Numbered from the stretch's first letter, positions 1-64,000 are shown. The stretch: DNA of 64,000 bases from Elusimicrobiales bacterium (GCA_028713125.1 JAQTOU010000003.1:467286-531285), one strand, 5' to 3'. The notes: generated from the letters alone by a model not told the origin. Numbers and translations: made by a program.

Positions 1-914
1 GCGCGCGCGAGGCGCTCGGCGTAATCTTTTTCCAGCGCGGCCTGCCTGGCGGCGAAAGAGGCCTGTCTTTCGGTCTCGCGGGCGGCGGCCGCGGCGCGGG
101 CTTCCTCTATCCTGGCTTCCGTATCTGCGTAAAGTTTCTTTTCCTGGGCGCGGAAGGACTCTTCAAGGGCCTGGCGGCGGCCTGAAATTTCTTTCTCGGC
201 TTCGGCTTTCAGGGCTTCGAGCTTTTCAAAGCGCTCGTCCTGCAGTTCCGATTTGAATTTTTCGAGCTGGGCTTCCCTCTGCTCGTGCAGCTTGGCAAGC
301 TCCCGGGCCCGCTCCTCGTAGCGCACGCGCAGCGACAGCTCTTCCTGCTCGGCGCGCAGGCGCTGGGCCGCGATCAGCTCGTTCTCCAGGCTCTCGTATT
401 TCTCGCGCAGGGCGGTTTCCCTCGCGGCCAGATTGTCCTGGTGCTTCGTCAGCAGGGTGCTGAGCTCCGCCTCTTTCATCTCGGAATTCTTGCGCTGGTC
501 GTCGATCATGGCCAGCTTGATCCGGCCTATCTCGGCTTCCCGGGAGGCCAGTTCGTTCTTGAGCGCCTGGATCTCTTTCTCCAGCTGGATGCGGGAGGAG
601 CGCCAGTTGACGGCTTCCTCGTTGAGGATCTGTTCGCGGAGCTTCGACTTGAGGTCCGCCTCCATGGCGGTCTGGGTCTTCCAGTTCTCTTCCCAGGTCT
701 TGATGGTGCCCTGCCACTTCTTGAGGATCTCGGTCTTCTGCTCCACCTGCTCGGTGAGGGAGCGGTTGATGCCGGTCTTGTTGCGGTTGTCGTCGCGCAG
801 GCGGCCAAGCTCCTCCTGCTGGCCGTGGATCTTTTCCACGGCCCAGCGGAGCGCGAGCTTCGCGGTTTCCACGTCCGTGATAGCGGACGGGTCGAGTTTT
901 GGTTCCTGCTCCAT
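1..914 (-). CDS. coiled-coil protein, 3' part cut off by the window edge
   Basis: Absent from the ORF track because it has no in-window stop. ATG at 914-912 is preceded by GGAGG (rc of cctcc 921-925). The frame stays open to position 1; I checked parts of it for in-frame stops. Translation MEQEPKLDPSAITDVETAKLALRWAVEKIHGQQEELGRLRDDNRNK...ALEKDYAERLARA is E/K/R/L/Q-rich and heptad-like. Confidence 0.6.
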   Translation of the reverse strand, partial: MEQEPKLDPSAITDVETAKLALRWAVEKIHGQQEELGRLRDDNRNKTGINRSLTEQVEQKTEILKKWQGTIKTWEENWKTQTAMEADLKSKLREQILNEEAVNWRSSRIQLEKEIQALKNELASREAEIGRIKLAMIDDQRKNSEMKEAELSTLLTKHQDNLAARETALREKYESLENELIAAQRLRAEQEELSLRVRYEERARELAKLHEQREAQLEKFKSELQDERFEKLEALKAEAEKEISGRRQALEESFRAQEKKLYADTEARIEEARAAAAARETERQASFAARQAALEKDYAERLAR

Positions 915-1061
915 TTAATTCCTCCGGCAAAGCCGCCTGAAACGGAAAACAATTAAGGAATTTAAAATTCCTTTTAAATATACAAGGAAATTATACAAAA
1001 GGCTTGTTTATAAAATATTAAATTCTTGTTGCGGGCGGCAGCGCGCTGCCGCAATAAATAT

Positions 1062-1083
1062 GGCCGCCCCTCCGGGGGCGGCC
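1062..1083 (-). terminator. GC-rich hairpin downstream of rpmB
   Basis: ggccgcccc / ggggcggcc 9-bp stem about 33 nt past the rpmB stop. On the minus strand it is followed by A/T-rich atatttatt, not a clean U-run. Confidence 0.4.
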
Positions 1084-1115
1084 TTGTCGAAACAAAGAAT
1101 ACTGCTTTTAAAGGG

Positions 1116-1313
1116 CTAAACTACAGCCGGGCGTATTGCTTTGCCGCTCTTTATGCAGACGGTGCAGACGTAGACCGACTGGGTCTTGCCGTCCAGCGCC
1201 ACTTTCTGTTTCTGAAGGTTGGGCTTGAAAAGCCGTTTGGTAGCCCTATGAGAGTGACTATAGGAATTCCCGGAAACGGGCTTTTTGCCGCAAAGTTCGC
1301 ATTTGTAAGCCAT
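1116..1313 (-). CDS. rpmB: 50S ribosomal protein L28
   Basis: 65 aa. MAYKCELCGKKPVSGNSYSHSHRATKRLFKPNLQK matches the L28 N-terminal pattern (C-x2-GK-x-P-x-GN-x2-SH-x4-TKR-x-F-x-PNL). Confidence 0.9.
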   Translation of the reverse strand: MAYKCELCGKKPVSGNSYSHSHRATKRLFKPNLQKQKVALDGKTQSVYVCTVCIKSGKAIRPAVV

Positions 1314-1417
1314 GTGTTTATTATAGCAAATTGAAATGACCTATTGCCAAATTTGGCCGCCTGATGAGCATAGCTCCTGATGCGGCACCTACGCAGGTAT
1401 TGTAGAATATTCCTATC

Positions 1418-1834
1418 ATGAAAGCACATACCGCCTATCTGACCTTCAACACTTCCGAGCGCTGCGCCATAGTCAATATCAACCAGAAAGTAGAAGCCGA
1501 GCTGGCGAAAAGCGGGATCAAAGAGGGGCTTTGCCTGGTGAACGCGATGCATATCACTTCCAGCGTTTTCATAAACGACAATGAAAGCGGCCTGCACCAG
1601 GACTTCCTTGAATGGGTGGAAAAACTCGCGCCTTACAGCCGGGACGGCTATAAGCATAACCGGACAGGCGAGGATAACGGCGACGCCCACCTGAAGCGCA
1701 CCATGATGGGCCGCGAGGTGGTGGTGGCCGTCACGGCCGGGAAACTTGATTTCGGCCCCTGGGAGCGCATTTTTTACGGCGAATTCGACGGCAAGCGGAA
1801 TAAACGCGTGCTTGTGAAAATAATAGGGGAATAG
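1418..1834 (+). CDS. yjbQ: YjbQ/UPF0047 family protein (secondary thiamine-phosphate synthase-like)
   Basis: 138 aa. [19 protein letters not shown] ... [18 protein letters not shown] ... [16 protein letters not shown] are typical UPF0047 blocks. Confidence 0.8.
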
Positions 1835-1838
1835 CGCT

Positions 1839-2237
1839 ATGAAAAAAAAGATCTACTACCACGACACGGACCACAGCGGCGCTGTTTACCACGCCAACTA
1901 CCTGAAATACCTTGAGGAAGCCCGCTCCGAATACCTGGAGGAGCGCGGCTTCGGCGTAAAAGGGCTGCTGGACAGGGGCGTCGGCTTCGCCGTGCGCCGG
2001 CAGGAAATGGAATACAAGGCCCCGACTTATTATAACGATACGCTTGAGATAAAGATCTGGGTAAAAGAATTCACCCCTTACCGCATAGTTTTCGCCTATT
2101 TGCTTCACAACCAGGAAGGCAAGCTGATAGGAAAAGCGGAAACCGATTTGGTCTGCGTAGGCCGCGACCTGAAACTCGCCGAACTTCCGGCCGAACTGAA
2201 AGCCTCCCTGGCTAAAGAGACTGCGAGCAAAGCCTGA
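1839..2237 (+). CDS. 4HBT/YbgC-type acyl-CoA thioesterase
   Basis: 132 aa. The N-terminal YYHDTDHSGAVYHANYLKYLEEAR is the hot-dog thioesterase catalytic-Asp block. It starts 4 nt after the yjbQ stop. Confidence 0.8.
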   Translation: MKKKIYYHDTDHSGAVYHANYLKYLEEARSEYLEERGFGVKGLLDRGVGFAVRRQEMEYKAPTYYNDTLEIKIWVKEFTPYRIVFAYLLHNQEGKLIGKAETDLVCVGRDLKLAELPAELKASLAKETASKA

Positions 2238-2243
2238 GGCTGA

Positions 2244-2358
2244 CTGGGGGACCGGGTTAGCAAAACCCTCGGAGAGCCCGCCGGTTGCATAGCCCGGCGG
2301 GCGAACACGGAGTGAGGCCACGGTGTGGCCGAACGCGTTTTGCGTTCCGGTCCCCCAG
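2244..2358. ncRNA. unassigned multi-stem structured element (12-bp closing helix enclosing three hairpins)
   Basis: ctgggggaccgg (2244-2255) is the perfect reverse complement of ccggtcccccag (2347-2358). Three hairpins lie inside: gcccgccgg/ccggcgggc (2276-2302), ggccac/gtggcc (2316-2330) and gaacgc/gcgttc (2331-2347). It is intergenic, between the thioesterase and the B12-radical SAM gene. Strand and family are unknown. Confidence 0.35.
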
Positions 2359-2433
2359 GCAGCCTCCAGCGCCGAGGTCAAACCCGGAAGCGGTAAGTTT
2401 GCTATTATATTTTAAATTTTAGACGCGAATAGA

Positions 2434-3816
2434 ATGAAAATACTGCTCGTAAAACCAGGCATAGCCCTCGGCGACCATATACAGCCGCCGCTCGGCATCG
2501 CCTATGTGGCCAGCCGCCTCCGTGAAAAGCACGAGGTGGCCGTGCTCGATTTCGGCATGATGAACCGCCGGGACGACAGCTTTACTCTGGAGCTCGGCAG
2601 ATTCCAGCCCGACGTGGTCGGCTTCCAGTGCTATTCCCCCGAGATCGGCGAAGTGAAAAGACTTTCGGTAATGGCGCGCTCCGTCCTGCCCAAAGCCGTT
2701 ATCGTCGCCGGCGGCCCGCACCCGACGCTCTGCCCCGAGGAGACGATGGCCAAGCTCTCTCCGCAGACCGATTACCTTCTGCGCGGCGAGACCGAGGAGA
2801 GCTTCCCGCTTTTTATGGACAAGCTCGAAGGCCGCGGGACTTACGAGAGCATCCCCGGCCTGGTCTGGCGCGAGAACGGCGCAATTAAAATAAACGAGAT
2901 CTCCCCGATCGCGGACATAAACGCCCTGCCGCTCCCGGCCTGGGACCTGATCAACCCCCAGAATTACCCGCCCGCCCAGCACGGCGCTTTCTTTAACAAG
3001 TTCCCGATAGCCCCTATCGTGACCACGCGCGGCTGCCCTTTCGCCTGCGGCTTCTGCACCGCGCCCATCCTGAGCGGAAGGACCATGCGCAAGCGCGGCG
3101 CCGACTCCGTCATCGCCGAGATAGAGCTGCTCTACCACAAGTTCGGCATCAGGGAAATCCATATCGTAGACGACAATTTCACCCTGGACAAAGCGCACGC
3201 GGTCTCCATCCTGAAAAGGATCATCGCGAGCAAGCTGCCTATTTCCCTGGCTTTTCCCAACGGCGTGCGCATCGGGACACTGGATTCCGAACTTCTGGAC
3301 CTGATGAAACAGGCCGGGACCTATCTTATTTCAGTCGGCATCGAGTCCGGCTCCGACAAAACCCTTAAGCGCATGGACAAGCAGCTCAATGTAGCCATGA
3401 TCCGCGAGAAAGTGGCGCTGATAGAGAGCAAGGGGATAGACCTCGCTGCTTTCTTCATTTTGGGCTTCCCTGACGAGACAGTAGAGGACATGCGCGAAAG
3501 CATAAATTTCTCGCTCGAGCTTCCGCTCCTGCGCGCAAATTTCTTCACTTTCCTGCCCCTGCCGATGACGCCCGTGACGCTTAAGCTTATAAAGAGCGGC
3601 GAGATAGGCGAGATGGACGTGGACGGGCTTATTTTCCAGAAGGTCCCCTACGCTCCCAAAGGCGTGACGCGCGAGCAGCTGCGCAGCCTCCAGCGCGAAG
3701 CCTTCCTGCGCTTCTACCTCCGGCCGGGGACTATGTTCAGGAACATCACCAAGGTGCGCTCCCTGAAGCATTTCGGCTACCTCGCCAAACGCTTCTACCA
3801 CTGGATAGTGATGTAG
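2434..3816 (+). CDS. B12-binding domain radical SAM protein
   Basis: 460 aa. N-terminal MKILLVKP...PPLGIAYVASRL is a cobalamin-binding-like fold. The radical SAM CxxxCxxC motif is in TTRGCPFACGFCTAP. Confidence 0.85.
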   Translation: MKILLVKPGIALGDHIQPPLGIAYVASRLREKHEVAVLDFGMMNRRDDSFTLELGRFQPDVVGFQCYSPEIGEVKRLSVMARSVLPKAVIVAGGPHPTLCPEETMAKLSPQTDYLLRGETEESFPLFMDKLEGRGTYESIPGLVWRENGAIKINEISPIADINALPLPAWDLINPQNYPPAQHGAFFNKFPIAPIVTTRGCPFACGFCTAPILSGRTMRKRGADSVIAEIELLYHKFGIREIHIVDDNFTLDKAHAVSILKRIIASKLPISLAFPNGVRIGTLDSELLDLMKQAGTYLISVGIESGSDKTLKRMDKQLNVAMIREKVALIESKGIDLAAFFILGFPDETVEDMRESINFSLELPLLRANFFTFLPLPMTPVTLKLIKSGEIGEMDVDGLIFQKVPYAPKGVTREQLRSLQREAFLRFYLRPGTMFRNITKVRSLKHFGYLAKRFYHWIVM

Positions 3817-3820
3817 AAAA

Positions 3821-3886
3821 AGGGGACAGGCTACTTTATTGACGTCGGGGAATTTCCCCGGGATAAAGTAGCCTGTCCCCTTTTTC
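3821..3886 (+). terminator. intrinsic terminator after the B12-radical SAM gene
   Basis: Perfect 19-bp stem aggggacaggctactttat (3821-3839) / ataaagtagcctgtcccct (3863-3881), followed by ttttt. Confidence 0.8.
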
Positions 3887-3892
3887 CCAAAA

Positions 3893-3925
3893 GAAAAGGC
3901 CCCGCTAACGGGGCCTTTCTTTTTT
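3893..3925. terminator. bidirectional intrinsic terminator between convergent genes
   Basis: ggccccg-ctaa-cggggcc stem (3898-3915), flanked by an A-run on the left and tttcttttttt on the right. It serves the minus-strand M16 operon and the plus-strand gene. Confidence 0.75.
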
Positions 3926-3940
3926 ACAGCTTAAGTCCGC

Positions 3941-5347
3941 TCAGTCTTCCTTCAGCTCCGTCACCGTCCCGAACTCGCTCAGCGGCTTGTCGAACTTCTT
4001 CGAATTGCCGATCACGAACAGCATCGCCTCTTCGGGTTTGAAGAGCTTCTTGGCTGTTTCAAGCACGGCTTTCGAATCCGTCCTCGCGATGTTCTCGACA
4101 TAATTGTCCAGGTAGTCCGGTTTATAGCCGTAGTATTCGTAGGAGGCCCTTTCCGTTATCAGGTCGAACGGGGTCGGGAACCTGAAGACGAAAGAGTTCA
4201 CTATCGAGTCCCGGGCCCTGGTCACTTCGTCGGCGGGCGCGGGCACTTCGGTTATAAGCTTGAACTGTTTAAGCAGTTCCGAGAGCGCCTGTGAATAGGT
4301 CTCGGGCTTGGTTCCAAGGTAGGCCAGCGTGTAGCCGTAATCCGGCTTCTTGGCCGAGTAGCTGTAAACGGTATAGGCCAGACCCCTGCGGGAGCGTATT
4401 TCGGCGGCCAGGCGGGAGGAAAGTCCGGAGCCTCCTCCAAGTATCTCATTGGTAACGGTCAGAGGGTATTCCAGCGGGTCGAAGCGTTTTATGCCCTTCT
4501 GGAGCATCACTATGAAGGCCTGGGAGATATCCTTTTCTATATGGAAAACCTGCCGCTCGCCCTTTATCTGAACCGGGGGGATGACGGGGAATTTAACCTC
4601 GCCGCGCGGCCAGGCGCCGAAGCGGGCTTCCAGCTTTTTCATCATCTCGCCGTTGGAGGCGAAGTCTCCAGCCGCGACGAGGATAATGTTGTTGGGTTTA
4701 TAATAATTGGCGTGATAGGCCTTCATGTCCTCGATCGTGACGGCGTTGACGGTGGCCTCCTCGCTGCGCCAGCCGTAGGGGTGGGCGGGCCCGTAGAAAG
4801 AGCGGAGAGCCTCGCGCACTACCGCGCGGCCGGGGTCGTCGTTGCGGCGGCGTATCATCTCCAGGGTCTCGTCCCGCCTGAGCTTTACTTTATCCTCGGC
4901 GAAGGCCGGGTGCATCAGGACGTCGGCGTAGATGTCGAGTACCGCGTCCAGGTCTTTAGACAGGGTAGTGAGGTCCGCGCGGCCTTCTTCTATCCCCATG
5001 GAGCTTTCCACGGAAGCGGCCAGGAACTCGAGGGTTTTGTCTATCTCTTCCGGTTTATATTTAAGCGTGCCGCCGTCCTTAAGAAGGCCAGCGGTCATTT
5101 CGCCCAGGCCTATCTTCTCTATAGGGTCGTTCAGCTTGCCGGTGCGGATATAGGCGGTCATATGCACCACGGGAAGGGTATTGTCCTTCATCAGGTAGAC
5201 CACCATCCCGTTGTCCATCACAAGGCGGTCGCCCTTCGGCGGTTTGAAATCGATGCCGCCTATCTTGGGGAGGGCGGGGGGCAGCGCGAACGCGGCGGCG
5301 CTAAAAAGTGTCATCAGTAGGGCTCCTGTGATCGTTGATTTTTTCAT
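3941..5347 (-). CDS. M16 family peptidase, non-catalytic-type subunit (no HxxEH), secreted
   Basis: 468 aa with a signal peptide (MKKSTITGALLMTLFSAAAFA). It has the insulinase-like layout but GLGEMTAGLL replaces the zinc motif. It lies 11 nt downstream of the active M16 partner. Confidence 0.75.
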   Translation of the reverse strand: MKKSTITGALLMTLFSAAAFALPPALPKIGGIDFKPPKGDRLVMDNGMVVYLMKDNTLPVVHMTAYIRTGKLNDPIEKIGLGEMTAGLLKDGGTLKYKPEEIDKTLEFLAASVESSMGIEEGRADLTTLSKDLDAVLDIYADVLMHPAFAEDKVKLRRDETLEMIRRRNDDPGRAVVREALRSFYGPAHPYGWRSEEATVNAVTIEDMKAYHANYYKPNNIILVAAGDFASNGEMMKKLEARFGAWPRGEVKFPVIPPVQIKGERQVFHIEKDISQAFIVMLQKGIKRFDPLEYPLTVTNEILGGGSGLSSRLAAEIRSRRGLAYTVYSYSAKKPDYGYTLAYLGTKPETYSQALSELLKQFKLITEVPAPADEVTRARDSIVNSFVFRFPTPFDLITERASYEYYGYKPDYLDNYVENIARTDSKAVLETAKKLFKPEEAMLFVIGNSKKFDKPLSEFGTVTELKED

Positions 5348-5358
5348 GGCAGTTCTCC

Positions 5359-6897
5359 TTAGTCCTTTTTAAGCGGCTCCCGGAGGAAAACTACGGTGCG
5401 GTTGTCCCGGGTAAGATATTTTTCGGCCACGCGGATGATGTCTTCCGGCTTTACCTTGCGCAGTTCGTCGCCGGTCTTCCAGTCGTACTTCCAATCACCG
5501 AGTATTTCCTCGTTCTGCGCCAGGTTCATGCCCAGGCCGGAGTTGGACTCCAGCTGTTTTATCATCTCGGCCTGGTAATTGTTGATTATCTTGTCCAGTT
5601 CCCACTGGGTCGGAGGAACTTTCTTCAGGCCGGCTATCTCTTCCATTATGGCCGAGTCGAGTTCGTCCACCGTGTGCGGGGCCTTTGGCGCCGACATAAT
5701 TACGAATAGCGACGGATAGCGGTTGCCGGGGAAGGAGTTCCCTGAAGCGGCGTAAAGGGCCAGCTCTTTGCCCTCGACCAGGTTCTTGTAGAAGCGCCCG
5801 GTCTTGCCGTTGGTGAGAACTTCAGAGGCCATTATAAGCGGATATGTGTCAGGGTTGGTTACCTCCGGCACATGAAAGCCTATGCGTACCGCCGGTTTGG
5901 CTTTGAAAAAAACGTTCACTATCTTTTCGGACTTCTGGGGCGGTTCCTTCGTATAGGTCCGGTCGGGCAGGGGCTTGCTCTCCCAGCCGCCGAAATATTT
6001 TTCCGCCAGCCTTATGACTTCCGCCGGGTTCACGTCGCCGACTACCGACAGGGTTGCATTGTTCGGCACATAGAACGTTTTAAAGAACTGCTCCGCGTCC
6101 GTCCGGGTCAGCCGGGTAAGGTCGTCCATCCAGCCGATGGTGGGGTTGTGGTAAGGATGGGCGGTGAAGCCGTTGGAGGTCAGCGTCTCCCACATCAACC
6201 GGTTAGGGTCGGCTTCGCCCATGCGGCGCTCTTCCATGACCACGCTGCGCTCGCGGTAGAACTCGCGCAGCACGGCGTTCTTGAAGCGGTCGGACTCTAT
6301 CGTCATCCAGGCTTCGAGCCTGCTGGAAGGGAGCGAGACCACATAGCCGGTATAGTCCGTGGAGGTCATGGCGTTCATGGCATGCTCTCCCAGGCTTTTA
6401 TAGAGGTTGAGATATTCGTCCTTAACGATAAAATTATCGGCTTCCTTTTCCGCTTCGGCCTGCGCTTTGCGCAGCGCCTCCAGCTTTTTCGCGTCCGGGG
6501 AGGACGAGGATTCTTCGGCTATAAGCGCCTTGGCGGCTTTCTCCACTTTGTCCAAAGCTGTTTTTTCTTTGTCGTAGCCGGCTGAATTTATGGTTTTGGT
6601 CCCTTTGAAGGCCATGTGCTCCATAAGGTGCGCCAGGCCGGTCTTGCCCTGGGTCCCGTCCACGTTCCCCACCTTGAACACCATGGTGAACGAGACGGTC
6701 GGGACGAAATGCTTCTCAAGTATAAGCAGTTTCAGCCCGTTCTTGAGCGTATAGGAGACGAGAGCAGGGTATCTGGGGTCTTTTTCAATTGCGGCGCCGG
6801 GCGGAAGCGCGTCCTTCGAGCCTTCTACGGCGTAAAGAGAAGCGCAGCAGAGCATCAGCATGGGTAAAAGTGCGAGGGATTTCATTATGTCCTCCAT
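5359..6897 (-). CDS. M16 family zinc peptidase (pitrilysin/insulinase-like), secreted
   Basis: 512 aa with a signal peptide. The inverted zinc motif HxxEH is in GLAHLMEHMAFKGT. Confidence 0.85.
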   Translation of the reverse strand: MEDIMKSLALLPMLMLCCASLYAVEGSKDALPPGAAIEKDPRYPALVSYTLKNGLKLLILEKHFVPTVSFTMVFKVGNVDGTQGKTGLAHLMEHMAFKGTKTINSAGYDKEKTALDKVEKAAKALIAEESSSSPDAKKLEALRKAQAEAEKEADNFIVKDEYLNLYKSLGEHAMNAMTSTDYTGYVVSLPSSRLEAWMTIESDRFKNAVLREFYRERSVVMEERRMGEADPNRLMWETLTSNGFTAHPYHNPTIGWMDDLTRLTRTDAEQFFKTFYVPNNATLSVVGDVNPAEVIRLAEKYFGGWESKPLPDRTYTKEPPQKSEKIVNVFFKAKPAVRIGFHVPEVTNPDTYPLIMASEVLTNGKTGRFYKNLVEGKELALYAASGNSFPGNRYPSLFVIMSAPKAPHTVDELDSAIMEEIAGLKKVPPTQWELDKIINNYQAEMIKQLESNSGLGMNLAQNEEILGDWKYDWKTGDELRKVKPEDIIRVAEKYLTRDNRTVVFLREPLKKD

Positions 6898-6974
6898 AAG
6901 CGTTGGGGGGAACAGCTACGGTTATTATTATACTAAATGGCATCTCTTAACTCCTTAAAGAGCGGGCGCGCGCA

Positions 6975-7012
6975 ATTCCGTATGAAAATAATTATTTTCA
7001 AATGAAAATATT
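6975..7012. promoter_or_regulatory. two-dyad upstream element, site A (putative enhancer-binding-protein UAS)
   Basis: Strong dyad TTTTCAAATGAAAA at 6995-7008. A weaker dyad (attccgTAtgaaaa) is centred 20 bp upstream. The strong dyad centre is 84.5 bp upstream of the GG of the 7085 promoter. Confidence 0.55.
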
Positions 7013-7084
7013 CTCCGCGTGCCTCCAGGGATAAAACAGAGATTTCTATATGAGAATTGCCTATTCCCTCCCTATTGCTGTCGT

Positions 7085-7100
7085 TGGCATAGAAAATGTT
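7085..7100 (+). promoter_or_regulatory. sigma-54-type -24/-12 promoter (degenerate -12: TGT)
   Basis: TGGCATAGAAAATGTT followed by ctgtag. GG-N10 spacing is exact but the -12 element is GT rather than GC. It lies about 50 nt upstream of the 7151 start. Confidence 0.55.
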
Positions 7101-7150
7101 CTGTAGAGAGTATCAGCGGGTAATATCTAAAATGGAAGGGTAAAGAACAT

Positions 7151-7855
7151 ATGAAAAAGAGCAAAATACTGATAGCGCTGTTCGCGGTAATAATAGCGGC
7201 AGCCTCAACTGTTAAAGCCGAAGGGATAAAACTGAAATTTGACGGCGAAGGCAACGACAAGAACGGGGCCTCATTGCGGGATGTAATTGAAGATGTTTCG
7301 GTAAATTCCGGGATTCAGATTCCTGAAATTCCAGCACGAAGGTTTGACGGCGACATGAGTAAGCCGGCTAAAGATTCAAACACCGAACTTTTGGGAATTA
7401 CCAGCCAGGGGAAAGGCGACAAAATATACTTGGAAGCCATCCAGGCGGTTTTAAAGCGAAGACTTCTTGATGCCTATAAAACTAACGCAGGTGTTTTGAG
7501 TGCGGTTAACGCGAACGGCACAAAGATCCTGTTCGACACGGAAGAGATCTGTATTACCTCCGCTGACTATAACGTTTATGTTGAGCTTAAAGATCCTGTT
7601 TTGCTGAAAGAATTCGCACTGCTGATACCTGCGAAAAACAAAGGAGTATGCACGACAATAATAACTGTCGGTAAAAAATGTAACACTTGGGCGCAACTTA
7701 TCTGCACGGCTTGGGAACTTTACAATATATACACCGAAATCTGCCCGCCGTCCGCCCCCTCGACCCCCCCTGCCGGTGGCGGCGGTGGTAACGGTGGGGC
7801 CGTCCTTCCTCCCCTTCCGCTCAACCCTCCGGTCAGGTCTGCCGGGGGATATTGA
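7151..7855 (+). CDS. secreted hypothetical protein with a Cys-containing segment and a Pro/Gly-rich tail
   Basis: 234 aa. Signal peptide MKKSKILIALFAVIIAAASTVKA. The C-terminus reads CTTIITVGKKCNTWAQLICTAWELYNIYTEICPPSAPSTPPAGGGGGNGG. I recognise no family. The region is low GC. Confidence 0.6.
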   Translation: MKKSKILIALFAVIIAAASTVKAEGIKLKFDGEGNDKNGASLRDVIEDVSVNSGIQIPEIPARRFDGDMSKPAKDSNTELLGITSQGKGDKIYLEAIQAVLKRRLLDAYKTNAGVLSAVNANGTKILFDTEEICITSADYNVYVELKDPVLLKEFALLIPAKNKGVCTTIITVGKKCNTWAQLICTAWELYNIYTEICPPSAPSTPPAGGGGGNGGAVLPPLPLNPPVRSAGGY

Positions 7856-7921
7856 AGTTTGCTAGTATTCCGTGAGCCGGTATCCAATGCAACGGCTCAC
7901 GAAAATAATTTATAAAGTTTT

Positions 7922-8662
7922 ATGAATAGTGACTTTACCGATCTAAAATCTGTTTCGATCATGAACTGGGTGAAACTGTTTTTACTCTCAGTCGTGGCTG
8001 TTCTGGCATTGGGCTTCTTTTTGCGGTTATTTGGCCTAAGGTTGCTCTCAAAGGAGATGTTCGGGATATTAATCTCGGCATCATTTATCGCGGTCTCAAT
8101 AAAGGCCTTACACGATTTAGGCATAGATCCTAGACAAGCCTTCTTTTACCACAATAAGCATGTGCATGCGAGTTTTGCATCTGGACTCAGGTATTTCCTT
8201 GTTCTTCCCTGTTTTATTGTCGCGGTAGTGGCGCTGGTGGGTTCCGCCGACTTTTTATTGTCTTATTTTAACCTGATGCCCGTGGAGACGCTGACTAATT
8301 ATTTAATCCCGGGTTCTCTCGCTCAGACAAGTTATATAGGTGCAGTTCTGCTTGGCTCCACACAACGGATACTTGTGTTCATTATTGCCACATGCGTGCT
8401 TGCCCCGATAGCAGAAGAACTTTTTTTTAGGCGCTTATTATATGTCAGTTTGCGCAATAAATACAATTTCCATCTATCGCTGACGGTATCTTCTTTTATC
8501 TTCGGGGTTTTTCACGGGGGAGGCTGGTTCATAGCATTCGGGAACGGGCTGCTATTGGGCTATCTTTACGAAAAAAAGCACGATATTCTGGCGGCCATGT
8601 TCCTGCATTCATTTATAAATGTGCTTGCGATAATATTAGGTTTCGCCGCACTATGGGCATAA
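7922..8662 (+). CDS. CPBP family intramembrane glutamic endopeptidase (CAAX protease/Abi-like)
   Basis: 246 aa, multi-TM. Motifs are EELFFRRLLY (EExxxR), FIFGVFHG (FxxxH) and HSFINV. The start codon is uncertain (ATG 7922 or the Met at MNWVKLF). Confidence 0.8.
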   Translation: MNSDFTDLKSVSIMNWVKLFLLSVVAVLALGFFLRLFGLRLLSKEMFGILISASFIAVSIKALHDLGIDPRQAFFYHNKHVHASFASGLRYFLVLPCFIVAVVALVGSADFLLSYFNLMPVETLTNYLIPGSLAQTSYIGAVLLGSTQRILVFIIATCVLAPIAEELFFRRLLYVSLRNKYNFHLSLTVSSFIFGVFHGGGWFIAFGNGLLLGYLYEKKHDILAAMFLHSFINVLAIILGFAALWA

Positions 8663-8892
8663 GCCAAGGTTCAGAAAATTTAACTGCGGTAATGTGTAAA
8701 TACTGCCAACATGCTAAAGCCAGGATTGTTAGGACAAAATTCTTTGGAACTTCACCCGGTTATACAAACAAAAAAACCAGATGATCTATAAACTCAAAGA
8801 CTTAGAAAGATTGAGCACTAAATTGATGGTACAAGTGTTAAACAAATAAAACAATAATAGCCCTTGCGAAGATAGGGGATAATCAATAAACC

Positions 8893-10404
8893 ATGAAACT
8901 GCTTGTAAAAATAATCAGGACTGCGGGTCTCATTCTGTTCCTCATCCTCCTTCTGCTGGCCGGAGGAGGGTTTTACCTGCACCGGTCAGGGGTCATGAAC
9001 CTCAACGGGCTTAATTCGAAGCTGGCCGCGGAACTTTTTATGTCGGAGTATAATCCGTTCAGAGTAAAAAATCTTACTCTTAAGGAAGCCGCGCAGGACA
9101 CCGAAGAACTTTTCGCGAGTTTCGAACGGGTGCATCCGGATATTTCCGCGAATATAGGGAAGGCGGAATACGAGAGACTGAAGATCTGGACCGCGGAAGA
9201 GGTCGCAAAAAAAGCCGCTGGCGGAAAGATCAGCGTCAGGGATTTCGCCTATATCCTCTATCGCTCCGCCGCGGCCCTGGGCGACGGGCACACCCGGATC
9301 TACTGGCAATACCGCCCTGACGGGAAAAAGGGGGAAAGGCTTTTTCCTCCTTTCCTCGTGGATTGCCGGGGCGGGAAGTTTTTGATCGACTCAGTCAACC
9401 AGGGTCTCGCCGGATATGAGATCATCGCTGTTAACGGCAAGGATTTCCGGGCCTTTATAAAGCCGATACTGGATCGCATCCCCGCAGAGACAGCCGCCTA
9501 CAAAGGCCGCGGTTTCGCGCGGATGCAGGCTTTCTGGTGGGATTTTTCCCGCCTGCTGGACGGAGCGGGCGAACTCAAGCTGACGCTGCGCGGAAGCGAC
9601 GGGAAGAAAACCGAGAAGACCGTCGCCCCCATAACCCTGAATCAATTCACAAGCCTGGGGAGGACGTCCTCGTCCGGCGCTAACGGCCCGAACTCCGAGC
9701 TCCGGCTGTTCGAAAAAGAAAAGGTCGCCTGGCTGGAGTACCGGAACTTTATAGATTCAAAGGAGGAAGAGGCCGCCCTGGACAAGATCTTCAGGGAAAT
9801 AAAAGCCGGCGGGTTCAGGGACCTGGTGATAGACATCCGCCGCAACGGGGGCGGCAGCACTAATATCGGCAATTTTATCTTCAGCTACCTGACGGATAAA
9901 GAGTTCCAACAGGTCTCCAAACTGGTTCTTAAGGTCTCGCCGGAGGCGCTGGACATGAATTCCTACTATAAAAAATACAGCGATAAGATGGGGCAGAACG
10001 TGGACCTTCCCCGCCATCCCCAAAAGGCCGAGAAAAAGCCGGAGGTTTTCTTCGACGGCAAGGCGCGCCTGCTCATCGGCAACGACACTTTCTCCTCGGC
10101 CACGGCTTTTGCCGTCACCTTCAGAGATTATAAGCTGGGCGAGATCCTGGGGAATGAAACTGGCGGCGTGCCGGTCTGCTTCGGCGAAGCCCTGCCGATG
10201 AAGCTGCGGAACAGCGGCATCAAGTACAGCGTTTCCGATAAGCAATTCTTCAGCCCGAAACCGCGTCCCGGCGATGACAGGCACGGGGTGCTTCCGGATG
10301 TGGAGTTCACGGACGAACTGCTGCGCCCTTACCGCGGCGACACGCGAAGGTTCGTGATGGACCGGATAGAGCGCGACAGGAAGGCCAAGGCGGGGACGCT
10401 TTGA
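8893..10404 (+). CDS. S41 family peptidase (tail-specific protease-like), membrane-anchored
   Basis: 503 aa with an N-terminal TM segment. DLVIDIRRNGGGS and LLIGNDTFSSATAFAV blocks resemble the S41 catalytic-Ser region. Confidence 0.6.
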   Translation: MKLLVKIIRTAGLILFLILLLLAGGGFYLHRSGVMNLNGLNSKLAAELFMSEYNPFRVKNLTLKEAAQDTEELFASFERVHPDISANIGKAEYERLKIWTAEEVAKKAAGGKISVRDFAYILYRSAAALGDGHTRIYWQYRPDGKKGERLFPPFLVDCRGGKFLIDSVNQGLAGYEIIAVNGKDFRAFIKPILDRIPAETAAYKGRGFARMQAFWWDFSRLLDGAGELKLTLRGSDGKKTEKTVAPITLNQFTSLGRTSSSGANGPNSELRLFEKEKVAWLEYRNFIDSKEEEAALDKIFREIKAGGFRDLVIDIRRNGGGSTNIGNFIFSYLTDKEFQQVSKLVLKVSPEALDMNSYYKKYSDKMGQNVDLPRHPQKAEKKPEVFFDGKARLLIGNDTFSSATAFAVTFRDYKLGEILGNETGGVPVCFGEALPMKLRNSGIKYSVSDKQFFSPKPRPGDDRHGVLPDVEFTDELLRPYRGDTRRFVMDRIERDRKAKAGTL

Positions 10405-10527
10405 TGATAGACTACTTGTACTCGATCGGCTATTGTTTCATTATTTCTATTTTCCTGACCACTTATCTGGCCTCCGTTATTGTAGATGAGGGGAACTGAA
10501 GCCGGCTTGATGCTGACGTCGCTATTT

Positions 10528-12450
10528 ATGAATACTTTGATAAAACTTGCGGGAGTTACGAAGAAATACAGGACCAGGGACGGCGAAGTGGCCGCCCTGG
10601 ACGGGGTTTCGCTGGAGATAGCGCAGGGCGAATTCGTTGCCATTACCGGGCCGTCCGGCAGCGGGAAATCCACGCTTTTAAATATGCTCGGCCTGCTCGA
10701 TAAGCCGGATTCCGGGGAATATTTCTGCGCCGGCCACAAAACTTCGGACCTGGACGATGCCGGACTTTCCGCGCTTCGCGGCAGGCTTATAGGCTTCGTC
10801 TTCCAGAATTTCCACGCGCTGCAGGAACTGACAGCCGAGGAGAACGTGGCGCTGCCGCTGTCCTACTCGGGGGTTTCCGGCGGGTATCAGCCGCAGGAGT
10901 GCCTTGAACTGGTGGAATTGGCCGACCGCCGCCATCACCGACCAGGCGAGCTGTCCGGAGGCCAGCAGCAGAGGATGGCCATAGCCCGCGCGATGGTGAA
11001 TAAGCCGCGCGTCATACTCGCCGATGAGCCGACCGGCAATCTGGACGGCGTACTGCGCGACGAAATACTTTCGCTTTTCGAGAAAATGAATAAGAGGGGC
11101 ATAACCGTGATCCTGATCACGCATGACCCGGTCGTCGCCGCGCGCGCGGACCGCGTGATAAATATTAAGGACGGGCGGATAAGCGCGGATAGCAGCAAAA
11201 AAGCGGGAGCGCCTGCCGCCGCAGAGCCGCTGCGGCTGCCCCGGCCGGTGAGAACCTTTACTCTTAAAGCTTTAAAACAGGAGGCGGCAGCGGCCGTCGG
11301 CTGCATGAGGCGCAATAAGCTGCGCAGCCTGCTGATCTTCGCCTGTTTTTCTATAGGGATAGGAGCCATTACGGCGGTCCTTGGCCTGACCGGCAGCTTC
11401 CGTAAAAAAGTTTTCGGCCGCGTCGACGCTATCGACCCGCTGTTGATAGAAGTTTTACCGGACAGTAAGACCGCCAGGCTTTCTTTTGAGGATGCTGCCC
11501 GTATTTCCGGGCAGGTTCATAATGTAGCAGGTGTCAGCGTCTCGGCGGCTTCCTGGGGCGTCGTGGCCGCAGGGGATAAGAAAACGGAGGCGGCTGTTTA
11601 TGAACTGAACGCCTACCGCCTGAAAGTCTATTATAACGGCGAGATCACCGGGCGGCTTTTCACCGAAGACGCCCCGGACCGGAACGCGGCTTTGCTTATG
11701 CGGAAAACCGCCCTGGAGCTATTCAGCTCGGAGAAAGCCGCGCTGGGCAAGAGCCTTAATATCGGCGGCAAGCAGTTCCTGGTTATAGGGGTTCTCGATA
11801 GCCTGGACTTTGAAGAGCTCAAAGGCGCTAACCCTGAGCGCGGCGTCGTGCTGCAGCTTAAAGCCGGCGAGAACTGCGGCCTGGCGGACCGGACGCCTAA
11901 ATTGCTGGAGGTGAAGATAGACAAGGCGGAAAATGTGGCCGCCGCCGCAGGCGAGCTCTCCAGGCTCTTCAACGGGCCCCCCGTGCCCGGCCGCGCGGTG
12001 AAAAAAACGTTCAAGGTGCACTCCGCTAAAACCTTTTTAGACGCTATACGGCGCACGAACTACTTCTTTAAGATATTTTTTCTCGCTGTAACCGCCATTC
12101 CGATACTGCTGGGCGGGCTGGCGGTGGCCAATACTATGCTGCTCAGCGTGGGCGAGCGGCGCGCCGAGATAGGCCTGCGCAAAGCGCTGGGCGCCCGCCG
12201 TAAAGATATTATGCTGCAGTTCCTGATGGAATCCTTTATCCTCTACGCGGCCGGCGGTTTGATAGGCGCGGCGGCAGGAGTGGCCGCGGTATATAAACTG
12301 GCCTCGCTTATGAAGATAGAGCCGGCGTTCAACCCCGCCTCTGTCGTCTACAGCTTCGTCCTGATGGGCCTCAGCGGCCTTCTCTTCGGCCTCTGGCCCG
12401 CCCTGAAAGCCGCCGCCGTAAACCCGATCCAGTCCCTGAGGGGGAATTAA
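10528..12450 (+). CDS. MacB-type fused ABC transporter (ATPase plus FtsX-like permease)
   Basis: Walker A GPSGSGKST, signature LSGGQQQRMAIARA, Walker B ILADEPTGNLD. A large extracytoplasmic segment and C-terminal FtsX-type TM helices follow. I prefer ATG 10528 (MNTLIKLAGV) over the upstream in-frame track start at 10486. Confidence 0.85.
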   Translation: MNTLIKLAGVTKKYRTRDGEVAALDGVSLEIAQGEFVAITGPSGSGKSTLLNMLGLLDKPDSGEYFCAGHKTSDLDDAGLSALRGRLIGFVFQNFHALQELTAEENVALPLSYSGVSGGYQPQECLELVELADRRHHRPGELSGGQQQRMAIARAMVNKPRVILADEPTGNLDGVLRDEILSLFEKMNKRGITVILITHDPVVAARADRVINIKDGRISADSSKKAGAPAAAEPLRLPRPVRTFTLKALKQEAAAAVGCMRRNKLRSLLIFACFSIGIGAITAVLGLTGSFRKKVFGRVDAIDPLLIEVLPDSKTARLSFEDAARISGQVHNVAGVSVSAASWGVVAAGDKKTEAAVYELNAYRLKVYYNGEITGRLFTEDAPDRNAALLMRKTALELFSSEKAALGKSLNIGGKQFLVIGVLDSLDFEELKGANPERGVVLQLKAGENCGLADRTPKLLEVKIDKAENVAAAAGELSRLFNGPPVPGRAVKKTFKVHSAKTFLDAIRRTNYFFKIFFLAVTAIPILLGGLAVANTMLLSVGERRAEIGLRKALGARRKDIMLQFLMESFILYAAGGLIGAAAGVAAVYKLASLMKIEPAFNPASVVYSFVLMGLSGLLFGLWPALKAAAVNPIQSLRGN

Positions 12451-12561
12451 TATTTTTTATAGTGCCCGTATTCAATTAGCGAGAGGCCTAAGCCTTCGTG
12501 ATTTTAAGTAATATTCAGAGAAGACTCAAAAGCGCTACAATTTAGACTGATAGGTACAAAT

Positions 12562-13941
12562 ATGATCGAAAAAGATTTAAATAAGTACTCTAAATATTTT
12601 GACGGATATACGGAGTTGAGGCAGCAGATAAACATAAACACGAATATAGTCCTCTTAAACGGCAATTTAACAACAAATGACAAAGCGACTTTAGCCGGGG
12701 TTTCTGCGCGTGTTTATAGAAATGGGTACTGGGGCTTCGCCTCATTGCCGGGTATGAATGGCCCAAACGTAAAAGAAGCGCTTAAAAAGGCTACTAAGGG
12801 CGCAGTTTTTCTTTCCTCCCATGCGAAAAAAAGTTTTCCGCAGTTGCCCGTAGAGAAAACTTGCGGAAAGAATGACCTCTCTAGCGGGCGGCTGGGCGAG
12901 CCTGAAAAAAACATCGTGCAGTTTATGCGCGAGATTGACGCATATATAGCGTCAAAATATAAGAACGTGAAAAGCAGACGGTTCTGGTTCACAGAGCATG
13001 ATGTTGAGAAGCATCTTATCACCTCAGATGGCTCAGACTACTATTCACATATCCCGATCCACAGGATGATCCTTTTTCTGACTTACGAAAAGGAAGGGAA
13101 TTGCGCAGATATCTACAGGATGTCCGGCGGTTGCGGGCATTCAGGGGGTATCTACTCATCCATTTCTGAATATTGTGCGATGGTGGATGAAACGACGGAG
13201 CATTTAGCACGGAAAAGTGAAGGGGTTTTTGCTGACTCGGGGCTTAAAGATTGCGTGCTATCGAGCAGTCTGACCGGGATCCTCGCACATGAAGCCATCG
13301 GTCATACCACAGAGGCGGACCTGGTAATGGGCGGGTCCGTTGCCTCGGGACTGCTTAATTGCCAAGCAGGCAGCCGGTTGATAACTCTTGTGGATTTCGC
13401 CAACACCGCTTGCGGCGAGAGATGCCCTGTTCCCGTTTATGTGGATGATGAAGGGACCAAGGCAGAAGACGTTGTAATCATTGAAAATGGGACTTTGAAA
13501 GCTTATATGCATGATAAGCAGTCCTCTCTGCATTACGGGGCGAAGCCAACTGGAAACGCCCGGGCGGGTACTTTTGCCGATGAGCCTCTTGTAAGGATGC
13601 GCAATACCGCTATTCTTCCCGGTAAGGATAAGCTTGATGACATGATCGCTTCCATAAAAGACGGGTATTTTCTCATGGAAAACGGTAACGGGCAGGCTGA
13701 CCTTACCAGTGAATTCATGTTCGCGGTTCAAATGGGGTATGAAATAAAAAATGGAAAGCTTGGCCGCGCCATCAAAGATACTTCGGTTTCCGGTCTCGCG
13801 TATGATGTGCTTAAAAGTGCGGATATGGTGTCGGACTCGCTACGGTGGCGCCACGGCGGAATGTGCGGCAAAGTGCAACCAATATTCGCCGCGGTGGGCG
13901 GACCTGCGATAAAATGCAAAATTCATGTTGGGGGGAGATAA
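12562..13941 (+). CDS. tldD: TldD family metalloprotease
   Basis: 459 aa. HExxxH is in LAHEAIGHTTEADL. The C-terminal GMCGK and GGPAIK blocks are typical of the TldD/PmbA fold. The region is low GC. Confidence 0.8.
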   Translation: MIEKDLNKYSKYFDGYTELRQQININTNIVLLNGNLTTNDKATLAGVSARVYRNGYWGFASLPGMNGPNVKEALKKATKGAVFLSSHAKKSFPQLPVEKTCGKNDLSSGRLGEPEKNIVQFMREIDAYIASKYKNVKSRRFWFTEHDVEKHLITSDGSDYYSHIPIHRMILFLTYEKEGNCADIYRMSGGCGHSGGIYSSISEYCAMVDETTEHLARKSEGVFADSGLKDCVLSSSLTGILAHEAIGHTTEADLVMGGSVASGLLNCQAGSRLITLVDFANTACGERCPVPVYVDDEGTKAEDVVIIENGTLKAYMHDKQSSLHYGAKPTGNARAGTFADEPLVRMRNTAILPGKDKLDDMIASIKDGYFLMENGNGQADLTSEFMFAVQMGYEIKNGKLGRAIKDTSVSGLAYDVLKSADMVSDSLRWRHGGMCGKVQPIFAAVGGPAIKCKIHVGGR

Positions 13942-13942
13942 A

Positions 13943-15238
13943 ATGACCGGACATGATATTGTCGAAGGATGCCTAAATTGCCTTAAAAAAGAAGGCGCGC
14001 AAAAAGCGCAGGTCACATTAACGGAAACTGAGAAAACAGGATTGGCTATTGAGAACAGACGGATATTCCTGCTGCGTGATTCAGTGGACCTAAAATTGGA
14101 TTTAGCCGCGATATCGGCTGACAGATATGCCTCGCTTTCTCTCAATAACCTTGAGGCAGGGGGGGTGGAAGCCGCAGCGCGGCAAACTCTGGAAAATACG
14201 CTGAAATCGCCCCAGGACACCACATATGATATTGCCCCATTTCAGGCCCCGGAGAATTTTGATAACAATGTTCTATCTCCGGACATGGAATTGCTGTATA
14301 GGCGATTTGAAGAGTTTTTGCTGGATTGTGAAAAACACCCTTCTCTAACGCTTCGTCGGATGACAAGACTGGATTTCTTCTCGGAGAAAAAGATTCTCAC
14401 GAATTCTAACGGTACGAATTTTTCCAGTCGTGTAGGATTTTATGAATTCAACGCCATTTTTTCGTCGCGGGAAGGTGGAAAGAATTCATTGGGATATTTT
14501 ACGACACTGCGCGCCAAAAATCTTGACCGTCCGCTAGTCAAATGGGGAATGCTGGAAACTTTGCTTGAGCAGTCCGCCGAATCCATAAATACACGGTCGG
14601 TCAGCGGCAAATTTGTCGGTGATATTGTTGTCGCTCCCGAGTGTCTAAGCGATTTCTTGAGTTTTATGACCGAGAGCGCTCTGCGCGACAATATGCTGAT
14701 ATCCGGCACGAGCTTGTATAAAGACAGCGTGGGTAAGCTAATAGCCGGCGCCGGGTTTACGCTAAGCTCAGAGCCTCTTTCTCCAGAGATGGCGGCAGGA
14801 TATTTTATAACTCCTGACGGCCGTAAGGCCAGAGACCTTCCGATAATTGAAAATGGCGTGCTTAAAACGTTTATTCTTAGCCAATATGGTTCACGCAAAA
14901 CGGGTTTGCCACTGGTTTTAAATGCCGGCGGCTGTTATTCTGTAGCGCCCGGAAATACGGACTATAAGGCTCTCATTAAATCGATAGCAAGGGGATTGTT
15001 GGTCACCAGATTTTCAGGTGGGAAACCAAGTCAGAACGGGGATTTTTCTGGTGTCGTGAAAAACAGTTTTTATATTGAGAACGGTGAATTGAAATTCCCC
15101 GTAGCAGAAACCATGATAGCTGGCAACATCCCTCTGATGTTTATGAATATTAACGGGATCTCGAAAGAACGTGTTAATTTCGGGAATGCTATACATCCCT
15201 GGATTTCTTTTTCGGGTGTAACAATTTCCGGGAAATAG
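13943..15238 (+). CDS. pmbA: PmbA/TldE family protein (TldD partner)
   Basis: 431 aa from ATG 13943, with GGGGGAG 6 nt upstream and 1 nt after the tldD stop. The track start at 13925 is in the same frame. TldD/PmbA-family C-terminal blocks are present (SGGKPSQNGDFSGVVKNSFYIENGE). Confidence 0.7.
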   Translation: MTGHDIVEGCLNCLKKEGAQKAQVTLTETEKTGLAIENRRIFLLRDSVDLKLDLAAISADRYASLSLNNLEAGGVEAAARQTLENTLKSPQDTTYDIAPFQAPENFDNNVLSPDMELLYRRFEEFLLDCEKHPSLTLRRMTRLDFFSEKKILTNSNGTNFSSRVGFYEFNAIFSSREGGKNSLGYFTTLRAKNLDRPLVKWGMLETLLEQSAESINTRSVSGKFVGDIVVAPECLSDFLSFMTESALRDNMLISGTSLYKDSVGKLIAGAGFTLSSEPLSPEMAAGYFITPDGRKARDLPIIENGVLKTFILSQYGSRKTGLPLVLNAGGCYSVAPGNTDYKALIKSIARGLLVTRFSGGKPSQNGDFSGVVKNSFYIENGELKFPVAETMIAGNIPLMFMNINGISKERVNFGNAIHPWISFSGVTISGK

Positions 15239-15387
15239 CAGATATGAGGCCGGGCCTATGCCGGCATAGGTCCAAGGACCCTTCCACGCCCAAAACCTAT
15301 CAGCTAGACTATTGTTGTAGTGATTCCTTGTAATTTGGGGGATTGGCCCCAGAGTATCCACGATCCGACCTTAATCGGATGTATCCA

Positions 15388-15422
15388 GGGAAAGCAAAAA
15401 GACACTTTGCTTTCCCTTTTTT
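15388..15422 (+). terminator. strong intrinsic terminator about 150 nt downstream of pmbA
   Basis: gggaaagcaaa (15388-15398) / tttgctttccc (15406-15416), followed by tttttt. Confidence 0.7.
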
Positions 15423-15484
15423 ATTAAGCAGGTTGCATAAAAATCGTAAAAATGGCAAAATATAGGGGTTGAGGGGAGAATAAA

Positions 15485-15682
15485 ATGAAAAATAATGATA
15501 AGATTTTGATTGCTTTCCTGGTTTCAGTCGGTCTATTTTCTTTTTGCCAGGCAAAGCAGTATGTAAATAACCTTTCCGATACAGAGAAGAAGGCCTTAGT
15601 CCCTGCAACCAAAGTGTCTCTTGATAAGGCTTTGGTTTCCACTGACCCGTATGAGGTCCATGAAATAAAGTACGGGGCCTAA
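15485..15682 (+). CDS. small secreted peptide (65 aa)
   Basis: GAGGGGAG RBS 5 nt upstream. Sec-type signal MKNNDKILIAFLVSVGLFSFCQA, then a 42-aa Cys-free hydrophilic part KQYVNNLSDTEKKALVPATKVSLDKALVSTDPYEVHEIKYGA. Confidence 0.55.
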   Translation: MKNNDKILIAFLVSVGLFSFCQAKQYVNNLSDTEKKALVPATKVSLDKALVSTDPYEVHEIKYGA

Positions 15683-15704
15683 ATAGTTTTAGGTAGAACT
15701 TGTG

Positions 15705-15743
15705 ACCGGACAGTACAATACTTCTTGTACTGTCCGGTTTTTT
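15705..15743 (+). terminator. intrinsic terminator/attenuator between the small peptide gene and the radical SAM gene
   Basis: Perfect 14-bp stem accggacagtacaa (15705-15718) / ttgtactgtccggt (15725-15738), followed by ttttt. The radical SAM ATG is 11 nt later. Confidence 0.8.
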
Positions 15744-15753
15744 ACAGCACGCT

Positions 15754-16629
15754 ATGGCGAATAAAAAATTTAAATTGTGTATCCTTCCAGGATATCGATG
15801 CAATTTCGCTTGTGCCCATTGTTCTGCCACACTAAAAACACCTCAAAGATTGGCAGATTCCGAGATCCAATCCATCTTGGCTGCGATAAAGGCCTACAGT
15901 GTAACATCCCTGCACTTTGTTGGCGGCGAACCTACCTTGTATATAGCGGACATTAACCGGATTCTCTCCGGGCTTGCTAGCCTGAAGCACACTAAAGTTA
16001 GAATTACTACTAATGGGCACTTCGGAGCGACAAAAAAATCTGCAAAAGCTGTTTTGGCCTCACTATTAAAATTAGACTATCTGCAGCTGTCTTATGACAA
16101 ATTCCATCGGGAGTTCCTTCCATTCAAAAACATACGTACACTTTACAATGTATGTTTGGAGGCGGGGGTGGAATTCAGCGTTGCAATAAGCATTCAGTCC
16201 CCTCTGGATCTGGTTCTGGCTCCGCAGTTAAAGAAAATAGGTGATTTTCCTATCGGCGTTTTAAAGGTTATGCCAGCGGGATCAGCTAGGGAAAATAATC
16301 TGGCTTATCGTTATCCAAGCTTTGACAAGAGGGTGCTGTCTAAAAAATGTCCAAATCATAAAACAATTACATATATGTGTGGTGAGGGGTTCACAAGTTG
16401 TTGTTCGTTGCTAAGTTTCGGCGAGGGCTCCGCGCGTTTTGCCCATCCGACCATGAGAGCCCACCTGAATAGTGATTTCTATAAACTAATTTCAAGACAT
16501 TCTTTCGGGGAGATAATGCGAATGTCGGGGGTGGCATCAACCCCGTTAAGTCCCGATCATTCTTCTCCATGCACTTTATGCGCGCATCTGTTCAAACTCG
16601 GGCCTGTCCGGAATATCGCAGGTATATGA
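15754..16629 (+). CDS. radical SAM protein with an extra C-terminal Cys cluster
   Basis: 291 aa. CxxxCxxC is in GYRCNFACAHCSA. SLHFVGGEPTL is the SAM-binding GGE block. C-terminal cysteines are KKCPNHKTITYMCGEGFTSCC and PCTLCAHLF. Confidence 0.75.
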   Translation: MANKKFKLCILPGYRCNFACAHCSATLKTPQRLADSEIQSILAAIKAYSVTSLHFVGGEPTLYIADINRILSGLASLKHTKVRITTNGHFGATKKSAKAVLASLLKLDYLQLSYDKFHREFLPFKNIRTLYNVCLEAGVEFSVAISIQSPLDLVLAPQLKKIGDFPIGVLKVMPAGSARENNLAYRYPSFDKRVLSKKCPNHKTITYMCGEGFTSCCSLLSFGEGSARFAHPTMRAHLNSDFYKLISRHSFGEIMRMSGVASTPLSPDHSSPCTLCAHLFKLGPVRNIAGI

Positions 16630-18032
16630 TGGGTGGCCGATACTTAAAGGTCTTGCTGCTTTTCTTTGCATGCAACTCGTCTATTGGATGTAACACTCCA
16701 CGCAATACTGATACCTGGGAGGTGCTGCTTGGCGCTATCCCCAAAAGTATTTCCATAAAAGACGCCGAGCAAACTATCACTTACTATATTCTCAGGCAAA
16801 CCCATGAACCCCTGTTCAGGCAGGATGACGGGTCTAGTTATAAATCCAAATTGCTGACAAGCTGGTCAAGGAACATATCCTCTTCGGAGTATATGTTCTG
16901 TCCCGACACTTCGCGCATGTTTGATAAAGATGTAGGGTTTACTGCTGATTTCTTCTATGAGTACCTGCGAAATGTGGCCGGTAAATATGATCCCAACTAT
17001 AAGCTATTAAAACAAGGCGAGTGTGTAGCGGTAAAATTCACTAAACCGCAGTCGCATTTTCTGGCTTTTCTTTCCCGCTATGAAAACGCCCCGACTATTA
17101 TTAAATCCTCGGAGGTGGAGAGCGGTTTGGGGCCCTTTTATGTCCAGAGTCTTTCGCAAAGTGAGGCAGTTCTTGTGCGGAAAAAGCGGGTAGCCAATGG
17201 CTATAATAAAATAATCGTTCATGCCTATACCGGTCCCGGAGACCCTAATCTCGAAAACAGAAATATCGCGGACTTTAACAGGATATCTTCATACTCCCAG
17301 CCAGAATGGATTAAAAACGAATACTTGGGATTCAATAATCTGGAGTTGAAATCTGTGAACGTAATAATTAACCACCCGGACAGAGAAATACGGAGTATGC
17401 TCTATAATTGCATTGATGTCGGGGAATTCCGGGAAGCTTTCTCTCCGCAGCGCAAAGAATTTCATGATATTCAGACGCTTTTGCCTATTGGTTTTTTCGG
17501 CTCAAAGCCGGGGAAAGCTTTCCAGCAATGCCAGTTCCCAAAGGGACCATCCCGTAAAACTGCTCCTTCATTTGTGCTGCTAAACCAGCAGAAGGATAAT
17601 AGTCAGCAACTTCAGATCTTCATTAAAGGGTTTTATAAAAAAACAGGTATAAAAATATTGACTATACAGCCTCCGGGGCAGGAAGTAGTAGAAATGCTGC
17701 ATCGCCGTCCTCATGGATATAACCTTGCTGTCGTTGTAATGGGTACGCAGAACTGGGATTACGGGACGGTATTTAAATATTATGCAGGCAACTCAGCGTA
17801 TTATGATAAGGTCCCTAAAGAAGCGGAGAATATTTATAAAAAGTTGGTTGAGGCACCCGAGGACGAAAAGCCGGCGTTCGCAGTTCAATTAGCCGACGAA
17901 TTGGTTAAGCAATCAATAGTCCTGACGCTTTATCAAACATCTGTGAAGCTTTATTACCCCAAGTTCATAAAAAACTTTGTGATAGGCCGGGGTTTTCTTG
18001 AAACTCCTGAGGTCGGTGACTTCCGATGGTAA
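16626..18032 (+). CDS. family-5 (peptide/nickel-type) extracytoplasmic substrate-binding protein, lipoprotein-like
   Basis: I prefer the start at ATG 16626 (ATGA overlap with the radical SAM stop). MMGGRYLKVLLLFFACNSSIGC is a lipobox-like signal. THEPLFRQDDGSSYKSKLLTSWS...FTADFF resembles the SBP_bac_5 N-terminal block. Confidence 0.6.
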   Translation: MMGGRYLKVLLLFFACNSSIGCNTPRNTDTWEVLLGAIPKSISIKDAEQTITYYILRQTHEPLFRQDDGSSYKSKLLTSWSRNISSSEYMFCPDTSRMFDKDVGFTADFFYEYLRNVAGKYDPNYKLLKQGECVAVKFTKPQSHFLAFLSRYENAPTIIKSSEVESGLGPFYVQSLSQSEAVLVRKKRVANGYNKIIVHAYTGPGDPNLENRNIADFNRISSYSQPEWIKNEYLGFNNLELKSVNVIINHPDREIRSMLYNCIDVGEFREAFSPQRKEFHDIQTLLPIGFFGSKPGKAFQQCQFPKGPSRKTAPSFVLLNQQKDNSQQLQIFIKGFYKKTGIKILTIQPPGQEVVEMLHRRPHGYNLAVVVMGTQNWDYGTVFKYYAGNSAYYDKVPKEAENIYKKLVEAPEDEKPAFAVQLADELVKQSIVLTLYQTSVKLYYPKFIKNFVIGRGFLETPEVGDFRW

Positions 18033-19705
18033 AAATTTTAAGCAGAGCGCTTTCGTATAACTGGAAATATTATGCCGCGGCGGTAGCGGTGTTCGTGGCT
18101 TTCTGGCAGATGTTCTCAATCTTCTCTTCCACGCGGGTGGCTGATGATAAGTTGTTGACGGCCATGCGTCAGAATGCGGATTATTTTGAGAAGGCTTTTC
18201 TTGAGGGGGATGTTTTTGAAACGCAGCGCATAATGTGGCGCATCAAGAATGACAATATAAAGCGGATAACTTTTCATCCTGTTGCGTTCGAGGGGTCGAA
18301 GTGGATATTTAAAGAGGCTATAGTCGGGAATCTCTACGACCGGCCGCGGGCGCAGCTTAACCGCAATGTGCCTTTCATTTCAAACGGCGCGGAATTAGGC
18401 CGGCTGGAATACGTTATCGATCTTGTGGATGTGAACTCGGCTGTTTTTGGGGAGAACTATGTCTTGTTCATAACCGTGGTGTTCTTTTTCATGGGACTGC
18501 TTGTGCTTTCAAATGTCGGGGCGATAAAAACTATTTTCAGCATAGAGCGCTGCGTGGATGAGACCAATGCGCTGGCGACCGCGGGCGAACATTCTAAAAT
18601 ACAGGATTCCATACAGCGCAGCATCCAGTCCCTGCCGGAAAGCCTGCGCGCTACTCCTTTTGCCGTGCTTATAGGCCGCCTTGCCGATGTGCTTCATAAG
18701 GCTTCACGCCTGGAGAGCGAGCTGGCTGTTTCAAAGGCCACTTCCGACCTGGCCGCGCAGGTGGCGCATGATATCAGGTCGCCGCTGGCCGCTCTGGGCG
18801 CCGCCGCCAAAGGCCTGGAGATGCCTGAGGACCAGCGCAAGCTGGTGGAAGGCGCCGTGGGCCGTATGCAGGGAATTGCGGATGACCTGCTGCAGCGTTA
18901 CCGCGCGCCTTCAGCAACGCATGCCGAGCCCAAACCGGCGGTTTGTGCGCTTGGCGGGCTTATAGAGCAGGTGCTTTCTGAAAAACGACTTCAGCATAAA
19001 GATAAGACCGGGGTTAAGATAGAGTTCAATGGCGCCTCCGGAGAGATCAAAGCCCTGGTCGAACCGAAAGAACTTCAGCGGCTGCTGTCCAACCTTGTTA
19101 ATAATTCCGTAGAAGCTTTTGACAAGAACGGCACAGTTGCAGTTTCCCTGTCGGGAGTAGACGGCAAAGTTTTGATAGAAGTGAAGGACAACGGCAAAGG
19201 CATCCCGGCGGATATCCTTTCGAAGCTCGGCCAGAAGGGGGAGACGCACGGAAAAACCGGCGGTAACGGACTCGGCCTTTACCATGCGCGCACTACAGTA
19301 GAGGCCTGGGGCGGCTCCTTCAAAATTAAATCAGAGCCGGGCAAAGGCACAGCCGTGCTGATAGAGCTTCCGCGTCCCGCCGCTCCGGTCGGACGTATGG
19401 TAGTCCTCCTGGACGATGATATGCTTGTGCATATGAACTGGAAACTGGCCGCGAAAGCCGCCGGGGTGGAACTGAAGGCTTATAAGACCAAAGAAGATTT
19501 TGCGGCAGGTATTGAAAGCCTGTCTAAAGACGTCCCTATCTATATAGATTCCGATTTGGGTAATAACGTTAAAGGCGAGGACATAGCCAAAGAGCTGAAT
19601 AATAAAGGCTTTACCAATCTCACCATGGCCACCGGCCACGGCGCGGATAAATTCTCCCACCTCCCTTGGCTCAAAGTAACCGGGAAAGAACCGCCTTGGG
19701 GCTAG
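18026..19705 (+). CDS. hybrid sensor histidine kinase (2-TM periplasmic sensor, HisKA, HATPase_c, C-terminal receiver)
   Basis: 559 aa. Overlaps the SBP gene by 7 nt. H-box AQVAHDIRSPLAAL, N-box LLSNLVNNSVEAF, G-boxes VKDNGKGIP and GGNGLGLY. The receiver shows VVLLDDD...IYIDSDLG...MATGH...GKEPP. Confidence 0.85.
   Translation: MVKILSRALSYNWKYYAAAVAVFVAFWQMFSIFSSTRVADDKLLTAMRQNADYFEKAFLEGDVFETQRIMWRIKNDNIKRITFHPVAFEGSKWIFKEAIVGNLYDRPRAQLNRNVPFISNGAELGRLEYVIDLVDVNSAVFGENYVLFITVVFFFMGLLVLSNVGAIKTIFSIERCVDETNALATAGEHSKIQDSIQRSIQSLPESLRATPFAVLIGRLADVLHKASRLESELAVSKATSDLAAQVAHDIRSPLAALGAAAKGLEMPEDQRKLVEGAVGRMQGIADDLLQRYRAPSATHAEPKPAVCALGGLIEQVLSEKRLQHKDKTGVKIEFNGASGEIKALVEPKELQRLLSNLVNNSVEAFDKNGTVAVSLSGVDGKVLIEVKDNGKGIPADILSKLGQKGETHGKTGGNGLGLYHARTTVEAWGGSFKIKSEPGKGTAVLIELPRPAAPVGRMVVLLDDDMLVHMNWKLAAKAAGVELKAYKTKEDFAAGIESLSKDVPIYIDSDLGNNVKGEDIAKELNNKGFTNLTMATGHGADKFSHLPWLKVTGKEPPWG
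18755..19705 (+). repeat. transmitter-receiver module, copy 1 (paralogous to 23653-24600)
   Basis: Nucleotide alignment by eye with 23653-24600 shows long identical runs, e.g. gtggcgcatgatatcaggtcgccgct and ggagatgcctgaggaccagcgcaa. Most codons are conserved. The 5' sensor parts are unrelated. Confidence 0.8.
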
Positions 19706-19726
19706 CTTTGCGGCCTCCTTTATAGA

Positions 19727-19756
19727 ACGGGCCCAGATGGGCCCGTTTTCTTTTCA
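19727..19756 (+). terminator. intrinsic terminator of the kinase operon
   Basis: acgggccc-agat-gggcccgt followed by tttcttttc. The U-tract runs into the first half-site of UAS site B. Confidence 0.75.
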
Positions 19757-19784
19757 AATGAAAATAAATATTTTCATTTGAGCA
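19751..19784. promoter_or_regulatory. two-dyad upstream element, site B
   Basis: TTTTCAAATGAAAA (19751-19764) and TTTTCATTTGAGCA (19771-19784), centres 20 bp apart. The order of the AA-centred and TT-centred dyads is swapped relative to sites C and D. The nearest sigma-54 promoters are about 570-600 bp away at 20329-20375. Confidence 0.5.
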
Positions 19785-19885
19785 TCTTTTGGGGTAGCCG
19801 GAAATTTGGCCGGACCCGCGCGGCCAGGCGGAATGGGGGAGGGCGGCAGTCCAATTGACTGCCGCCCCAGGCCCGGCCGGATAGT

Positions 19886-20278
19886 TTAATTCTCCCCTGA
19901 GCCGCCGCAGGCGTTGCAGGGGAAGTAGGCGTCGATACTCCCGCTTCCGCCGCAAAAATTGCACTCGTTGCTGCCGGCGCCGCCGCAGGAGCCGCAGGTC
20001 TGGTTCCCGCTGCCGCCGCAGAGATTGCAGGTCTGGGCCTCGCCGTAAACGGTCACGCTGCCTCCGCCTCCGCATTGGCCGCAGGTGTACTCGCCGTTGC
20101 CGCGGCAGTTCGAGCAGCGCTGCTGGCCGCCGCTGCAGGCGCCGCATTCATGCGACAGGTGGGTTTGCCCTGTTCCCCGGCAGGTTCTACACTCGCCCCT
20201 GGAAAGCGCTTCACTCTGAGCCACCCCGCTGATATTTATTGCGAACACTATAGCGATAATCAATTTTATCTTTTTCAT
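19886..20278 (-). CDS. secreted protein made of eight DnaJ-type CxxCxGxG zinc-finger motifs
   Basis: 130 aa with an AAGGAG RBS. Signal MKKIKLIIAIVFAINISGVAQ. The eight motifs are CRTCRGTG, CGACSGGQ, CSNCRGNG, CGQCGGGG, CNLCGGSG, CGSCGGAG, CNFCGGSG and CNACGGSG. Confidence 0.75.
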   Translation of the reverse strand: MKKIKLIIAIVFAINISGVAQSEALSRGECRTCRGTGQTHLSHECGACSGGQQRCSNCRGNGEYTCGQCGGGGSVTVYGEAQTCNLCGGSGNQTCGSCGGAGSNECNFCGGSGSIDAYFPCNACGGSGEN

Positions 20279-20328
20279 AATTCTCCTTGAGTTCCCATCA
20301 TCTGCAGAATGTGTTGTGAGCTCTGCGG

Positions 20329-20344
20329 AGCAATTGTTATGCCA
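20329..20344 (-). promoter_or_regulatory. sigma-54-type -24/-12 promoter (minus strand)
   Basis: The reverse complement reads TGGCATAACAATTGCT followed by ccgcag. GG-N10-GC spacing is exact. It lies about 50 nt upstream of the 20278 start. Confidence 0.7.
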
Positions 20345-20359
20345 AGGTCGGTTAAGCTA

Positions 20360-20375
20360 TGGCATTAAAATTGCT
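20360..20375 (+). promoter_or_regulatory. sigma-54-type -24/-12 promoter
   Basis: TGGCATTAAAATTGCT followed by ctgtag. GG-N10-GC spacing is exact. It lies about 40 nt upstream of the 20416 start and only 15 bp from the divergent promoter. Confidence 0.75.
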
Positions 20376-20415
20376 CTGTAGTCGGTGACGGGCTTGCAAA
20401 CTTTAGGAGGATAAA

Positions 20416-21081
20416 ATGAAAAAGCTGATAATAGTAGTTACCTTACTGGGGATCGCGGCGGCGCAGGTTAAAGCGCAGGATGTCGCGGGACAGTCCGGGC
20501 AGGCGGGCGCGGCCGACGCCGTATACGCCAGGGTTGTGGATGCCGAAGCTATGTCCTGGGCCTGGCGCATCGAGAGAGCTAAAGACATGAGTTATCAGAA
20601 CCTGGTGAAAGTGTCAGCCAACTGGGGCCGCGGCGAGGCCGTGCGCGGCCAGCTGCTTGCGAAGGTAAAGGAAATTGTTAATAAAGGACAGCTGCGCCGC
20701 CTGACCACCAGGGAAGATTCCGAGCTCGACGCCGCCAAGGCCGAGGCTCGCTCTATCCTTTCAGGCAGCCGGGCCCGCTCTGAAAGATCCTCCGGCCGGC
20801 GCGCGCCGAGGCAGAGCGCCATCGACGGGACCGCGCGCGAGATCCTGGAGGTCGAGGCGAAGTATTGGGCCTGGCGCATAGCCGTGGTCCGCAATATCAC
20901 CTACAATGAGCTGAAGGGCCATTCCGAGGGGTGGATGCGCGGGGTTGAGGTCAGCGATGAACTGCTGGCGAAAATAAGAATAAAACTCCAGTCCGGCGAG
21001 AACCAGGGGCTGAGCGGGGACGAACAGGCAAAGTTCGACGCTGGAAATAAAAAGATCAAACAGCTCCTCTCCCGCGCGTAA
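20416..21081 (+). CDS. secreted hypothetical protein with a two-fold internal repeat
   Basis: 221 aa with an AGGAGG RBS. Signal MKKLIIVVTLLGIAAAQVKA. Repeat units are AEAMSWAWRIERAKDMSYQNLVKVSANWGRGEAVRGQLLAKVKE and VEAKYWAWRIAVVRNITYNELKGHSEGWMRGVEVSDELLAKIRI. Confidence 0.6.
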   Translation: MKKLIIVVTLLGIAAAQVKAQDVAGQSGQAGAADAVYARVVDAEAMSWAWRIERAKDMSYQNLVKVSANWGRGEAVRGQLLAKVKEIVNKGQLRRLTTREDSELDAAKAEARSILSGSRARSERSSGRRAPRQSAIDGTAREILEVEAKYWAWRIAVVRNITYNELKGHSEGWMRGVEVSDELLAKIRIKLQSGENQGLSGDEQAKFDAGNKKIKQLLSRA

Positions 21082-21152
21082 ACCCGGGCGCGCGGCAGCC
21101 GGGAGACGGCAGCCGCGCAGTTTTCACTAAATGGTATATTGTGAGGATTAAT

Positions 21153-21956
21153 ATGAAACTTCTCTGTCTTATGCTGCTGCTGGCTTCCCCTGCTCTGGCT
21201 GATGAGGAGGAGGAACACCCGTATTTCTCTCCGGAGGAGGTACAGACCCTGGAGCCGGAGCGCTGTAAGGGCATGGTGGAGATCCCGGCCGGTCCTTTTA
21301 CTTTCGGGGATTCTTATGCCGCAGCCGGCAGGCGCACGCCGCCGGCTTTCAAGCATTTGATAAAGCCTGTCACCACAAAAACCACCGGCGCCTTCCTGAT
21401 GGACAAATGCGAAGTGACTCAGTTGCAGCAAGAAGCAGTATGGCTGATGGGGCGCGGTAAAACCGGCGACAAGCTGGACCTGAAGCAACCGAATGGAGAT
21501 CACCCCATGTTCGGGGCTAGGAAAGAATTCGCGGAGCTGTTCTGCAAGTACCTGGGCAAGCGCCTGCCCACCGAAGAGGAATGGGAGAAGGCCGCCCGCG
21601 GCGGAACCTCCACGGTATATTACTGGGGCGACGACTATAGGGATTCCAATACGTACGAGCAAAGCCCCCGGAAATACAATATGTCGGTCCCTACCGGATC
21701 TGTCGCCGAGAAAGCCCCTAACCAGTATGGGCTTTACGACATGCTCGGTAACGTGCCGGAAATGACCTCCGGCGAGTGCTGGAAAGGCGGCTCGATGATG
21801 CTTTATAGTGAATATTATGCTTCTGTCGGGCGCTGCGCGAAGGCGCCGGAGAAGGGCTGGGCGCATAGCTATGGCTGGCGCTGCGTCCGGGATATAGTTA
21901 AGCCTGTGGAGGGCGACGGGAATCAGAGCCAGGCGCAGGGAGAGGAAGTCCGGTAG
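21153..21956 (+). CDS. formylglycine-generating enzyme (FGE-sulfatase/SUMF1) family protein, secreted
   Basis: I prefer the start at ATG 21153 (GAGGA RBS; signal MKLLCLMLLLASPALA). LPTEEEWEKAARGG, NQYGLYDMLGNVPEMT and GWRCVRD blocks are typical of the FGE fold. Confidence 0.75.
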   Translation: MKLLCLMLLLASPALADEEEEHPYFSPEEVQTLEPERCKGMVEIPAGPFTFGDSYAAAGRRTPPAFKHLIKPVTTKTTGAFLMDKCEVTQLQQEAVWLMGRGKTGDKLDLKQPNGDHPMFGARKEFAELFCKYLGKRLPTEEEWEKAARGGTSTVYYWGDDYRDSNTYEQSPRKYNMSVPTGSVAEKAPNQYGLYDMLGNVPEMTSGECWKGGSMMLYSEYYASVGRCAKAPEKGWAHSYGWRCVRDIVKPVEGDGNQSQAQGEEVR

Positions 21957-22003
21957 CCGAGGCAAAGAGGCGCCCTGGGCGCAGCGGGCTAACTCGAAAT
22001 AAC

Positions 22004-22035
22004 AAAAAGCGGGCAATAGGCCCGCTTTTTCTTTT
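22004..22035 (+). terminator. intrinsic terminator
   Basis: agcgggc-aatag-gcccgct followed by ttttctttt. The U-tract runs into UAS site C. Confidence 0.7.
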
Positions 22036-22065
22036 CATTTGATAAGAACTATTTTCAAACGAAAA
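22032..22065. promoter_or_regulatory. two-dyad upstream element, site C
   Basis: TTTTCATTTGATAA (22032-22045) and TTTTCAAACGAAAA (22052-22065), centres 20 bp apart. The proximal centre is 84.5 bp upstream of the GG at 22143. Confidence 0.55.
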
Positions 22066-22141
22066 CATTTATCCAAGTTTGACCTTCTCAGCTGGTACTC
22101 TTTTATCCTGCAAATCCGGGTACTTGTACCCTTCTGGCTAC

Positions 22142-22157
22142 CGGCATAAAAAATGCT
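22142..22157 (+). promoter_or_regulatory. sigma-54-type -24/-12 promoter
   Basis: CGGCATAAAAAATGCT followed by tcgtcc. GG-N10-GC spacing is exact. It lies about 50 nt upstream of 22207. Confidence 0.7.
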
Positions 22158-22206
22158 TCGTCCAGGGAAAGATGTGAGATAGCGGATTCTTAAGGAGAAA
22201 GAGCTT

Positions 22207-22806
22207 ATGAAAGGCAAGTCAATTAGCAAAGTGTTGGTTGCAGCCCTTATTTTAGCGGCGGCAGCATCCGTCAATGGCTTCGCAGCTGTTCCGGCCGGTA
22301 TGGCGGATATAGTTGTGGAAGCCGGCGATATGGTCTCCATTACCATAGAGACGGTTGAAGGCAACGATATATCCTATGACCTGGAGCGCGCCGCCGCCGG
22401 AGAGCGGCCGGTGGCGGTCGAGCGAAGGCCGGGCGGCTTCCTGGTCAGGATCGCCGGAGAAGAGGCGGCTGTCGCCCGACGCGGCAAAGGCACGATGGCG
22501 GCTATTGTCACGCTGCGTATCCCTAAAGGCCGGAATGTTTCCATCAAAGGCCTCAATATGGTGGTTTCCGGGAATATCTCGGCTAAAAGCCTGCGGGTGA
22601 AAGCTTTGAGCGTCTCTATGCACGCGCTCAAGGTTTCCGCCGAGAGGGTAGACGTGGATACTGATTATGGGCAGTTCAGATTCACCCTTTCAAAGACCAA
22701 GGAATTAGCTATCAGATCCCGCCTCATTACAGGACGGATATTTCTGCCCGGCTCCGTAAAGGTCACTTGTCCTTCTTCAAAAGAGTTCACGCTGGTCAGG
22801 ACCTGA
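22207..22806 (+). CDS. secreted hypothetical protein, possibly beta-helical/adhesin-like (DUF4097-like)
   Basis: 199 aa with an AAGGAG RBS. Signal MKGKSISKVLVAALILAAAASVNGFA. It has repetitive V-S-x-x-L-x-V segments (VSIKGLNMVVSGNISAKSLRVKALSVSMHALKVSAERVDVDT). The family call is weak. Confidence 0.5.
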   Translation: MKGKSISKVLVAALILAAAASVNGFAAVPAGMADIVVEAGDMVSITIETVEGNDISYDLERAAAGERPVAVERRPGGFLVRIAGEEAAVARRGKGTMAAIVTLRIPKGRNVSIKGLNMVVSGNISAKSLRVKALSVSMHALKVSAERVDVDTDYGQFRFTLSKTKELAIRSRLITGRIFLPGSVKVTCPSSKEFTLVRT

Positions 22807-22885
22807 AGCCGCCGCGCGGCGCCTCACGCTCCCGGACTCCGATTTTGTATTATAGGGGTCTGGGAGCGGTTGCATATATAGGACG

Positions 22886-24616
22886 ATGAAAACTGATTTT
22901 AAACTGTTTCTAACGGTATTGCTGATAAGCCTCGGCCTCATGGCAGGGGTGTTCGGGTATGAATATTATGATTTTATGTACGTTCAGAAAGGGCGCTTGA
23001 GTTATGAATCGGTCCATCTCGCTTACCAGGTAACGCCCCCGGCTATTAAGGAGTATCTTCGCGCAAGCGAGAAAGAAAAGGGCGATTTTTGTAAATGGGT
23101 CTTTACTCCGGGGAAAATGGTCTATGTTTCTGTCCTGGATCCCCAGGGGAAGATGGTGTACCTGTGTACCGATAAAAACAGGGAAGCTGTTACGGCGGAC
23201 ATAGAAAAGCAGCCCCGGCACGCTCTGATCGGCACGCAGAAGATAATCGGGATCCCGGTGCTGATCGCCCGCCATCACGTCCTTTCCAATAAGGGGAAGC
23301 TCGGTTCCCTGGAAATAGCCTTCTCCTGGCTGCCACTGCATAACGAGTTCAATAAGAAGATGAAGATCTTCTTCCTCTCCTTTGGTCTTTTTGCCGCGGT
23401 CCTCGGGGTTTTGCTGGTGTACAGGGTGAGGACAGTACTGGAGCCGCTCAGTAAATTTGCCGCCAGCCTCAAGGAGATAGAGGCGGAATGGCCGCTTTCC
23501 CAGGAGGAGTTCCAGCGGCGTCTGCAGCCAGAGAAAGCCGGCCCCGAAACAAAACCTGTTCTTGAAGCTTTGAGAACCTCTCTTGTGAAACTGCTCGAGC
23601 ACCAGGAAGCGCTGCGTAAGTCCGAAGAGCTGGCCTCATTGGGAAAACTATCCGCGCAAGTGGCGCATGATATCAGGTCGCCGCTCGCGGCTTTGGGCGC
23701 CGCGGCCAAAGGTCTGGAGATGCCTGAGGACCAGCGCAAACTGGTGGAGGGCGCTGTCAGCCGAATGCAGGGGATAGCGGACGATTTGCTGCAGCGTTAC
23801 CGCGCGCCTTCAGCAGCGCAGGCCGCGGCCAAACCGGCGGCTTGCGCGCTGGCTGGTCTTATCGAGCAAGTGCTCTCTGAAAAACGCCTTCAGCACAAAG
23901 ATAAAACCGGTATTAAAATAGAATTCAATAGCGCTCCCGGAGAGATCAAAGCCCTGGTTGAGCCGAAAGAACTTCAGCGGCTTTTGTCCAACCTGGTGAA
24001 TAATTCCTTGGAAGCTTTTGATAAAGACGGGACGGTTTCCGTTTCTCTTTCGGCAGTAGACGGCAAAGTTTTGATTGAAGTGAAGGACAATGGCAAAGGC
24101 ATACCGGCGGAGATCCTCGCGAAACTGGGCCAAAAAGGCGTGACGCACGGGAAAGCCGGCGGGACCGGTCTGGGGCTTTACCACGCGCGCACCTCGGTTG
24201 AAGGCTGGGGCGGGAGCTTTAAAATAAAATCCGTGCCCGGCAAGGGCGCCACGGTTCTTATAGAGCTGCCCTGCCAGCCGGCTCCGGCGGGCGGCCTGGC
24301 CGTGCTCCTGGACGACGATTCGCTTGTGCATATGAACTGGAAACTTGCGGCCAAGGCAGCCGGCGTGGAACTTAGAGCATACAAAACCCCGGAAGATTTT
24401 GCCGCCGCGACAGAGACTTTGTCCAAGGATGCGGCTATCTATATAGATTCCGATCTTGGCAAAGACATTAAAGGCGAAGACATCGCCAAAGACCTGCGCG
24501 AAAAAGGCTTTACCGATATAACCATGGCCACCGGCCACGGTTCCGAAAAGTTCTCCCGCCTCCCCTGGCTCAAAGTAACCGGCAAAGAGCCGCCCTGGGC
24601 AAGTGGACAGTCCTAA
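22886..24616 (+). CDS. hybrid sensor histidine kinase (2-TM sensor, HisKA, HATPase_c, C-terminal receiver)
   Basis: 576 aa. H-box AQVAHDIRSPLAAL, then the same transmitter/receiver as the 18026 kinase. The N-terminal 250 aa are unrelated to it. Confidence 0.85.
   Translation: MKTDFKLFLTVLLISLGLMAGVFGYEYYDFMYVQKGRLSYESVHLAYQVTPPAIKEYLRASEKEKGDFCKWVFTPGKMVYVSVLDPQGKMVYLCTDKNREAVTADIEKQPRHALIGTQKIIGIPVLIARHHVLSNKGKLGSLEIAFSWLPLHNEFNKKMKIFFLSFGLFAAVLGVLLVYRVRTVLEPLSKFAASLKEIEAEWPLSQEEFQRRLQPEKAGPETKPVLEALRTSLVKLLEHQEALRKSEELASLGKLSAQVAHDIRSPLAALGAAAKGLEMPEDQRKLVEGAVSRMQGIADDLLQRYRAPSAAQAAAKPAACALAGLIEQVLSEKRLQHKDKTGIKIEFNSAPGEIKALVEPKELQRLLSNLVNNSLEAFDKDGTVSVSLSAVDGKVLIEVKDNGKGIPAEILAKLGQKGVTHGKAGGTGLGLYHARTSVEGWGGSFKIKSVPGKGATVLIELPCQPAPAGGLAVLLDDDSLVHMNWKLAAKAAGVELRAYKTPEDFAAATETLSKDAAIYIDSDLGKDIKGEDIAKDLREKGFTDITMATGHGSEKFSRLPWLKVTGKEPPWASGQS
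23653..24600 (+). repeat. transmitter-receiver module, copy 2 (paralogous to 18755-19705)
   Basis: See copy 1. The proteins share ...LPWLKVTGKEPPW at the end. Confidence 0.8.
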
Positions 24617-24669
24617 ATCATGATAAACGCCAAACATGGATGAAAAAGAGGGCTTTAGCTCTCCTTTTT

Positions 24670-24702
24670 GTTTCATTTGAGAATATTATTTTCAAATGAA
24701 AA
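24670..24702. promoter_or_regulatory. two-dyad upstream element, site D
   Basis: GTTTCATTTGAGAA (24670-24683) and TTTTCAAATGAAAA (24689-24702), centres 19 bp apart. The proximal centre is 95.5 bp upstream of the GG at 24791. Confidence 0.55.
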
Positions 24703-24789
24703 TATATTAAGCTGTTTAAATACTTCCAAAATGCAAACGAAACATGGTCTTTACTGCTAAATGCAGTGAAAATGGCCGTTTATTTGCAT

Positions 24790-24805
24790 TGGCATAAATA
24801 TTGCT
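24790..24805 (+). promoter_or_regulatory. sigma-54-type -24/-12 promoter of precursor A
   Basis: TGGCATAAATATTGCT followed by ttgtag. GG-N10-GC spacing is exact. Confidence 0.8.
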
Positions 24806-24852
24806 TTGTAGTGGGTGCAGGCGGACAAAACAGATATAAGGGGATAAATACA

Positions 24853-24984
24853 ATGGAAAATCTTAGGAATGTGATCGCGAAAGCCGGCATCGTACTGCCC
24901 GAAGTGACCCTAGCGCAGGAAGCCGATAAGAACTTATGCGGTCAGACCTGCATCGGCTGCACCACCGGTTTGCTCGGGGGCTGA
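24853..24984 (+). CDS. RiPP precursor peptide A (43 aa, Cys-rich core)
   Basis: MENLRNVIAKAGIVLPEVTLAQEADKNLCGQTCIGCTTGLLGG. AAGGGG RBS 9 nt upstream. The sigma-54 promoter lies inside the longer track ORF (24766), so the start must be the downstream ATG. Confidence 0.8.
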   Translation: MENLRNVIAKAGIVLPEVTLAQEADKNLCGQTCIGCTTGLLGG

Positions 24985-25008
24985 GAAAGATATGCGCAAG
25001 GTGGCGGG

Positions 25009-25032
25009 CACGTAGTGGCTAACCACTGCGTG
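25009..25032 (+). promoter_or_regulatory. conserved post-precursor hairpin A (attenuator or processing/stability element)
   Basis: cacgtagtgg (25009-25018) / ccactgcgtg (25023-25032): 10 bp with one G-U. A T6 run follows at 25042-25047. Confidence 0.5.
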
Positions 25033-25104
25033 TCCGGTTCATTTTTTGACGGTGCACAGACGTTCGCCGGGAGCGGGCTCAGCAGTTTATCGCCTTCAGA
25101 GTAT

Positions 25105-25120
25105 TGGCATAAAAAATGCT
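25105..25120 (+). promoter_or_regulatory. sigma-54-type -24/-12 promoter of precursor B
   Basis: TGGCATAAAAAATGCT followed by tcgtag. GG-N10-GC spacing is exact. Confidence 0.8.
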
Positions 25121-25167
25121 TCGTAGTGGGCGTAGGCAAACAAAACAGATATAAGGGGATAAATACA

Positions 25168-25296
25168 ATGGAAAATCTTAAGAATGTGATCGCGAAAGCC
25201 GGCATCGTACTACCCGAAGTGAACCTCGCTCAGGATGACAAATCGGTATGCGATGTGACCTGCGTCGGCTGCACCACTGGGCTGCTCGGGGCCTAA
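25168..25296 (+). CDS. RiPP precursor peptide B (42 aa, Cys-rich core)
   Basis: MENLKNVIAKAGIVLPEVNLAQDDKSVCDVTCVGCTTGLLGA. It has the same RBS and leader as precursor A. The core keeps C-x3-C-x2-C-TTGLLG. Confidence 0.8.
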   Translation: MENLKNVIAKAGIVLPEVNLAQDDKSVCDVTCVGCTTGLLGA

Positions 25297-25320
25297 GACA
25301 GATCAGCACTATATGGCGGG

Positions 25321-25344
25321 CACGCAGTGGCTTACCGCTGCGTG
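25321..25344 (+). promoter_or_regulatory. conserved post-precursor hairpin B
   Basis: cacgcagtgg / ccgctgcgtg at the same relative position as hairpin A, with base changes that keep the pairing. A second hairpin follows (cctgtgc...gcacagg, about 25345-25385). Confidence 0.5.
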
Positions 25345-25445
25345 CCTGTGCGGCAGTCGAATGGGCTTCGGCTGGCAGGCACAGGTGAAATCACGGTGGT
25401 TTTTGGAATTTTGCCGGGAATAGGTATTTTGATAAACTGTCTGAT

Positions 25446-26861
25446 ATGAATTATAGCGAAAATATCGGCGAGGCCTATTCTCTTCCTGACAATACATATT
25501 TGAGAAAAGAGAAACACAACGTTTGCCTTTATCTGGTCAGCCCTGAAACCAATATGATGGGCAACTACAATATCCTTTCACCATATCAGGCCATCCTGCT
25601 GGCCATGTTCGACGGGGAACAGACTTTAAGCGCCGTTTGCGCTTTGGCGGCGGAGGCCTTCGGCTCGAAAATGACGCCTGAGCAGATCTTTGAAACGCAT
25701 GTCAAGTTCTTGTTCGAGAAAGAATTTCTTGTGAAAGCGGCTGGCTGCAAAAAGAAGAACAGGTATTCTCCCGTCGATTTCATAATCCCGGCAGAACTGA
25801 CGGACCTGCGCAAAAACCGGCCGGAGCGCCCGCTGGTGGTGGTCTGGCATCTGACCGAGAAATGCTTCTGCTACTGCGATTATTGTTATGCCGAGCGTCC
25901 TTCTTTCCGGGCTGAGGAACTATTAACGGACCAGCGGATGCTGCAGTTGGCCGACGAGATAGTGGCGGCGGACGTGCGCGTAGTCACCCTGGCGGGAGGC
26001 GATCCGCTCCAGAACCCGCTGGTTTTCGACATCGTCGCCAAGCTGAAGTCGAATAATATCGCCGTCTACCTTTCCACAAAAACGCTGTTAGACGCCGCTG
26101 CGGCGGATAAACTTCGCGATGCGGGCATCGGCCTTATGCAGGTCTCGTTAGACTCGCTTAACCCGGAGACCTGCCTGAAACTGCACAAGCATCACGGGCA
26201 CGGGCTCAAAATGCTCGACTCGATCAAGCTGCTCAAGGAGCGCGGGCTCAGGGTCAACACCAATACCGTGGTTACCGGCGTTAACGTCCACGAGGTCCGC
26301 GCCCTGGTGGACAAACTGCTGGAACTGAAGGTGGACCGGATAGGCCTGGCCCAGTATTCAAAAAGCCTTTACCAGCATAAAGACTATTTGTTCCTCAGCC
26401 CGGAACAGAAAGAGTCCCTGCTCGCCCTGGTAAAGGAATATAAAGGCAAAGGCCATCCTGTCCATTGCTCCGAAGCGGGAGACTTCTCTTCTCTCTCTCT
26501 CGAAGCGAAAAAGAAAAAGTTCGCTAAAAGGACATTATGCAGCGGGCTATTCAACGGCGGGGTTATCTTCCCCAACGGGAAAATGACCATATGCGAGCAG
26601 CTGCCGGTCTCCAGCCCGTTTTTCTGGGGTGACCTCAGGAAACAGAGCCTGCTGGAGGCGTGGAGCAGCCCGGACTTCGCCCGGATAAAGCTTCCTCCCA
26701 AGGAAAATTTTAAAGGACGCCCCTGCTTTGACTGCAAGGATTTTGAAGACTGCCATACGAAATACGGGAGATGCGTGCGCAACGCCGTTCAGGCCTACGG
26801 GGATATGTGGGCCCCTGACCCGTCCTGCCCGGAATCCAAAGCGGGAAGCAGGGTGGCGTAA
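25446..26861 (+). CDS. radical SAM/SPASM peptide maturase with an N-terminal PqqD-like RRE
   Basis: 471 aa. The N-terminal SPYQAILLAMFDGEQTLSAVCALAAEAFG...FLFEKEFLV is PqqD/RRE-like. CxxxCxxC is in LTEKCFCYCDYCYAE. C-terminal SPASM-type cysteines are TLCSGLFNGGVIFPNGKMTICEQL and GRPCFDCKDFEDCHTKYGRC. Confidence 0.85.
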   Translation: MNYSENIGEAYSLPDNTYLRKEKHNVCLYLVSPETNMMGNYNILSPYQAILLAMFDGEQTLSAVCALAAEAFGSKMTPEQIFETHVKFLFEKEFLVKAAGCKKKNRYSPVDFIIPAELTDLRKNRPERPLVVVWHLTEKCFCYCDYCYAERPSFRAEELLTDQRMLQLADEIVAADVRVVTLAGGDPLQNPLVFDIVAKLKSNNIAVYLSTKTLLDAAAADKLRDAGIGLMQVSLDSLNPETCLKLHKHHGHGLKMLDSIKLLKERGLRVNTNTVVTGVNVHEVRALVDKLLELKVDRIGLAQYSKSLYQHKDYLFLSPEQKESLLALVKEYKGKGHPVHCSEAGDFSSLSLEAKKKKFAKRTLCSGLFNGGVIFPNGKMTICEQLPVSSPFFWGDLRKQSLLEAWSSPDFARIKLPPKENFKGRPCFDCKDFEDCHTKYGRCVRNAVQAYGDMWAPDPSCPESKAGSRVA

Positions 26862-27805
26862 TGATCAAAGTCGAGGGCTTGAAAAAAGCGTACGGCCAGG
26901 TAGCCGCCGTGGACGGGCTGAACTTCGGGGTAAAGAAGGGCGAATGCTATTGCCTCCTGGGCCCGAACGGGGCCGGCAAAACCACGACCCTGAAAATGCT
27001 CACCGGGCAGCTGGCGCCCGACGGCGGGCTGGTAACTATCTCCGGGCTTGACCCGCTGGCGGACGAGAAAAAGGTGCTCGAGCTGATAAACATCATCCCG
27101 CAGCACCATGCCATGGACCCGTTCCTTACGGTGGAAGAGAACCTGGTCTTCTACGGGCTGCTCCAGAAAATAAAATTAAAGAGCATTAAAGCCCGTCTCA
27201 ATCACTGCCTGGACGCTTTCGAACTGCGAAAAATTAAAGATAAAAAGGTGACCGAGCTTTCAGGCGGAGAATATCGCCGGGCGCAGATCTCCCGCGCGTT
27301 CATCAAGGAAGCGCCCCTTCTTTTCATGGACGAGCCCACGGCGAACCTGGATATTATTTTCAAGAACAAGTTCTGGGACCTGATCAAAGAGGAAAAGAAA
27401 AAAGGCGTCACGGTCCTGCTTAACACCCACGATTTCAACGAGGCGGAAGTCCTGAGCGACAGGGTCGGGTTCGTCTTCAAGGGCAAGATCGTCTGCGACG
27501 ACACGGTCGGGCGGCTGAAAGGCCTGACCGCCAAGAGCATTATCGCGATAAAGTTCGTCTCTCCGGAAGCGGCCAGCGAGTCGGCCGGGGAACTTCGCGG
27601 CATTTTCGGCGAGGAGAACGTCTCGGAGGCCTCTGCCGGCACGATGGAATTAAAGGTGCGGGAATTCGACGGGAAGTTCTTTTCCCTCCTTCAGCGGATC
27701 CCGGCCCGCGACATCGTTTCGTTCGAGGTCAAACATCCGACGCTTAACGACGTCTTCCGGGTCTTAGGAAAAATCCATGCTGGCAATACTGTGGCGAGAT
27801 CTTAA
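26861..27805 (+). CDS. ABC transporter ATP-binding protein
   Basis: 314 aa. TAATG overlap with the maturase stop. Walker A GPNGAGKTT, signature LSGGEYRRAQISRA, Walker B LLFMDEPTANLD. Confidence 0.9.
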   Translation: MIKVEGLKKAYGQVAAVDGLNFGVKKGECYCLLGPNGAGKTTTLKMLTGQLAPDGGLVTISGLDPLADEKKVLELINIIPQHHAMDPFLTVEENLVFYGLLQKIKLKSIKARLNHCLDAFELRKIKDKKVTELSGGEYRRAQISRAFIKEAPLLFMDEPTANLDIIFKNKFWDLIKEEKKKGVTVLLNTHDFNEAEVLSDRVGFVFKGKIVCDDTVGRLKGLTAKSIIAIKFVSPEAASESAGELRGIFGEENVSEASAGTMELKVREFDGKFFSLLQRIPARDIVSFEVKHPTLNDVFRVLGKIHAGNTVARS

Positions 27806-28535
27806 AACACAATACACGAAAGTGTTCTGGCTGATAGCGAACTTCTGCCCGCCGCTGTTCTATCTGTTCTTTTTCGCCCTGATCTTTTCCAGTTCGATGA
27901 AACCTATGATGCCGGGCGGACCCCAGACCAGCTACCTGACGTTCTTCCTGCCCGGGCTCATCATCATGCAGTCTTTCAGCGTCTTCCAGACGACTTTCTC
28001 GCTGGTACACCTCGACAAAAGACTGAAGATCCTGGAAACCATACGGACCACCAGGACTACCGTGGTCGAGTATTTCTTCGCCAAATCCATAGGCGCGCAG
28101 GTGCTGGCTTTCGCCAGGGCCCTGCTGGTGTATTTGATCGGCGTAGTGTTCTTTCATATAACTTTGAGCGCCTCGAGCTTTCTTGCCCTTTCGCTGACGC
28201 TGCTGCTGTCCAATGCGATCTGGTTCAATCTCGGTTTCGTGCTTGGGTTCATGATAGAAACTGAGGAAAAAAGGGATATCTTCCAGCAGCTGTTCACCCT
28301 GCCCGTGACTTTTCTTTCCACTATTTATTATTCCGCCAGTAATGTGCCCGGCGGGCTCGCCGCCTTCGTAAGGCTCAATCCCCTGACCGCGGCCAGCAAT
28401 CTTTCGAGAGGCGCGCTGCTGGACCCCGGGTTCTCAGGCCGCGCGGACGCCTATTTCCTGTCCGTTTACCTGGCGCTCAGCCTCTGCGGCGCCTGGGCTT
28501 TTTTCCGCTTCACGCGCAAAGAGTCTTTTTCATAA
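27777..28535 (+). CDS. ABC-2 type transporter permease
   Basis: 252 aa with about 6 TM helices. It overlaps the ATPase gene by 29 nt. The exact start is uncertain. Confidence 0.75.
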   Translation: MLAILWRDLKTQYTKVFWLIANFCPPLFYLFFFALIFSSSMKPMMPGGPQTSYLTFFLPGLIIMQSFSVFQTTFSLVHLDKRLKILETIRTTRTTVVEYFFAKSIGAQVLAFARALLVYLIGVVFFHITLSASSFLALSLTLLLSNAIWFNLGFVLGFMIETEEKRDIFQQLFTLPVTFLSTIYYSASNVPGGLAAFVRLNPLTAASNLSRGALLDPGFSGRADAYFLSVYLALSLCGAWAFFRFTRKESFS

Positions 28536-28616
28536 AAACCGCCGCCGGGCGAACATGCCGATGGCCTTTGCTGCCGGCCTGTTCCGGCTTCCGATGCTCT
28601 CTGGTTCTCCACGGGT

Positions 28617-28650
28617 AAAGCCGGCTTTAAAGGCCGGCTTTTTCTTTTCC
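28617..28650 (+). terminator. intrinsic terminator of the RiPP operon
   Basis: aaagccggc-tttaaag-gccggcttt followed by ttcttttc. The U-tract runs into UAS site E. Confidence 0.75.
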
Positions 28651-28678
28651 TAATGAAATAAATATTTTCATATGAAAA
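28645..28678. promoter_or_regulatory. two-dyad upstream element, site E
   Basis: TTTTCCTAATGAAAT (28645-28659) and TTTTCATATGAAAA (28665-28678). The proximal centre is 71.5 bp upstream of the GG at 28743. Confidence 0.5.
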
Positions 28679-28741
28679 TATTCCGAGCTGTTTATGTGCC
28701 GTCCCCGCTGGGAAAGGGCAAAAAACAGCCATGCCTACTAA

Positions 28742-28757
28742 TGGCATATAAATTGCT
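28742..28757 (+). promoter_or_regulatory. sigma-54-type -24/-12 promoter
   Basis: TGGCATATAAATTGCT followed by ctgtac. GG-N10-GC spacing is exact. It lies about 80 nt upstream of 28838. Confidence 0.75.
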
Positions 28758-28837
28758 CTGTACAGGGTAAGCGGGCCGTTCGGACAAAGTAGGGGTAGGG
28801 CGGCCCGCCCTAAATCTGAAGGAAGGAAGAACAAAAA

Positions 28838-29437
28838 ATGAAGAAAGAACTTAAAGCGGTGTGCGGGATGGTCCTGGCGGCAGCGGCGGTACTCTGCGCG
28901 GGCAGGGCCGGCGCGCAGACCAGCATAAACATGGAGCCGGCAGGGTATATCATGAAGCCGGCGGCCTGGGGCCAGGTTTCCCGGCCTTCCTCTTCCGACA
29001 GGCTTTCAGAGGCCGCGGAAAGCCTTGCCGAGGCGGCTAAATCAGGGGACAATGCAAAAACTGAAGCTTTGCTTGCGAATCTTTACTCAGGAGCTGCCGG
29101 GAAAGAAGCCGCTGCCCCTGTATATGCCGGGAACAGGCAAACTGCATCCGCGCCTGTAGCCGCCGCGCCGGCTCCCGCCGCTCCCGCACAGATGAAGCTG
29201 GCGCCCGACCGCGCTTCGGCAGTGGAGGAACTGGAAGAGTCGGCCGATGAGTCCGTCTCGGAGGATGAGGACGCTGATGTAAAAGCCGACGATGCTGAAG
29301 ATGAAGCTCCCGCGGAGGTTGCTGCTGATGACGTGGGGGATGCGGCTGCTGAGGAGAAGCCTAAGCAGAGCTTCTGGGACACCCTGCTCGGCGGCGGCCT
29401 TGGTATGCTTCTGGTGATCCTGCTTCTCTTGCTGTGA
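28838..29437 (+). CDS. secreted acidic Ala-rich protein with a C-terminal hydrophobic anchor
   Basis: 199 aa. Signal MKKELKAVCGMVLAAAAVLCAGRAGAQ. It has a low-complexity A/E/D-rich middle and ends ...FWDTLLGGGLGMLLVILLLLL. Confidence 0.6.
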   Translation: MKKELKAVCGMVLAAAAVLCAGRAGAQTSINMEPAGYIMKPAAWGQVSRPSSSDRLSEAAESLAEAAKSGDNAKTEALLANLYSGAAGKEAAAPVYAGNRQTASAPVAAAPAPAAPAQMKLAPDRASAVEELEESADESVSEDEDADVKADDAEDEAPAEVAADDVGDAAAEEKPKQSFWDTLLGGGLGMLLVILLLLL

Positions 29438-29443
29438 AAGAGG

Positions 29444-29626
29444 TCAGGCTTTATCTATCTGGGCGAGTATCTTGATTATTTCCGCGGCGGCGGCGTTCAT
29501 CAGGGCCAGCATCTCTTTCTTCTCGACCGCCGAGCAATCCTTGTAAAGTTCCGCGGCGCTTTTGAGGCTGGAGCACTTGGACCGCAAGTCGTGCAGAAGC
29601 TTGCTGCTGTCTGGCGTAGTGGTCAT
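29444..29626 (-). CDS. 60-aa helical protein with an Hpt-like His motif (candidate phosphotransfer protein)
   Basis: ATGA start/stop overlap with the upstream enhancer-binding protein gene (29626-29623). MTTTPDSSKLLHDLRSKCSSLKSAAELYKD... resembles the Hpt motif H-x-L-K/R-G/S-S-x-x-x-L/G. Confidence 0.45.
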   Translation of the reverse strand: MTTTPDSSKLLHDLRSKCSSLKSAAELYKDCSAVEKKEMLALMNAAAAEIIKILAQIDKA

Positions 29627-30972
29627 TTCTTTTCTCCCTCCGGTTCTATCCCCAGCTTCTTCAGGGTCGAATATAAAAGCCTTGTCGAAATTTTAAGGTC
29701 GGCCATTGTTTTGGTCTTCTTGCCCTCGTTCTCACGCAGGTTCCTCGTGATTATTTCGCCGGAAACTTTATCCAGCGCGGCCTCGAGGCCGTTCGCCATA
29801 GCGTAGGCGTAAAGCCCGCCGTCACCGGCGGAGGCGGGCTGCGCCGCTTCCCGCCCTTTAAGATGCTTCGCGACGGTGTTTATATCCACCCGGCCTTCCG
29901 AGCCGCTCGAGACCAGGTCCACGAACTTCTTGAGCTCGCGCACATTTCCGGTCCAGGAGTAAGTCTCCATATAAGCCCTCGCTTCCGGGGTGAAAGACAG
30001 TCTCCGGCGGCCGCTGGTGAAGTGCTGCACCAGGGGGGCTATGTCGCAGGCCCGGCGCGAGAGCGGCTTGAGGTTTATAGTGTAGCCGTGCACGCGCTGG
30101 AAAAGGTCGAAGCGCATTTTGCCCTGGGCGATCAGCGTCTGCGGGTCTTCAAGCGTCGCGCTTATGATGCGGAACTCGGAATGCTCCGGCTTTTCAGAGC
30201 CGAGCGGGTAGAAAGAGCGCTCCTCTATGGCCTTCAGCAGCTTCATCTGCATTCCAAGGCTCATCGTGCCTATCTCGTCGAGGAAAAGAGTTCCCTTATG
30301 CGCTTCCAGGAGACGGCCTTTGCGGGTTTCGTGGGCCCCGGTGAAAGCGCCTTTTTTATGGCCGAACATTTCGGCCTCGAGCAGGTCCTCGGTATAAGCC
30401 GAGCAGTTTATCGAGACGAAAGCGCCTTCGCGGCCTGAATGTTCGTGGAGTATCTTGGCCAGCGAGGTTTTCCCGGTGCCCGACGGCCCGAGTATAAGGA
30501 TCGGCAGCTCGGTTGGCGCGTATTTCAGGGCTTCGGAAGCGGCGGCTTTGGTTTCCGGGTCGCAGGTGATGAAGGCCGAGGAAAAAATATCTTTTGCGCC
30601 GGCGGCTTTCCTGTTCTGTATGAACTTGCGCAGGATGTCGGCCACATTCGATTCTTCGTTTCCTTTCGCGTAAAAATCATTTGCGCCAAGCGCGTAGGCC
30701 CGGTCGATAGTCTCGTCCGAGTCGGAGCTGGATACCACGACGCAAAAAACGCCTCTCGCCGCCGCGGCGGCTATCGCTTTAAGGCCGGAGTAATCGTCGT
30801 CCGGGCCGAGCATCAGGTCGAAGAAGCCGATATCGTATTTCACGCTTTCGATCTTCTTGAGCGCCGTTTTCAGGTCCCCGGCCAGGTCGATATTATGTCC
30901 CGCCAGATGCGCGGACATGACCTTCTGCGCCAGTTTATCGTCTTCCAGAACCAGTATATTGAGTTTTTCCAT
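29623..30972 (-). CDS. sigma-54-dependent response regulator (NtrC-family bacterial enhancer-binding protein)
   Basis: 449 aa. Receiver domain (ILVLEDD...FFDLML...). AAA+ domain with Walker A GPSGTGKTS, the GAFTGA loop (HKKGAFTGAHE) and LFLDEIG. C-terminal Fis-type HTH (KTKTMADLKISTRLLYSTLKKLGI). Confidence 0.9.
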   Translation of the reverse strand: MEKLNILVLEDDKLAQKVMSAHLAGHNIDLAGDLKTALKKIESVKYDIGFFDLMLGPDDDYSGLKAIAAAAARGVFCVVVSSSDSDETIDRAYALGANDFYAKGNEESNVADILRKFIQNRKAAGAKDIFSSAFITCDPETKAAASEALKYAPTELPILILGPSGTGKTSLAKILHEHSGREGAFVSINCSAYTEDLLEAEMFGHKKGAFTGAHETRKGRLLEAHKGTLFLDEIGTMSLGMQMKLLKAIEERSFYPLGSEKPEHSEFRIISATLEDPQTLIAQGKMRFDLFQRVHGYTINLKPLSRRACDIAPLVQHFTSGRRRLSFTPEARAYMETYSWTGNVRELKKFVDLVSSGSEGRVDINTVAKHLKGREAAQPASAGDGGLYAYAMANGLEAALDKVSGEIITRNLRENEGKKTKTMADLKISTRLLYSTLKKLGIEPEGEKK

Positions 30973-30976
30973 AATG

Positions 30977-31010
30977 TTCTCGCCTGAGAAGAAATGTTTT
31001 CAAATGAAAA
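30977..31010. promoter_or_regulatory. two-dyad upstream element, site F (in the divergent region between the regulator and the sigma paralog)
   Basis: TTCTCgccTGAGAA (30977-30990) and TTTTCAAATGAAAA (30997-31010), centres 20 bp apart. The element starts 5 bp upstream of the regulator start codon (30972). The proximal centre is 91.5 bp upstream of the GG at 31095. Confidence 0.55.
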
Positions 31011-31093
31011 TATATGCCCCGAACTTATTATACAGAAATTGGGCGTGAGCCGCATCTCGAATGGGAACTCCGGTGAGCGGCGCTTGCGTCCAA

Positions 31094-31109
31094 TGGCATA
31101 AAAAATGTT
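31094..31109 (+). promoter_or_regulatory. sigma-54-type -24/-12 promoter (degenerate -12: TGT)
   Basis: TGGCATAAAAAATGTT followed by ctatta. GG-N10 spacing is exact but -12 is GT, not GC. It lies about 45 nt upstream of 31154. Confidence 0.5.
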
Positions 31110-31153
31110 CTATTATAGAATAACAGGTTCTAAAGTGCGGACAGGAGATCGTT

Positions 31154-32209
31154 ATGAAACCTCACGGCTTTAAATTCACCGCTTCAACAGGAGCGAGAAC
31201 TTCGACCGCCCTCATGGGCGCGCTTAAGATGGCGCATATGGCCGGGATGAGCGAGGAAGAGTTCGAGAAATACCTCAAAGAAATGGAGGGCGGCCGGGTT
31301 TTCCAGTTGCTTAAAACCTCCGGGGTGATAAATCTGAGCGAATTCCCCGCGGCGCGCTACGCGGCGCGCCAGTACGCGGGTTACGGCCTTAAACTTTCCG
31401 GCGGCGACCTGCCCGAGCTGGCCGACGGCAATGGCGACCTGGTAGAGCTTATACAGGGCGTAGGGCAGGAGAAGTTCGAGGCCTGCTTCCTCAAAGACGC
31501 CGTGATGAGCGATATAGAGCGCGCCGAAGAATGCGATATTACCGTGAAAGACGCGGAGCGCCTGCGCGATTTCGTGAACAAGGCTTTCATCCAGGCGGAG
31601 TTCGAGGGGGCCGTGGAAGCACCGGCGGCGAAAGTCTTCAGCGCCGTGGCCGGGATAGAAGTCAAGGACGGCGAGCCGCTGCTCGCTTTCTTCCACCGCG
31701 AGATCTGGAAGGGCCGCTATAAAGTGGACTCCGACAAGCTCGCGCAGCTTCTGCCCGGACTCGAGCCGGCCGAGCGCAGCCGCGTGGAAAAAATGCTGAA
31801 AAAAATTGAATTCGCGGATAAGCGCAAGACCACGCTCTACCGCACGCTCGAGATCCTGATCAGCGTGCAGGCGGATTACCTTGCCAGCGGAGAGCCGGGC
31901 CGGCGCCGCCCGCTTTCGCAGAAAACCCTGGCCAAGAATCTCGAGGTGGACGCGAGCGTTATAAACCGGCTCGTTTCCAATAAGTCCATACAAATGCCAT
32001 GGGGCATGGAAGCGCCGATAAGCGTGCTGCTGCCGACTTCAAAAGCGGTTAACCTGGAGCGCCTTTACGCCATAGCGGGCGAGAAGCCGGAACTGAGCGA
32101 TGAAAAGCTCCGCGTCGAGCTGAAAACCCGCCACGGCGTGGACCTCTCCCGCCGCTCGGTGGCCCAATACCGCAAAGACCTGAGCCTTGCGGCCTCCGGG
32201 GACAGATAG
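31154..32209 (+). CDS. short, divergent sigma-54 (RpoN) family protein
   Basis: 351 aa with an AGGAGA RBS. The C-terminus aligns by eye to RpoN: RKTTLYRTLEILISVQADYL (cf RNDTLLRVSRCIVEQQ), the HTH LSQKTLAKNLEVDASVINRLVSNKSIQMPWG (cf ...HESTISRVTTQKYLHSPRG) and an RpoN-box-like SRRSVAQYRKDLSL (cf ARRTVAKYRESLSI). The N-terminal region I is poorly conserved. Confidence 0.7.
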   Translation: MKPHGFKFTASTGARTSTALMGALKMAHMAGMSEEEFEKYLKEMEGGRVFQLLKTSGVINLSEFPAARYAARQYAGYGLKLSGGDLPELADGNGDLVELIQGVGQEKFEACFLKDAVMSDIERAEECDITVKDAERLRDFVNKAFIQAEFEGAVEAPAAKVFSAVAGIEVKDGEPLLAFFHREIWKGRYKVDSDKLAQLLPGLEPAERSRVEKMLKKIEFADKRKTTLYRTLEILISVQADYLASGEPGRRRPLSQKTLAKNLEVDASVINRLVSNKSIQMPWGMEAPISVLLPTSKAVNLERLYAIAGEKPELSDEKLRVELKTRHGVDLSRRSVAQYRKDLSLAASGDR

Positions 32210-32241
32210 GGTTGCGATTTTAATTAAACTAAGGAGAATCT

Positions 32242-32646
32242 ATGAACAAACACGGAAATATTGCTTACGCTGCGGCGCTGGCAGCAGTCATGTCTTTAGC
32301 CGGGTGCACGGCTAAGTCCGGAGGAACGGTTCACATCGCTTCCCTCTCGCCTGAGGCTTATGCGACGGTGCGGGTAGGGGATAAAGTGGATCTTAAGGTG
32401 GAAGTTGATTATACGCTGGAGAAAAAGACAGGGACGATCTCCCTGGTGGTTCAGAAAGACGACAATTCTTCGCTGGGTTCCGTCACTGAGAAAGTGAAAG
32501 AGGGAAGCGGGCGCGTAACTTTAAAACATACCTTTACCGTGCCTGAAACCCGCACAGTAACCGTCTTCGTGCCGATGGACCTGGAGGGGTATAATAAAAC
32601 CATGATAGTGGACAGCAGGACTTACAATATAGCCCCCAGGAAATAA
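32242..32646 (+). CDS. lipoprotein, unknown function
   Basis: 134 aa with an AAGGAG RBS. Lipobox MSLAGC. Confidence 0.6.
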   Translation: MNKHGNIAYAAALAAVMSLAGCTAKSGGTVHIASLSPEAYATVRVGDKVDLKVEVDYTLEKKTGTISLVVQKDDNSSLGSVTEKVKEGSGRVTLKHTFTVPETRTVTVFVPMDLEGYNKTMIVDSRTYNIAPRK

Positions 32647-32662
32647 TCGCGGCAATAGCGGT

Positions 32663-32695
32663 AAAAAAAGCCGGCCTATAGAGGCCGGCTTTTTA
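32663..32695. terminator. bidirectional intrinsic terminator
   Basis: aaaaaaagccggcct-ataga-ggccggcttttt lies between convergent genes. Confidence 0.75.
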
Positions 32696-32718
32696 AATTC
32701 TATTTTATCGCGGATGTT

Positions 32719-34038
32719 TTACAGCCTGCCGGATTTAATGTGGCTAAGGGGGCGGCCGTCGTAATCTTTCTCTATGGCGTCCATGACTTTTTCAAGCACG
32801 GCCTGGTCCCGGCCGTAAATTTTCAAAAGCCGGCTTATGAGCCCGCGCGAATAGTCGTTGCGGGGCAGCCAGACGCGTTTAAGGATCTCGTTAGCGTTCG
32901 CCTGGGCGTGCTGGGAGGAGAGAAGCTCCACTTCGATGCTCTGGTTCGCCTGGTCCCGCAGGCTTTCAAGCTGGTGATAGTAAGCGCGCAGCACCGGGTT
33001 CGGGCTTTTGGCCATCGCGCTCCAGTCGTCCACCAAATTCTCGAGCAGGCGCTCGGTGAAATAACCCATTTCTTTGGCTAAAGCCCAGTTAGGAGCGGTC
33101 TTTTCCGCGTAACCGGTGATGAAGATCGCCGCGTCCGCTTTAGCGCTCTCGTCCGCGCTGGCCTGGCCGAAATCGTAATGCGCGCCGGAGGGCCTCCACG
33201 CTTTCCTGCCGTGTATGGTTTCCGGGCTGCTGAAAGAACTTCCCCCGTCGAAGATCCCCGGCTTCCATTCATTAGGTTCCGGCTCGTAGGCTTTTTCAAG
33301 AAGGGCGATGCGGTAGAGATGCTGCTTTAGATAGCTCTTTTTGTGGAAGATAAGGCCGCCGCCCAGGTAGTAGACGCCGTGGTCCCCGTCGTTCAGTACA
33401 AGTATGTCCCCGGGCTGGAGGTTCGAGGCGGGCACGCTTTTATAGTACATCGAGAGAAGCTGGTCGGCTTCGGGGTTCCCGACGTGGCGGAGTTTGCCGG
33501 GTTCCATCATACCCGCGGCGGTGAAAGCCGCGTTAAAACAGTTTGGGCCCGCGAAATTAGGTTCGCGGTTGAAGAGCGCCGCGGCGCCGGCCGGGAGGAA
33601 AGAGTTCAGTGAAACGATAGCGGCGCCGGGATTCCGGGCCGCAAGTTCAAGCTCGGCCTTGGATTGCGGCTGTATGACCGCGGCTTTTGCGGCGGAGGAA
33701 GCTGCGAAAGCGGGGCGCAGTTTGGCCGAGAGAGTTCCCAAATTGGTCCCGGGACTGAGGACGGCGAGCAGATTGTTCCCGCCACCTATGTTCGGGACCA
33801 CTACGTCCACGCCGTTCACTTTATAAGCGGCGAAGGATACGGCGGACTGTTCCGGAGCGGCTTTTAAATTTTCAGGGAGAGGCGCCGCGGGGAGCGGGAT
33901 CTTTGAGACGGCGGCTCCGGCTATCTGGGCGGCGCCGATCCCCTGCAATTCAAAAGCCGCGAGGTTTGCGGATAGCGCGAAAGGCAGAAAAATAAAAAGG
34001 GCTTTCCTCACGGGCAATCCTCCGGGATATCGGCTCAT
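32719..34038 (-). CDS. secreted hypothetical protein, possible papain-like (Cys...His) hydrolase core
   Basis: 439 aa with a signal peptide. GPNCFNAAF ... GDILVLNDGDHGVYYLGGG resembles the NlpC/P60-type Cys and His blocks. The call is weak. Confidence 0.45.
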   Translation of the reverse strand: MSRYPGGLPVRKALFIFLPFALSANLAAFELQGIGAAQIAGAAVSKIPLPAAPLPENLKAAPEQSAVSFAAYKVNGVDVVVPNIGGGNNLLAVLSPGTNLGTLSAKLRPAFAASSAAKAAVIQPQSKAELELAARNPGAAIVSLNSFLPAGAAALFNREPNFAGPNCFNAAFTAAGMMEPGKLRHVGNPEADQLLSMYYKSVPASNLQPGDILVLNDGDHGVYYLGGGLIFHKKSYLKQHLYRIALLEKAYEPEPNEWKPGIFDGGSSFSSPETIHGRKAWRPSGAHYDFGQASADESAKADAAIFITGYAEKTAPNWALAKEMGYFTERLLENLVDDWSAMAKSPNPVLRAYYHQLESLRDQANQSIEVELLSSQHAQANANEILKRVWLPRNDYSRGLISRLLKIYGRDQAVLEKVMDAIEKDYDGRPLSHIKSGRL

Positions 34039-34132
34039 TAAGTATATTTTAGCCGGTATCCTTCAAATGCGTAAGAGTCTTTAGGCCGCCGCGAGGCCGG
34101 GTCTAATGGCCCAGATGAAAAAACACGGCAAT

Positions 34133-34162
34133 AAAAAAGGCGCCCTGCCGGCGCCTTCTTTA
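34133..34162 (-). terminator. intrinsic terminator of the M20 peptidase gene
   Basis: ggcgcc-ctgcc-ggcgcc stem. On the minus strand it is followed by ttttttatt. Confidence 0.6.
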
Positions 34163-34176
34163 TTCCGGCGATGCCG

Positions 34177-35412
34177 CTATTTCTTGCAGAGCAGCAGCGT
34201 GGTGACGGCGAAGACTTTCGCGTCGCCCATCATGTGGTCTATAACGCAGTACTCATTGGGCATGTGGGCCGTTTCATTGAGCCTGGCGTAAACAACTACC
34301 GGAAGGTTCAGGCGCCTGAAGAAAGCCGCCACGGTTCCGCCGCCGATGCCGTAAGCTTTCGCTTTTACGCCCAGGACTTCCTTGATCGCTTTTTTGAGGG
34401 CGGTCACGATCTCGGCCTTCGGGTCGGTGGGGGGCGCGGCCTGCGCTTCCTGCTGGGGCTCGAAAGAGATCTTCACCCCGAACTTCGCTTCCACTTCGTC
34501 GGCCATTTTGCGCATCTCGGCCTTCACGTCGGCAAGCTGGTAGCAGGGCATCACGCGGCAGTCCATGTAGAACACGTCTTCGCCTGGCAGAGTGTTCACG
34601 TTCGGGACATTGTTCTCTTTTTTCGTGGGCTCGAAAGTGCTGATGGGCGGCTCGTACAGTTTGTCCTTCTTCGGGAACTTCTTGTAGAGCTTCTGGTACT
34701 TGGTGATAAGCTCGCTGGCGGCTTTGAAAGCGTTGATACCGAGCTTCGGGCGGCTGGCGTGGCACTGCTTTCCGTGCGTTATCACTTTCATCCACATTAT
34801 CGATTTCTCGGCTACTTCTATCAGCGAGCCGTCCTCGGTGCCGGAGTCGGGCACGAAGAACATATCGTCTTTTCCGAAGATCTCGGGCTTATTGTCGGAG
34901 ATATAATCAGCGCCGAAGCCGGAGCCGGTTTCTTCGTCGGCGCAGAAAAGAAGGGCGATATCGTATTCCGGTCTGTAATCAAGCTCCATCATCGCTTTCA
35001 CGACCATGATGCTGGAGGCTATGGCCTGCTGGTTGTCCTCGACGCCGCGGCCGACTAGTTTGCGGCCCTGGACTTCCATCTTGTAGGGGTCGGATTTCCA
35101 AAGCTTAGCTTCGCCGGGGGGAACCACGTCCAGGTGGGCCATGAACCAGATGGTCTTCGCCGAGCTTTTGCCCTTGTAGCGGGCTATTACATTAGGGCGT
35201 ATACCGTTCTTGGCCTCGGGCTGCGGGGCGTTTATCCATTCGATAGAGTCAAATTTAAGTTTCTTCAGCTCGCCTTCGAGCCATTTGGCCTTGTCGTATT
35301 CGCCGGTTCCGCCGCTCGAAGGGGCGAGCGCCGGGATCGCGGTGAGCCCGCGCTGAAGCTCTATGGCGTAGCTCTCGTAGGATTCTATTTTTTTGAGTAT
35401 CTGGTCTTTCAT
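34177..35412 (-). CDS. M20 family metallopeptidase (ArgE/DapE/ACY1-like)
   Basis: 411 aa. MAHLDVVPPG, GRGVEDNQQ and CADEETGSGFGADY are metal-ligand blocks of M20. Confidence 0.8.
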   Translation of the reverse strand: MKDQILKKIESYESYAIELQRGLTAIPALAPSSGGTGEYDKAKWLEGELKKLKFDSIEWINAPQPEAKNGIRPNVIARYKGKSSAKTIWFMAHLDVVPPGEAKLWKSDPYKMEVQGRKLVGRGVEDNQQAIASSIMVVKAMMELDYRPEYDIALLFCADEETGSGFGADYISDNKPEIFGKDDMFFVPDSGTEDGSLIEVAEKSIMWMKVITHGKQCHASRPKLGINAFKAASELITKYQKLYKKFPKKDKLYEPPISTFEPTKKENNVPNVNTLPGEDVFYMDCRVMPCYQLADVKAEMRKMADEVEAKFGVKISFEPQQEAQAAPPTDPKAEIVTALKKAIKEVLGVKAKAYGIGGGTVAAFFRRLNLPVVVYARLNETAHMPNEYCVIDHMMGDAKVFAVTTLLLCKK

Positions 35413-35502
35413 GGCGGCTCCTTAAAGAAAGTGGAATACAAAAAGTATACCTAAATTCGGGCCTTCCGGTAACCGAAAGCCAAACAAGGTATAATTTCCC
35501 AT

Positions 35503-36399
35503 ATGGAAAAGCCCTCCGGCCGCCCTAAACTCTGGACCGATCTCGGCCTGTTTTACTGCGCCGCTATCTGGGGCTCCACTTTCATCGTAGTTAAAGACGC
35601 CCTGGCCGGGGTGCACCCTGTGGCAATGGTGGCTATCCGCTTCGGCATCGCGGCCCTTATCCTCCTGCCCTGGGCGCTCCGCCGCCCAAAATTCACAGAC
35701 CAGCTTAAAGAAGGAGCAATACTTTCCGTTTTCCTGACGGCACTTTACGTCACCCAGACTTACGGCCTTCTTTTTACCACGGCCGCAAATTCCGGTTTTA
35801 TCACCGGGCTCTTCATCATCTTTATCCCGGTTTTCATGTTCCTGCTTCGCCGCCAGCGCCCGAAATGGCTGGAGGGGATCTCGGCCTGCCTCGCCGTCTA
35901 CGGGCTCTGGCTTCTTACCGGCGGGGCCGGCGGGTTCAATAAAGGGGACGCCCTGACTTTGGTGGCCGCCGTCACCTATGCCGCGCATGTGGCTTTCACG
36001 GATAAGTATATGAAGGCGAACGCCGATATGCTTTTGCTCGCTTTCCACCAGTTCTGGTGCGTCTCCCTTACTTCTTTCCTGCTCGCAACGGTAATGGGCT
36101 ACCCGCTGGCCGTGGCCGGTCCTAAATTATGGGGGATAATTACTTTCCTGGCGGTATTCCCTACGCTTACGGCCTATTTCATCCAGATGGTGGCGCAGAA
36201 AGAAAGCGAGCCTTTCAAAGTGGGCCTTATCTTCACTCTCGAGCCGGTCTTCGCCGCGCTTTTCGCCTGGACCCTCGGCGGCGAGGAATTCATCCTTATA
36301 AAGGCCGCCGGCGGCTTCCTTATAGTTTCCGGGATGATGCTCGGCGAGCTGGCCGTTTTTAAATCAAAGGACGCCCCAAAAGCGATCTTCGAAGGTTAG
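35503..36399 (+). CDS. EamA/DMT superfamily transporter
   Basis: 298 aa, 10 TM, two EamA-like halves (AAIWGSTFIVVKDAL...). Confidence 0.8.
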   Translation: MEKPSGRPKLWTDLGLFYCAAIWGSTFIVVKDALAGVHPVAMVAIRFGIAALILLPWALRRPKFTDQLKEGAILSVFLTALYVTQTYGLLFTTAANSGFITGLFIIFIPVFMFLLRRQRPKWLEGISACLAVYGLWLLTGGAGGFNKGDALTLVAAVTYAAHVAFTDKYMKANADMLLLAFHQFWCVSLTSFLLATVMGYPLAVAGPKLWGIITFLAVFPTLTAYFIQMVAQKESEPFKVGLIFTLEPVFAALFAWTLGGEEFILIKAAGGFLIVSGMMLGELAVFKSKDAPKAIFEG

Positions 36400-36479
36400 T
36401 TGCCCGGCTTAAGGTTTTTCAAGTAGAATAAAGTTGCTGGCTTTATATTTATAAATTTATATTTTAGACTGGAGGCATC

Positions 36480-37616
36480 ATGAAAATAGGCGTATTCGGT
36501 TCCGGACTCGTGGGCTCGGCGATGGCGAAGGACCTGGCGGACGAAAAGGGCTGGAAAGTGACCGTCCTCGACGCCTCCGAAAAATCTTTGGACAAACTGC
36601 GCTCCGACAAGCGCCTTACCCTGCTCAAGGCCGACCTTTCTAAAAGCTCCGAAGTGAAAAAAGCGGCGGAGAAATTCGACCTCGTCATCGGTGCGCTGCC
36701 CGGCTTCATGGGCTTCGAGACCGTAAAGGCCGTTATCGAGGCGAAGCGCAATATCGTAGACATCTCTTTCTTCCCCGAGGACCCTTTCAAGCTTGACGCG
36801 CTGGCGAAGAAAAATAATGTGACCGCGATAGTGGACTGCGGCGTGGCCCCCGGCTGCAGCAATATGCTCAGCGCGCGCGGCGCGGCCCTGCTCGACAAGC
36901 CCGACACGGCCCTCTGCTACGTCGGCGGCCTCCCGAAGGTGCGCACCTGGCCCTACGAGTATAAAATAGTCTTCTCCGCCGTGGACGTGATAGAGGAGTA
37001 CACCCGCCCCGCCCGCTACATAGAGAACAATGTGGCCGTGGTCCGGCCCGCCCTGTCCGATCCCGAATTCCTCGATTTCGAGGGCGTGGGCACGCTTGAA
37101 GCTTTCAATACTGACGGCCTGCGCACCCTGGCCGACACGCTGAAGCTGCCCAATATGAAAGAAAAGACCATGCGCTATCCCGGGCATATCGAGAAGATGC
37201 GCGTGCTGCGGGAAACCGGCTATTTCTCCAAAGAGCCGGTGCAGGTAGGCGACGTCATGGTCAGGCCGCTAGATCTCACCGCCAAGCTGATGTTCCCGAT
37301 GTGGAAGCTCCAGCCCGGCGAGCACGACGTGACCATCATGCGCGTGATCGTGGAAGGCCTGAAGAAAGGCAAAAAGACCCGGATCACCTGGGACCTGAAC
37401 GACCAGTACGACGCGAAGACCGGCACTACCTCCATGGCGCGCACCACCGGCTACACCGCCACGGTAGCGGCCCGGATGTTCCTGTCGGGGACTTTTACCC
37501 GCAAGGGCATCTGCCCGCCCGAATTCTTCGGCATGGAAGACAAGGCCTTTAAGTTCATGATAGCCGGCATGAAAGCCCGGAACATCAACTACGTGGAGAA
37601 GATAGAGACAATATGA
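36480..37616 (+). CDS. saccharopine dehydrogenase family oxidoreductase
   Basis: 378 aa. N-terminal Rossmann motif MKIGVFGSGLVGSAMAKDLA. The central VDCGVAPGCSNM block is typical of the family. Confidence 0.7.
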   Translation: MKIGVFGSGLVGSAMAKDLADEKGWKVTVLDASEKSLDKLRSDKRLTLLKADLSKSSEVKKAAEKFDLVIGALPGFMGFETVKAVIEAKRNIVDISFFPEDPFKLDALAKKNNVTAIVDCGVAPGCSNMLSARGAALLDKPDTALCYVGGLPKVRTWPYEYKIVFSAVDVIEEYTRPARYIENNVAVVRPALSDPEFLDFEGVGTLEAFNTDGLRTLADTLKLPNMKEKTMRYPGHIEKMRVLRETGYFSKEPVQVGDVMVRPLDLTAKLMFPMWKLQPGEHDVTIMRVIVEGLKKGKKTRITWDLNDQYDAKTGTTSMARTTGYTATVAARMFLSGTFTRKGICPPEFFGMEDKAFKFMIAGMKARNINYVEKIETI

Positions 37617-38815
37617 AAAAATTACTCCTCGCCCTTGTCCTTGCCGCTATCGCCTTTCCCCTCGGCGCCGCGGAGCTGCAGTTCGTGGAGAGCGCTCCCG
37701 ACGAGACCGTTTACGGCTCCGCCCTTTCGGCGCGGCCGCAGGCCGTCTGGCTGGAGATGATAGGCGCGGCGGCCAAAACGCTGGACATCGAGGAGTTCTA
37801 CATAGCCGACCAGGCCGGCGAAGTTCTTGAGCCGGTGCTGGCGGCCGTGAAAGGCGCTGTTAAAAGAGGCGTCAAAGTGCGCGTCATTGTCGAGAAAGTG
37901 ATGGTGAAAGAGAGCGAAAAATCCCTGCCCGCCCTCAAAGAGGCCGGCGTGGAGACGCGGGTGATAGAATTCAAGAAGGCGGGCGGCGGCGTGCAGCACG
38001 CAAAGTTCTTCATCGTCGACGGCAAAGACGCCTACATCGGAAGCCAGAACCTGGACTGGCGCTCGCTGAAGCATATCCACGAGCTGGGCCTGCGGATAAA
38101 GAGCGCGAAGGCCGCTTCCGACCTCTCAAGGATCTTCGAGGCGGACTGGGCCCTGGCCGGCGGCGCCGAGGCGAAGAAGATGTTCGCCAAGAAAGGCAAA
38201 GCCGAGATCTCAGCCTCCAAGCCGGAAAAAGCGGCTGTCAACGGCGGGGAAGTTTCTTACAGCCTGGCTTACAGCCCGGTGAACTTCGTTCCCAAAGGTG
38301 CGGACACAGAAATAACTGAATTGCTTAAAGCCGTGGGCGCCGCGAAAAAGACCATACGCGGCCAGGTGATGACCTACTCGCTTATGGAGCACGGCTCGAA
38401 GCGCTGGGCCGACCTCGATACGGCTTTCCGCAAGGCCGCCGCGAAAGGCGTCAAAGTCGAGCTGGTCTTCGCCGACTGGGCGATGGGCGGCAAGGCCGAC
38501 CGGGATATAAAAGCGCTGGCGAAAACCGAGAATATCGAAGTTAAAATTTCCATCCTGCCGCAGCACAGCTCCGGGATGATACCGTTCTCGCGCGTTGAGC
38601 ATTTGAAATACCTGGTGATAGACGGCGAGACCGGCTATGTCACCACTTCCAACTGGGGCCCCGGCTATTTCCTGACCTCCCGCGGCGTAGCGGTTTTCAC
38701 CAAAGGCGCCGCGGCCGCCTCCGTTCTGGAAGACATCTTCGCCAAAACCTGGGCCGGCCCCTACGTGCAGCCCGTAGACCCGCTTAAAGAATACCAGCCT
38801 GTAAAGCGGAACTGA
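37613..38815 (+). CDS. secreted phospholipase D family protein (two HKD motifs)
   Basis: 400 aa. ATGA-type overlap with the preceding gene. Signal peptide present. The HKD motifs are HAKFFIVDGKDAYIGSQNLD and HLKYLVIDGETGYVTTSNW. Confidence 0.85.
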   Translation: MKKLLLALVLAAIAFPLGAAELQFVESAPDETVYGSALSARPQAVWLEMIGAAAKTLDIEEFYIADQAGEVLEPVLAAVKGAVKRGVKVRVIVEKVMVKESEKSLPALKEAGVETRVIEFKKAGGGVQHAKFFIVDGKDAYIGSQNLDWRSLKHIHELGLRIKSAKAASDLSRIFEADWALAGGAEAKKMFAKKGKAEISASKPEKAAVNGGEVSYSLAYSPVNFVPKGADTEITELLKAVGAAKKTIRGQVMTYSLMEHGSKRWADLDTAFRKAAAKGVKVELVFADWAMGGKADRDIKALAKTENIEVKISILPQHSSGMIPFSRVEHLKYLVIDGETGYVTTSNWGPGYFLTSRGVAVFTKGAAAASVLEDIFAKTWAGPYVQPVDPLKEYQPVKRN

Positions 38816-38819
38816 CCCC

Positions 38820-41411
38820 CTATCCCCAGGGGGGCTCTTTCCCGGTCACTTTCAGCCAGGGCAGGCTTTGGAAATGTTCCGGCGGGTGGCCGGTGCTAAG
38901 GGTCAGGTCGGTGAAGCCCTGGCCGCGCAGCTTCCCGGCGACCTCCTCGCCCTTAACTCCCCTGCCCAGCTCGGAATCTATATAAAGCGGCGTATCTTTA
39001 GGCAGGCCCTCCAGCCCGGTGGCCAACTCTTCAGGGGTTTCATAGGCGCTGAATTCTACTCCGGCCGACTTCGCGGCCAGCTTCCAGTTCATCTGCACCA
39101 GCATATCGTCGTCCAGCAGCACGGCGCGGGTCGGCCGTTTTACGGTCATGACCGAGATCGGGACCAGGCCGGCCAGCCCTTTCTGGACTATCCTTATCTT
39201 GAGCCGCCTCGCTTCTTCTATCACCGGTTTCTCCTCGTGGCGGCTGGTCACTAGTATCACCCGGGAGCCCAGGCCGAGCTCCCGCGCGAGGCTCAGCCCG
39301 GTTTCGGTATAACCGATCAGCTCGTAATCGAAAAGATAGAGAGCGCCCATGGCTTTCTCCCTGTCGCTCTGCACCCATTTCCGCAGCCGCACCGGCTCGA
39401 TGAAATGGATGATGTCTATATCGTGCTTCGCTACGCCAGCCTGCTTGAACCGGCCCTGCCACACGTGGTGGATGGTGGAATCGTCGTCGAGCACCACGAC
39501 CGGCCTGCCCGGGACCAGCTCCAGTCCCCGCACGAAATCCGCGGGCATTTCCGACCGCGGAAGCTTTACCGTGATGACGGTGCCTTTGCCCTGCTCCGAA
39601 GCTATGGCGAGGCTGCCGCCCCAGCTTTCAACCGCGCTCTTGGCGTGAGAAAGTCCCAGCCCGTAGCCGCCGGCCTTTCCGTAGGTCCCGCCGCGCTGCC
39701 CCAGCTTCTTCAGGATCTCCTTCGGTATGCCTTTGCCGGTGTCGGCGACCGTAAGCAGGACGGTTCCGTTCTCGTGCGTCAGGCCCAGCCTTACGGAGCC
39801 CCTCTCTCCCAGCACCTCTACCGCATTGTTGACCAGGTTTGAAATGACGCGCCCGAACTCCACCGGCTGGACCCTGGAGAAAAGTCCGTAGGATTCCTTC
39901 GTCAGCTCGAAATCTATGTGGATCCCCGGCCTGGAGCCGAACTGCATCCGCTTTTCCGTGATCACCGGGTCTATCACGCTTGAGAGCAGGCTCAGCTCCA
40001 GCGGCTCGCCGGCTCCGTCCTTGTCCGCGGCGGGCCGCAGGCGAGTTTTCTCCAGCAAATTATTGGCTATGTCGCGTATCCTGTTGACGGCGTGCCTCAC
40101 CATGACGCGCTGCTCCTCGGGCAGCTGGGACGCGTTCTTGAGCGAGGCGTCCAGCGCGGCCAGCGGCGAGCGGATATCGTGCGCGACCTGCGAAGCTATC
40201 TGCCCGACCGCGGCTATGCTGGTTACGCGGGTCAGGTCTTTCTGCATCTTGTTCCTCTCCCTGACGGCGAAATCCGTCTTGGAAGCGGCCAGGTAGATCT
40301 GCTCCATGTCAGTCAGGACTATGAAAACGAAGGAGAACAGCACGATGAAGATGCCGTAGGGTATCGTATTGGTACCGGAGATATAATTCGCGTAGACCAA
40401 AATATCATGGGTCAGGGCGGCCAGCAGGATGCCCGTCCCCGCCGCCCGGCTCGCATGATCCGGCAGTTCGCGGCGCTTGAAGAGGGTATGTCCGAGCACC
40501 AGGAGCAGGTTGAAATAGACGAAGTAAAGCCAGGCCGCGTAGAAGTCGGAAGTTCCTTTCAGGGTGGGGCTGAAGAGTATGCCGGCCAGGAACACGGCGC
40601 TGCCGGCCGCGTTGAAAGCCCTGAAATGCCGCGCCGACCGCAGATTGCCGTAAAAATAAGTAAGGAAGAAATAGAAGAACAGCGTCGCTACCGTGCAGTT
40701 GAACTTGTAGATCGCCGCGTAATCCATGATGAAGAAGTAGAGGACGCGGCTCAGTGAGAGCGAGAACAGCGCGCCGGCGACGCAGGCGGCCGAGAAAGTC
40801 CTGTAGCTGCTGAAGTTGGGATGGCGCCTGAACAGGCCGAAGATGAATACGCCGACGAAAGCGAACAGGATGGAAAGAAGCATCAGCAGGTCGGTCTGGA
40901 CATAGTTGCGCAGGCGGGTCTTCTGCCTTATATGGTCCCAGCTGCCAAGCTCCAGGTCGTCGAGCGGGCCGGAGCCGAGGCGGAAGAACTTGTCTATCTT
41001 CAGGACGGCCTCGTTCGTATCGCCGAGCAGCCAGCCGGGCAGGTAGTAAGAGCTGTGCACGGCCTGCAGGTGCCAGCCGGCGGCCGGGACCCGGCCGGTA
41101 AGGCCCAGCTTCTTCCCGTTGAGATAAAACTCGCTTACGTCCCCGGTCCTGCCGACGTAAATTGCGGGGTCCGTGAGGCCTTCGTAATCTTTTTTAAGGA
41201 TGGGCCAGCTTATGCAGTAGACCCCGGTCTTCCGCTCCAGGTATTTTTTAAGCTCGGGCAGCGTCCCCACTTTAACGCGGGCCGGGCCCGGCTTTTCGCA
41301 GGCGGGGCCTTCGGCGAAGGAGAAGATCTTCCCGCCCAGGTCCGCCGCCGCCGCCATATTGGACAGGGCCAGCGAGAGGAGAAGGGAAATAAAGGAGCTG
41401 CGTGTATTCAT
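38820..41411 (-). CDS. hybrid sensor histidine kinase, 7TMR-DISM type, with two receiver-like domains
   Basis: 863 aa. Signal peptide plus an extracellular domain, then seven TM helices. H-box SQVAHDIRSPLAAL, HATPase_c (VADTGKGIP, GGYGLGLS), then two receiver-like domains. The last 100 aa are paralogous to the other two kinases and end LPWLKVTGKEPPWG. Confidence 0.85.
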   Translation of the reverse strand: MNTRSSFISLLLSLALSNMAAAADLGGKIFSFAEGPACEKPGPARVKVGTLPELKKYLERKTGVYCISWPILKKDYEGLTDPAIYVGRTGDVSEFYLNGKKLGLTGRVPAAGWHLQAVHSSYYLPGWLLGDTNEAVLKIDKFFRLGSGPLDDLELGSWDHIRQKTRLRNYVQTDLLMLLSILFAFVGVFIFGLFRRHPNFSSYRTFSAACVAGALFSLSLSRVLYFFIMDYAAIYKFNCTVATLFFYFFLTYFYGNLRSARHFRAFNAAGSAVFLAGILFSPTLKGTSDFYAAWLYFVYFNLLLVLGHTLFKRRELPDHASRAAGTGILLAALTHDILVYANYISGTNTIPYGIFIVLFSFVFIVLTDMEQIYLAASKTDFAVRERNKMQKDLTRVTSIAAVGQIASQVAHDIRSPLAALDASLKNASQLPEEQRVMVRHAVNRIRDIANNLLEKTRLRPAADKDGAGEPLELSLLSSVIDPVITEKRMQFGSRPGIHIDFELTKESYGLFSRVQPVEFGRVISNLVNNAVEVLGERGSVRLGLTHENGTVLLTVADTGKGIPKEILKKLGQRGGTYGKAGGYGLGLSHAKSAVESWGGSLAIASEQGKGTVITVKLPRSEMPADFVRGLELVPGRPVVVLDDDSTIHHVWQGRFKQAGVAKHDIDIIHFIEPVRLRKWVQSDREKAMGALYLFDYELIGYTETGLSLARELGLGSRVILVTSRHEEKPVIEEARRLKIRIVQKGLAGLVPISVMTVKRPTRAVLLDDDMLVQMNWKLAAKSAGVEFSAYETPEELATGLEGLPKDTPLYIDSELGRGVKGEEVAGKLRGQGFTDLTLSTGHPPEHFQSLPWLKVTGKEPPWG

Positions 41412-41645
41412 TTTAGGCGCTTAACGGCTTTGTTTCAGCGCAGGCTTTATTATAGCGGTAAGCGGGAGCTTTTACAAATATGAGCGCAGGGCGGGCTCCG
41501 TCGGAGTCGGTAAAAAAACCCCGGTCTTTTTGTTATTATAGCGGGAGGCGGTTTTTATAGCTTGTCCGCGCGAAGGGGCCGCGGAAACCGCCGGGCAAAT
41601 GACGATAACAGCGATAATTCCGCATTCGATACCGAGGAGCTTTTA

Positions 41646-43508
41646 ATGCTTTCACTCGCCGGACTTATGACCGAAAAAGAGGGGTTCAGCGCGCTGGTGA
41701 TGGGGAACCACGCCCTCGCGCGCGCGATGGCCGAAGCCGGGACCGCCGTGGCGACCAGCTATCCCGGCTCGCCGACGCCTGAAATAGCCGATGCCCTGCT
41801 GGCCCCGGCCGAGAAAGACCGGCCCTGCCATTTTGAATTCGCCGTGAATGAAAAGGTGGCGCTCGAAATAGCCGCGGGCGCCTCGCTCAACGGGCATTCC
41901 TCCGCTGTCTTCTTCAAATCCGTAGGCCTCAATGTCGCGGCCGACTCTTTGGTGCAGCTCGCTCTGATGGAGCTCCCGGGCGGGATGGTGGTGATACTCG
42001 GCGACGATCCCGGCGCGAACTCCTCGCAGAACGAGCAGGACAACCGCTGGTTCGCCCGCATGGCTTATATGCCGGTGTTCGAACCCGCTTCGCCGGGCGA
42101 AGTTTACGTGATGTACAAAGAAGCGGCCGCCCTCGCCAGGGAGCGGCGCGCCCCCGTTTTCCTGCGGCTTACCACGCATGTCTGCCACGCCAGGCAAAAA
42201 GTCAGCTTCGGGACCCTGCCCGCCCGGACCGACTGGAAGCCGCGCTTCGACCCGGCTAACGGACCTTATGTTCCTATAACGACTACCGTTTTCCCTCTTA
42301 AAAAGAAGGCGCTTGAAAAACTGGACGCCTGGGCCGCCTATGGCGAAAAAAGCGTCCTTAACGCCGTCTATAAAACTCCCGTCTCAGGCGCTAAGCGCCT
42401 GGGAGTCATCTCTTCCGGCCTGCCCGCCCTTTGCCTGCTAGAGGCTGTGAACGCGGCCGGCGCCCCGGTGGACCTGCTGAAACTGGGCCTGACCTACCCG
42501 CTGCCGGAAAAGCTGACGGCCGAATTCCTGCACGCGCATGACGAAGTTTATATCCTCGAGGAACTTGACCGGGTGATGGAGACGGAGATAAAAGCGCTCG
42601 CCTATGACCGCGGCATAGATTGCGCGATACATTCGCGCAAAGGAAATGCCGCGCTGATGGGGGAGATGAGTACGGAGCGGGCCCGCGCCGCCGTTGCCGC
42701 CGCCTGGCCGGAGCTTTTCCCCGCTCCTGAAAAGCGCTCTTTCGCCCTGCCCGCCCCGCGGCTGCCGCAGATGTGCCCGGGCTGCGGCCACCGCTCCGCT
42801 TTCCACGCCGTAAAGAAAGCCCTGCCTCCGGGCGCCATAACCGTAGGCGATATAGGCTGCCATTCCATGGCTTTCCTGCCGCCTTACAAGATGGGCGAGG
42901 TCCTGTTCTCCATGGGGCACTCGGTCTCGACAGCTTCAGGCCTGGCCCTGAATAATTCAAGCCGAAAGGTCGTGGCTTTCGTCGGCGACTCGACTTTCTT
43001 CCACGCCGGGATGCCCGGGCTGGTGAACGCCGCCTGGCGCGATAGCGATATTACGCTGGTGCTTCTGGATAACGGGACCACGGCTATGACCGGCCACCAG
43101 CCCCGCCCAGGCAACGGCGAGCTGGGCGAGCGCCTCGCCCTGTTCGAGATCCTGGAGAAGCTGGGCGTTAAATTCCTGCGCGAATGCGACGCTTATGACC
43201 AGCCCAAGCTTATCGACCATATGAAAGCCGCGATGGAGCACAAGGGTTTCGCGGTAGTGATAGCCCGGCACCCGTGCATGCTCAAATTCATGAGGGAGAG
43301 GCGCCGTACCAGTCCCGGCATAAAGACCCAGCATGTGAGCGTGGCCCAGGGCAGCTGCGCGCGGCACTATGTCTGCGCCGCCGAGTTCGCGTGTCCTTCT
43401 TTTATCCGGCACGAGGACGGCTCGGTGACGGTCAATACGGAGCTCTGCATAGGCGACGGTTCCTGCATGCAGACCTGCCCGTCTCAGGCCATAGGGAGGA
43501 AAAAATAA
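41646..43508 (+). CDS. iorA: indolepyruvate:ferredoxin oxidoreductase subunit alpha
   Basis: I prefer ATG 41646 with a GAGGAG RBS over the track start TTG 41562. TPP-enzyme N-terminus (GNHALARAMAEAG, SYPGSPT). GDSTFFHAG is the TPP-binding block. The C-terminal 4Fe-4S motif is CIGDGSCMQTCP. Confidence 0.8.
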   Translation: MLSLAGLMTEKEGFSALVMGNHALARAMAEAGTAVATSYPGSPTPEIADALLAPAEKDRPCHFEFAVNEKVALEIAAGASLNGHSSAVFFKSVGLNVAADSLVQLALMELPGGMVVILGDDPGANSSQNEQDNRWFARMAYMPVFEPASPGEVYVMYKEAAALARERRAPVFLRLTTHVCHARQKVSFGTLPARTDWKPRFDPANGPYVPITTTVFPLKKKALEKLDAWAAYGEKSVLNAVYKTPVSGAKRLGVISSGLPALCLLEAVNAAGAPVDLLKLGLTYPLPEKLTAEFLHAHDEVYILEELDRVMETEIKALAYDRGIDCAIHSRKGNAALMGEMSTERARAAVAAAWPELFPAPEKRSFALPAPRLPQMCPGCGHRSAFHAVKKALPPGAITVGDIGCHSMAFLPPYKMGEVLFSMGHSVSTASGLALNNSSRKVVAFVGDSTFFHAGMPGLVNAAWRDSDITLVLLDNGTTAMTGHQPRPGNGELGERLALFEILEKLGVKFLRECDAYDQPKLIDHMKAAMEHKGFAVVIARHPCMLKFMRERRRTSPGIKTQHVSVAQGSCARHYVCAAEFACPSFIRHEDGSVTVNTELCIGDGSCMQTCPSQAIGRKK

Positions 43509-44083
43509 TGGCTTTTAATATTTATCTCTGCGGCGTAGGCGGGCAGGGGATAGGCCTGCTGGCCGCGGCGCTCGCGCAGGCGGCCGAAAGGTCCGGGCTT
43601 GAGGTCCATGCTTGCGATACCCATGGCCTGGCCCAGCGCGGCGGCGTAGTCTCCTCGCATATCCGCCTGGGCGCCGACGCCCTCACCCCGCTGGTCCCGG
43701 AAGGCGGCGCCGACCTGGTCCTGGCCCTCGAGCGCCTCGAGGCCCTGCGCGGCGCGGCCCAGTACCTGAAGAAAGGCGGAAAAGTTATTTATTACGATAC
43801 GGCCTACCAGCCGGTGAGCGTGAGGATGGGCCAGGCCCGGTATCCCTCGGCTGAAGAAGTAGCTAAAGAAGTTTCCGCCATGGAGGGAGAAGTTTCCGCC
43901 GTGTCCATCAAAGAGCTGCAGGACCCGCGGATGCAGAATTCCGCCCTGCTCGGCCGGCTGGCCGTCATGAATGCCGTCCCCGGCCTGGAAGCCGCGGCTA
44001 TCGAAGAAGTTTTGAAAGAGATAGTTCCGGCGGCGGCGGTGGAGGAGAACCTCGGCGTCTTCCGCGCCGCGGGCCGCGTTTAA
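43508..44083 (+). CDS. iorB: indolepyruvate:ferredoxin oxidoreductase subunit beta
   Basis: TAATG overlap with iorA. MAFNIYLCGVGGQGIGLLAAAL is the GGQG block of the POR-gamma/IorB fold. The track ORF 43274 extends upstream in the same frame. Confidence 0.8.
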   Translation: MAFNIYLCGVGGQGIGLLAAALAQAAERSGLEVHACDTHGLAQRGGVVSSHIRLGADALTPLVPEGGADLVLALERLEALRGAAQYLKKGGKVIYYDTAYQPVSVRMGQARYPSAEEVAKEVSAMEGEVSAVSIKELQDPRMQNSALLGRLAVMNAVPGLEAAAIEEVLKEIVPAAAVEENLGVFRAAGRV

Positions 44084-44086
44084 GAA

Positions 44087-44827
44087 TTATTTATGCGGGG
44101 CCGGAGTTTTGGCGTCGGGGGCGGGCCTGGATTTCTTCCTGACCTCCCAGTGCCTGGGGCGGCTGGAATCTAGGTGCACGAAGGCGGCGTCCGGGTAAAA
44201 ACCGACGCCGCCTTCGTGCATTTTAGCGGCGAAGTCGGCTACCTCGGCGGTGCTGTGGCCGGGGACCCTGATGTCGGCCGCCCAGCCCAGCATATGGGTG
44301 CTCCAGCGCGCGGCCCCCGGGAGCTTCTTGTTGAATTTTGGCGAGCGGTAGCCGCTTAAGATCGTAAGTCCGCCCTTCCCGAACCTGTCCTCGACAAGAT
44401 CGAGTATTTCCAGGAGCTTAATGGAGATAGCGGTTTCCCTGTCTGTCTGCCGGCAGCGCATGAGCCGCTGTATCTTATCCAGTTCGGCCTGGTTGTAAGT
44501 TTCGTCGCCGTTGCGGTAAGCCGAGACTATTCTTTCGCCGGTGTCGGGCCGGTTTAAAGCCAGGCGCCCGTCGCCGCCCAGGTTCACCGGCGGGGGCGGG
44601 TGCGCCGCCGCCCCGCGCACGAAGATATAGGTCTGAACGTCCCCTTCTTCCAGCTCTATCACTTCCGCCTCCGTAACCATCGGCGGCTCGGGGGCCAGGT
44701 CGAGCAGGGAAGAAAAATTCTCTATGAATTCCGAGGCGCTTATTTCTTTGTCCGCGGCGGAGCACCGGCCCGGCCCGGAAAAGAACAGGGGGAGGATAGC
44801 GGCTGCGAAAGCGGCGGAGCGGCTCAT
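44087..44827 (-). CDS. DUF882/peptidase M15A family protein (YcbK/MepK-like murein endopeptidase)
   Basis: 246 aa with a signal peptide. Blocks: LTILSGYRSPKFN, STHMLGWAADIRV, FVHLDS. Confidence 0.75.
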   Translation of the reverse strand: MSRSAAFAAAILPLFFSGPGRCSAADKEISASEFIENFSSLLDLAPEPPMVTEAEVIELEEGDVQTYIFVRGAAAHPPPPVNLGGDGRLALNRPDTGERIVSAYRNGDETYNQAELDKIQRLMRCRQTDRETAISIKLLEILDLVEDRFGKGGLTILSGYRSPKFNKKLPGAARWSTHMLGWAADIRVPGHSTAEVADFAAKMHEGGVGFYPDAAFVHLDSSRPRHWEVRKKSRPAPDAKTPAPHK

Positions 44828-44883
44828 ATTTAGATTATTCTAGCAAAGCGGAAAATAGCGCGGGAGTGATTTAAGACGGGGCG

Positions 44884-45942
44884 TCAGCGTGGCAGTTCTG
44901 CCGAGATAGCCGGCTCGAAGATAAGTTTTTCGTAATCCTTCTTCAGGGACCTGAAGAAAAGATGGAAATCGTAGATATAGGCGAAGTGCCAGGTCTTCAG
45001 ATTATAGAGGAAGAAAAGGTCGCGCTTCGCGTCGTCCCACAGCGAGGGGTCCGTCTCGGCGGCATACCTGATATGCTCCTCCATCCTCGCGGTCCAGCCG
45101 TCCGTCTGTACGTTCTTGTCGGCGGCGTCTATTTCGTTCGAGAAAATATCTTTCCTGGCCCAGAGGTTCACCCAGTAGCCGGTATTGGCCGGCTTGGAGA
45201 CATAGCTCTGCAGCTGCCCGGAGTTTATCTGGGCCTTCATGAAGATATCCAGCCACCAGTAGCCCGGCACGAGGGGCGAGCCCATCGTTATAAACTTGTC
45301 TATATGGATCTCGGGGTCGGAGACCGCCAGTTTTTTGAGGACCGTGTGCGCCAGGATCGTCCCCCAGCTGTGCGCCACCAGATATACGGGCCGATCCTCC
45401 GCCCTGGCCGCCTTGAAAACTTTTTTTATCGCGTCTTCCAGTATCGGCACCGCGGCCTCGCTCTCGTCGGGGTCGCGGGACCAGCGCACCGGAACTACCT
45501 CATAGCTTTCCCCCGGCAGGACCTGGGCCAGCCGGCCGTCCAGGTAATCGTCGGGGAACCGTCTGTACTGGGCGCTCATCGCTTCTTCTTCGCCTATCCT
45601 GGAAATACCGGCGGAGAAAAGGTCCCCGTCCGGTTCTTTTCCCGGCATGAAATGCTCTATTATCTTCTTGAAATAATCCAGGTCCAGCTTGCCGATGCCT
45701 ATCTGCGTGAATTCAACGCCGACTATAGAAATGACGACCGCTTTTTTAGCCGAGGCGGGCGCGGCGGGGACGGGCGCCGGGGCGGCTTCAGGCAGGCGGG
45801 AGGAGAGGCGGGAAAAAGGAGCGCTGATAGAAAGGGAGTCGAAAGCGGCCGCGGCGAAAAGAGAGGAGGGGAGAATTGCCGGAACGGCGAGCAAGATCAA
45901 GAAAGAAAGAGTTAAAGTTCCGCGCGCGGCTTTACTGGCCAT
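44884..45942 (-). CDS. secreted alpha/beta hydrolase (lipase/esterase-like)
   Basis: 352 aa with a signal peptide. The nucleophile elbow is VAHSWGT (GxSxG variant). Confidence 0.55.
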   Translation of the reverse strand: MASKAARGTLTLSFLILLAVPAILPSSLFAAAAFDSLSISAPFSRLSSRLPEAAPAPVPAAPASAKKAVVISIVGVEFTQIGIGKLDLDYFKKIIEHFMPGKEPDGDLFSAGISRIGEEEAMSAQYRRFPDDYLDGRLAQVLPGESYEVVPVRWSRDPDESEAAVPILEDAIKKVFKAARAEDRPVYLVAHSWGTILAHTVLKKLAVSDPEIHIDKFITMGSPLVPGYWWLDIFMKAQINSGQLQSYVSKPANTGYWVNLWARKDIFSNEIDAADKNVQTDGWTARMEEHIRYAAETDPSLWDDAKRDLFFLYNLKTWHFAYIYDFHLFFRSLKKDYEKLIFEPAISAELPR

Positions 45943-46088
45943 GGGGCTCTCCGTTATGCAGGGTGCTAAAGCGTGGTTCGCTTAAAACACTATACAAAAC
46001 GGGAGTTGGGTTGACAAGCGTCAATAGCGCCAGCGGAGTAACCGTAGGTTTCGCCGCGTATCGGCGCCGCTGAAAACTATCGGCGCGT

Positions 46089-48719
46089 TTATGCGGCGCC
46101 GAGTTCCACGGTTACTACAGGGTCTTTGTCGTCGGAACCGGTCTCTATTACGGAGACGCCGGCCTTGTCCACGCAGCCGGCCAGAAGAAGGTCTTCCAGG
46201 GCCAGTTTGAGCGCGGCGGCCTGTTTGGGCCCGCATTCCACGCCCAGCTTCGCTACGGGCCATTTAACGCTGCGCTTCTCGGCGGCCTTCCTTGTGCGGA
46301 CGGCCTCCAGAACTTTGCGCGTGACCTCCAGCACCAGCTTGTCGCCGGGGGCGGAGGCCATTTCGGCGGCCGCGGGCCACTGGGCTTTATGCACGGAGGG
46401 CTGCTTGAGGCTTCCGGCGAAAGACCAACCCCAGACTTCCTCGGTGATGAAAGGCAGGAAAGGCGCGAAGAGCCGGAGGAAAACGCCGAGCGTCCACTCC
46501 AGGGCGGCGCAGGCCGAGCGCGCCGCCGCGGGGCTGCCGTTATAGGCGCGGTTCTTCACGAGCTCGAGGTAATTGTCGCAGAAATCCCAGAAAGCGGATT
46601 CCGTGTAAAGAAGCATGGCCGCGGACTCGTAATTCGCGAAGTCCTCGCGGGAGGCTTCTACCAGCGCTTTCAAATGCTCCACCCAGGCTTTGTCCAGCGG
46701 TTCGGTGATATCTGCCGCGCCCAGCTTCGCGCCGGCGGCGGCCGGGCTCTGGAGCTGCATCATCGCGAACTTCGAAGCGTTGAAGAGCTTCGTGGCCAGG
46801 CGCATCCCGACCTTGAACACGCTCTCGTCGTAGACCGTGTCCTGGCCGAGCTTGGCCTTGCCGGCCCAGTAGCGCAGCGAATCGGCGGAATAGGTGACAA
46901 GGAGGTCGTCGGGCGTGATGGTCTTGCCCTTCGACTTGCTCATCTTGCCCTTATCCGGGCTCACCACCCAGCCGCTGATCGCGGCATTGTGCCAGGGCAC
47001 GGAATTCTCGTGCATCCAGGCCTTTGTGATCGTATAGAAAGCCCAGGTGCGGATGATCTCGTGCGCCTGCGGGCGCATATCGGCGGGGAAGAGGTTCGCG
47101 TGGCGCGCTTTGTCTTCAGCCCAGCGGCTGGAGATCATTGGCGTAAGCGAAGAGGTGGCCCAGGTGTCCATCACGTCGTGGTCGCCCATGAAGCCGCCGG
47201 GCTTGCCGCGCCGGTCCTCGGCGTAGCCGGGGGGAACTTCGGTCTGCGGGTCCACCGGCAGGCGCTCGGCGCCGGCCACGATGGGATTGTCGTATTCGAT
47301 ATTCCCGTCGGCATCTATAGGGTACCAGACCGGGAACGGGACGCCGAAATAGCGCTGGCGGCTGATGCACCAGTCCTGGTTCAGGCCTTCCACCCACTGC
47401 TCGTAGCGCTTGAACATGTAATCGGGGTGCCAGGCCACTTTCTTGCCCTGCTCCAGCAGCGCGGCCTTGTTTTCGAGGATCTTGATGTACCACTGCCGCG
47501 TCGGCACGAACTCGAGGGGCTGGTCGCCTTTCTCGTAGTATTTGACGGCCTGTTTGGTGGGCCTGGGCTCGCCGACCAGCGAACCTTCGGCGCGGAGCAG
47601 CTCCACGGTCTTGGTACGCGCCTGCTTTGCGTAGAGCCCGGCGAGCTGCGCGTAGGCGTTCTTGGCGGCCTCCAGGTCGGCGCTGTCCAGGAATTTCTCG
47701 ACGTAGGCGAGCGGGTGCAGCTGGCCGGTGCGGCTGATCACCTGGCGCAGGGGCAGCTTGTGGTCGCGCCAGAACTGCACGTCGGCTATGTCTCCGAAGG
47801 TGCAGACCATCATGATGCCTGTGCCCTTCTCGGGATCGGCGTGGTGCGAAGGCATTATCGGCACGCGCACTTTGAAGAGCGGGGACAGCGCGGTCTTGCC
47901 GAACAGCGGCTTGTAGCGCTCGTCGTCCGGGTGGGCCACCACGGCGATGCAGGCCGAAAGCAGCTCCGGGCGGGTGGTGGCGATGGTGAACTCGCCGCCG
48001 CCCTCCACCTGGAACTTTATGTCGTGGAAGAAGCCGTTGGCCTCGCGGTCCTCGCATTCGGCCTGGGCGACGGCGGTGCGGAAGGTGGTGTCCCAAAGCG
48101 TGGGGGTCTCGGCGCTGTAGACGTGGCCTTTCTTGAAAAGGTCCAGGAAGGAGAACTGCGAGGTCTTGCGGCAATGTTCGCCCACGGTGGAATAGGTCTG
48201 CCTCCAGTCTATGGACAGGCCCAGGCGGCGCCAAAGCGCCTCGTAGCGCTTCTCGTCCTCGGCGGTCTGCAGCTCGCAGAGTTCCAGGAAGTTACGGCGG
48301 GAGATGTGTTCGTAATCCTTCAGGTCCTTTTTCGGGCCGGAGGACTTGAAGCCTTCTTTGTACGGCACGGAAGGCTCGCACCTGACGCCGAAGAGGTTCT
48401 GAACGCGGCGCTCCGTCGGGAGGCCGTTGTCGTCCCAGCCCATCGGGTAAAATATGTTCTTATTCTGCATGCGCTGGAAGCGCACCATGATGTCGGTCTG
48501 CACGTAGCTGAAAACGTGGCCGACGTGAAGCTCGCCCGAAACGGTGGGGGGCGGCGTATCCACCACGAAGGTTTCCTTCCGGGGCCGGGCCGGGTCGTAG
48601 TAATAAAGCTTTTCCTGTTCCCATTTTTCGCACCAGGCCGGTTCTACGGCGGCGGGCAGGTAATTGGCCGGGAAGGCGGATCTTTCGGCGGGTTTTTCAA
48701 GGGAGGCGTCTTTTTCCAT
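46089..48719 (-). CDS. valS: valine--tRNA ligase
   Basis: 876 aa. PPPTVSGELHVGHVFSY (HIGH), MGWDDNGLPTERRVQN and KMSKSKG (KMSKS). It matches the shorter ValRS type without a long C-terminal coiled coil. Confidence 0.85.
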   Translation of the reverse strand: MEKDASLEKPAERSAFPANYLPAAVEPAWCEKWEQEKLYYYDPARPRKETFVVDTPPPTVSGELHVGHVFSYVQTDIMVRFQRMQNKNIFYPMGWDDNGLPTERRVQNLFGVRCEPSVPYKEGFKSSGPKKDLKDYEHISRRNFLELCELQTAEDEKRYEALWRRLGLSIDWRQTYSTVGEHCRKTSQFSFLDLFKKGHVYSAETPTLWDTTFRTAVAQAECEDREANGFFHDIKFQVEGGGEFTIATTRPELLSACIAVVAHPDDERYKPLFGKTALSPLFKVRVPIMPSHHADPEKGTGIMMVCTFGDIADVQFWRDHKLPLRQVISRTGQLHPLAYVEKFLDSADLEAAKNAYAQLAGLYAKQARTKTVELLRAEGSLVGEPRPTKQAVKYYEKGDQPLEFVPTRQWYIKILENKAALLEQGKKVAWHPDYMFKRYEQWVEGLNQDWCISRQRYFGVPFPVWYPIDADGNIEYDNPIVAGAERLPVDPQTEVPPGYAEDRRGKPGGFMGDHDVMDTWATSSLTPMISSRWAEDKARHANLFPADMRPQAHEIIRTWAFYTITKAWMHENSVPWHNAAISGWVVSPDKGKMSKSKGKTITPDDLLVTYSADSLRYWAGKAKLGQDTVYDESVFKVGMRLATKLFNASKFAMMQLQSPAAAGAKLGAADITEPLDKAWVEHLKALVEASREDFANYESAAMLLYTESAFWDFCDNYLELVKNRAYNGSPAAARSACAALEWTLGVFLRLFAPFLPFITEEVWGWSFAGSLKQPSVHKAQWPAAAEMASAPGDKLVLEVTRKVLEAVRTRKAAEKRSVKWPVAKLGVECGPKQAAALKLALEDLLLAGCVDKAGVSVIETGSDDKDPVVTVELGAA

Positions 48720-48798
48720 AGGGTGATTTTACCTTATTAGAGTCGGGGCTTGGAACGGTAGGCCGGCGCCGGTTTGAGCTGAAAATTGCGGGCGGGCT

Positions 48799-50400
48799 TC
48801 AGGGGCGCTGGGGAAGTTCGTAGAGAGTTATCTTTTTGTTGGTGTCGCTGAAATATTTAAGCGCCCACGGGGTGGGGAAAAAAATGACGGAATTGCCGGC
48901 GGGGTCGGAGCCCAGCCGCACATTGTCGGCCAGGTGCACGGAGCCGCCGGCCAGTATTGCGGACCCTTCTTTATCAAGCCAGCGCACGAACTGCCACGGC
49001 GCGGGCTCGAGCCTGGACTGCACGCCGTATTCGGCCTCGAGCCGGTACTGCGTCACTTCGAACTGGAGCGGCCCGACCGCGGCCAGGAGCGGGCTTGAGC
49101 TGGGCGCGTCTTTCACGCTGAACTGCTGCACGACGCCCTCTAAAATAAGCTGCTCGAGGCCCAGCTTGAAAGGCTTGGATTTGGACGGCACGGGGTTGTA
49201 AAGGAAAGTGAAGCATTCCGGCGGGAAGCGCGGTATCTCGTCGAAAATTATGGCCGGGTTCTCGGTCAGCGTGTCGCCTATCGCGAATTCCTGGTTCCCC
49301 ACCAGCCCCACTATGTCGCCGGGGTAAGCCTCGTCCACCGTCTCGCGCTCCTGGCCGAAAAGCTTGTTCGAATTCGAAAGCCGGATCTTTTTATTAGTCC
49401 CGGAATGGTGCACGGTCATGTCGCGGGTGAACTTGCCGGAGCAGACCCGCACGAAAGCCACTTTGTCGCGGTGGCGCGGGTTCATATTGCCCTGGATCTT
49501 GAAGATGAAGCCTGCGAAAGCCGGGAAATCCGGGGCGATGGAACCCATAGTGGCGTCGCGCGGCCCGGGCGGGGCCGAATGTTCCACGAAACCGTCCAGC
49601 ATAAGCTGGATGCCGAAATTATTGACCGCGCTGCCGAAGAAGACCGGCGTGGTCTCCCCGGCCAGGACCTCTTCGCTGGAATATTCCGTGCCGGCCAGGT
49701 CGAGCATCCCCACTTCTTCGATGAAATTACGGTAGCTGACCGCCTCCATCGTATCCTTGATGTGCCGGTCATTGATGTCGGCCACTTCCACCGGGGCCAT
49801 GAAAGCGCCGCCGGGCGTGCGCTCGAACATATGGGCCTGTTTTGTCAGCCGGTCGTAGACGCCCTTGAAATCTTTGCCGCTGCCCATCGGCCAGTTAACC
49901 GGGAAAGGTTTAAGGCCCAGCGTTTTTTCAAGCTCGTCTATCAGCTCGAGCGGCTCGCGCGAAGGGCGGTCCATCTTGTTCATGAAAGTGAAAATAGGTA
50001 TGTGGCGGCGCCGGCAGACCTCGAATAATTTCAGGGTCTGGGCCTCTATGCCTTTGCCGGCGTCTATTACCATGATAGCCGCGTCCACGGCGGTCAGAAC
50101 GCGGTAGGTGTCCTCGGAAAAGTCGCGGTGGCCGGGGGTGTCGAGCAGGTTTATGCGGAAGCCGTTATAGTCGAACTGCAGCACGGTGGAACTGATCGAG
50201 ATGCCGCGTTTCTTTTCCAGCTCCATCCAGTCGGAGGCGGTGGCGCGCTGGTTCTTGCGCGCGGTCACGGTGCCGGCCAGGTGCAGGGCCCCGCCGTAAA
50301 GAAGCAACTTCTCGGTCAGCGTGGTCTTGCCGGCGTCGGGATGGGAAATTATGGCGAAGGTGCGCCGGCGGTTTATTTCGTTAAGCATTGTAGTAGCCAA
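48799..50400 (-). CDS. prfC: peptide chain release factor 3
   Basis: 533 aa. AIISHPDAGKTTLTEKLLLYGG, DTPGHRDF, NKMDR. Length and layout fit RF3. Confidence 0.9.
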   Translation of the reverse strand: MATTMLNEINRRRTFAIISHPDAGKTTLTEKLLLYGGALHLAGTVTARKNQRATASDWMELEKKRGISISSTVLQFDYNGFRINLLDTPGHRDFSEDTYRVLTAVDAAIMVIDAGKGIEAQTLKLFEVCRRRHIPIFTFMNKMDRPSREPLELIDELEKTLGLKPFPVNWPMGSGKDFKGVYDRLTKQAHMFERTPGGAFMAPVEVADINDRHIKDTMEAVSYRNFIEEVGMLDLAGTEYSSEEVLAGETTPVFFGSAVNNFGIQLMLDGFVEHSAPPGPRDATMGSIAPDFPAFAGFIFKIQGNMNPRHRDKVAFVRVCSGKFTRDMTVHHSGTNKKIRLSNSNKLFGQERETVDEAYPGDIVGLVGNQEFAIGDTLTENPAIIFDEIPRFPPECFTFLYNPVPSKSKPFKLGLEQLILEGVVQQFSVKDAPSSSPLLAAVGPLQFEVTQYRLEAEYGVQSRLEPAPWQFVRWLDKEGSAILAGGSVHLADNVRLGSDPAGNSVIFFPTPWALKYFSDTNKKITLYELPQRP

Positions 50401-50490
50401 GGTATATTATATGAATTTGCCGCGCCGGGCCGCTCGGGGGAAATGGAAAAAGCCGCGCCAGGCACGGCTTTTTTCGCGGGCCGGCGGTCT

Positions 50491-51009
50491 TTACGGCCGG
50501 GAGAGATGAACTTTAAGAGCTTCGGTGGCCTCGTCCAGGAGCCCGGTTTTTTCGCTGCTAGCGGCGGCCTCGGCCGTTTTGAGGGCGGCGCCGGTTTCCC
50601 GCACGATAAAGTCCGCGTCTTCCTGGCCTATACCGTCGACCACCATGCTCTTTATACGTCTTTCTATCTTCGCGCGGTCGGCCGGATATTTGTCCGAGGA
50701 AACTTTAACGAAGACGGTCCGCGTGCCGCCGCGTTCCACTTTTATGGCCCAGACGGGGTCGTTCTCGGGGGTGCAGGCCCGCTCCAGCGAAACTCTTTCG
50801 CTTACGCCGCCGACAGAGATGGAGAGAAGGAAAGGCTTGCAGATTTTCGGAGCGGCCGCGGCCGGGGCCGGGGTTTGCGGCACGGCGCTGACTTCGGAAA
50901 GTTTCAGCGGCTCCGAAGACTTATTAAAATCAAAAGCCGCCGCGCCGCGCGGGGCTGAAAAAAGAGCGACCGCCAATATCAGAACGGGGAATAAAGCCGG
51001 TTTTCTCAT
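50491..51009 (-). CDS. secreted hypothetical protein
   Basis: 172 aa. Signal MRKPALFPVLILAVALFSAPRGAAA. I recognise no family. Confidence 0.5.
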   Translation of the reverse strand: MRKPALFPVLILAVALFSAPRGAAAFDFNKSSEPLKLSEVSAVPQTPAPAAAAPKICKPFLLSISVGGVSERVSLERACTPENDPVWAIKVERGGTRTVFVKVSSDKYPADRAKIERRIKSMVVDGIGQEDADFIVRETGAALKTAEAAASSEKTGLLDEATEALKVHLSRP

Positions 51010-51129
51010 TAACCCTCCTGTGAACTTATTATATTGTAGCCGGGGAGGAACATTCTTGCCACGGCCAGAAGACCCAGGAGTGGCAGGTTTTTAGGTCCCG
51101 CGGAGGTAGGACCGCGGCCTCGCGCGTGG

Positions 51130-51738
51130 TTATTTGGCCGTAGGCGGGGCGGCTTTAAAGACAGGGCCGGGGAGCCAGAAAAGCTTCCCGGCTACCGGGT
51201 TGAGCAGAAGCGCGAAAGCTATCCACAGCGCCACAAGGCCGAGCAAAATGGTCAGCGCGGCTATAGGCATGACCAGCGCGGTCGTGCCCGTGATGCCGGC
51301 TATTATCTTGAAAACGTACATCAGGTCTATCACCAGCAGGAAGAAGAAAAGCAGGCCGCTGAAGAAGCCGAAGCCGTAGGTCATGGCCGCGAAGATGAGC
51401 AGAAAGCAGATGTCGGCCGAGAGCATGACCGCGTGGTCCGGCATCACGCCGCCGGCTATGGAGGTAAGGACCCACCAGTTCATCACCCAGTTGAAGGCGA
51501 AGGCCGTGAACAGCGTGCCGCCGTAAAGATTTTTATTCGCGAGGCTCATCACCCCGGCCAGGAACTGGCAGCCGCCGCCGAACAGGAGGCAGAGCATGGC
51601 CGCGGTCCTGAAGGCCGCTGGCGTAAGGGTAAGCCCCAGCGCTATGGGCGCCAGGGCGGCGCAGCCGATAGCCAGGCCGATCAGGCCCATAGGCGTCGGT
51701 TCCGCGAAAATCATCGGTGCGTTCTGCGCTTCGCTCAT
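51130..51738 (-). CDS. satP: GPR1/FUN34/YaaH family acetate/succinate channel
   Basis: 202 aa, 6 TM. The N-terminal FAEPTPMGLIGLA matches the NPAPLGL-type family signature. Confidence 0.75.
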   Translation of the reverse strand: MSEAQNAPMIFAEPTPMGLIGLAIGCAALAPIALGLTLTPAAFRTAAMLCLLFGGGCQFLAGVMSLANKNLYGGTLFTAFAFNWVMNWWVLTSIAGGVMPDHAVMLSADICFLLIFAAMTYGFGFFSGLLFFFLLVIDLMYVFKIIAGITGTTALVMPIAALTILLGLVALWIAFALLLNPVAGKLFWLPGPVFKAAPPTAK

Positions 51739-51831
51739 TGTGTCCTCCGGGAAACCCCTGATAATGTAAAATTATATCACGGTACGCGCCCGGAATGTTT
51801 AACGCGGATTCACTTTTATGGAGAAAACTAA

Positions 51832-52764
51832 ATGAAGGACGAAATAGTGAGCACCGCCGCCCTGCGGCGGGAATACGGCGACGTGGTGGCCGTCAAGGAT
51901 ATCGATCTTTCCGTGCCGCGGGGCGCCGTGATGGCGCTGGTGGGTCCCAACGGCGCGGGCAAGAGCACGCTGCTCAAGATGCTCTCCGCCGTGCTCGAGC
52001 CTACGCGAGGAACCGCCGTGGTGAACGGGGTGGATATAAACGAGAACCCGCGCGGCGTGCACGCCTCGGTGGGCTTCCTTCCCGATTTTTTCGGTCTTTA
52101 CGAGGAGATAACCGTGGGCGAGTACCTGGAGTACTTCGCCAGGGCTTACGCCGTTCCGCCCGGCCGCCGGGAAAGCGTCATCGCCCGGACGCTCGCCGAC
52201 GTGGACCTGGCCGGCAAGGCCGGCGCGCGGGTGCAGGCGCTCTCGCGCGGGATGCGCCAGCGCCTGGCCATAGGCCGCACGCTGCTGCACGAGCCGCCGC
52301 TGCTGCTGCTCGACGAGCCGGCTTCGGGCCTCGACCCCGAGTCTAGGCACGACCTCCAGAAACTGTTTACGCGGATGGCGCAGGGCGGCAAAACACTTAT
52401 CGTTTCTTCGCATATCCTTACCGAGCTTGAGGACTACTGTACCCACGTCGCCATACTGCGCGAGGGGAACCTCGTGGCCTGCGGCAGCCTGGCCGAGGTG
52501 CGGGCTTCGGTAGGCAGGAAGCGCCGGGTGCGCGTCAGGGCCGCCGGCGGCACGGAAGGAGCGCTGGCGCTGCTGCGCGCCGCCGGGATGGAAAGCCCGG
52601 CCGCGGAGGGCGGAAGCGTATTCTTTAATTTTTCAGGGACCGAAGAGGAACTTTCCGGAACCCTTAAGCGCCTTCTCGACGGCGGGGTGAAGGTGCTTCA
52701 TTTCGGCGAGGAAGGTGGCGGCATCCAGGAAACGTACCTCGCCTCTTTGGAGAAGAAAATATGA
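51832..52764 (+). CDS. ABC transporter ATP-binding protein
   Basis: 310 aa. GPNGAGKST, LSRGMRQRLAIGRT, LLLDEPASGLD. Confidence 0.9.
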   Translation: MKDEIVSTAALRREYGDVVAVKDIDLSVPRGAVMALVGPNGAGKSTLLKMLSAVLEPTRGTAVVNGVDINENPRGVHASVGFLPDFFGLYEEITVGEYLEYFARAYAVPPGRRESVIARTLADVDLAGKAGARVQALSRGMRQRLAIGRTLLHEPPLLLLDEPASGLDPESRHDLQKLFTRMAQGGKTLIVSSHILTELEDYCTHVAILREGNLVACGSLAEVRASVGRKRRVRVRAAGGTEGALALLRAAGMESPAAEGGSVFFNFSGTEEELSGTLKRLLDGGVKVLHFGEEGGGIQETYLASLEKKI

Positions 52765-54101
52765 TTCAGCTTACCGGTCTTTTTCCCGAGATCTTCCGCT
52801 ACCGCGCGCAGGAAACGGGCAGGTTCAAGCTCCTGTCCAGCCTGGCCGCGGCCCTGGTCCTTTGCGCCGCCACCGGCTATTCGGTCGCCAAGACCACCGC
52901 TTCCTGGGGGAGCTACCTCTCCGCCATAACCTTCATCCAGTTCAATATGCTGGTCTTTTACGGCGTGGTCTGTACGGCCAGGTGCGTCACGCAGGAAAGG
53001 GCCGAGCGGACCTGGGACTTCCAGCGCCTGACCCCGCTTTCTTCGTTCAAGATAGCGGCCGGTAAATTCCTGGGGGCCCCGGTCTTCCCCTGGTTCCTTT
53101 TCGCCTGCCTGCTGCCCGCCGCGCTGCTCCCGCTTGTTTTTTCGCCGGGCGTTTACGGCGACTTCCTGAGCCGGTACGCGCTGGGCCTCTCGGTCGCGCT
53201 GCTGTCGATGGCCGTCGGGCTGCTGGCCTCCGCCTACGACGAGACCGGCGGCAGCGGCATGGGGCATCTTTCCGGGCCGCTGATCGGCCTGGCCGGGATC
53301 AGCACGCTGAACTCTTCTTTCAGGTACGCGGATTCGCTGGGCCGGCCTTTCCCTATGCTGATCACTTTTTACGGCTTCCAGCTGGGGCCTGTCTCCGGCG
53401 TGCTTTTCCTCACGGCGACTTTCCTTGGTTTCGGGGCCTGGGCCTTTCTCGGCGCCAGGTACCGCATAGGCCGCGACCTCCTCGAGCGCCGCCGCGCCTG
53501 GCGCCTGCCGGCTTTCCTGCTTTTCCTGGCCTGGTATATAACGGGCTTCGAGTATACGGCCCCGCGGACCGGCGCGCTGCCGCTCACGGCGCTGGTCCTG
53601 CCGGGCCTGGCCGTCTACATCGCCTCCTTCCTCTCCAGCGAGCGGAGCGAATACTGGCGGCGCTGGCTGGCAGGGGACAGCCCGGCGCGCCGCCTGGACG
53701 ACAGCCCGGCCTGGCTCAAGGGTTCCGTGCCCCTGCTGTGCATAGCCGCCGTCCTATACTTCATTTACGGCGTAGGCGCGCCGGAAGCAGTAGCGGCGCA
53801 GGGCCGTCTCTACCTGATCCTGCCGCTTTTCCTGCTGAGGGACCTGATGTTCCTGCAGTGGTGCCGGTTCTCGGCGAGCCGCAGGCCGGAAATGATGGCG
53901 CTGGCTTACCTTGCGCTGGTCTACGCCCTGCCGGCGATAATACTCTGGCCGACGAGAATGACGGATTTCCTCCCGCTCTTCGTCCCTTACGCGAGCGAAA
54001 GCCTGGGTTTCGCGGCGAACCTGGCCGGGCCCATCGCCCAGGTATTGATAATGGTTTATTTCCTGCGCGTGAAAATAAAGGCGGCGCTGACCGAAAAGTA
54101 A
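52761..54101 (+). CDS. polytopic membrane protein coupled to the ABC ATPase (putative permease)
   Basis: 446 aa. ATGA overlap with the ATPase gene. About 10 or more hydrophobic helices. No motif recognised. Confidence 0.55.
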   Translation: MIQLTGLFPEIFRYRAQETGRFKLLSSLAAALVLCAATGYSVAKTTASWGSYLSAITFIQFNMLVFYGVVCTARCVTQERAERTWDFQRLTPLSSFKIAAGKFLGAPVFPWFLFACLLPAALLPLVFSPGVYGDFLSRYALGLSVALLSMAVGLLASAYDETGGSGMGHLSGPLIGLAGISTLNSSFRYADSLGRPFPMLITFYGFQLGPVSGVLFLTATFLGFGAWAFLGARYRIGRDLLERRRAWRLPAFLLFLAWYITGFEYTAPRTGALPLTALVLPGLAVYIASFLSSERSEYWRRWLAGDSPARRLDDSPAWLKGSVPLLCIAAVLYFIYGVGAPEAVAAQGRLYLILPLFLLRDLMFLQWCRFSASRRPEMMALAYLALVYALPAIILWPTRMTDFLPLFVPYASESLGFAANLAGPIAQVLIMVYFLRVKIKAALTEK

Positions 54102-54159
54102 ACTCCGGGCGCGCGAAGGCGACAGGAGAAGGTTCGCGGAATTTATGATCCGGGCGGGG

Positions 54160-56073
54160 TTAAGGGACAGCTTCGAAAGGCGGAACAGAAAGAGCGGCCT
54201 GGGCTGCTGCCAGTACCTGCGACGCTTCGCGCCGGCGCCCCTGGCGCTCAAGAACTTCTACCAGCATTTTCGTGCACCGCGCGTAATTGGGCTCCAGGGC
54301 TAGCGCGCGGCGGAGCAGCCGCTCTCCCTCCGCGGCGTCGTTCCCGTGCAGGAGCCTGACGGAAGCGAGCGCGGCAAGGGCCGAGGTGAAATCGGGAACT
54401 TCGGCGAGCGAGAGGCGCAGCTTCGCCGTCGCGGCGGGCCAGTCGGCATTCCGGAGGTCTTTCAGCGCCTCCGCATAAAAACCTGCAGCTTTGTTCCAGC
54501 CGGCGGGAAATTCCACGCCGTAGATCTCCGTTCTTTCGAGCGGATCCTCATAAAGCTTCCTGAAGCGGAGCGGGTGATGCCTGATCCAGCCCCTTTCCAT
54601 GGCCTGCTGCCAGGCCTGGTTCGTGCGGTAGGGGCCTTGCGTGGAAAGGACCGTTCCGGCGGTCACAAGGGCATGCGTGATCTGAAAGCGCGAGAGCTCC
54701 AAAAGAAAAGCGTCCGCATCAGGCGCGCCGAACATGCCGTGGCCTGACCGGCCGGTGTAGAGCTCGATGACCGGGCCCCTGCCCAGGAAACGGCTCTCAG
54801 GCGGCGTTTCGCGGCGGATCCACTCCAGCGTCCGGGTGTAAAGCCTGGTTTCGGGGGGCCGCTGCGGTGAATAGGTTTCCCGCACCAGCAGCCCGGCGCG
54901 TACAAGAAATCCGAGGGCCACGCAAAGCAGGAGCGCCCGCGCGGCCGGGGGCCGGGACCTTCCCGCGGCATAGACCCCGCTTACCAGGAACAAAAAAAAG
55001 AACGGCAGTATCGGCAGCGCGTAGCGCTCGGAATAAACGGTCCAAAGCGACATCACCAGTCCCTGCCCCGTAATAAGCAGCCCTGCCGACAGGGCGATGG
55101 ACCGCCCGGCCGGCGGTTTATCCAAAAGAGCGGAAAGCCCTTTCGCGCAAAAATAAATTACTCCGGCGATCAGCGCGGCCCCGAAGAGGTCCGGCAAGGG
55201 ACCTCGCGGCCAGGGGCAGGCGAGTCCGTAGACGAGGATAAAAGAATGAAGCAGGCCGTAGCCGCGCTCCCAAAGGGACTGCCGCGCCAGGGACGCCAGG
55301 CCCTGCAGCAGGTAGTGGAGATAATCGGAAGGGACGTCGTTTTTCAGCAGGGCCGAGAAGCCGACCGCCAGGCAGGGCAGCCAGACAAGAAGGGTTATCA
55401 AGCGCAGCGCTTTCCAGGCCCTGGCTGAAAATATAGCGGCCGTGAGCACGGCGGCCAGGAGGATCCCGATGGGCTTCGTGCAAACGGCCCAGGCTGTCGC
55501 GGCGCAAAGCAGCGCGTAAGCCCATCCGCCTTTTTCTCCTTGCAGGACCATGCGGAGCCCCAGCAGGGCGAATACAAAAAGAAAAGCGAGGAAGGGGTCG
55601 GCCATCACGATGCCGGAGCTTAAAAGGAAAAGCGGCTGAAGCGCGTAAAGGAGCGCGGCCCAGCGCCGCTCTTCGGCCGGCAGCCAATCCGCTAAAAGCT
55701 TCCAGAAGCCGTACACGGTAAGGACCGAGACGGCCGCCATCGCCCAGGGCAGCAGGGACCAGTGCGGCCTGAAGACGGCGACGAAAGGCGCCAGGAAAAG
55801 CGGGTAGCCGGGCATGAAATGGGAGAAGAGCGCGCCCAGGCCGGAACCGGAAAGGTTGCGCAGGGCGTCCCACAGCCGCTGGGCGAGAAGCACGAAGGAG
55901 GCGTCGTCGTTGAAAAACCCTACTTCATAGCGCGGGTGGAAGAGGACCGCGCCGGCCGCGGCGACGAGCAGGAGGAGGCGGAGGAAAGCGCGGTCGGAAA
56001 GCGGCGAAGCCGCGGCCCCGGGAGAGGCCCCAAGCCGGGCGATTTTTTTCAGGAGAGTTCCGGGATCTGTCAT
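54160..56073 (-). CDS. polytopic glycosyltransferase-like membrane protein (GT39/ArnT-like) with a C-terminal TPR region
   Basis: 637 aa. About 12 N-terminal TM helices with an early DDAS motif (FFNDDASFVLLAQRL). The C-terminus is TPR-like (LRRALALEPNYARCTKMLVEVLERQG). Confidence 0.55.
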   Translation of the reverse strand: MTDPGTLLKKIARLGASPGAAASPLSDRAFLRLLLLVAAAGAVLFHPRYEVGFFNDDASFVLLAQRLWDALRNLSGSGLGALFSHFMPGYPLFLAPFVAVFRPHWSLLPWAMAAVSVLTVYGFWKLLADWLPAEERRWAALLYALQPLFLLSSGIVMADPFLAFLFVFALLGLRMVLQGEKGGWAYALLCAATAWAVCTKPIGILLAAVLTAAIFSARAWKALRLITLLVWLPCLAVGFSALLKNDVPSDYLHYLLQGLASLARQSLWERGYGLLHSFILVYGLACPWPRGPLPDLFGAALIAGVIYFCAKGLSALLDKPPAGRSIALSAGLLITGQGLVMSLWTVYSERYALPILPFFFLFLVSGVYAAGRSRPPAARALLLCVALGFLVRAGLLVRETYSPQRPPETRLYTRTLEWIRRETPPESRFLGRGPVIELYTGRSGHGMFGAPDADAFLLELSRFQITHALVTAGTVLSTQGPYRTNQAWQQAMERGWIRHHPLRFRKLYEDPLERTEIYGVEFPAGWNKAAGFYAEALKDLRNADWPAATAKLRLSLAEVPDFTSALAALASVRLLHGNDAAEGERLLRRALALEPNYARCTKMLVEVLERQGRRREASQVLAAAQAALSVPPFEAVP

Positions 56074-56119
56074 GATTTATTTGCCGCTTCCGGTACGGCC
56101 GAGGTGGTCCGGCGCCGCC

Positions 56120-56581
56120 CTAAAAGCCGGCGTATTTACGCAGGCTTACGAGCCGGGAATAATAGTAAGGGTTAGTGACCGAGTCGATGTGCACCCCGTT
56201 GGTGAAAGAGGCGTGCACGAAAAAGCCTTTCCCCACGTAGATCCCGACATGGTCCACTTTGGCCGTGCCCGGGTTTTTCATGGCGAAGAAGATCATGTCG
56301 CCCGGCAGCACGCCGGAGGGGGACAGGCGCAGGGTCTGCGCGAACTGGTCCCTGGCCACGCGCGGCAGGCCGAGGCCGGCCTTGCCGTAGACCAGCTTCA
56401 CGAAGGCGGAGCAGTCCATGCCGGTCTGCGGGTGCATGCCGCCCCAGAGGTAGGGCGTGTTAAGGAAGGTCATGGTCTCTTTCACCACCTCGCCCCGGGC
56501 GTCGGCGATGGATTTGGCCCCGGCCGCGGAAAACGGAAGGACGGCCAAAAGGCTGAAAAAGAGGATTTTTTTCAGGCGCAT
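56120..56581 (-). CDS. NlpC/P60 (C40) family peptidoglycan hydrolase
   Basis: 153 aa with a signal peptide. Catalytic blocks are GMDCSAFVKLVY and DHVGIYVGKGFFVHAS. Confidence 0.85.
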   Translation of the reverse strand: MRLKKILFFSLLAVLPFSAAGAKSIADARGEVVKETMTFLNTPYLWGGMHPQTGMDCSAFVKLVYGKAGLGLPRVARDQFAQTLRLSPSGVLPGDMIFFAMKNPGTAKVDHVGIYVGKGFFVHASFTNGVHIDSVTNPYYYSRLVSLRKYAGF

Positions 56582-56621
56582 GATTTATGTATTATATAAC
56601 ATAGTTTCCAAAAATCCGAAG

Positions 56622-57338
56622 ATGAAAACCGCTATATTCGCTATAAGTCTTATTCTGCTCGGCACGACCCTGCCGCGCGCGGAATCCCTGCCCAACCTGC
56701 ACAACCAGGCCGCGTGGAGCGAAAAAGACAAGAAAGATTTTTTAGGCTTCCTGAAGTCCAACCAGGCCGTTCCCGCCGGGCAGGTTAAGCAGATCGCGGC
56801 CGGGGACGACGCGCGCCGGGCTCCCTCGAAAGCGCGCTACGCCTCGCTCGCCCTCGTTTCGGACACGATGATCCTGGACCTCGGCGGCGGCAGGACCAAA
56901 ACTGAAACCACGACTTTCGGCCCCAAGCTGCTCGCCGGCGGGCATATCTTCTCCTGGGTGCGCTATTACGCCGGGCTGAAATATAACCGGGTGGGCCAGG
57001 AGAAGCTCGACGGCACGAGGGCGCACCTTTCGCATATAGAGGTCCCGCTGGGCCTGGAGCTCGCGCTCATCCCCCTGGGCACGCCCCATACCAGGTATTT
57101 CCTGCTGCGCGGCGGCGTCTCGGAACATTATTTTTACGGCTCCGCTAAAAAGTCTGATTTCAAGAACCCCCTGCTCGGCTGGCGCCCCGCCTGGAATCTG
57201 GGCCTGGGCTACGAATGGCAGTTCGATAATTCAAACTGGCGCTTCCACTCCCTGGCCGAAGGCTACAGGACCTTCTCCGCGAGCAGCACCCGCTTCTACG
57301 GCCTGGGCCTTACCGCCGGCTTCGTCTACACTTTTTAA
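56622..57338 (+). CDS. outer-membrane beta-barrel protein (putative)
   Basis: I prefer ATG 56622 (signal MKTAIFAISLILLGTTLPRAES). Alternating hydrophobic strands. The C-terminal ...GLTAGFVYTF ends in Phe, as in OMPs. Confidence 0.6.
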   Translation: MKTAIFAISLILLGTTLPRAESLPNLHNQAAWSEKDKKDFLGFLKSNQAVPAGQVKQIAAGDDARRAPSKARYASLALVSDTMILDLGGGRTKTETTTFGPKLLAGGHIFSWVRYYAGLKYNRVGQEKLDGTRAHLSHIEVPLGLELALIPLGTPHTRYFLLRGGVSEHYFYGSAKKSDFKNPLLGWRPAWNLGLGYEWQFDNSNWRFHSLAEGYRTFSASSTRFYGLGLTAGFVYTF

Positions 57339-57355
57339 TTCTTTCCCCCAAAAAT

Positions 57356-57391
57356 AAGAACACCCGGATCTTCTCCGGGTGTTCTTTTTTT
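57356..57391. terminator. bidirectional intrinsic terminator
   Basis: aagaacacccgga-tcttc-tccgggtgttctt flanked by A-run and T-run, between convergent genes. Confidence 0.75.
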
Positions 57392-57419
57392 CGCTCCCTG
57401 ATCCTCGATCTTCTATTTC

Positions 57420-58871
57420 CTAATGTATCCCGTGCATCCATTTGCGCAGCTTGGGGGTCAGAAGCAGCAGCAGTATCGCCGCGCCTATGCCGGTGGCCGT
57501 GGGGATCATGTAGAAGTTCACGTGGTTGATAGTGTCGTAGTTCCCGGCGAGCCGCCCGCCGATGAGCCCGGCCGCCACGCTGGACAGGAAGTAAACGCCC
57601 ATCATCAGCGAGCCGAACTGCAGCGGGGCCAGCTTGGTCACCAGCGACAGGCCCACCGGGGAGAGGCACAGCTCGCCGAGGGTATGGAAGAAGTAAGCGC
57701 CGACCAGCCACAGAACGCTGACGGGGCCGCTCTGCTGGTACGCCGCGGCGGCCGCTATCATCACCACGAAGCCGATAGCAAGCAGGCCCAGCGCGATAGC
57801 GAACTTGACCGGGCTGGACGGCTCTCTCTTGGTCTCGGCCAGGTTTACCCACATGCCGGAGAAGAAAGGCGCGAGCACCACGATGAAGAACGGGTTCAGC
57901 GACTGGAACCAGCCGGAGGGGACCAGGAAGCTCCAGCCGAACAGGGACAGGTTCCTGTTCGTCTCCCTTTCGGCGAACAGCGTCAGCGAGCTGCCGGCCT
58001 GCTCGAAGGCCGTCCAGAAGAAGATAGCGAAGAACACCATGATGAAGATCACGGCTATGCGCTGTTTCTCTATATGGGTCAGTTCGGACTTCACGGGCTT
58101 GGAGGCGTAGGAGTAGGCCATGCCTATCAGTACGAATAAAGCGGCCGACCAGTAGAGCCAGCGCGGAACCCTGCTGAAGATCTCGAAACCGTTGAATTCC
58201 ATCGCGGTAAGTATCAGGAAGGAGACCATCATCGTGACCAGCGTCACGGGGACCCAGTAATTGGTCTGCGGGTCCGCCGGTTTCATCATCTTGTCGCCAA
58301 GCAGCGCCTTCTGGCCCCAAAGGTACATCACCAGGCCCAGGACCATGCCGACGCCGGCCGCGCCGAAGCCCCAGTGCCAGCCTACCATTTCGCCGAGCGT
58401 GCTGCAGACCAGCGGAGAGAACATCGCGCCCAGGTTGATGCCCATGTAGAAAATAGTGAAGCCGCCGTCGCGGCGCGGGTCGTTCTCTTCGTAGAGCGAG
58501 CCTACCACGGTGGAGATGTTCGGCTTGAAGAAACCGTTGCCCATGATCAGCAGGATCATCGCGCCGAAGAAGAAAGGCATGGACGGCAGGGCCATTGCGA
58601 AATGGCCGAGCGCCATCAGGATGCCGCCCACCAAAATGGCTTTGCGCTGGCCCAGATAGCGGTCGGCAATGTAGCCGCCCAGAAGCGGGGTCAGGTAGAC
58701 CAGGCCGGTATACCAGCCGTAGACATGGCTGGCCTTCTCGGTGCTGAACTGCAGCGACTTTACCATGTAAAGCACGAGGAGCGCCCTCATGCCGTAGTAG
58801 GAGAAGCGCTCCCACATTTCAACGAAGAAGAGGAGGAAGAGGCCTTTAGGCTGGTTATGGTGAATGCTCAT
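57420..58871 (-). CDS. POT/PTR2 family proton-dependent oligopeptide transporter
   Basis: 483 aa. The FFVEMWERFSYYGMRALLVLYM signature (ExxERFxYY). About 14 TM. Confidence 0.9.
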   Translation of the reverse strand: MSIHHNQPKGLFLLFFVEMWERFSYYGMRALLVLYMVKSLQFSTEKASHVYGWYTGLVYLTPLLGGYIADRYLGQRKAILVGGILMALGHFAMALPSMPFFFGAMILLIMGNGFFKPNISTVVGSLYEENDPRRDGGFTIFYMGINLGAMFSPLVCSTLGEMVGWHWGFGAAGVGMVLGLVMYLWGQKALLGDKMMKPADPQTNYWVPVTLVTMMVSFLILTAMEFNGFEIFSRVPRWLYWSAALFVLIGMAYSYASKPVKSELTHIEKQRIAVIFIMVFFAIFFWTAFEQAGSSLTLFAERETNRNLSLFGWSFLVPSGWFQSLNPFFIVVLAPFFSGMWVNLAETKREPSSPVKFAIALGLLAIGFVVMIAAAAAYQQSGPVSVLWLVGAYFFHTLGELCLSPVGLSLVTKLAPLQFGSLMMGVYFLSSVAAGLIGGRLAGNYDTINHVNFYMIPTATGIGAAILLLLLTPKLRKWMHGIH

Positions 58872-58987
58872 GTTGGCTCCTTGCTTGTGCCGGAAGTTAT
58901 AATGAATTATATATAAAAAGGTGGAGCTGATTTCTTGGTATAATTTAACAGAAATTAAACGACGGGTCTTCCCAAAGGACTACCAGC

Positions 58988-59728
58988 ATGGACTATAACA
59001 CAATTTTCGGGATAGTGGGCTTCATCGCGCTTATACTTATCGGCGTGTTCACCGGGCAATTAGACGGTTCCCTCCTTAACCTCCACGGCGTCTTCGTCGT
59101 TCTGGGCGGCAGCTTCGTGGCGATACTGATCAATACGCCTTTCGTCCACACTTACAAGGCCGTGACCGAGCTGCGTTTCCTGATGTTCAACGACGAGATG
59201 AACGAAATAAGGCGCACGGTACCGGTGATGGTGGACCTGGCCGGGCAGTGCCGCTCGAAGGGCCTGTCGGCCCTGAAGGACGCTGACCCTAAGCATGCCA
59301 ACGGTTTCCTGACGCGCGTATCGGCTGCGGCGCTGGAATACAATGATTCCGCTTTTGTGAAGCGCGTTATTACCCAGGAGATAAACCAGGTGGCGGACGA
59401 GATGAACGAAGTGGCCAACGTGTACAGGACCTTCGGCCTCCTCTCCCCCATGTTCGGCCTGTTGGGGACGCTTATAGGTATCATCGGCGTGCTCAAGCAG
59501 CTGTCCGACCCGGAGACCGTCGGCCCCGCCATGGGCGTCGCCATCACTTCCGCTTTCTACGGCATAATCATCGCCAACATGATCTGCGTGCCGATAGCCG
59601 GCAAGATCCGCTCCAGGATCTGGATGCAGACCAAGCTTAAATCCATGATACTCGAGGGGATACTCGAGATCATGCAGGGCAGCGTCCCGATAGTGGTGGA
59701 GCGGCGGATGCAGTCTTACTTCGGGTAG
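58988..59728 (+). CDS. motA: MotA/PomA family stator proton-channel protein
   Basis: 246 aa. 2 TM, a cytoplasmic loop, then 2 TM. GPAMGVAITSAFYGIIIANMICVPIAGKI closely resembles the PomA/MotA TM3-TM4 block (GPAMAVALLTTLYG...). Confidence 0.8.
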   Translation: MDYNTIFGIVGFIALILIGVFTGQLDGSLLNLHGVFVVLGGSFVAILINTPFVHTYKAVTELRFLMFNDEMNEIRRTVPVMVDLAGQCRSKGLSALKDADPKHANGFLTRVSAAALEYNDSAFVKRVITQEINQVADEMNEVANVYRTFGLLSPMFGLLGTLIGIIGVLKQLSDPETVGPAMGVAITSAFYGIIIANMICVPIAGKIRSRIWMQTKLKSMILEGILEIMQGSVPIVVERRMQSYFG

Positions 59729-59745
59729 TCACGGGGCGGTACGCT

Positions 59746-60444
59746 ATGCCTGAAGATATTTACAAAAACAGACGCGAAGAGCTGGAAAACCAGCTGAACA
59801 AGGGCGCTCTCTGGGCCGTGACTTACGGCGACCTGATGAGCTACCTGATGATCTTTTTCCTGATGATGTTCTCTTTCTCCATAGCCAAGACCGACAAATC
59901 TAAGAGCCGCAAATACGAGGAATCCCTCGCGAACATCCAGAAATCCTTCGGCGGCAAGGTGGACAAGAAGCGCATGGAAAGGGCCCAGGCGCAGGAAACC
60001 GAGTCCAAGATGGAGAACAACCTTAAGGAGTCGATGGCGGCGGGCGGGATCTCTAACCTGGTGCAGATACAGTCAAACGCCCGCATGGTGAAACTGGTGC
60101 TTACCGAAGGCGTACTTTTTTCTTCCGGGGCTTCCGACCTGAAGGAGCCCGCGAAAAAAGTGCTGGCCCCTATCGCCGCCGAGCTTAAAAAACTTCCCAA
60201 CGACGTGATAATCGAAGGGCATACCGACAATGTGCCGATAAAGCACGGAAGATATTCTTCCAACTGGGAGCTTTCCATGGCCAGGGCTTACTCCGTGCTG
60301 CAGTATATGGCCACGCAGGGTATTCAGTCCAACCACCTGGCCGGCATAGGCTACGGGGACACCAGGCCCGTCGGAGATAATGCCAGGCCCGAGGGCCGGG
60401 CCAAAAACAGGCGCATAGAGATCTCCCTGATGAAAACCGACTAG
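59746..60444 (+). CDS. motB: MotB family stator protein (OmpA-like C-terminus)
   Basis: 232 aa. WAVTYGDLMSYLMIFFLMMF carries the conserved channel Asp. The OmpA-like blocks are GHTDNVP, NWELSMARA and NRRIEISL. Confidence 0.85.
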   Translation: MPEDIYKNRREELENQLNKGALWAVTYGDLMSYLMIFFLMMFSFSIAKTDKSKSRKYEESLANIQKSFGGKVDKKRMERAQAQETESKMENNLKESMAAGGISNLVQIQSNARMVKLVLTEGVLFSSGASDLKEPAKKVLAPIAAELKKLPNDVIIEGHTDNVPIKHGRYSSNWELSMARAYSVLQYMATQGIQSNHLAGIGYGDTRPVGDNARPEGRAKNRRIEISLMKTD

Positions 60445-60578
60445 GTTTCCGGGTATTTTTGTTTTCCGGCTCACCCCTCCACTTTAAAGCGCTCCCCGGG
60501 CAATATTCCTGTAATTTTTGCGCAACACCTTTTATACACGCCTATAATATAATATGGCTGTAGGAAGGACGCCGCTTT

Positions 60579-61505
60579 ATGGATTATTTGAAATATGTGA
60601 TGATAGTCGGGCTGGCCTCTCTTACGGTCGCGGCCATCTGCTGCACCGCCCTGTGGGTGATGGCGCCCCTTATTCTTTCACGCGCCCGGCCGGAGGAAGG
60701 GGAGCACGGAGAAACCGCGGCGGAACCGCGCCCTCCTGCCGAACCGGAGCTGCCCGGAGTTCGCTTTAATTTCACGGCCCAACAGGCGCCCGCGCTGGCG
60801 GGTATCCTTAAAAAGGAAAGCCCTGAAGACACCGCCGTAGTCGTTTCGCGCCTGCCGGCCGAAGCGGGCCGCGCCCTGCTGGACGCCCTTACCACCGAAA
60901 GGCGGGCGAAGGTCCTGCAGTGCCTGGCTTCACCCCGGACGGTGGACCTGGAGCTGATGCGCGGCATGAAGGTGGAGCTGGAGAACAGGCTGTACGGAGT
61001 GGTGGGCGGCGCAGCGCAGGCCGCGCCCTTTATAAAGCTCCTGGCTTATGAAGAGAGGAAAGAACTGCTGGAAACTATCTATTCTGAGAGCCCGGCCCGC
61101 GGCGCCGAGCTGCGGGCCCTCTTCATCTTCGACGAGGATCTGCCGGGGATCCCGGATAGGGACCTGGGCGCTTTAGCGGCCGCTGTGCCGGCTGAAACTA
61201 TGGGGACTTACCTGCCCGCGCTGCCGGAAGCCCTGAAGGCCAGGCTGAAGGAACAATATTCCGGGAAGGAAGGGCTGGCGCTGCAAAAGGTCGCTCTTGC
61301 CGCTCCCCAGGGTCCCGTTGAAAAAAGAGCCGCTCTGGACAGTTTTATCGCGCTGGTGGAAGATATGGCGGAGAAGGGCCTTATAGTGAGGCCGAAACCG
61401 CAGGCTAAGCAAAAGCCCGCGGCTGTACCGGCCCCGGATAAAGCTTCAGCGCCGGCGGTCAAAGCCCCCGCACCCGCGGCCAAGCCGAAGAGGGAGTGGG
61501 GCTGA
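60579..61505 (+). CDS. membrane-anchored FliG-like protein (middle and C-terminal FliG-type domains only)
   Basis: 308 aa. N-terminal TM helix VMIVGLASLTVAAICCTALWVMAPLIL. LKKESPEDTAVVVSRLPAEAGRALLDALTTERRAKVLQCLA resembles the FliG middle domain (EHPQTIA..L..L....AA.VL..LP...R.EV..RIA). FIFDEDLPGIPDRDLGALAAAV...GPVEKRAALDSFIALVEDMAEKGLI resembles the FliG C-terminal domain (F.FEDL..LDD..IQ.LL...GPVR..DVE.AQ..IV...R.L...GEI). Recognition is by eye. Confidence 0.55.
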   Translation: MDYLKYVMIVGLASLTVAAICCTALWVMAPLILSRARPEEGEHGETAAEPRPPAEPELPGVRFNFTAQQAPALAGILKKESPEDTAVVVSRLPAEAGRALLDALTTERRAKVLQCLASPRTVDLELMRGMKVELENRLYGVVGGAAQAAPFIKLLAYEERKELLETIYSESPARGAELRALFIFDEDLPGIPDRDLGALAAAVPAETMGTYLPALPEALKARLKEQYSGKEGLALQKVALAAPQGPVEKRAALDSFIALVEDMAEKGLIVRPKPQAKQKPAAVPAPDKASAPAVKAPAPAAKPKREWG

Positions 61506-61506
61506 T

Positions 61507-62643
61507 ATGGCCGAACCGGAAAGCAGCGAATCTATATTCGCCAAATATAAAAAAGGCGCTCCCTCCGCGGCCGCGCCGTTCCGCGCGCAGCCGGCCGTCC
61601 AGCTGCCGCCTCCTCCGCTGCCTCCGCGCCCGCCCCTGCCTCCGCCGCCTCCTCCTCGGCCTGCGGAGCCCCCTCAGCCGCAACCCGACCCGGGAGTCAC
61701 CGATTACCTTAAGAAAAAGGTAGAGGAGCTCGAAAAAAAACTTTTCGAGACGCAGGAGAAAGCTTTGTCTTTTTCAATGGAGCAGAGGAACAAGGAAGAA
61801 CTGCAGAGGCGGAGCCTGGGGCAGGTGGAAGAAATGTTCAATACCCTGCGCGCCAGCCAGCGGGCCGAGGAGGCGGATAAAAGATACACCGAGCGGCTGG
61901 AGAAGCTGGAGCAGCAGGCGGCTGAACTTAAGGCCGGGCTGGACGGCTACGGCGCCGAGGGCTCGGCGGAGCGCGTCGCCAAACTCGAGGCCGCCTTCGA
62001 CGGGCTGCGCGAGGCCGACCAGCGCGCCGGGGAGGAACTCAGGTCTTCAGAGGTCTCCGCGGCAAAGCTTACCACCAGGCTCGAGCTGGCCGAAGCCCGT
62101 ATCGGTGAACTGCGGGACAGGATAGCGGCCGGCGCCGAGGCGCGGCTGCCGGAGATCTACTCCAAAATGGGGGCCGCCGAGGCCTGGAACGCTTCGCAAG
62201 CCGCCGAGATGCGCGAACTGCGAGAAAAAGTGGCCAGCCTTGACTCCGATCAGGCCGGTGTCAGCCTTAAACTGGTCGAGCCCTTCCGTAAGATTTATGA
62301 GACCGACGGCCGCGTTTCAGCTCTGGAAGCTAAAGTTCCGGAACTTTGGCGGCTCCGGGAAGATCTTTCAACGCTCAAAGACGCCGTCCTGGGCCGTGAT
62401 ATAGTTTCCGCGGAGGACCTGCGCGGAGCCATGCGCAAAATGGCGGAGATAGAATCCTCTTTCTCGGACTTTTCCGCCAAGCTTGCCGCCCAGGAAAAAC
62501 GGAGCCTGGAGGGCGTTTCCGCCCTCGGAACCCTCGAGGGCAGGTTCGACTATTTCAAGACTCTTTTCGACAACCTCAGGAGCGTAGTAGATAGGCTGAT
62601 GATAAAAAATAGCGGAAAATCAGGTCCTCCTTGCCAGTCATAA
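61507..62643 (+). CDS. proline-rich, coiled-coil protein
   Basis: 378 aa, starting 1 nt after the previous stop. It has the polyproline stretch QLPPPPLPPRPPLPPPPPPRPAEPPQPQP, then about 300 aa of E/K/L/A-rich heptad-like sequence. Confidence 0.65.
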   Translation: MAEPESSESIFAKYKKGAPSAAAPFRAQPAVQLPPPPLPPRPPLPPPPPPRPAEPPQPQPDPGVTDYLKKKVEELEKKLFETQEKALSFSMEQRNKEELQRRSLGQVEEMFNTLRASQRAEEADKRYTERLEKLEQQAAELKAGLDGYGAEGSAERVAKLEAAFDGLREADQRAGEELRSSEVSAAKLTTRLELAEARIGELRDRIAAGAEARLPEIYSKMGAAEAWNASQAAEMRELREKVASLDSDQAGVSLKLVEPFRKIYETDGRVSALEAKVPELWRLREDLSTLKDAVLGRDIVSAEDLRGAMRKMAEIESSFSDFSAKLAAQEKRSLEGVSALGTLEGRFDYFKTLFDNLRSVVDRLMIKNSGKSGPPCQS

Positions 62644-62808
62644 ATCTTTTCTTTTTCGCATCTAGTATAGGAAGGCGAAGGCGGGATGTCTGCGCCACCG
62701 TTGGGGTTGTGTATTTTGCAGGCGCACCGAAACCAGCCTTCGCGCGGGTCTTTATCAATTGTTCTGAAAGACCTACGCCTGCCATACGGGTCTCATTCAC
62801 CCTTCCGA

Positions 62809-63762
62809 TCAAGGTTCCAGTTCCGCAAGTATATCCTTTTGCGAAGCGGCGCAGCGGAAGCCTATGTCGTCGTTGGCCTTGCCGTAGCTGGCGCGATTAG
62901 TGCTAGCCATTTCGTCGGCATCCGAAGCCCATGAGCCGCCTCGTATCACATGCTCCTTACCGGTTTCAGGCCCCTTAGGATTCCTTCTCGGGCTGGCCTG
63001 ATAATAATTTCTGCCGTAGAAGTCGGACACCCATTCCCAGACATTCCCATTCATATCATACATGCCAAAAGCGTTGGGGCTCTTGCAAGCGGTCTTATGC
63101 GGCAGCTCCCCGGAATTGGCCGCAAACCAGGCGAAATTCCCGGCGTCAGCGGTTGAATCCCTAAAATTATATTTAACCGAAGTCCCGCCGGTCGCCGCCG
63201 CTTCCCACTCGGCTTCGGTAGGCAGGCGGCGTTTTTTGTAGGCGCAATAGGCCGCCGCGTCGGACCAGAATATCCCGAAGACCGGGCAGGAGGGGCAGTC
63301 CTTTATCAGGCCTTCCAGCCGCCGGTAATATTTTTCTTTGCCGGTCTCCAGATTGAACTTTCCGCTCGGCTTGGCCCACTCCGGATAGTTGCCGCCGGTG
63401 GTTTTTGCGAAGGTCAGGTAATCCGCAAGGGTTACCTCGGTCTTGTCCATGTAGAAAGCGTCCAGGGACACAGCGTGCATGGGGAGCTCGTCCGGTTCTC
63501 CCTTCCCTTTTTCCGCGCCTATCCTGTATTCACCTGCTGGCACAAGCGCCATGCCAGCGGTTTTTTTAGCCAATTCCCCGGCGTGCCTTTCCTTGAAGTA
63601 CTTCGTAGCGCTTCCCAGACAGACGCCGCAGGCGGGGTCGGCGGTCCCGCTGCGAATGTAGCTGATCAGCTCCGAGTCTCCGCGTGAAGCGCGCTGGGCG
63701 AAGCAGTCAGCTGCGCCGGTCAGCAAGAGCCAGAGAGAGAGCAATGTAAAAGTGGTTTTCAT
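62809..63762 (-). CDS. formylglycine-generating enzyme (FGE-sulfatase/SUMF1) family protein, secreted
   Basis: 317 aa with a signal peptide. LPTEAEWEAAATGG, NAFGMYDMNGNVWEWVSD, RGGSWAS, GFRCA. Confidence 0.8.
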   Translation of the reverse strand: MKTTFTLLSLWLLLTGAADCFAQRASRGDSELISYIRSGTADPACGVCLGSATKYFKERHAGELAKKTAGMALVPAGEYRIGAEKGKGEPDELPMHAVSLDAFYMDKTEVTLADYLTFAKTTGGNYPEWAKPSGKFNLETGKEKYYRRLEGLIKDCPSCPVFGIFWSDAAAYCAYKKRRLPTEAEWEAAATGGTSVKYNFRDSTADAGNFAWFAANSGELPHKTACKSPNAFGMYDMNGNVWEWVSDFYGRNYYQASPRRNPKGPETGKEHVIRGGSWASDADEMASTNRASYGKANDDIGFRCAASQKDILAELEP

Positions 63763-64000
63763 CAGAGTTTAAATTTGTCGGAGTAAATAATTCCAATAAA
63801 TTCCCCGCGCCTAGGTTATGGTCCAGAATTTTACCGTAAGACTACGTAGAAGTAGTCGCCGCCACCGCTGTCTTATCCATTCAAAGCGGGGAAGACCGAA
63901 AATATTTTTTCATGTTTCATTCGGCCGGTTTCTGTCGACCACCGGCGCACAACGGGGTAAATTACCTAATTCAGCACTTTATATGGATTATCAGTTACGC

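Follow-up and report, generated by a model that had tools for sequence, protein, structure and literature searches.

Several described systems resemble parts of the locus examined here, which lies in a 64-kb stretch of DNA (the window) from an uncultivated Elusimicrobiales bacterium. At the enteric glnAp2 promoter, sigma-54 acts with NtrB/NtrC: an activator of receiver, AAA+, and helix-turn-helix (HTH) architecture is phosphorylated by a histidine kinase and binds tandem dyads located about 100 bp ahead of the GG-N10-GC promoter, and the activator gene is autoregulated via the same sites. The window shows, or is inferred from sequence to share, each of these features, but its dyad sequence differs, its predicted targets are unrelated to nitrogen, and its sigma gene belongs to the module and appears to be a target itself. 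Specialised copies of sigma-54, each with one activator and gene set, have been described as RpoN1-4 of Cereibacter (Rhodobacter) sphaeroides (PMC11999139). Those factors likewise have a cognate activator (there NifA, FleQ/FleT, and AprX) but are full-length paralogues found side by side in a proteobacterium, whereas the window factor is 351 aa, restricted to Elusimicrobiota, and adjoins the activator gene in most genomes. The RpoN copies are reportedly not interchangeable, with promoter sequence said to contribute to specificity, in work attributed to Poggio et al. from 2002 and 2006.

In the Vibrio LuxP/LuxQ-LuxU-LuxO relay, a periplasmic binding protein and a hybrid histidine kinase similarly act on a sigma-54-dependent response regulator, with an output that depends on a secreted signal; the signal of the window counterpart is unknown. 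The window differs in that no Hpt protein for a hybrid-kinase relay was identified, the binding protein is of family 5 (peptide/nickel type), and the output would consist of numerous structural genes transcribed directly, not of small RNAs. The nisin (NisK/NisR) and subtilin (SpaK/SpaR) clusters also encode a two-component system alongside genes for a precursor, a maturase, and an exporter, and have their precursor and other operons behind identical promoters; these clusters rely on OmpR-type regulators and sigma-70 promoters, whereas the window output appears to be enhancer-dependent and sigma-54-type and its maturases are radical-SAM enzymes. The PEP-CTERM/exosortase system (PrsK/PrsR) likewise has a sigma-54-dependent response regulator of its own, associated with numerous paralogous genes for secreted proteins. 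No PEP-CTERM motif was apparent in the target proteins by inspection, and a Pfam scan of the region's ORFs revealed no exosortase. The window activator was ruled out as an orthologue of NtrC (TIGR01818, 207 bits versus a cut-off of 559) and of LuxO (NF041946, 172 bits versus 800), and its second-best NCBIfam match, the PrsR model TIGR02915, scored 228 bits, far below the cut-off of 503.

Promoters and tandem dyads

An earlier note on this DNA had described eight -24/-12 promoters fitting YGGCAT-A-N5-TG(C/T)T. Exact matches to YGGCATA-N5-TGYT were found at seven of these sites in the 64-kb window (all but P3; Table 1), compared with 0.12 expected from shuffled sequences (maximum 1), while P3 carries T in place of A and fits YGGCAT-N6-TGYT, one base off the strict pattern. 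A weight matrix derived from these eight promoters (consensus TGGCATAAAAATTGCTCTGTA) gave them 30.7 to 39.7 bits, and nothing else in the 64 kb, on either strand, exceeded 8 bits. Information was ~0 upstream of the -24 element, the flanks outside the motifs not being conserved. The exact GG-N10-G(C/T) spacing reported earlier is present in all eight promoters, and the start codons said to have good ribosome-binding sites were likewise recovered, with an ATG located 56 to 96 nt downstream of each motif start and, just before it, a run of purines resembling a Shine-Dalgarno sequence (GGAGG, AGGAG, AAGG, and similar).

The dyad TTTTCA-N2-TGAAAA (TTTTCANNTGAAAA) was detected at seven sites with at most one mismatch, compared with 0.03 expected from shuffles. 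All six two-dyad elements proposed previously (U1 to U6) were found to have a second dyad 19 to 20 bp from the first, with two to three mismatches in five of the six partners. On its own a three-mismatch dyad is near chance and a two-mismatch dyad is about ten-fold enriched (12 versus 1.2); the weak partners nevertheless occupy equivalent positions across orthologous regions, and the weak-plus-strong tandem layout is conserved in relatives. At five promoters the strong-dyad centre is positioned 72 to 96 bp upstream of the GG (85 bp for U1 and P1), matching the 71.5 to 95.5 bp given before, with only weak helical phasing of the distances. For the remaining promoters, P2/P3 and P6, no dyad is closer than 400 bp: U2 is ~575 to 610 bp from P2 and P3, and P6 lacks a separate element, with the closest one ~410 bp away.

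Table 1. Coordinates of features in the window
Feature	Position	Strand	Details
U1, putative activator site	6975..7008		weak dyad 6975-6988, strong dyad 6995-7008; TTTTCAAATGAAAA
P1	7085..7100	+	TGGCATAGAAAATGTT; 34.5 bits
Signal-peptide protein, 234 aa	7151..7855	+	function unknown
CPBP/Rce1-like intramembrane protease	7922..8662	+	PF02517, E 6.9e-19
S41 family peptidase	8893..10404	+	PF03572, E 5.6e-17
MacB-type fused ABC ATPase/permease	10486..12450	+	
TldD/PmbA-type metallopeptidase pair	12562-13941, 13925-15238	+	PF19289, E 3e-44 and 6e-45
2'-dG-II purine riboswitch aptamer	15323..15393	+	RF03165, 85.6 bits (gathering score 60)
Intrinsic terminator	15388..15422	+	5' arm overlaps 3' strand of aptamer helix P1
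Conserved 65-aa protein	15485..15682	+	N-terminal signal-like segment
Radical-SAM enzyme, 291 aa	15754..16629	+	
Lipoprotein, 487 aa	16569..18032	+	divergent family-5 (peptide/nickel type) solute-binding protein
Histidine kinase HK559	18026..19705	+	receiver-like C-terminus; Response_reg E 0.04, sub-threshold
U2, putative activator site	19751..19784		strong dyad 19751-19764, partner 19771-19784; after kinase terminator
Secreted Cys/Gly-rich protein, 130 aa	19886..20278	-	CxxCxGxG-like repeats
P2	20329..20344	-	TGGCATAACAATTGCT; 31.7 bits
P3	20360..20375	+	TGGCATTAAAATTGCT; 35.9 bits
Signal-peptide protein, 221 aa	20416-21081	+	
FGE-sulfatase-domain protein	21141-21956	+	
U3, putative activator site	22032..22065		two dyads (22032, 22052), 1 mismatch each
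P4	22142..22157	+	CGGCATAAAAAATGCT; 30.7 bits
Signal-peptide protein, 199 aa	22207-22806	+	
Histidine kinase HK576	22886-24616	+	Response_reg E 0.002, sub-threshold
U4, putative activator site	24670..24702		strong dyad from 24689
P5	24790..24805	+	TGGCATAAATATTGCT; 38.1 bits
Cys-rich precursor peptide A, 43 aa	24853..24984	+	then terminator 25005-25036
P6	25105..25120	+	TGGCATAAAAAATGCT; 39.7 bits; P5 unit duplicated
Cys-rich precursor peptide B, 42 aa	25168..25296	+	
Radical-SAM/SPASM maturase	25446-26861	+	
ABC ATPase	26861-27805	+	
ABC-2 permease	27777-28535	+	
U5, putative activator site	28646..28678		strong dyad from 28665
P7	28742..28757	+	TGGCATATAAATTGCT; 37.1 bits
Signal-peptide protein, 199 aa	28838..29437	+	C-terminal hydrophobic anchor
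Enhancer-binding protein (activator)	29623..30972	-	receiver, AAA+ with GAFTGA, C-terminal HTH-like segment
U6, putative activator site	30977..31010		strong dyad from 30997; activator/sigma intergenic region
Conserved ATTATACAGAA	31027..31037		TATAAT on activator strand
P8	31094..31109	+	TGGCATAAAAAATGTT; precedes sigma-54-like gene
Compact sigma-54-like factor, 351 aa	31154..32209	+	
Lipoprotein, 134 aa	32242..32646	+	weak Ig-like match; then terminator 32665-32694

The sigma-54-like factor and the adjacent activator

The window was confirmed to encode a single enhancer-binding protein, as had been claimed, together with exactly one sigma-54-like protein, the two genes being divergently encoded. 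The activator matches PF00158 (E 2.9e-55) and has a receiver domain (39 bits) and the GAFTGA and Walker motifs. The earlier note named a Fis-type HTH, and a profile of the C-terminus does match the HTH region, of the Fis type, in sigma-54 regulators (E 0.0017), but the label rests on this profile-level match alone, with no direct Pfam or PDB HTH match; across the phylum, few parts of the protein are as well conserved as this C-terminal segment. In the leader of the activator gene, the weak dyad of U6 begins 5 nt from the start codon, and the conserved ATTATACAGAA is a candidate sigma-70-type -10 element. The compact sigma-54-like factor matches PF04552 (62.7 bits) and has the RpoN box SRRSVAQYR. 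When its AF2 model (pLDDT 74) was compared with the PDB, the top 26 fold matches were all sigma-54, the only fold to which it aligns lengthwise. The N-terminal 210 residues had no Pfam match to the activator-interacting or core-binding domains of sigma-54 and were modeled with mixed confidence (pLDDT < 50 at residues 1-20, 69-83, and 146-162).

The sigma family comprises 284 clusters, with all named members from Elusimicrobia, and was located at 79 genome loci. An activator orthologue adjoins the sigma gene in 59 of the 79, and in a distant clade the two genes share one operon. The same promoter is found 47 to 190 nt upstream of the sigma gene in ~40 loci/species. Strict promoter matches numbered 75 in 1.21 Mb of related DNA versus 2.8 expected, all but two on the sigma-gene strand. 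A dyad was detected at most 400 bp upstream in 53 of 112 promoters, and in 52 of these the distance was 56 to 101 bp; roughly half of the promoters in relatives have no dyad of one mismatch or fewer. Promoter and dyad are jointly kept in ~40 species and in 51 of 83 metagenomic promoter copies, with unchanged order and similar distances in both sets. The regulon is clustered around one activator in the window, as the earlier note had it, but in relatives promoter/dyad units are also present on long fragments without a sigma or activator gene, and the regulon extends beyond this cluster.

Two co-variations are suggested to link the proteins to the DNA sites, in the absence of binding data: (i) the activator helix K-I-S-T-R pairs with the dyad TTYTCA-N2-TGARAA, helices I-A-T-R and I-A-N-R pair with TTGCG-N2-CGCAA, present in tandem at the equivalent position and again with 20-bp spacing, and helix I-D-T-G occurs with neither dyad type; and (ii) the RpoN box LSRRS pairs with GG at -24, and LS[L/S/A]RS pairs with CAGCAT or CTGCAT then TTGATC at the orthologous promoter. 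Each co-variation is confined to one or two clades and thus represents few independent events. Because the activator gene is linked across the phylum and the RpoN box co-varies with the -24 element, the sigma-54-like protein is probably the dedicated factor for these promoters. Its listing as one more driven gene is consistent with the position of P8 but likely understates its role.

Taken together, the region is likely to form the core of a sigma-54-type transcription system that is specific to the Elusimicrobiota lineage and for the most part self-contained. The earlier proposal that the activator drives the promoter set via the dyads gains in silico support from the joint conservation and the helix-dyad co-variation; binding and transcription remain inferred, since no experiment on either exists. 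An ordinary full-length RpoN encoded elsewhere could instead read the promoters, with the 351-aa protein as target, modulator, or decoy: TGGCAT-N5-TTGCT is within the canonical sigma-54 consensus, a standard sigma-54 could read TGGCAY-N5-TTGCW, the compact protein has no sequence-detectable region I or core-binding domains, and canonical rpoN and other activators outside the window cannot be excluded. We consider this unlikely, given the gene linkage and the lengthwise fold alignment noted above, and given that the -24 GG has lost its first G where the RpoN box is altered. Furthermore, neither a canonical rpoN nor a second activator family was found in 1.8 Mb of related DNA (69 of 69 activator-like AAA+ matches belong to one family), and the cultured relative Elusimicrobium minutum has been reported to have neither sigma-54 nor sigma-54 activators (PMC3162934).

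The dyads may alternatively be operators of another protein (a repressor or nucleoid protein), with the activator acting from solution or other sites. The weakly detectable HTH and the several promoters without a nearby dyad would be compatible with such an arrangement. Certain activators, FlgR and CtcC, do function without DNA binding. Against it, the dyads have the layout typical of enhancer sites, being in tandem, two turns apart, 56 to 101 bp upstream, and also present in the leader of the activator gene itself; their sequence shifts where the activator C-terminal helix does, and this C-terminal segment is well conserved. We find this reading more doubtful than a separate RpoN. Little credence is given to the idea that the terminator-dyad-promoter units stem from a DNA cassette that is repetitive or mobile and has no regulatory role. 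Although a 52-nt direct-repeat family spanning terminator tail and dyads is common to three units, and the units of peptides A and B arose by recent duplication, the flanks outside the motifs are unconserved, motif orientation and distance to start codons are fixed, the strand bias is 73 to 2, and the motifs recur at orthologous sites between species that share only 60 to 80% protein identity.

Target genes and the proposed circuit

The targets of the putative dedicated system encode short Cys-rich peptides, radical-SAM enzymes, exporters, secreted proteins, proteases, two kinases, and the sigma factor. Families of the 234-aa protein (9 members) and of the anchored 199-aa protein (12 members) recur downstream of such promoters in relatives. 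The 65-aa protein, with an orthologous ORF in all six relatives examined, is a candidate signalling-peptide precursor. The radical-SAM enzyme, lipoprotein, and kinase genes that follow it are conserved in 11, 9, and 24 genome loci. Assignment of the 487-aa lipoprotein rests on a profile match to the PDB (E 3.3e-7) and PF00496 matches in 6 of 21 orthologues; HK559 is translationally coupled to it. HK559 and HK576 differ in their periplasmic sensor halves and are nearly identical in their transmitter halves; the label of hybrid kinase given earlier fits the receiver-like C-terminus, but the Response_reg matches are only sub-threshold.

An unexpected 2'-dG-II riboswitch, absent from the earlier reading, was found inside the first operon, heading the genes for the 65-aa peptide, radical-SAM enzyme, binding protein, and kinase, likewise in 19 relatives; the module, including the riboswitch, recurs in ~150 related genome fragments. 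As of 2017, this class was represented only by 12 metagenomic reads that had not been assigned to a host (PMC5473149). The window copy is a full-length aptamer match above the curated threshold; it differs in being in Elusimicrobiota and in the leader of a kinase or activator operon rather than a nucleotide-metabolism gene. It is predicted to be an ON switch.

In the proposed mechanism, the kinases would phosphorylate the receiver domain of the activator, which would bind both dyads, two helical turns apart, oligomerise, and, at the expense of ATP, drive open-complex formation at the -24/-12 sites by RNA polymerase that carries the compact sigma factor. As the sigma gene and both kinase genes are behind such promoters, the circuit would have positive feedback, while readout of the activator gene through its own binding sites would provide negative autoregulation. 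The peptide/radical-SAM/binding-protein/kinase operon would additionally be gated by the riboswitch, whose ON design implies that a guanine nucleoside would licence the signalling arm. More speculatively, the 65-aa peptide and radical-SAM enzyme may yield an exported signal sensed by the binding protein and kinase, a loop that, if true, would be quorum-sensing-like.

Promoters, tandem dyads and transcription units

The promoter motif YGGCATA-N5-TGYT was matched exactly at seven of the eight proposed -24/-12 promoters in the window (P1, P2 and P4 to P8; see table), compared with 0.12 matches expected from dinucleotide-preserving shuffles of the window. The earlier note had counted eight near-identical promoters; the eighth, P3 (TGGCATTAAAATTGCT), was found to be present but to depart from the pattern at its seventh base, which is its sole deviation. 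When a weight matrix was built from the eight promoters, these sites scored 30.7-39.7 bits and, over both strands of the 64 kb, no other site exceeded 8 bits; thus, all promoter sites lie between 7 and 31 kb. The window sequence outside this interval carries housekeeping genes, such as those for a class-I tRNA synthetase and release factor 3. An ATG was positioned 56-96 nt from the motif start at each site, with a purine-rich Shine-Dalgarno-like stretch before it, as expected from the claim that a start codon with a ribosome-binding site lies downstream of every promoter. The sites satisfy the definition of a sigma-54 promoter, which asks for GG and GC at a distance of exactly 10 nt (TGGCAY-N5-TTGCW) and for a gene 30-100 nt downstream. 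A scan for sigma-70 promoters returned 23 sites against 16.2 expected, which is too near chance to inform.

Sequences of the form TTTTCA-N2-TGAAAA with at most one mismatch were detected seven times in the window versus 0.03 expected, and all six tandem-dyad elements (U1-U6, putative activator sites) were found to hold two dyads with starts 19-20 bp apart. In five of the six, the partner dyad is weak (2-3 mismatches) and is given little weight taken alone. The centre of the strong dyad was located 72-96 bp upstream of the GG for P1, P4, P5, P7 and P8. Both the two-dyad architecture upstream of the promoters and the usual upstream-activating distance of the stronger dyad in five of the six elements, as put forward in the earlier note, were thereby upheld. 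U2 is about 575-610 bp from the back-to-back P2 and P3, and P6 is without a dyad element of its own. The criterion for an enhancer (dyad-symmetric sites, usually at least two, ~70-150 bp upstream of a promoter) was met. Helical phasing of the dyad-to-promoter distances was weak at most: in a Rayleigh test, R was 0.23-0.25 for periods between 10 and 10.5 bp (p ~0.03-0.04, uncorrected and with sites that are not independent). In relatives, the kinase gene is followed by a terminator, tandem dyads and, ~95 bp on, a promoter; in the window, U2 and P3 are separated by an inverted Cys/Gly-rich gene with its own P2, which looks like an insertion that parted the promoter from its enhancer. The possibility that the terminator-dyad-promoter units are mobile cassettes was rejected, since their flanks are unconserved and their strand bias is extreme.

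Coordinates of the features of the cluster and of related loci (window-based unless a related locus is named)
Feature	Position	Strand	Content or remark
M16 peptidase gene pair	3941-6897	-	insulinase-type
Promoter P1	7085		before the riboswitch: 234-aa secreted protein, CPBP protease, S41 peptidase, MacB-type ABC protein, TldD/PmbA pair; after riboswitch and terminator: 65-aa signal-peptide protein, 291-aa radical-SAM enzyme, 487-aa lipoprotein, kinase HK559
2'-dG-II aptamer	15323-15393		RF03165
Riboswitch terminator	15388-15422		overlaps the aptamer
Conserved palindromic stretch	15423-15484		
Kinase HK559	18026-19705		segment shared with HK576: 18753-19052
Element U2	19751		tandem dyads
Inverted gene with P2	19785-20360		between U2 and P3
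Promoter P2	20344	-	secreted Cys/Gly-rich protein
Promoter P3	20360		secreted 221-aa protein, FGE-sulfatase-domain protein
Promoter P4	22142		secreted 199-aa protein, kinase HK576
Kinase HK576	22886-24616		segment shared with HK559: 23652-23951
Promoters P5, P6	24790, 25105		two 42-43-aa Cys-rich precursors, radical-SAM/SPASM enzyme, ABC-2 exporter
Precursor unit, two copies	24788-25032; 25103-25344		tandem duplication
Precursors A, B	24853-24984; 25168-25296		Cys-rich peptides
Terminator after precursor A	25005-25036		strong hairpin
Promoter P7	28742		199-aa secreted, anchored protein
Activator	29623-30972	-	enhancer-binding protein
ATTATACAGAA	31027-31037		TATAAT on the activator strand
Promoter P8	31094		sigma-54-like gene, small lipoprotein
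Compact sigma factor	31154-32209	+	351 aa
Third histidine kinase	38820-41411	-	863 aa, outside the cluster
RF03165 in relatives			L009, L015, L033, L038, L039, L040, L043, L076, L097, L110, L115, L119, L120, L131, L133, L135, L141, L152, L159, L160
TTGCG-N2-CGCAA dyads	L060 3665-3696; L080 1529-1560		
Variant CAGCAT-N5-ATTGATC	near 8030-8370		L066, L069, L071-L074

Genes of the transcription units were assigned by Pfam and NCBIfam scans plus inspection. Most units end in intrinsic terminators, which often run straight into the next dyad element. The 234-, 221-, 199- and 199-aa proteins and the two precursors were not assigned to any family by Pfam or NCBIfam. The P5/P6 cluster has the gene content of sacti- or ranthipeptide-like clusters (short Cys-rich precursors, a radical-SAM/SPASM enzyme and an exporter), which is one part of the criterion; for the other part, membership of a named class, the NCBIfam maturase models all fell far below cut-off (best 101 bits vs 395). 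The precursor unit (promoter, leader and gene) is tandemly duplicated at 81-91% identity, with a strong hairpin terminator after precursor A and no dyad element for the second copy. Divergent from P1 is a pair of M16 peptidase genes; the pair adjoins the activator gene in 11 genome loci and could supply the leader peptidase for the peptide cargo.

The compact sigma factor and its putative activator

The 351-aa product of the sigma-54-like gene was found to match PF04552 at 62.7 bits (cut-off 22.8) and to carry the RpoN box SRRSVAQYR, and the criterion for a sigma-54 C-terminal DNA-binding domain (helix-turn-helix plus RpoN box, ARRTVAKYR) was met. Residues 211-351 aligned to PDB sigma-54 chains; only these C-terminal 140 residues matched by sequence, and no Pfam match to PF00309 or PF04963 (region I and core-binding domain) was obtained at E < 0.01. 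An AlphaFold (AF2) model based on 58 family members had a mean pLDDT of 74.4, and when this model was compared with PDB folds the top 26 matches were all sigma-54 (280-448 aligned columns, TM ~0.35), with the next match at E 0.35. A helix at residues 11-31 displays, by eye, a region-I-like pattern. From sequence and model together, we take the protein to be a sigma-54 that is complete, though very compact and divergent, its polymerase binding and activator dependence being inferred. Such a form of sigma-54, restricted to one phylum and ~25% shorter than its E. coli counterpart, would not have been described before. When the window and 1.8 Mb of related loci were searched by tblastn with E. coli RpoN, the compact factor was the sole match, and through its DNA-binding domain alone. 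Francke et al. 2011 (PMC3162934) reported that the cultured Elusimicrobium minutum lacks both sigma-54 and sigma-54 activators; beyond this reported absence, nothing in the literature searched linked Elusimicrobia to sigma-54.

The activator gene, divergent from P8, is the sole enhancer-binding protein gene in the window; the earlier note had said as much, and no second one was found there. Its product includes (i) a receiver domain (PF00072, 39 bits vs cut-off 30.2) in which an acidic pocket (EDD), the Asp of FDLML and a conserved Lys were seen; and (ii) an AAA+ sigma-54 interaction domain (PF00158, E 2.9e-55) with Walker A and B motifs (GPSGTGKT, LFLDEIG) and KGAFTGA. The protein aligned to Aquifex NtrC1 over 360 residues. 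No NCBIfam orthologue cut-off was exceeded among the NtrC, LuxO, AtoC, PrsR, RtcR and ZraR groups tested (best scores: RtcR 249 vs 650, PrsR 228 vs 503, NtrC 207 vs 559), and with scores this far under every cut-off the activator is NtrC-class, but not NtrC, LuxO, AtoC or PrsR. The GAFTGA loop ascribed to it earlier is thus present, but support for the accompanying Fis-type helix-turn-helix was only weak and indirect: the last 45 residues (EIITRNLRENEGKKTKTMADLKISTRLLYSTLKKLGIE) look like such a fold, yet gave no HTH_8 match in Pfam at E up to 10 and no PDB match by phmmer. A profile of 29 orthologue C-termini matched sigma-54 regulator helix-turn-helix regions at E 0.0017-0.04 (7vbs 0.0017, 3rqi 0.011), and HTH_8 was matched by one of the 29. 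The DLKISTRLLY segment of this C-terminus is strongly conserved.

Located between the strong dyad and the P8-type promoter, the sequence ATTATACAGAA is kept at the equivalent position in about 35 loci and is confined to activator/sigma intergenic regions. For the activator it is a candidate promoter of the sigma-70 type, with a transcript that would cross the dyads; it could equally be a weak plus-strand -10 element.

The 2'-dG-II riboswitch and the putative input genes

A full-length 2'-dG-II aptamer was identified by Rfam inside the P1 operon (85.6 bits vs a gathering threshold of 60, model positions 1-71). The 3' strand of the aptamer helix P1 (GGGAAA) doubles as the beginning of a strong terminator's 5' arm; with this overlap, ligand should prevent termination, so the element should be an ON switch, although ligand binding and gene control are inferred. 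Twenty more instances (72-85 bits) were detected in the 23 related loci scanned, 19 of them upstream of the peptide/radical-SAM/binding-protein/kinase operon and the one in L076 directly upstream of the activator-sigma operon. In all 18 cases examined the terminator overlaps the aptamer in this way, and L076 shows compensatory changes. Four relatives (L039, L040, L110 and L131) have the riboswitch straight after a -24/-12 promoter; the window riboswitch is probably reached by read-through from promoter P1. A decayed -24/-12 promoter before it was considered and rejected, as ATTGTTGTAGTG near 15312 resembles a -12 region but the GG element is absent. Between the riboswitch terminator and the 65-aa ORF lies a short conserved palindromic stretch, ATCGGCAAATTGCATAAAAG, which in the window reads AAGCAGGTTGCATAAAAATCG. 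Only 12 members of the 2'-dG-II class were known in a 2017 survey, from metagenomic reads without lineage assignment (PMC5473149). Compared with that knowledge, not with later reports, the class gets a host phylum (Elusimicrobiota) and a gene context, one in which an RNA that senses a nucleoside is tied to signalling through a two-component system and sigma-54, and not to nucleotide metabolism.

Many relatives have the 65-aa ORF together with the genes for the radical-SAM enzyme, the binding protein and the kinase. The 487-aa lipoprotein gene overlaps the start codon of HK559. Taken alone, the lipoprotein of the window had no PF00496 or PDB family-5 match; however, PF00496 was matched by six of its 21 orthologues (best E 2.3e-7), and the family profile matched PDB nickel/peptide-binding proteins at E 3.3e-7. 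By way of these orthologues, the protein is predicted to be a divergent family-5 solute-binding protein. The kinases HK559 and HK576 have near-identical transmitter halves and different N-terminal sensor halves, and a 300-nt segment is 87% identical between them. This likeness suggests duplication or gene conversion that keeps both matched to one partner. The hybrid-kinase label, which the earlier note had given to one kinase, has only sub-threshold support: HisKA and HATPase_c were present in both, but a receiver domain in the last 100 residues was detected only below threshold (E 0.04 and 0.002, 14.5 and 18.7 bits vs cut-off 30.2, for HK559 and HK576, respectively). Receiver motifs (DDD, DSD, T and K) were noted by eye in the C-termini. 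Near the third histidine kinase, outside the cluster, promoter and dyad motifs are absent.

Distribution, co-variation and proposed mechanism

A search of 5.8 billion proteins placed the 340-370-aa sigma family in 284 clusters, every named member coming from Elusimicrobia metagenome-assembled genomes. With one genome per species, 79 loci of the compact sigma factor were collected, labelled almost all Elusimicrobiota or Elusimicrobiales. The pattern TGGCA(T/C)-N6-TG(C/T)T was found 47-190 nt upstream of the sigma gene in ~40 of the 79, even at 62-70% protein identity. Across 1.21 Mb of genome loci the strict promoter pattern occurred 75 times against 2.8 expected, 73 of these on the sigma-gene strand, and for 53 of 112 looser matches a dyad (at most one mismatch) was located within 400 bp upstream, the nearest being at 56-101 bp in 52 of the 53. 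Alignment of loci on the strong dyad showed that, in dozens of species, the activator/sigma intergenic region also has a conserved weaker dyad, TTCTC-N4-GAGAA, 19-20 bp further upstream. Metagenomes were scanned for exact matches to the 21-nt promoter consensus (97 stretches, of which 80 were analysed); where enough upstream sequence was available, a dyad was present 68-113 bp upstream in 51 of 83 copies, against a background of 0.21 per kb. The consensus of 217 distinct sites was TGGCATAAAAATTGCTCTGTAnnGG, with high information content in the spacer and ~10 nt past the -12 element and none upstream of -24. The spacer (AAAAAT) and the 10 nt past -12 (CTGTAnnGG; promoter positions +17 to +26) are conserved like the core elements, an uncommon feature among sigma-54 promoters. 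In relatives, the promoter was followed by the sigma gene itself (36 cases), by genes of the P7-product family (12) and the P1-product family (9), and by genes for many unrelated short Cys-rich peptides and for radical-SAM enzymes.

Of the 79 loci, 59 have an activator orthologue (51-99% identity) next to the sigma gene; the orthologue is divergent from the sigma gene in the close clade and directly upstream on the same strand in the distant clade. Related DNA totalling 1.8 Mb yielded 69 activator-type AAA+ matches; as each was at least 50% identical to that of the window, only one activator family was seen. Two compact-sigma copies per assembly occur in L026/L058, L028/L037, L030/L035, L034/L044, L050/L054 and L067/L070, and in L099/L101 on one 45-kb contig; the copies L034, L035, L037 and L041 are without an upstream promoter and without an adjacent activator.

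Regulators and sites were found to co-vary, the module being retained in distant clades whose operator dyads or -24/-12 sequence differ. Loci with the activator helix K-I-S-T-R have tandem TTYTCA-N2-TGARAA dyads; L060 and L080 (helix I-A-T-R or I-A-N-R) have tandem TTGCG-N2-CGCAA directly before the activator gene, with the 20-bp spacing unchanged; and neither dyad type was found in the clade with helix I-D-T-G. The RpoN box LSRRS goes with TGGCAT or CGGCAT at -24, and in the LS(L/S/A)RS clade the orthologous promoter of a 672-aa radical-SAM-like gene has CAGCAT or CTGCAT, then ATTGATC. The complete genome CP096137.1, which includes L072, has the module in its distant form only. The direction of both co-variations agrees with the prediction of the model. 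As each derives from only one or two clades, the tie of regulators to sites is suggestive, not statistical, and there are no binding data.

The motifs (by their statistics and conservation), protein domain content, gene linkage and riboswitch match can be read from the DNA; the steps that would join them are inferred. The activator would bind the tandem dyads and activate polymerase carrying the compact sigma factor, with no data on binding or start sites. The kinases may control the activator through phosphorylation, and the sigma and kinase genes would be under positive feedback. The activator is predicted to repress its own gene because its transcript must cross its own dyad sites. More speculatively, the 65-aa peptide and radical-SAM enzyme may make a signal, to be sensed by the binding protein with the kinase. 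The most far-reaching reading, which we consider rather unlikely and offer tentatively, is of an orthogonal enhancer-dependent system in which the cell's only sigma-54 machinery consists of a minimal sigma-54 of 351 aa with one cognate activator. This would be the output stage of a peptide cell-cell signalling loop, in which the 65-aa precursor and radical-SAM enzyme make the signal, the family-5 binding protein and hybrid kinase receive it, and the 2'-deoxyguanosine riboswitch licenses the loop; the modified peptides and secreted proteins would be the changeable arsenal that the system deploys.

In its overall logic the module follows NtrB/NtrC-sigma-54. Its nearest specific parallel is in Cereibacter sphaeroides, whose RpoN paralogues each act with an activator of their own (PMC11999139); the layout of the sensors is reminiscent of LuxP/LuxQ/LuxO, and that of the cluster is reminiscent of autoinduced lantibiotic operons. 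Unlike all four, the window module has (i) a compact, phylum-restricted sigma factor paired physically with one activator; and (ii) putative sigma autoregulation, a modified-peptide and secreted-protein cargo, and a riboswitch gate. Because the compact sigma factor is inherited with one activator, and the promoter and enhancer consensus are readable from genomes, these parts form a natural minimal and potentially orthogonal set, useful for studying a pared-down region I and core-binding domain and possibly for synthetic circuits. A search with the promoter/dyad pair recovers cargo genes missed by homology searches, and by way of regulation the pair gives access to the repertoire of modified peptides and secreted proteins in an uncultivated phylum.

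Follow-up and report, generated by a model that had tools for sequence, protein, structure and literature searches.

A riboswitch-led cassette of peptide, radical SAM enzyme, binding protein and kinase in Elusimicrobia: a candidate peptide-signalling system

Here, we analysed a stretch of 64,000 nucleotides from an Elusimicrobiales bacterium (the window) and found that an A/T-rich patch carries a gene cassette led by a 2'-dG-II-type riboswitch, which precedes genes for a small peptide, a radical SAM enzyme (rSAM), a substrate-binding protein (SBP) and a hybrid histidine kinase (Table 1). The cassette has not been described previously and was found mostly in uncultured Elusimicrobia. We propose that the patch represents an allele of a peptide-signalling cassette that is modular, gated by a riboswitch and exchanged horizontally, and estimate the probability of this reading at roughly 0.55. 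The hosts are uncultured and all functions assigned to the cassette are inferred from sequence comparison. In the initial annotation, the patch had been taken for a possible module producing and sensing a modified peptide; synteny, rSAM homology and SBP fold support this idea, albeit by comparative evidence only, with binding and signalling remaining inferred.

Table 1 Features of the cassette and of the candidate output genes in the window
Feature	Position	Strand	Basis
TldD-like metalloprotease, 459 aa	12562..13941	+	Pfam PmbA_TldD_1st/2nd/3rd; HEAIGH at aa 243
PmbA/TldE-like partner subunit, 437 aa, without HExxxH	13925..15238	+	Pfam PmbA_TldD_3rd, E 5.6e-45
Conserved upstream element	15252..15312	+	alignment of 107 distinct upstream regions
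2'-dG-II purine-family riboswitch aptamer (P1, P2, P3)	15323..15393	+	Rfam RF03165
Expression platform, intrinsic terminator	15387..15425	+	terminator scan; pairing across 25 loci; folding
Promoter-like TTGCAT-17 nt-CAAAAT	15433..15461	+	conservation in most loci
65-aa putative precursor peptide	15485..15682	+	53 distinct homologs
Terminator or attenuator 3' of peptide gene	15704..15745	+	fold energy
291-aa radical SAM enzyme, distantly YydG/EpeE-like peptide maturase	15754..16629	+	Pfam Radical_SAM; NCBIfam; PDB profile
468-aa lipoprotein-type family-5 (cluster C) SBP	16626..18032	+	AF2 and Foldseek
559-aa hybrid histidine kinase	18026..19705	+	Pfam; hydropathy; receiver fold
NtrC-type response regulator (receiver and sigma-54 activator)	29623..30972	-	Pfam
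Short RpoN-like protein, 351 aa	31154..32209	+	Pfam Sigma54_DBD, E 4.5e-17

Proposed model

In our model, transcription from a promoter upstream of 15320 would first yield the riboswitch, whose terminator would form in absence of ligand. Bound 2'-deoxyguanosine (or guanosine) would stabilise P1 and sequester the 5' arm of the terminator, allowing transcription to enter the cassette. The first gene would deliver a precursor whose leader is conserved and whose core, about 20 residues long, is hypervariable, while the hairpin behind the gene would hold the downstream genes at lower levels. The rSAM would then modify the core, most likely by L-to-D epimerisation through abstraction of a C-alpha hydrogen and re-donation from Cys217. 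For removal of the leader and exit from the cytoplasm, Sec and signal peptidase acting between CQA and K and/or trimming by TldD/PmbA could serve. In the periplasm, the lipoprotein SBP would take up the mature peptide and signal to the translationally coupled kinase via the highly conserved periplasmic domain of the latter, with output probably to the nearby NtrC-type regulator and RpoN-like factor.

Composition and distribution of the cassette

The composition shift, noticed in the initial annotation, persists when windowed GC and GC3 are computed. GC amounts to 0.451 over 12451-18030 compared to 0.576 for the remainder of the window, and the lowest-GC 5.58-kb stretch in all 64 kb begins at 12501 (GC 0.450; sliding mean 0.565, sd 0.045). 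GC3 is 0.43-0.52 for the TldD, PmbA, peptide, rSAM and SBP genes, 0.60 for the kinase gene and 0.69-0.75 for flanking genes. The gene order, overlaps and terminator listed in the initial annotation are all present: pmbA overlaps tldD by 17 nt, the SBP gene starts at the ATG of an ATGA overlap with the rSAM stop (16626-16629) and the kinase gene overlaps the SBP gene by 7 nt (ATGGTAA). SBP and kinase matches abut or overlap in most loci.

Could the patch be no more than a recent foreign insertion, its genes linked by co-transfer alone? Its GC3 lies 0.2-0.3 under that of the flanks, and at the DNA level the close relative L005 is homologous to the window (84-92% identity) only from about 17907 onward, both of which would suit an insertion. 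However, every sizeable ORF in the patch could be accounted for and, as annotated before, none is a mobility gene; the gene order is conserved in many genomes, with overlapping reading frames; and GC of the module from rSAM to SBP lies below that of its own flanks in 27/29 loci (Wilcoxon p 2e-8), while kinase GC matches the flanks. Low GC is therefore a trait of the whole cassette family, and together with a kinase resembling its flanks this indicates that alleles have been exchanged repeatedly at one fixed site, instead of a one-off island. An isolated insertion, disfavoured already, appears highly improbable.

That rSAM, SBP and kinase genes should be syntenic elsewhere was a prediction of the earlier reading, and the co-occurrence check bore it out. 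The order peptide-rSAM-SBP-kinase recurs in more than 40 loci, mostly from Elusimicrobia; in about 28 genome-derived loci the trio stands behind a homologous small peptide gene, and further instances lie on metagenome contigs. The rSAM-SBP pair also occurs in Bdellovibrionota, in one instance with a kinase. Other cassettes follow the same plan, with a riboswitch, a small peptide, a YcaO-like protein, another rSAM or nothing in place of the maturase, a Pfam-significant SBP_bac_5 protein and the same kinase family.

Across 26 cassettes, identities of rSAM and SBP correlate (Spearman rho 0.47, p 2e-19) and neither tracks the identity of the kinase (rSAM, rho -0.03; SBP, rho -0.18). Median identities are 0.44 for rSAM, 0.40 for SBP and 0.71 for the kinase, and in 11 pairs whose kinases share 85% identity or more, identity is only 39-45% for rSAMs and 34-41% for SBPs. 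Judged by these alignments, peptide, rSAM and SBP vary together and independently of the well-conserved kinase, as is the case in pherotype loci. Bacillus comQXPA and staphylococcal agr are polymorphic peptide-pheromone loci of that kind, in which, as in the cassette, precursor, maturase and receptor co-diversify beside a conserved transducer and the variable block is bordered by recombination breakpoints. Unlike in these systems, the presumed receptor is here a separate periplasmic lipoprotein and not the membrane domain of the kinase, the sensor being in fact the most conserved part of the kinase; moreover, the role of maturase falls to a radical SAM enzyme, a riboswitch is in control and the host belongs to a diderm, uncultured phylum.

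Riboswitch and upstream control region

The Rfam search returned RF03165 with 85.6 bits (E 4.5e-23; gathering score 60) over model positions 1-71 of 71; a lower-scoring purine-clan match was removed, leaving RF03165 as the best match in its clan. The riboswitch had not been part of the initial annotation. For the 2'-dG-II class, see Weinberg et al. 2017. Compensatory changes support the three-stem junction: in a comparison of 25 loci, pairing holds in 92.8% of cells and nine pairs differ on both sides, four of them in P2 and four in P3; 0/500 shuffles attained the observed values, and slid controls reached 25-63%. Features defining the class are present in the Rfam alignment (a U in J1/2, which reads UAA; CC in J2/3, which reads GUAUCCACG; J3/1 GUAUC, five nt with C at the end; P1 closed by G8-C64). 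They were mapped in this analysis onto the published env1 structure, in which the first-shell nucleotides U22, C51 and C74(78), a two-nucleotide J3/1 insertion and a G-C pair where P1 meets the junction characterise the class (PMC6847200). Members of the class differ widely in their selectivity for 2'-dG versus guanosine.

The 5' arm of the terminator (AGGGAAAGC...) doubles as 3' strand of P1, so that P1 and terminator are mutually exclusive and the element is predicted to act as an ON switch; ligand binding and transcription control are inferred. The terminator is 99.6% paired across the 25 loci, and in the ligand-free minimum-energy fold P2, P3 and the terminator form, while P1 does not. Control by transcription termination agrees with PMC12342879. 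The class had previously been known from 12 metagenomic reads without assignable host (PMC5473149), whereas we find it in Elusimicrobia-type genomes ahead of peptide/maturase/SBP/kinase cassettes and of genes for secreted proteins. Of 28 related peptide genes, 24 have the aptamer core ahead of them at a distance of 64-102 nt; on metagenome contigs, the aptamer also leads cassettes with a YcaO-like maturase, another rSAM or no maturase. The 'signal receiver domain' reported with the class may, we infer, correspond to the C-terminus of the cassette kinase family.

Upstream of the aptamer, a conserved element (GGGCC..N..TAGGYCC..AAGGRCCCTTCC, followed after about 19 nt by TAGACTAT at 15305-15312) is common to all riboswitch-led units and is a candidate promoter or operator. 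A second element, TTGCAT and CAAAAT spaced by 17 nt and with a TG extension, lies between riboswitch terminator and ribosome-binding site. It is kept in most loci, including L005, which lacks the aptamer, and is missing from L001; a consensus promoter scan did not call it. Judged by its conservation, it is possibly a second, sigma-70-like promoter. Such a promoter could bypass the riboswitch, which counts against the main model.

On a broader level, Elusimicrobia and some neighbours may possess a large 2'-dG-II-led regulon consisting mainly of interchangeable pherotype cassettes, each with a small peptide, an optional maturase (YydG-like rSAM, other rSAM or YcaO-like), a family-5 SBP and one conserved hybrid kinase family, in which peptide signalling is licensed by an intracellular deoxynucleoside cue. 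We put this forward tentatively, and with less confidence than the reading of the patch itself. If it holds, the cue might reflect e.g. DNA breakdown or uptake, the rare 2'-dG-II class would obtain its first coherent biological role after its function had been unclear, and the cassettes would represent a new type of peptide signalling with specificity residing in a periplasmic binding protein rather than in the kinase.

Precursor peptide and its predicted maturation

In the 65-aa peptide, a conserved signal-peptide-like leader (MKNNDKILIAFLVSVGLFSFCQA followed by KQYVNNLSDTEKKAL) precedes a C-terminal core that is hypervariable (..VSTDPYEVHEIKYGA), with column conservation of 0.5-0.8 at positions 1-35 and 0.2-0.4 at positions 46-65. 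No Pfam or NCBIfam model matches it. All 53 distinct homologs are encoded directly upstream of an rSAM gene (spacing -7 to 197 nt). Conserved leader, variable core and adjoining maturase fulfil the criteria for a RiPP precursor, the modification itself being inferred. Behind the gene, a hairpin with a perfect 14-bp core (15705-15718/15725-15738) and a subsequent U run folds with -28.1 kcal/mol (z -5.3), and about half of the related loci with an intergenic gap have similar hairpins with T runs.

A housekeeping rSAM would have refuted the earlier reading, but the enzyme is not of such a type. Its best NCBIfam match is the peptide epimerase family YydG (TIGR04078), and the family profile matches YydG/EpeE (8ai1) over the full length (positions 6-285 to residues 29-326, E 4e-25), while the next PDB match, MoaA (2e-9), covers the N-terminal half only. 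Invariant residues are C16/C20/C23 (CX3CX2C), C199, C216, C217, C273 and C276; the C-terminal cysteines align with those of EpeE and the CC pair with EpeE C222/C223 (PCC), of which C223 quenches the C-alpha radical (PMC13012085). The protein is thus, by profile comparison, a distant full-length relative of YydG/EpeE. As it scores only 61.3 bits against the TIGR04078 equivalog cutoff of 300, its chemistry may differ; epimerisation is the most likely reaction, but both this activity and the peptide as its substrate are inferred. A single Cys motif in many sister peptides hints at reactions other than epimerisation.

The EpeXEPAB (YydFGHIJ) system of Bacillus subtilis likewise has a small precursor gene directly upstream of a two-cluster YydG/EpeE-type rSAM with CX3CX2C motif, C-terminal cysteines and CC pair, and an associated protease. 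In contrast, homology to the window cassette is only distant, the leader of the window peptide is unrelated and signal-peptide-like, and EpeP-type membrane protease and EpeAB transporter are lacking, with TldD/PmbA instead in a subset of cassettes; binding protein and kinase in the operon and riboswitch control also set the window cassette apart. But, might the product nevertheless be an antimicrobial or cannibalism epipeptide like EPE/YydF, with the SBP conferring immunity by sequestration, the kinase responsible, as in lantibiotic systems, for autoinduction or stress responses, and toxin and immunity co-diversifying? Among characterised enzymes, the one closest to the rSAM gives rise to a membrane-active toxin (PMC7026026); toxin-immunity loci are likewise hypervariable, low in GC and horizontally exchanged, and the window encodes, near the patch, peptidases as well as a CPBP/Rce1-like protease and ABC exporters. 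We nevertheless consider this unlikely: conservation alongside the cassette extends neither to a dedicated exporter nor to an immunity ABC transporter (MacB-like matches are sporadic), the SBP is invariably partnered by a kinase, whose start overlaps, sister cassettes without any maturase retain peptide, SBP and kinase, and the core of the window peptide is short, acidic and not amphipathic.

Removal of the leader and export, both inferred under the signalling model, pose a difficulty, since a Sec-like leader fits poorly with an rSAM that modifies its substrate in the cytoplasm and with TldD/PmbA as trimming enzymes, these being cytoplasmic proteins in E. coli. The corresponding leader motif of Bdellovibrionota homologs is not signal-like, and the role of the leader is therefore not settled. 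TldD and TldE (PmbA) process microcin B17, and as there, a heterodimer-type TldD with HExxxH (absent from its partner) and a PmbA, both with PmbA_TldD domains, adjoin a ribosomal peptide and a maturase. Unlike the microcin proteins, those of the window are divergent (NCBIfam equivalog cutoffs are not reached: TldD 237.8 versus 635, PmbA 75.8 versus 438), are optional in the cassette family and vary in position relative to the riboswitch. TldD homologs lie beside the cassette at five loci, and TldD/PmbA genes inside the operon, between SBP and kinase, at four. The pair, initially listed as cassette component, thus recurs here and in other loci but only in a subset of cassettes, and TldD is an accessory rather than a core part.

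Binding protein, kinase and candidate output

The initial assignment of the SBP to family 5 agrees with its predicted fold, but not with domain searches, as the 468-aa protein has no Pfam or NCBIfam match at E <= 0.01, PF00496 included. Only 4/85 homologs carry PF00496, and the family profile gives weak NikA/OppA matches only (E 1.6e-4). The AF2 model (pLDDT 88), on the other hand, resembles family-5-type proteins in all of the best 50 PDB entries listed by Foldseek (DppA, OppA, NikA, CntA, Aapf; E ~1e-23 to 1e-20, TM 0.53-0.73). The SBP has a conserved lipobox-like site (..GC). No Opp/Dpp-type ABC permease was seen in the cassette at any locus, and only the kinase gene follows the window SBP gene. 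The SBP is presumed to be the receptor for the peptide; binding is inferred.

In the kinase, HisKA (E 2e-7) and HATPase_c (E 6e-24) were detected by Pfam, with the H-box HDIRSPL at H248, and hydropathy predicts transmembrane helices at about 15-35 and 145-171, between which lie about 110 aa of periplasmic domain. The annotation as hybrid kinase stands: although the C-terminal receiver is weak by sequence (Pfam E 0.04, sub-threshold; PDB profile E 0.53), the DD/D/T/K residues (D12/D13/D14, D57, T85, K103) are conserved and the predicted fold (pLDDT 80) matches the receivers of FixJ, YycF, PhoP and ArcA (TM 0.65-0.74).

The periplasmic domain is more conserved than any other part of the kinase, whereas the SBP is variable. 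This fits a conserved docking surface, but would also suit a kinase that senses something else. SBP and kinase might also respond to a ligand from outside, be it environmental oligopeptides, opine-like compounds or metallophores, as is known of other family-5 proteins, with peptide and rSAM serving a separate function and merely sharing operon and riboswitch. Ligands of family 5 are very diverse, the best matches by fold include NikA, CntA and Aapf, and the sensor domain is conserved whatever the peptide type. Against such an arrangement speak that peptide, rSAM and SBP co-vary as one unit and that a small peptide gene lies ahead of the SBP-kinase pair in all cassette types inspected (six loci); we hold it for less plausible than even the toxin.

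For peptide sensing through SBP and kinase, the coupling of which is inferred, LuxP-LuxQ and TorT-TorS offer precedents, as in both a periplasmic binding protein is encoded beside a hybrid kinase that sits in the membrane and has a periplasmic domain, and is presumed to act through it. LuxP and TorT come from different SBP clusters, their ligands being small metabolites (AI-2, TMAO), whereas the window protein is of family 5 and its candidate ligand is a peptide that is self-encoded and probably modified.

The operon itself encodes no response regulator. The sigma-54 output suggested by the initial annotation is inferred, with proximity as its only support, although the candidate genes do recur nearby. 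NtrC-type homologs were found within 10 kb of the cassette at nine loci (L003/L004 taken as one). At six of these, the NtrC-type gene is accompanied by one for the short RpoN-like protein, in which the sigma-54 DNA-binding domain is the sole domain detected.

Layout and composition of the low-GC patch

The initial annotation had described an A/T-rich patch with a tldD-pmbA pair, a 65-aa peptide gene closed by a perfect 14-bp terminator and overlapping genes for a radical SAM enzyme (rSAM), a family-5 binding lipoprotein (SBP) and a hybrid kinase, and had tentatively read these genes as a peptide producer-and-sensor cassette feeding a sigma-54 circuit. We recovered all listed genes in the given order with both overlaps, and the absence of mobility genes from the patch holds; however, the riboswitch heading the cassette had been missed. 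The terminator is also present: 3' of the peptide gene, a hairpin whose core pairs perfectly over 14 bp precedes a U run (dG -28.1 kcal/mol, z -5.3). It was found by folding but not called by a consensus terminator scan, probably because a G-U stem extension shortens the T tail.

The shift in composition is real: windowed GC is 0.43-0.50 between ~12000 and 18000 compared to 0.55-0.60 around it, GC over 12451-18030 is 0.451 (remaining window 0.576), and the 5.58-kb stretch with the lowest GC in all 64 kb begins at 12501. GC3 values in the patch (TldD 0.52, PmbA 0.46, peptide 0.46, rSAM 0.43, binding protein 0.47) lie below those of the neighbour genes (0.69-0.75) and the kinase (0.60). At the left patch edge (~12451), the MacB/S41 flank of the window is not shared by any related locus; MacB is not conserved with the cassette and was thus dropped as a dedicated exporter belonging to the core. 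A second low-GC patch at 7001-9000 (GC 0.43-0.46, GC3 0.49-0.50; genes 7151-7855 and 7922-8662) codes for a secreted protein of 234 aa, whose C-terminal region contains Cys, and for a CPBP/Rce1-like membrane protease.

Features of the cassette and its upstream region (window positions)
Feature	Position	Strand	Remarks
TldD-like gene	12562-13941	+	HEAIGH motif
PmbA-like gene	13925-15238	+	PmbA_TldD Pfam domains
GGCCC..GGCCC..CCCTTnC, ~19 nt, TAnACTAT motif	15252-15312	+	conserved upstream of aptamers
2'-dG-II purine riboswitch aptamer, complete	15323-15393	+	Rfam RF03165, 85.6 bits (gathering score 60), E 4.5e-23
TTGCAT-17 nt-CAAAAT with TG extension	15433-15461	+	conserved; between terminator and ribosome-binding site
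65-aa peptide ORF	15485-15682	+	
rSAM, 291 aa	15754-16629	+	overlap with next gene at 16626-16629
Binding protein, 468 aa	16626-18032	+	true start = ATG of ATGA overlap at 16626
Kinase	18026-19705	+	7-nt overlap with binding-protein gene

Conservation of the cassette

Contigs with rSAM homologs carry, in this order, an ORF of 62-72 aa, the rSAM gene, sometimes an extra gene, and genes for a ~470-aa protein and a ~560-aa kinase. When the window proteins were run by tblastn against 35 loci, obtained by scanning one genome per species, peptide, rSAM, binding protein and kinase were found together in ~28, so the proposed rSAM-SBP-kinase trio is syntenic elsewhere and is accompanied by the peptide. 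Several genomes contain two or three copies, e.g. UBA9634 with L008, L015 and L029 (L numbers denote related loci on other genomes or metagenome contigs), and L012 and L030 hold two copies each. Pairs of rSAM and binding protein also occur in Oligoflexia, Bdellovibrionaceae, Halobacteriovorax (with kinase) and Silvanigrella. Elsewhere in the window, neither another cassette nor a further riboswitch copy was found. A decaying cassette was observed at L036:4344-5399, where other sequence stands in place of the 5' aptamer half and rSAM similarity is limited to two fragments (query residues 8-149 and 226-281); binding protein and kinase are intact.

TldD and PmbA match the PmbA_TldD domains strongly, but both remain far under the NCBI equivalog cutoffs and are hence regarded as divergent members. 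Their genes precede the cassette in the window, L001, L010, L019 and L023 (tblastn of window proteins), and are placed downstream of a neighbouring rSAM gene and before the next peptide gene in L018, and between binding protein and kinase in L021, L114, L125 and L149. As they accompany only a subset of cassettes, they are linked accessories and not core components. A pair of M16 peptidase genes (window 3941-6897, minus strand) recurs near cassettes and an NtrC/RpoN-like pair in L001, L012, L018, L023 and L028, and could provide another peptide-processing activity.

Precursor peptide and radical SAM enzyme

Among 53 distinct peptide homologs, the first ~45 residues are conserved (M-x-x-K-D-K-(I/V)-(I/L)-x-A-F-L-V-S-x-G-(L/I/V)-F-S-x-x-Q-A-x-Q-Y-V-x-x-L-S-x-x-x-K-x-x-L; column conservation 0.5-0.8), whereas the last ~20 are hypervariable (0.2-0.4). 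By inspection, the N-terminus of the Elusimicrobia peptides resembles a Sec signal peptide, with a charged n-region, a ~14-residue hydrophobic run and x-Q-A. The same motif is kept in Bdellovibrionota and deltaproteobacterial homologs, where it makes a poor signal peptide, and in L035 it is internal, behind a separate signal. Since it persists where it is signal-poor or internal, we treat the N-terminus as a leader recognised by the maturase; its role in export is unresolved. Many cores contain a single Cys in a 'hydrophobic-C-(E/S)-G' motif, often in cassettes with an extra gene of weak GNAT-like similarity, and most cassettes with TldD/PmbA, including that of the window (..VSTDPYEVHEIKYGA), have cores without Cys.

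The rSAM has ~100 unnamed homologs, nearly all in Elusimicrobia MAGs. Among NCBIfam models it scores best with that of the YydG (EpeE) peptide epimerase, reaching 61 bits where the cutoff is 300. A profile of 31 homologs matched the sequence of the YydG/EpeE crystal structure 8ai1 over its full length (E 4e-25), and the next match, MoaA, was restricted to the N-terminal half (E 2e-9). This pattern places the enzyme, as judged from profile similarity, in a peptide-maturase lineage without making it a YydG equivalog, and disposes of the concern that it might be a housekeeping protein. The family retains CX3CX2C plus five invariant C-terminal cysteines, and its invariant CC pair (C216/C217) aligns with the PCC of EpeE, in which C223 quenches the peptidyl C-alpha radical (PMC13012085). 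The listing of 53 distinct putative natural substrates should make this unnamed YydG/EpeE-like subfamily useful to RiPP enzymology. Kinship with EpeE also brings up the main rival to a signalling role, namely an EPE-like toxin to which the binding protein would confer immunity while also serving as co-sensor, a reading we consider unlikely without dismissing it. No report on Elusimicrobia with radical SAM RiPPs was found in the literature searched. Separately, window 25446-28535 encodes a radical SAM/SPASM protein of 471 aa, extended at its N-terminus, and behind it an ABC ATPase and an ABC-2 permease; these genes look like a separate RiPP-type cluster.

A 2'-dG-II riboswitch heads the cassette

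The noncoding DNA upstream of the peptide gene (15266-15564) is 75-83% identical among loci whose encoded proteins are only ~40-50% identical, and its alignment contains obvious compensatory changes. The aptamer located in this region is the sole above-threshold Rfam match in the window. Across 25 loci, 92.8% of cells are paired and nine pairs are changed on both sides; none of 500 shuffles reached the observed values and slid controls collapsed. Its junction has the U in J1/2, the CC in J2/3, the 5-nt J3/1 ending in C and the G-C pair closing P1 that define the 2'-dG-II class, which has already been studied structurally (PMC6847200). A terminator at 15387-15417, followed by a T run and 99.6% paired across loci, uses the 3' strand of P1 (AGGGAAA) as its 5' arm, and in the ligand-free minimum-energy fold the terminator is formed and P1 is not. 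Based on this strand sharing and the predicted fold, ligand binding should permit read-through, making the element a putative ON switch. The aptamer core lies 64-102 nt before the start codon of 24 of the 28 peptide genes in genome loci with enough upstream sequence.

Two further conserved elements accompany the aptamer. The TTGCAT-17 nt-CAAAAT element is kept in L005, where the aptamer is absent, and is absent from L001, where the aptamer is present; it may represent a second, riboswitch-independent promoter, although bypass of the riboswitch is unresolved. The GGCCC/CCCTTnC/TAnACTAT motif, seen upstream of 107 distinct aptamers in the loci, precedes nearly all 2'-dG-II aptamers irrespective of the gene behind them, a pattern that suggests a common promoter or operator for all riboswitch-led units.

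A pattern search of metagenomes for the aptamer core yielded at least 120 matching stretches, and in a sample of 16 loci each of the 16 aptamers detected belongs to RF03165 (77-86 bits). Among the 112 matches listed with enough downstream sequence, 26 precede the peptide family of the window. Many other listed aptamers head cassettes of like plan, in which a different small secreted peptide is followed by a YcaO-like protein (L104, L071, L128), a different rSAM (341-345 aa in L144 and L152) or no maturase, as in L113 with two small peptide genes in tandem, and then by SBP_bac_5 and kinase. A 454-aa rSAM-like ORF is a further maturase type behind this riboswitch (L059, L068 and L082); several, though not necessarily all, of the units with other maturases keep the plan. 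SBP_bac_5 is Pfam-significant and the kinase is of the same family as that of the window, for example in L142, L073, L128, L113, L152, L144, L104 and L071. Most remaining listed aptamers precede genes whose products are secreted proteins 200-300 aa long. Among these are homologs of the 234-aa protein of window 7151-7855, encoded immediately after 2'-dG-II riboswitches on metagenome contigs (e.g. L079); for the window copy of this gene no aptamer was detectable. In the published descriptions consulted, the class comprises 12 metagenomic examples of unassignable lineage (PMC5473149), and its members are described as metagenomic only, with few downstream genes given (PMC5473149, PMC8872408). We found no link of this riboswitch to Elusimicrobia or to such cassettes in the literature searched. 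The present loci give the class a host, Elusimicrobia-type genomes, and a probable regulon, so that its biology becomes testable.

Binding protein and kinase

Pfam and NCBIfam gave no match for the 65-aa peptide or the 468-aa binding protein, so a structural route was required for the latter. PF00496 is present in only 4 of 85 homologs and the profile matches NikA and OppA weakly. The AlphaFold model (39 homologs, pLDDT 88) matched solely family-5 binding proteins in the PDB (DppA, OppA, NikA, CntA, Aapf; E ~1e-23, TM ~0.7), which bears out the family-5 assignment. A lipobox-like ..IGC lies at a conserved GC site, and no permease genes follow the binding-protein gene. Residues ~280-400 are most variable, whereas the C-terminal tail is conserved.

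In the kinase, two TM helices flank ~110 periplasmic residues, the most conserved part of the protein (0.81-0.92), and are followed by HisKA (H248) and HATPase_c. For the last ~105 residues, the Pfam receiver model gave no better than E 0.04, and their profile had no significant match among PDB sequences. This segment nevertheless retains every invariant position (DD, D, T and K) and is modelled as a CheY-like receiver fold (pLDDT 80; FixJ, YycF and PhoP at TM 0.65-0.74). The term 'hybrid kinase' is thus supported by signature residues and fold, not by profile searches.

Probable allele exchange between cassettes

In pairwise comparisons of 26 distinct complete cassettes, rSAM identity rises with binding-protein identity (Spearman rho 0.47, p 2e-19), while kinase identity shows no positive correlation with either (rho -0.03 with rSAM, -0.18 with binding protein). 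Median identities are 0.44 for rSAM, 0.40 for the binding protein and 0.71 for the kinase. In eleven pairs, kinases are ≥85% identical with rSAMs at only 39-45% and binding proteins at only 34-41%; the opposite holds for L011 and L014, whose kinases are only 70% identical although rSAM and binding protein both reach 87%. Pherotype loci (comQXPA, agr) are built in this way: signal, maturase and receptor vary together while the transducer stays conserved. By this analogy, the presumed signal, maturase and receptor of the cassette co-vary next to a conserved kinase, and this comparative pattern is our strongest argument that the binding protein recognises the peptide of its own cassette. Sensing of an external ligand by binding protein and kinase, against which the co-variation speaks, appears improbable to us.

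L005 comes from a close relative of the window organism. Its DNA identity with the window is 84.5% between 17907 and the end of the kinase gene and 91.8% in 19748-22065; upstream of 17907 there is none, and this breakpoint falls where the low-GC patch ends on the right. Allele exchange could, by inference, use two conserved homology arms: the riboswitch with the leader region on the left, and the kinase together with the 3' end of the binding-protein gene on the right. Does the patch then represent a foreign island without functional linkage of its genes? In 27 of 29 loci, the block from rSAM to binding protein has a lower GC than its flanks (mean difference 8 points; Wilcoxon p 2e-8), with kinase GC matching the flanks (p 0.37). 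The low GC is thus a family trait and no evidence of a single recent insertion; on this ground a one-off horizontal island was rejected, and the unlinked-island reading keeps hardly any credit. Likened to other frequently exchanged polymorphic loci, low GC can be understood as a family-wide mark of allele exchange; the shift had been seen correctly, but it is not peculiar to this patch.

A putative signal-and-sensor module

Taken as a model, the riboswitch would gate transcription of the cassette, with abundant precursor and attenuated downstream genes. The rSAM would modify the peptide core, most likely by epimerisation in analogy to EpeE, followed by leader removal and export through Sec and/or TldD/PmbA. 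The mature peptide would be captured by the binding lipoprotein, activating the coupled hybrid kinase, with output probably to an NtrC-type regulator and an RpoN-like factor. We assign this riboswitch-gated peptide-signal-and-sensor reading, deduced from comparative data alone, a probability of roughly 55%; we are less sure of the specific rSAM chemistry and of the sigma-54 output, and how a signal-peptide-like leader fits with cytoplasmic modification is unresolved within the model. The producer-and-sensor idea of the initial annotation is thus supported comparatively, with the corrections that TldD/PmbA belong to some cassettes only, low GC characterises the family and a riboswitch is part of the unit. 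Each component is of a known kind; the assembly of 2'-dG-II riboswitch, leader peptide, YydG-like rSAM, orphan family-5 SBP and hybrid kinase does not appear in the literature searched. If true, the model describes a new design of bacterial peptide communication, in which the signal is probably a radical-SAM-modified ribosomal peptide and specificity would reside in a binding lipoprotein that can be swapped while the kinase coupled to it is conserved. This signalling layout is testable, and the cassette is polymorphic, with many alleles and several copies per genome in an uncultured phylum.

Candidate output and neighbouring genes

In ~10 loci, an NtrC-type regulator is encoded no more than 10 kb from the cassette, in most cases together with a short RpoN-like gene. 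In the window (29623-32209), the regulator is transcribed divergently from a 351-aa RpoN-like protein in which the sigma-54 DNA-binding domain alone was detected; this pair is 78-83% identical to those beside the L001 and L003 cassettes and is found in ~6 further loci. By eye, no convincing sigma-54 promoter (GG-N10-GC) was found upstream of the riboswitch or of the peptide gene. Two more kinases, at 22886-24616 (plus strand; 62% identity over aa 96-558) and 38820-41411 (minus strand; 45-59%), share the DHp, catalytic and receiver part with the cassette kinase but have different N-terminal sensor regions, and no peptide, rSAM or SBP gene adjoins either. Downstream of the cassette kinase, a secreted protein (21141-21956) carries an FGE-sulfatase (formylglycine-generating enzyme-like) domain and occupies the same position in L005 (94%) and L031.
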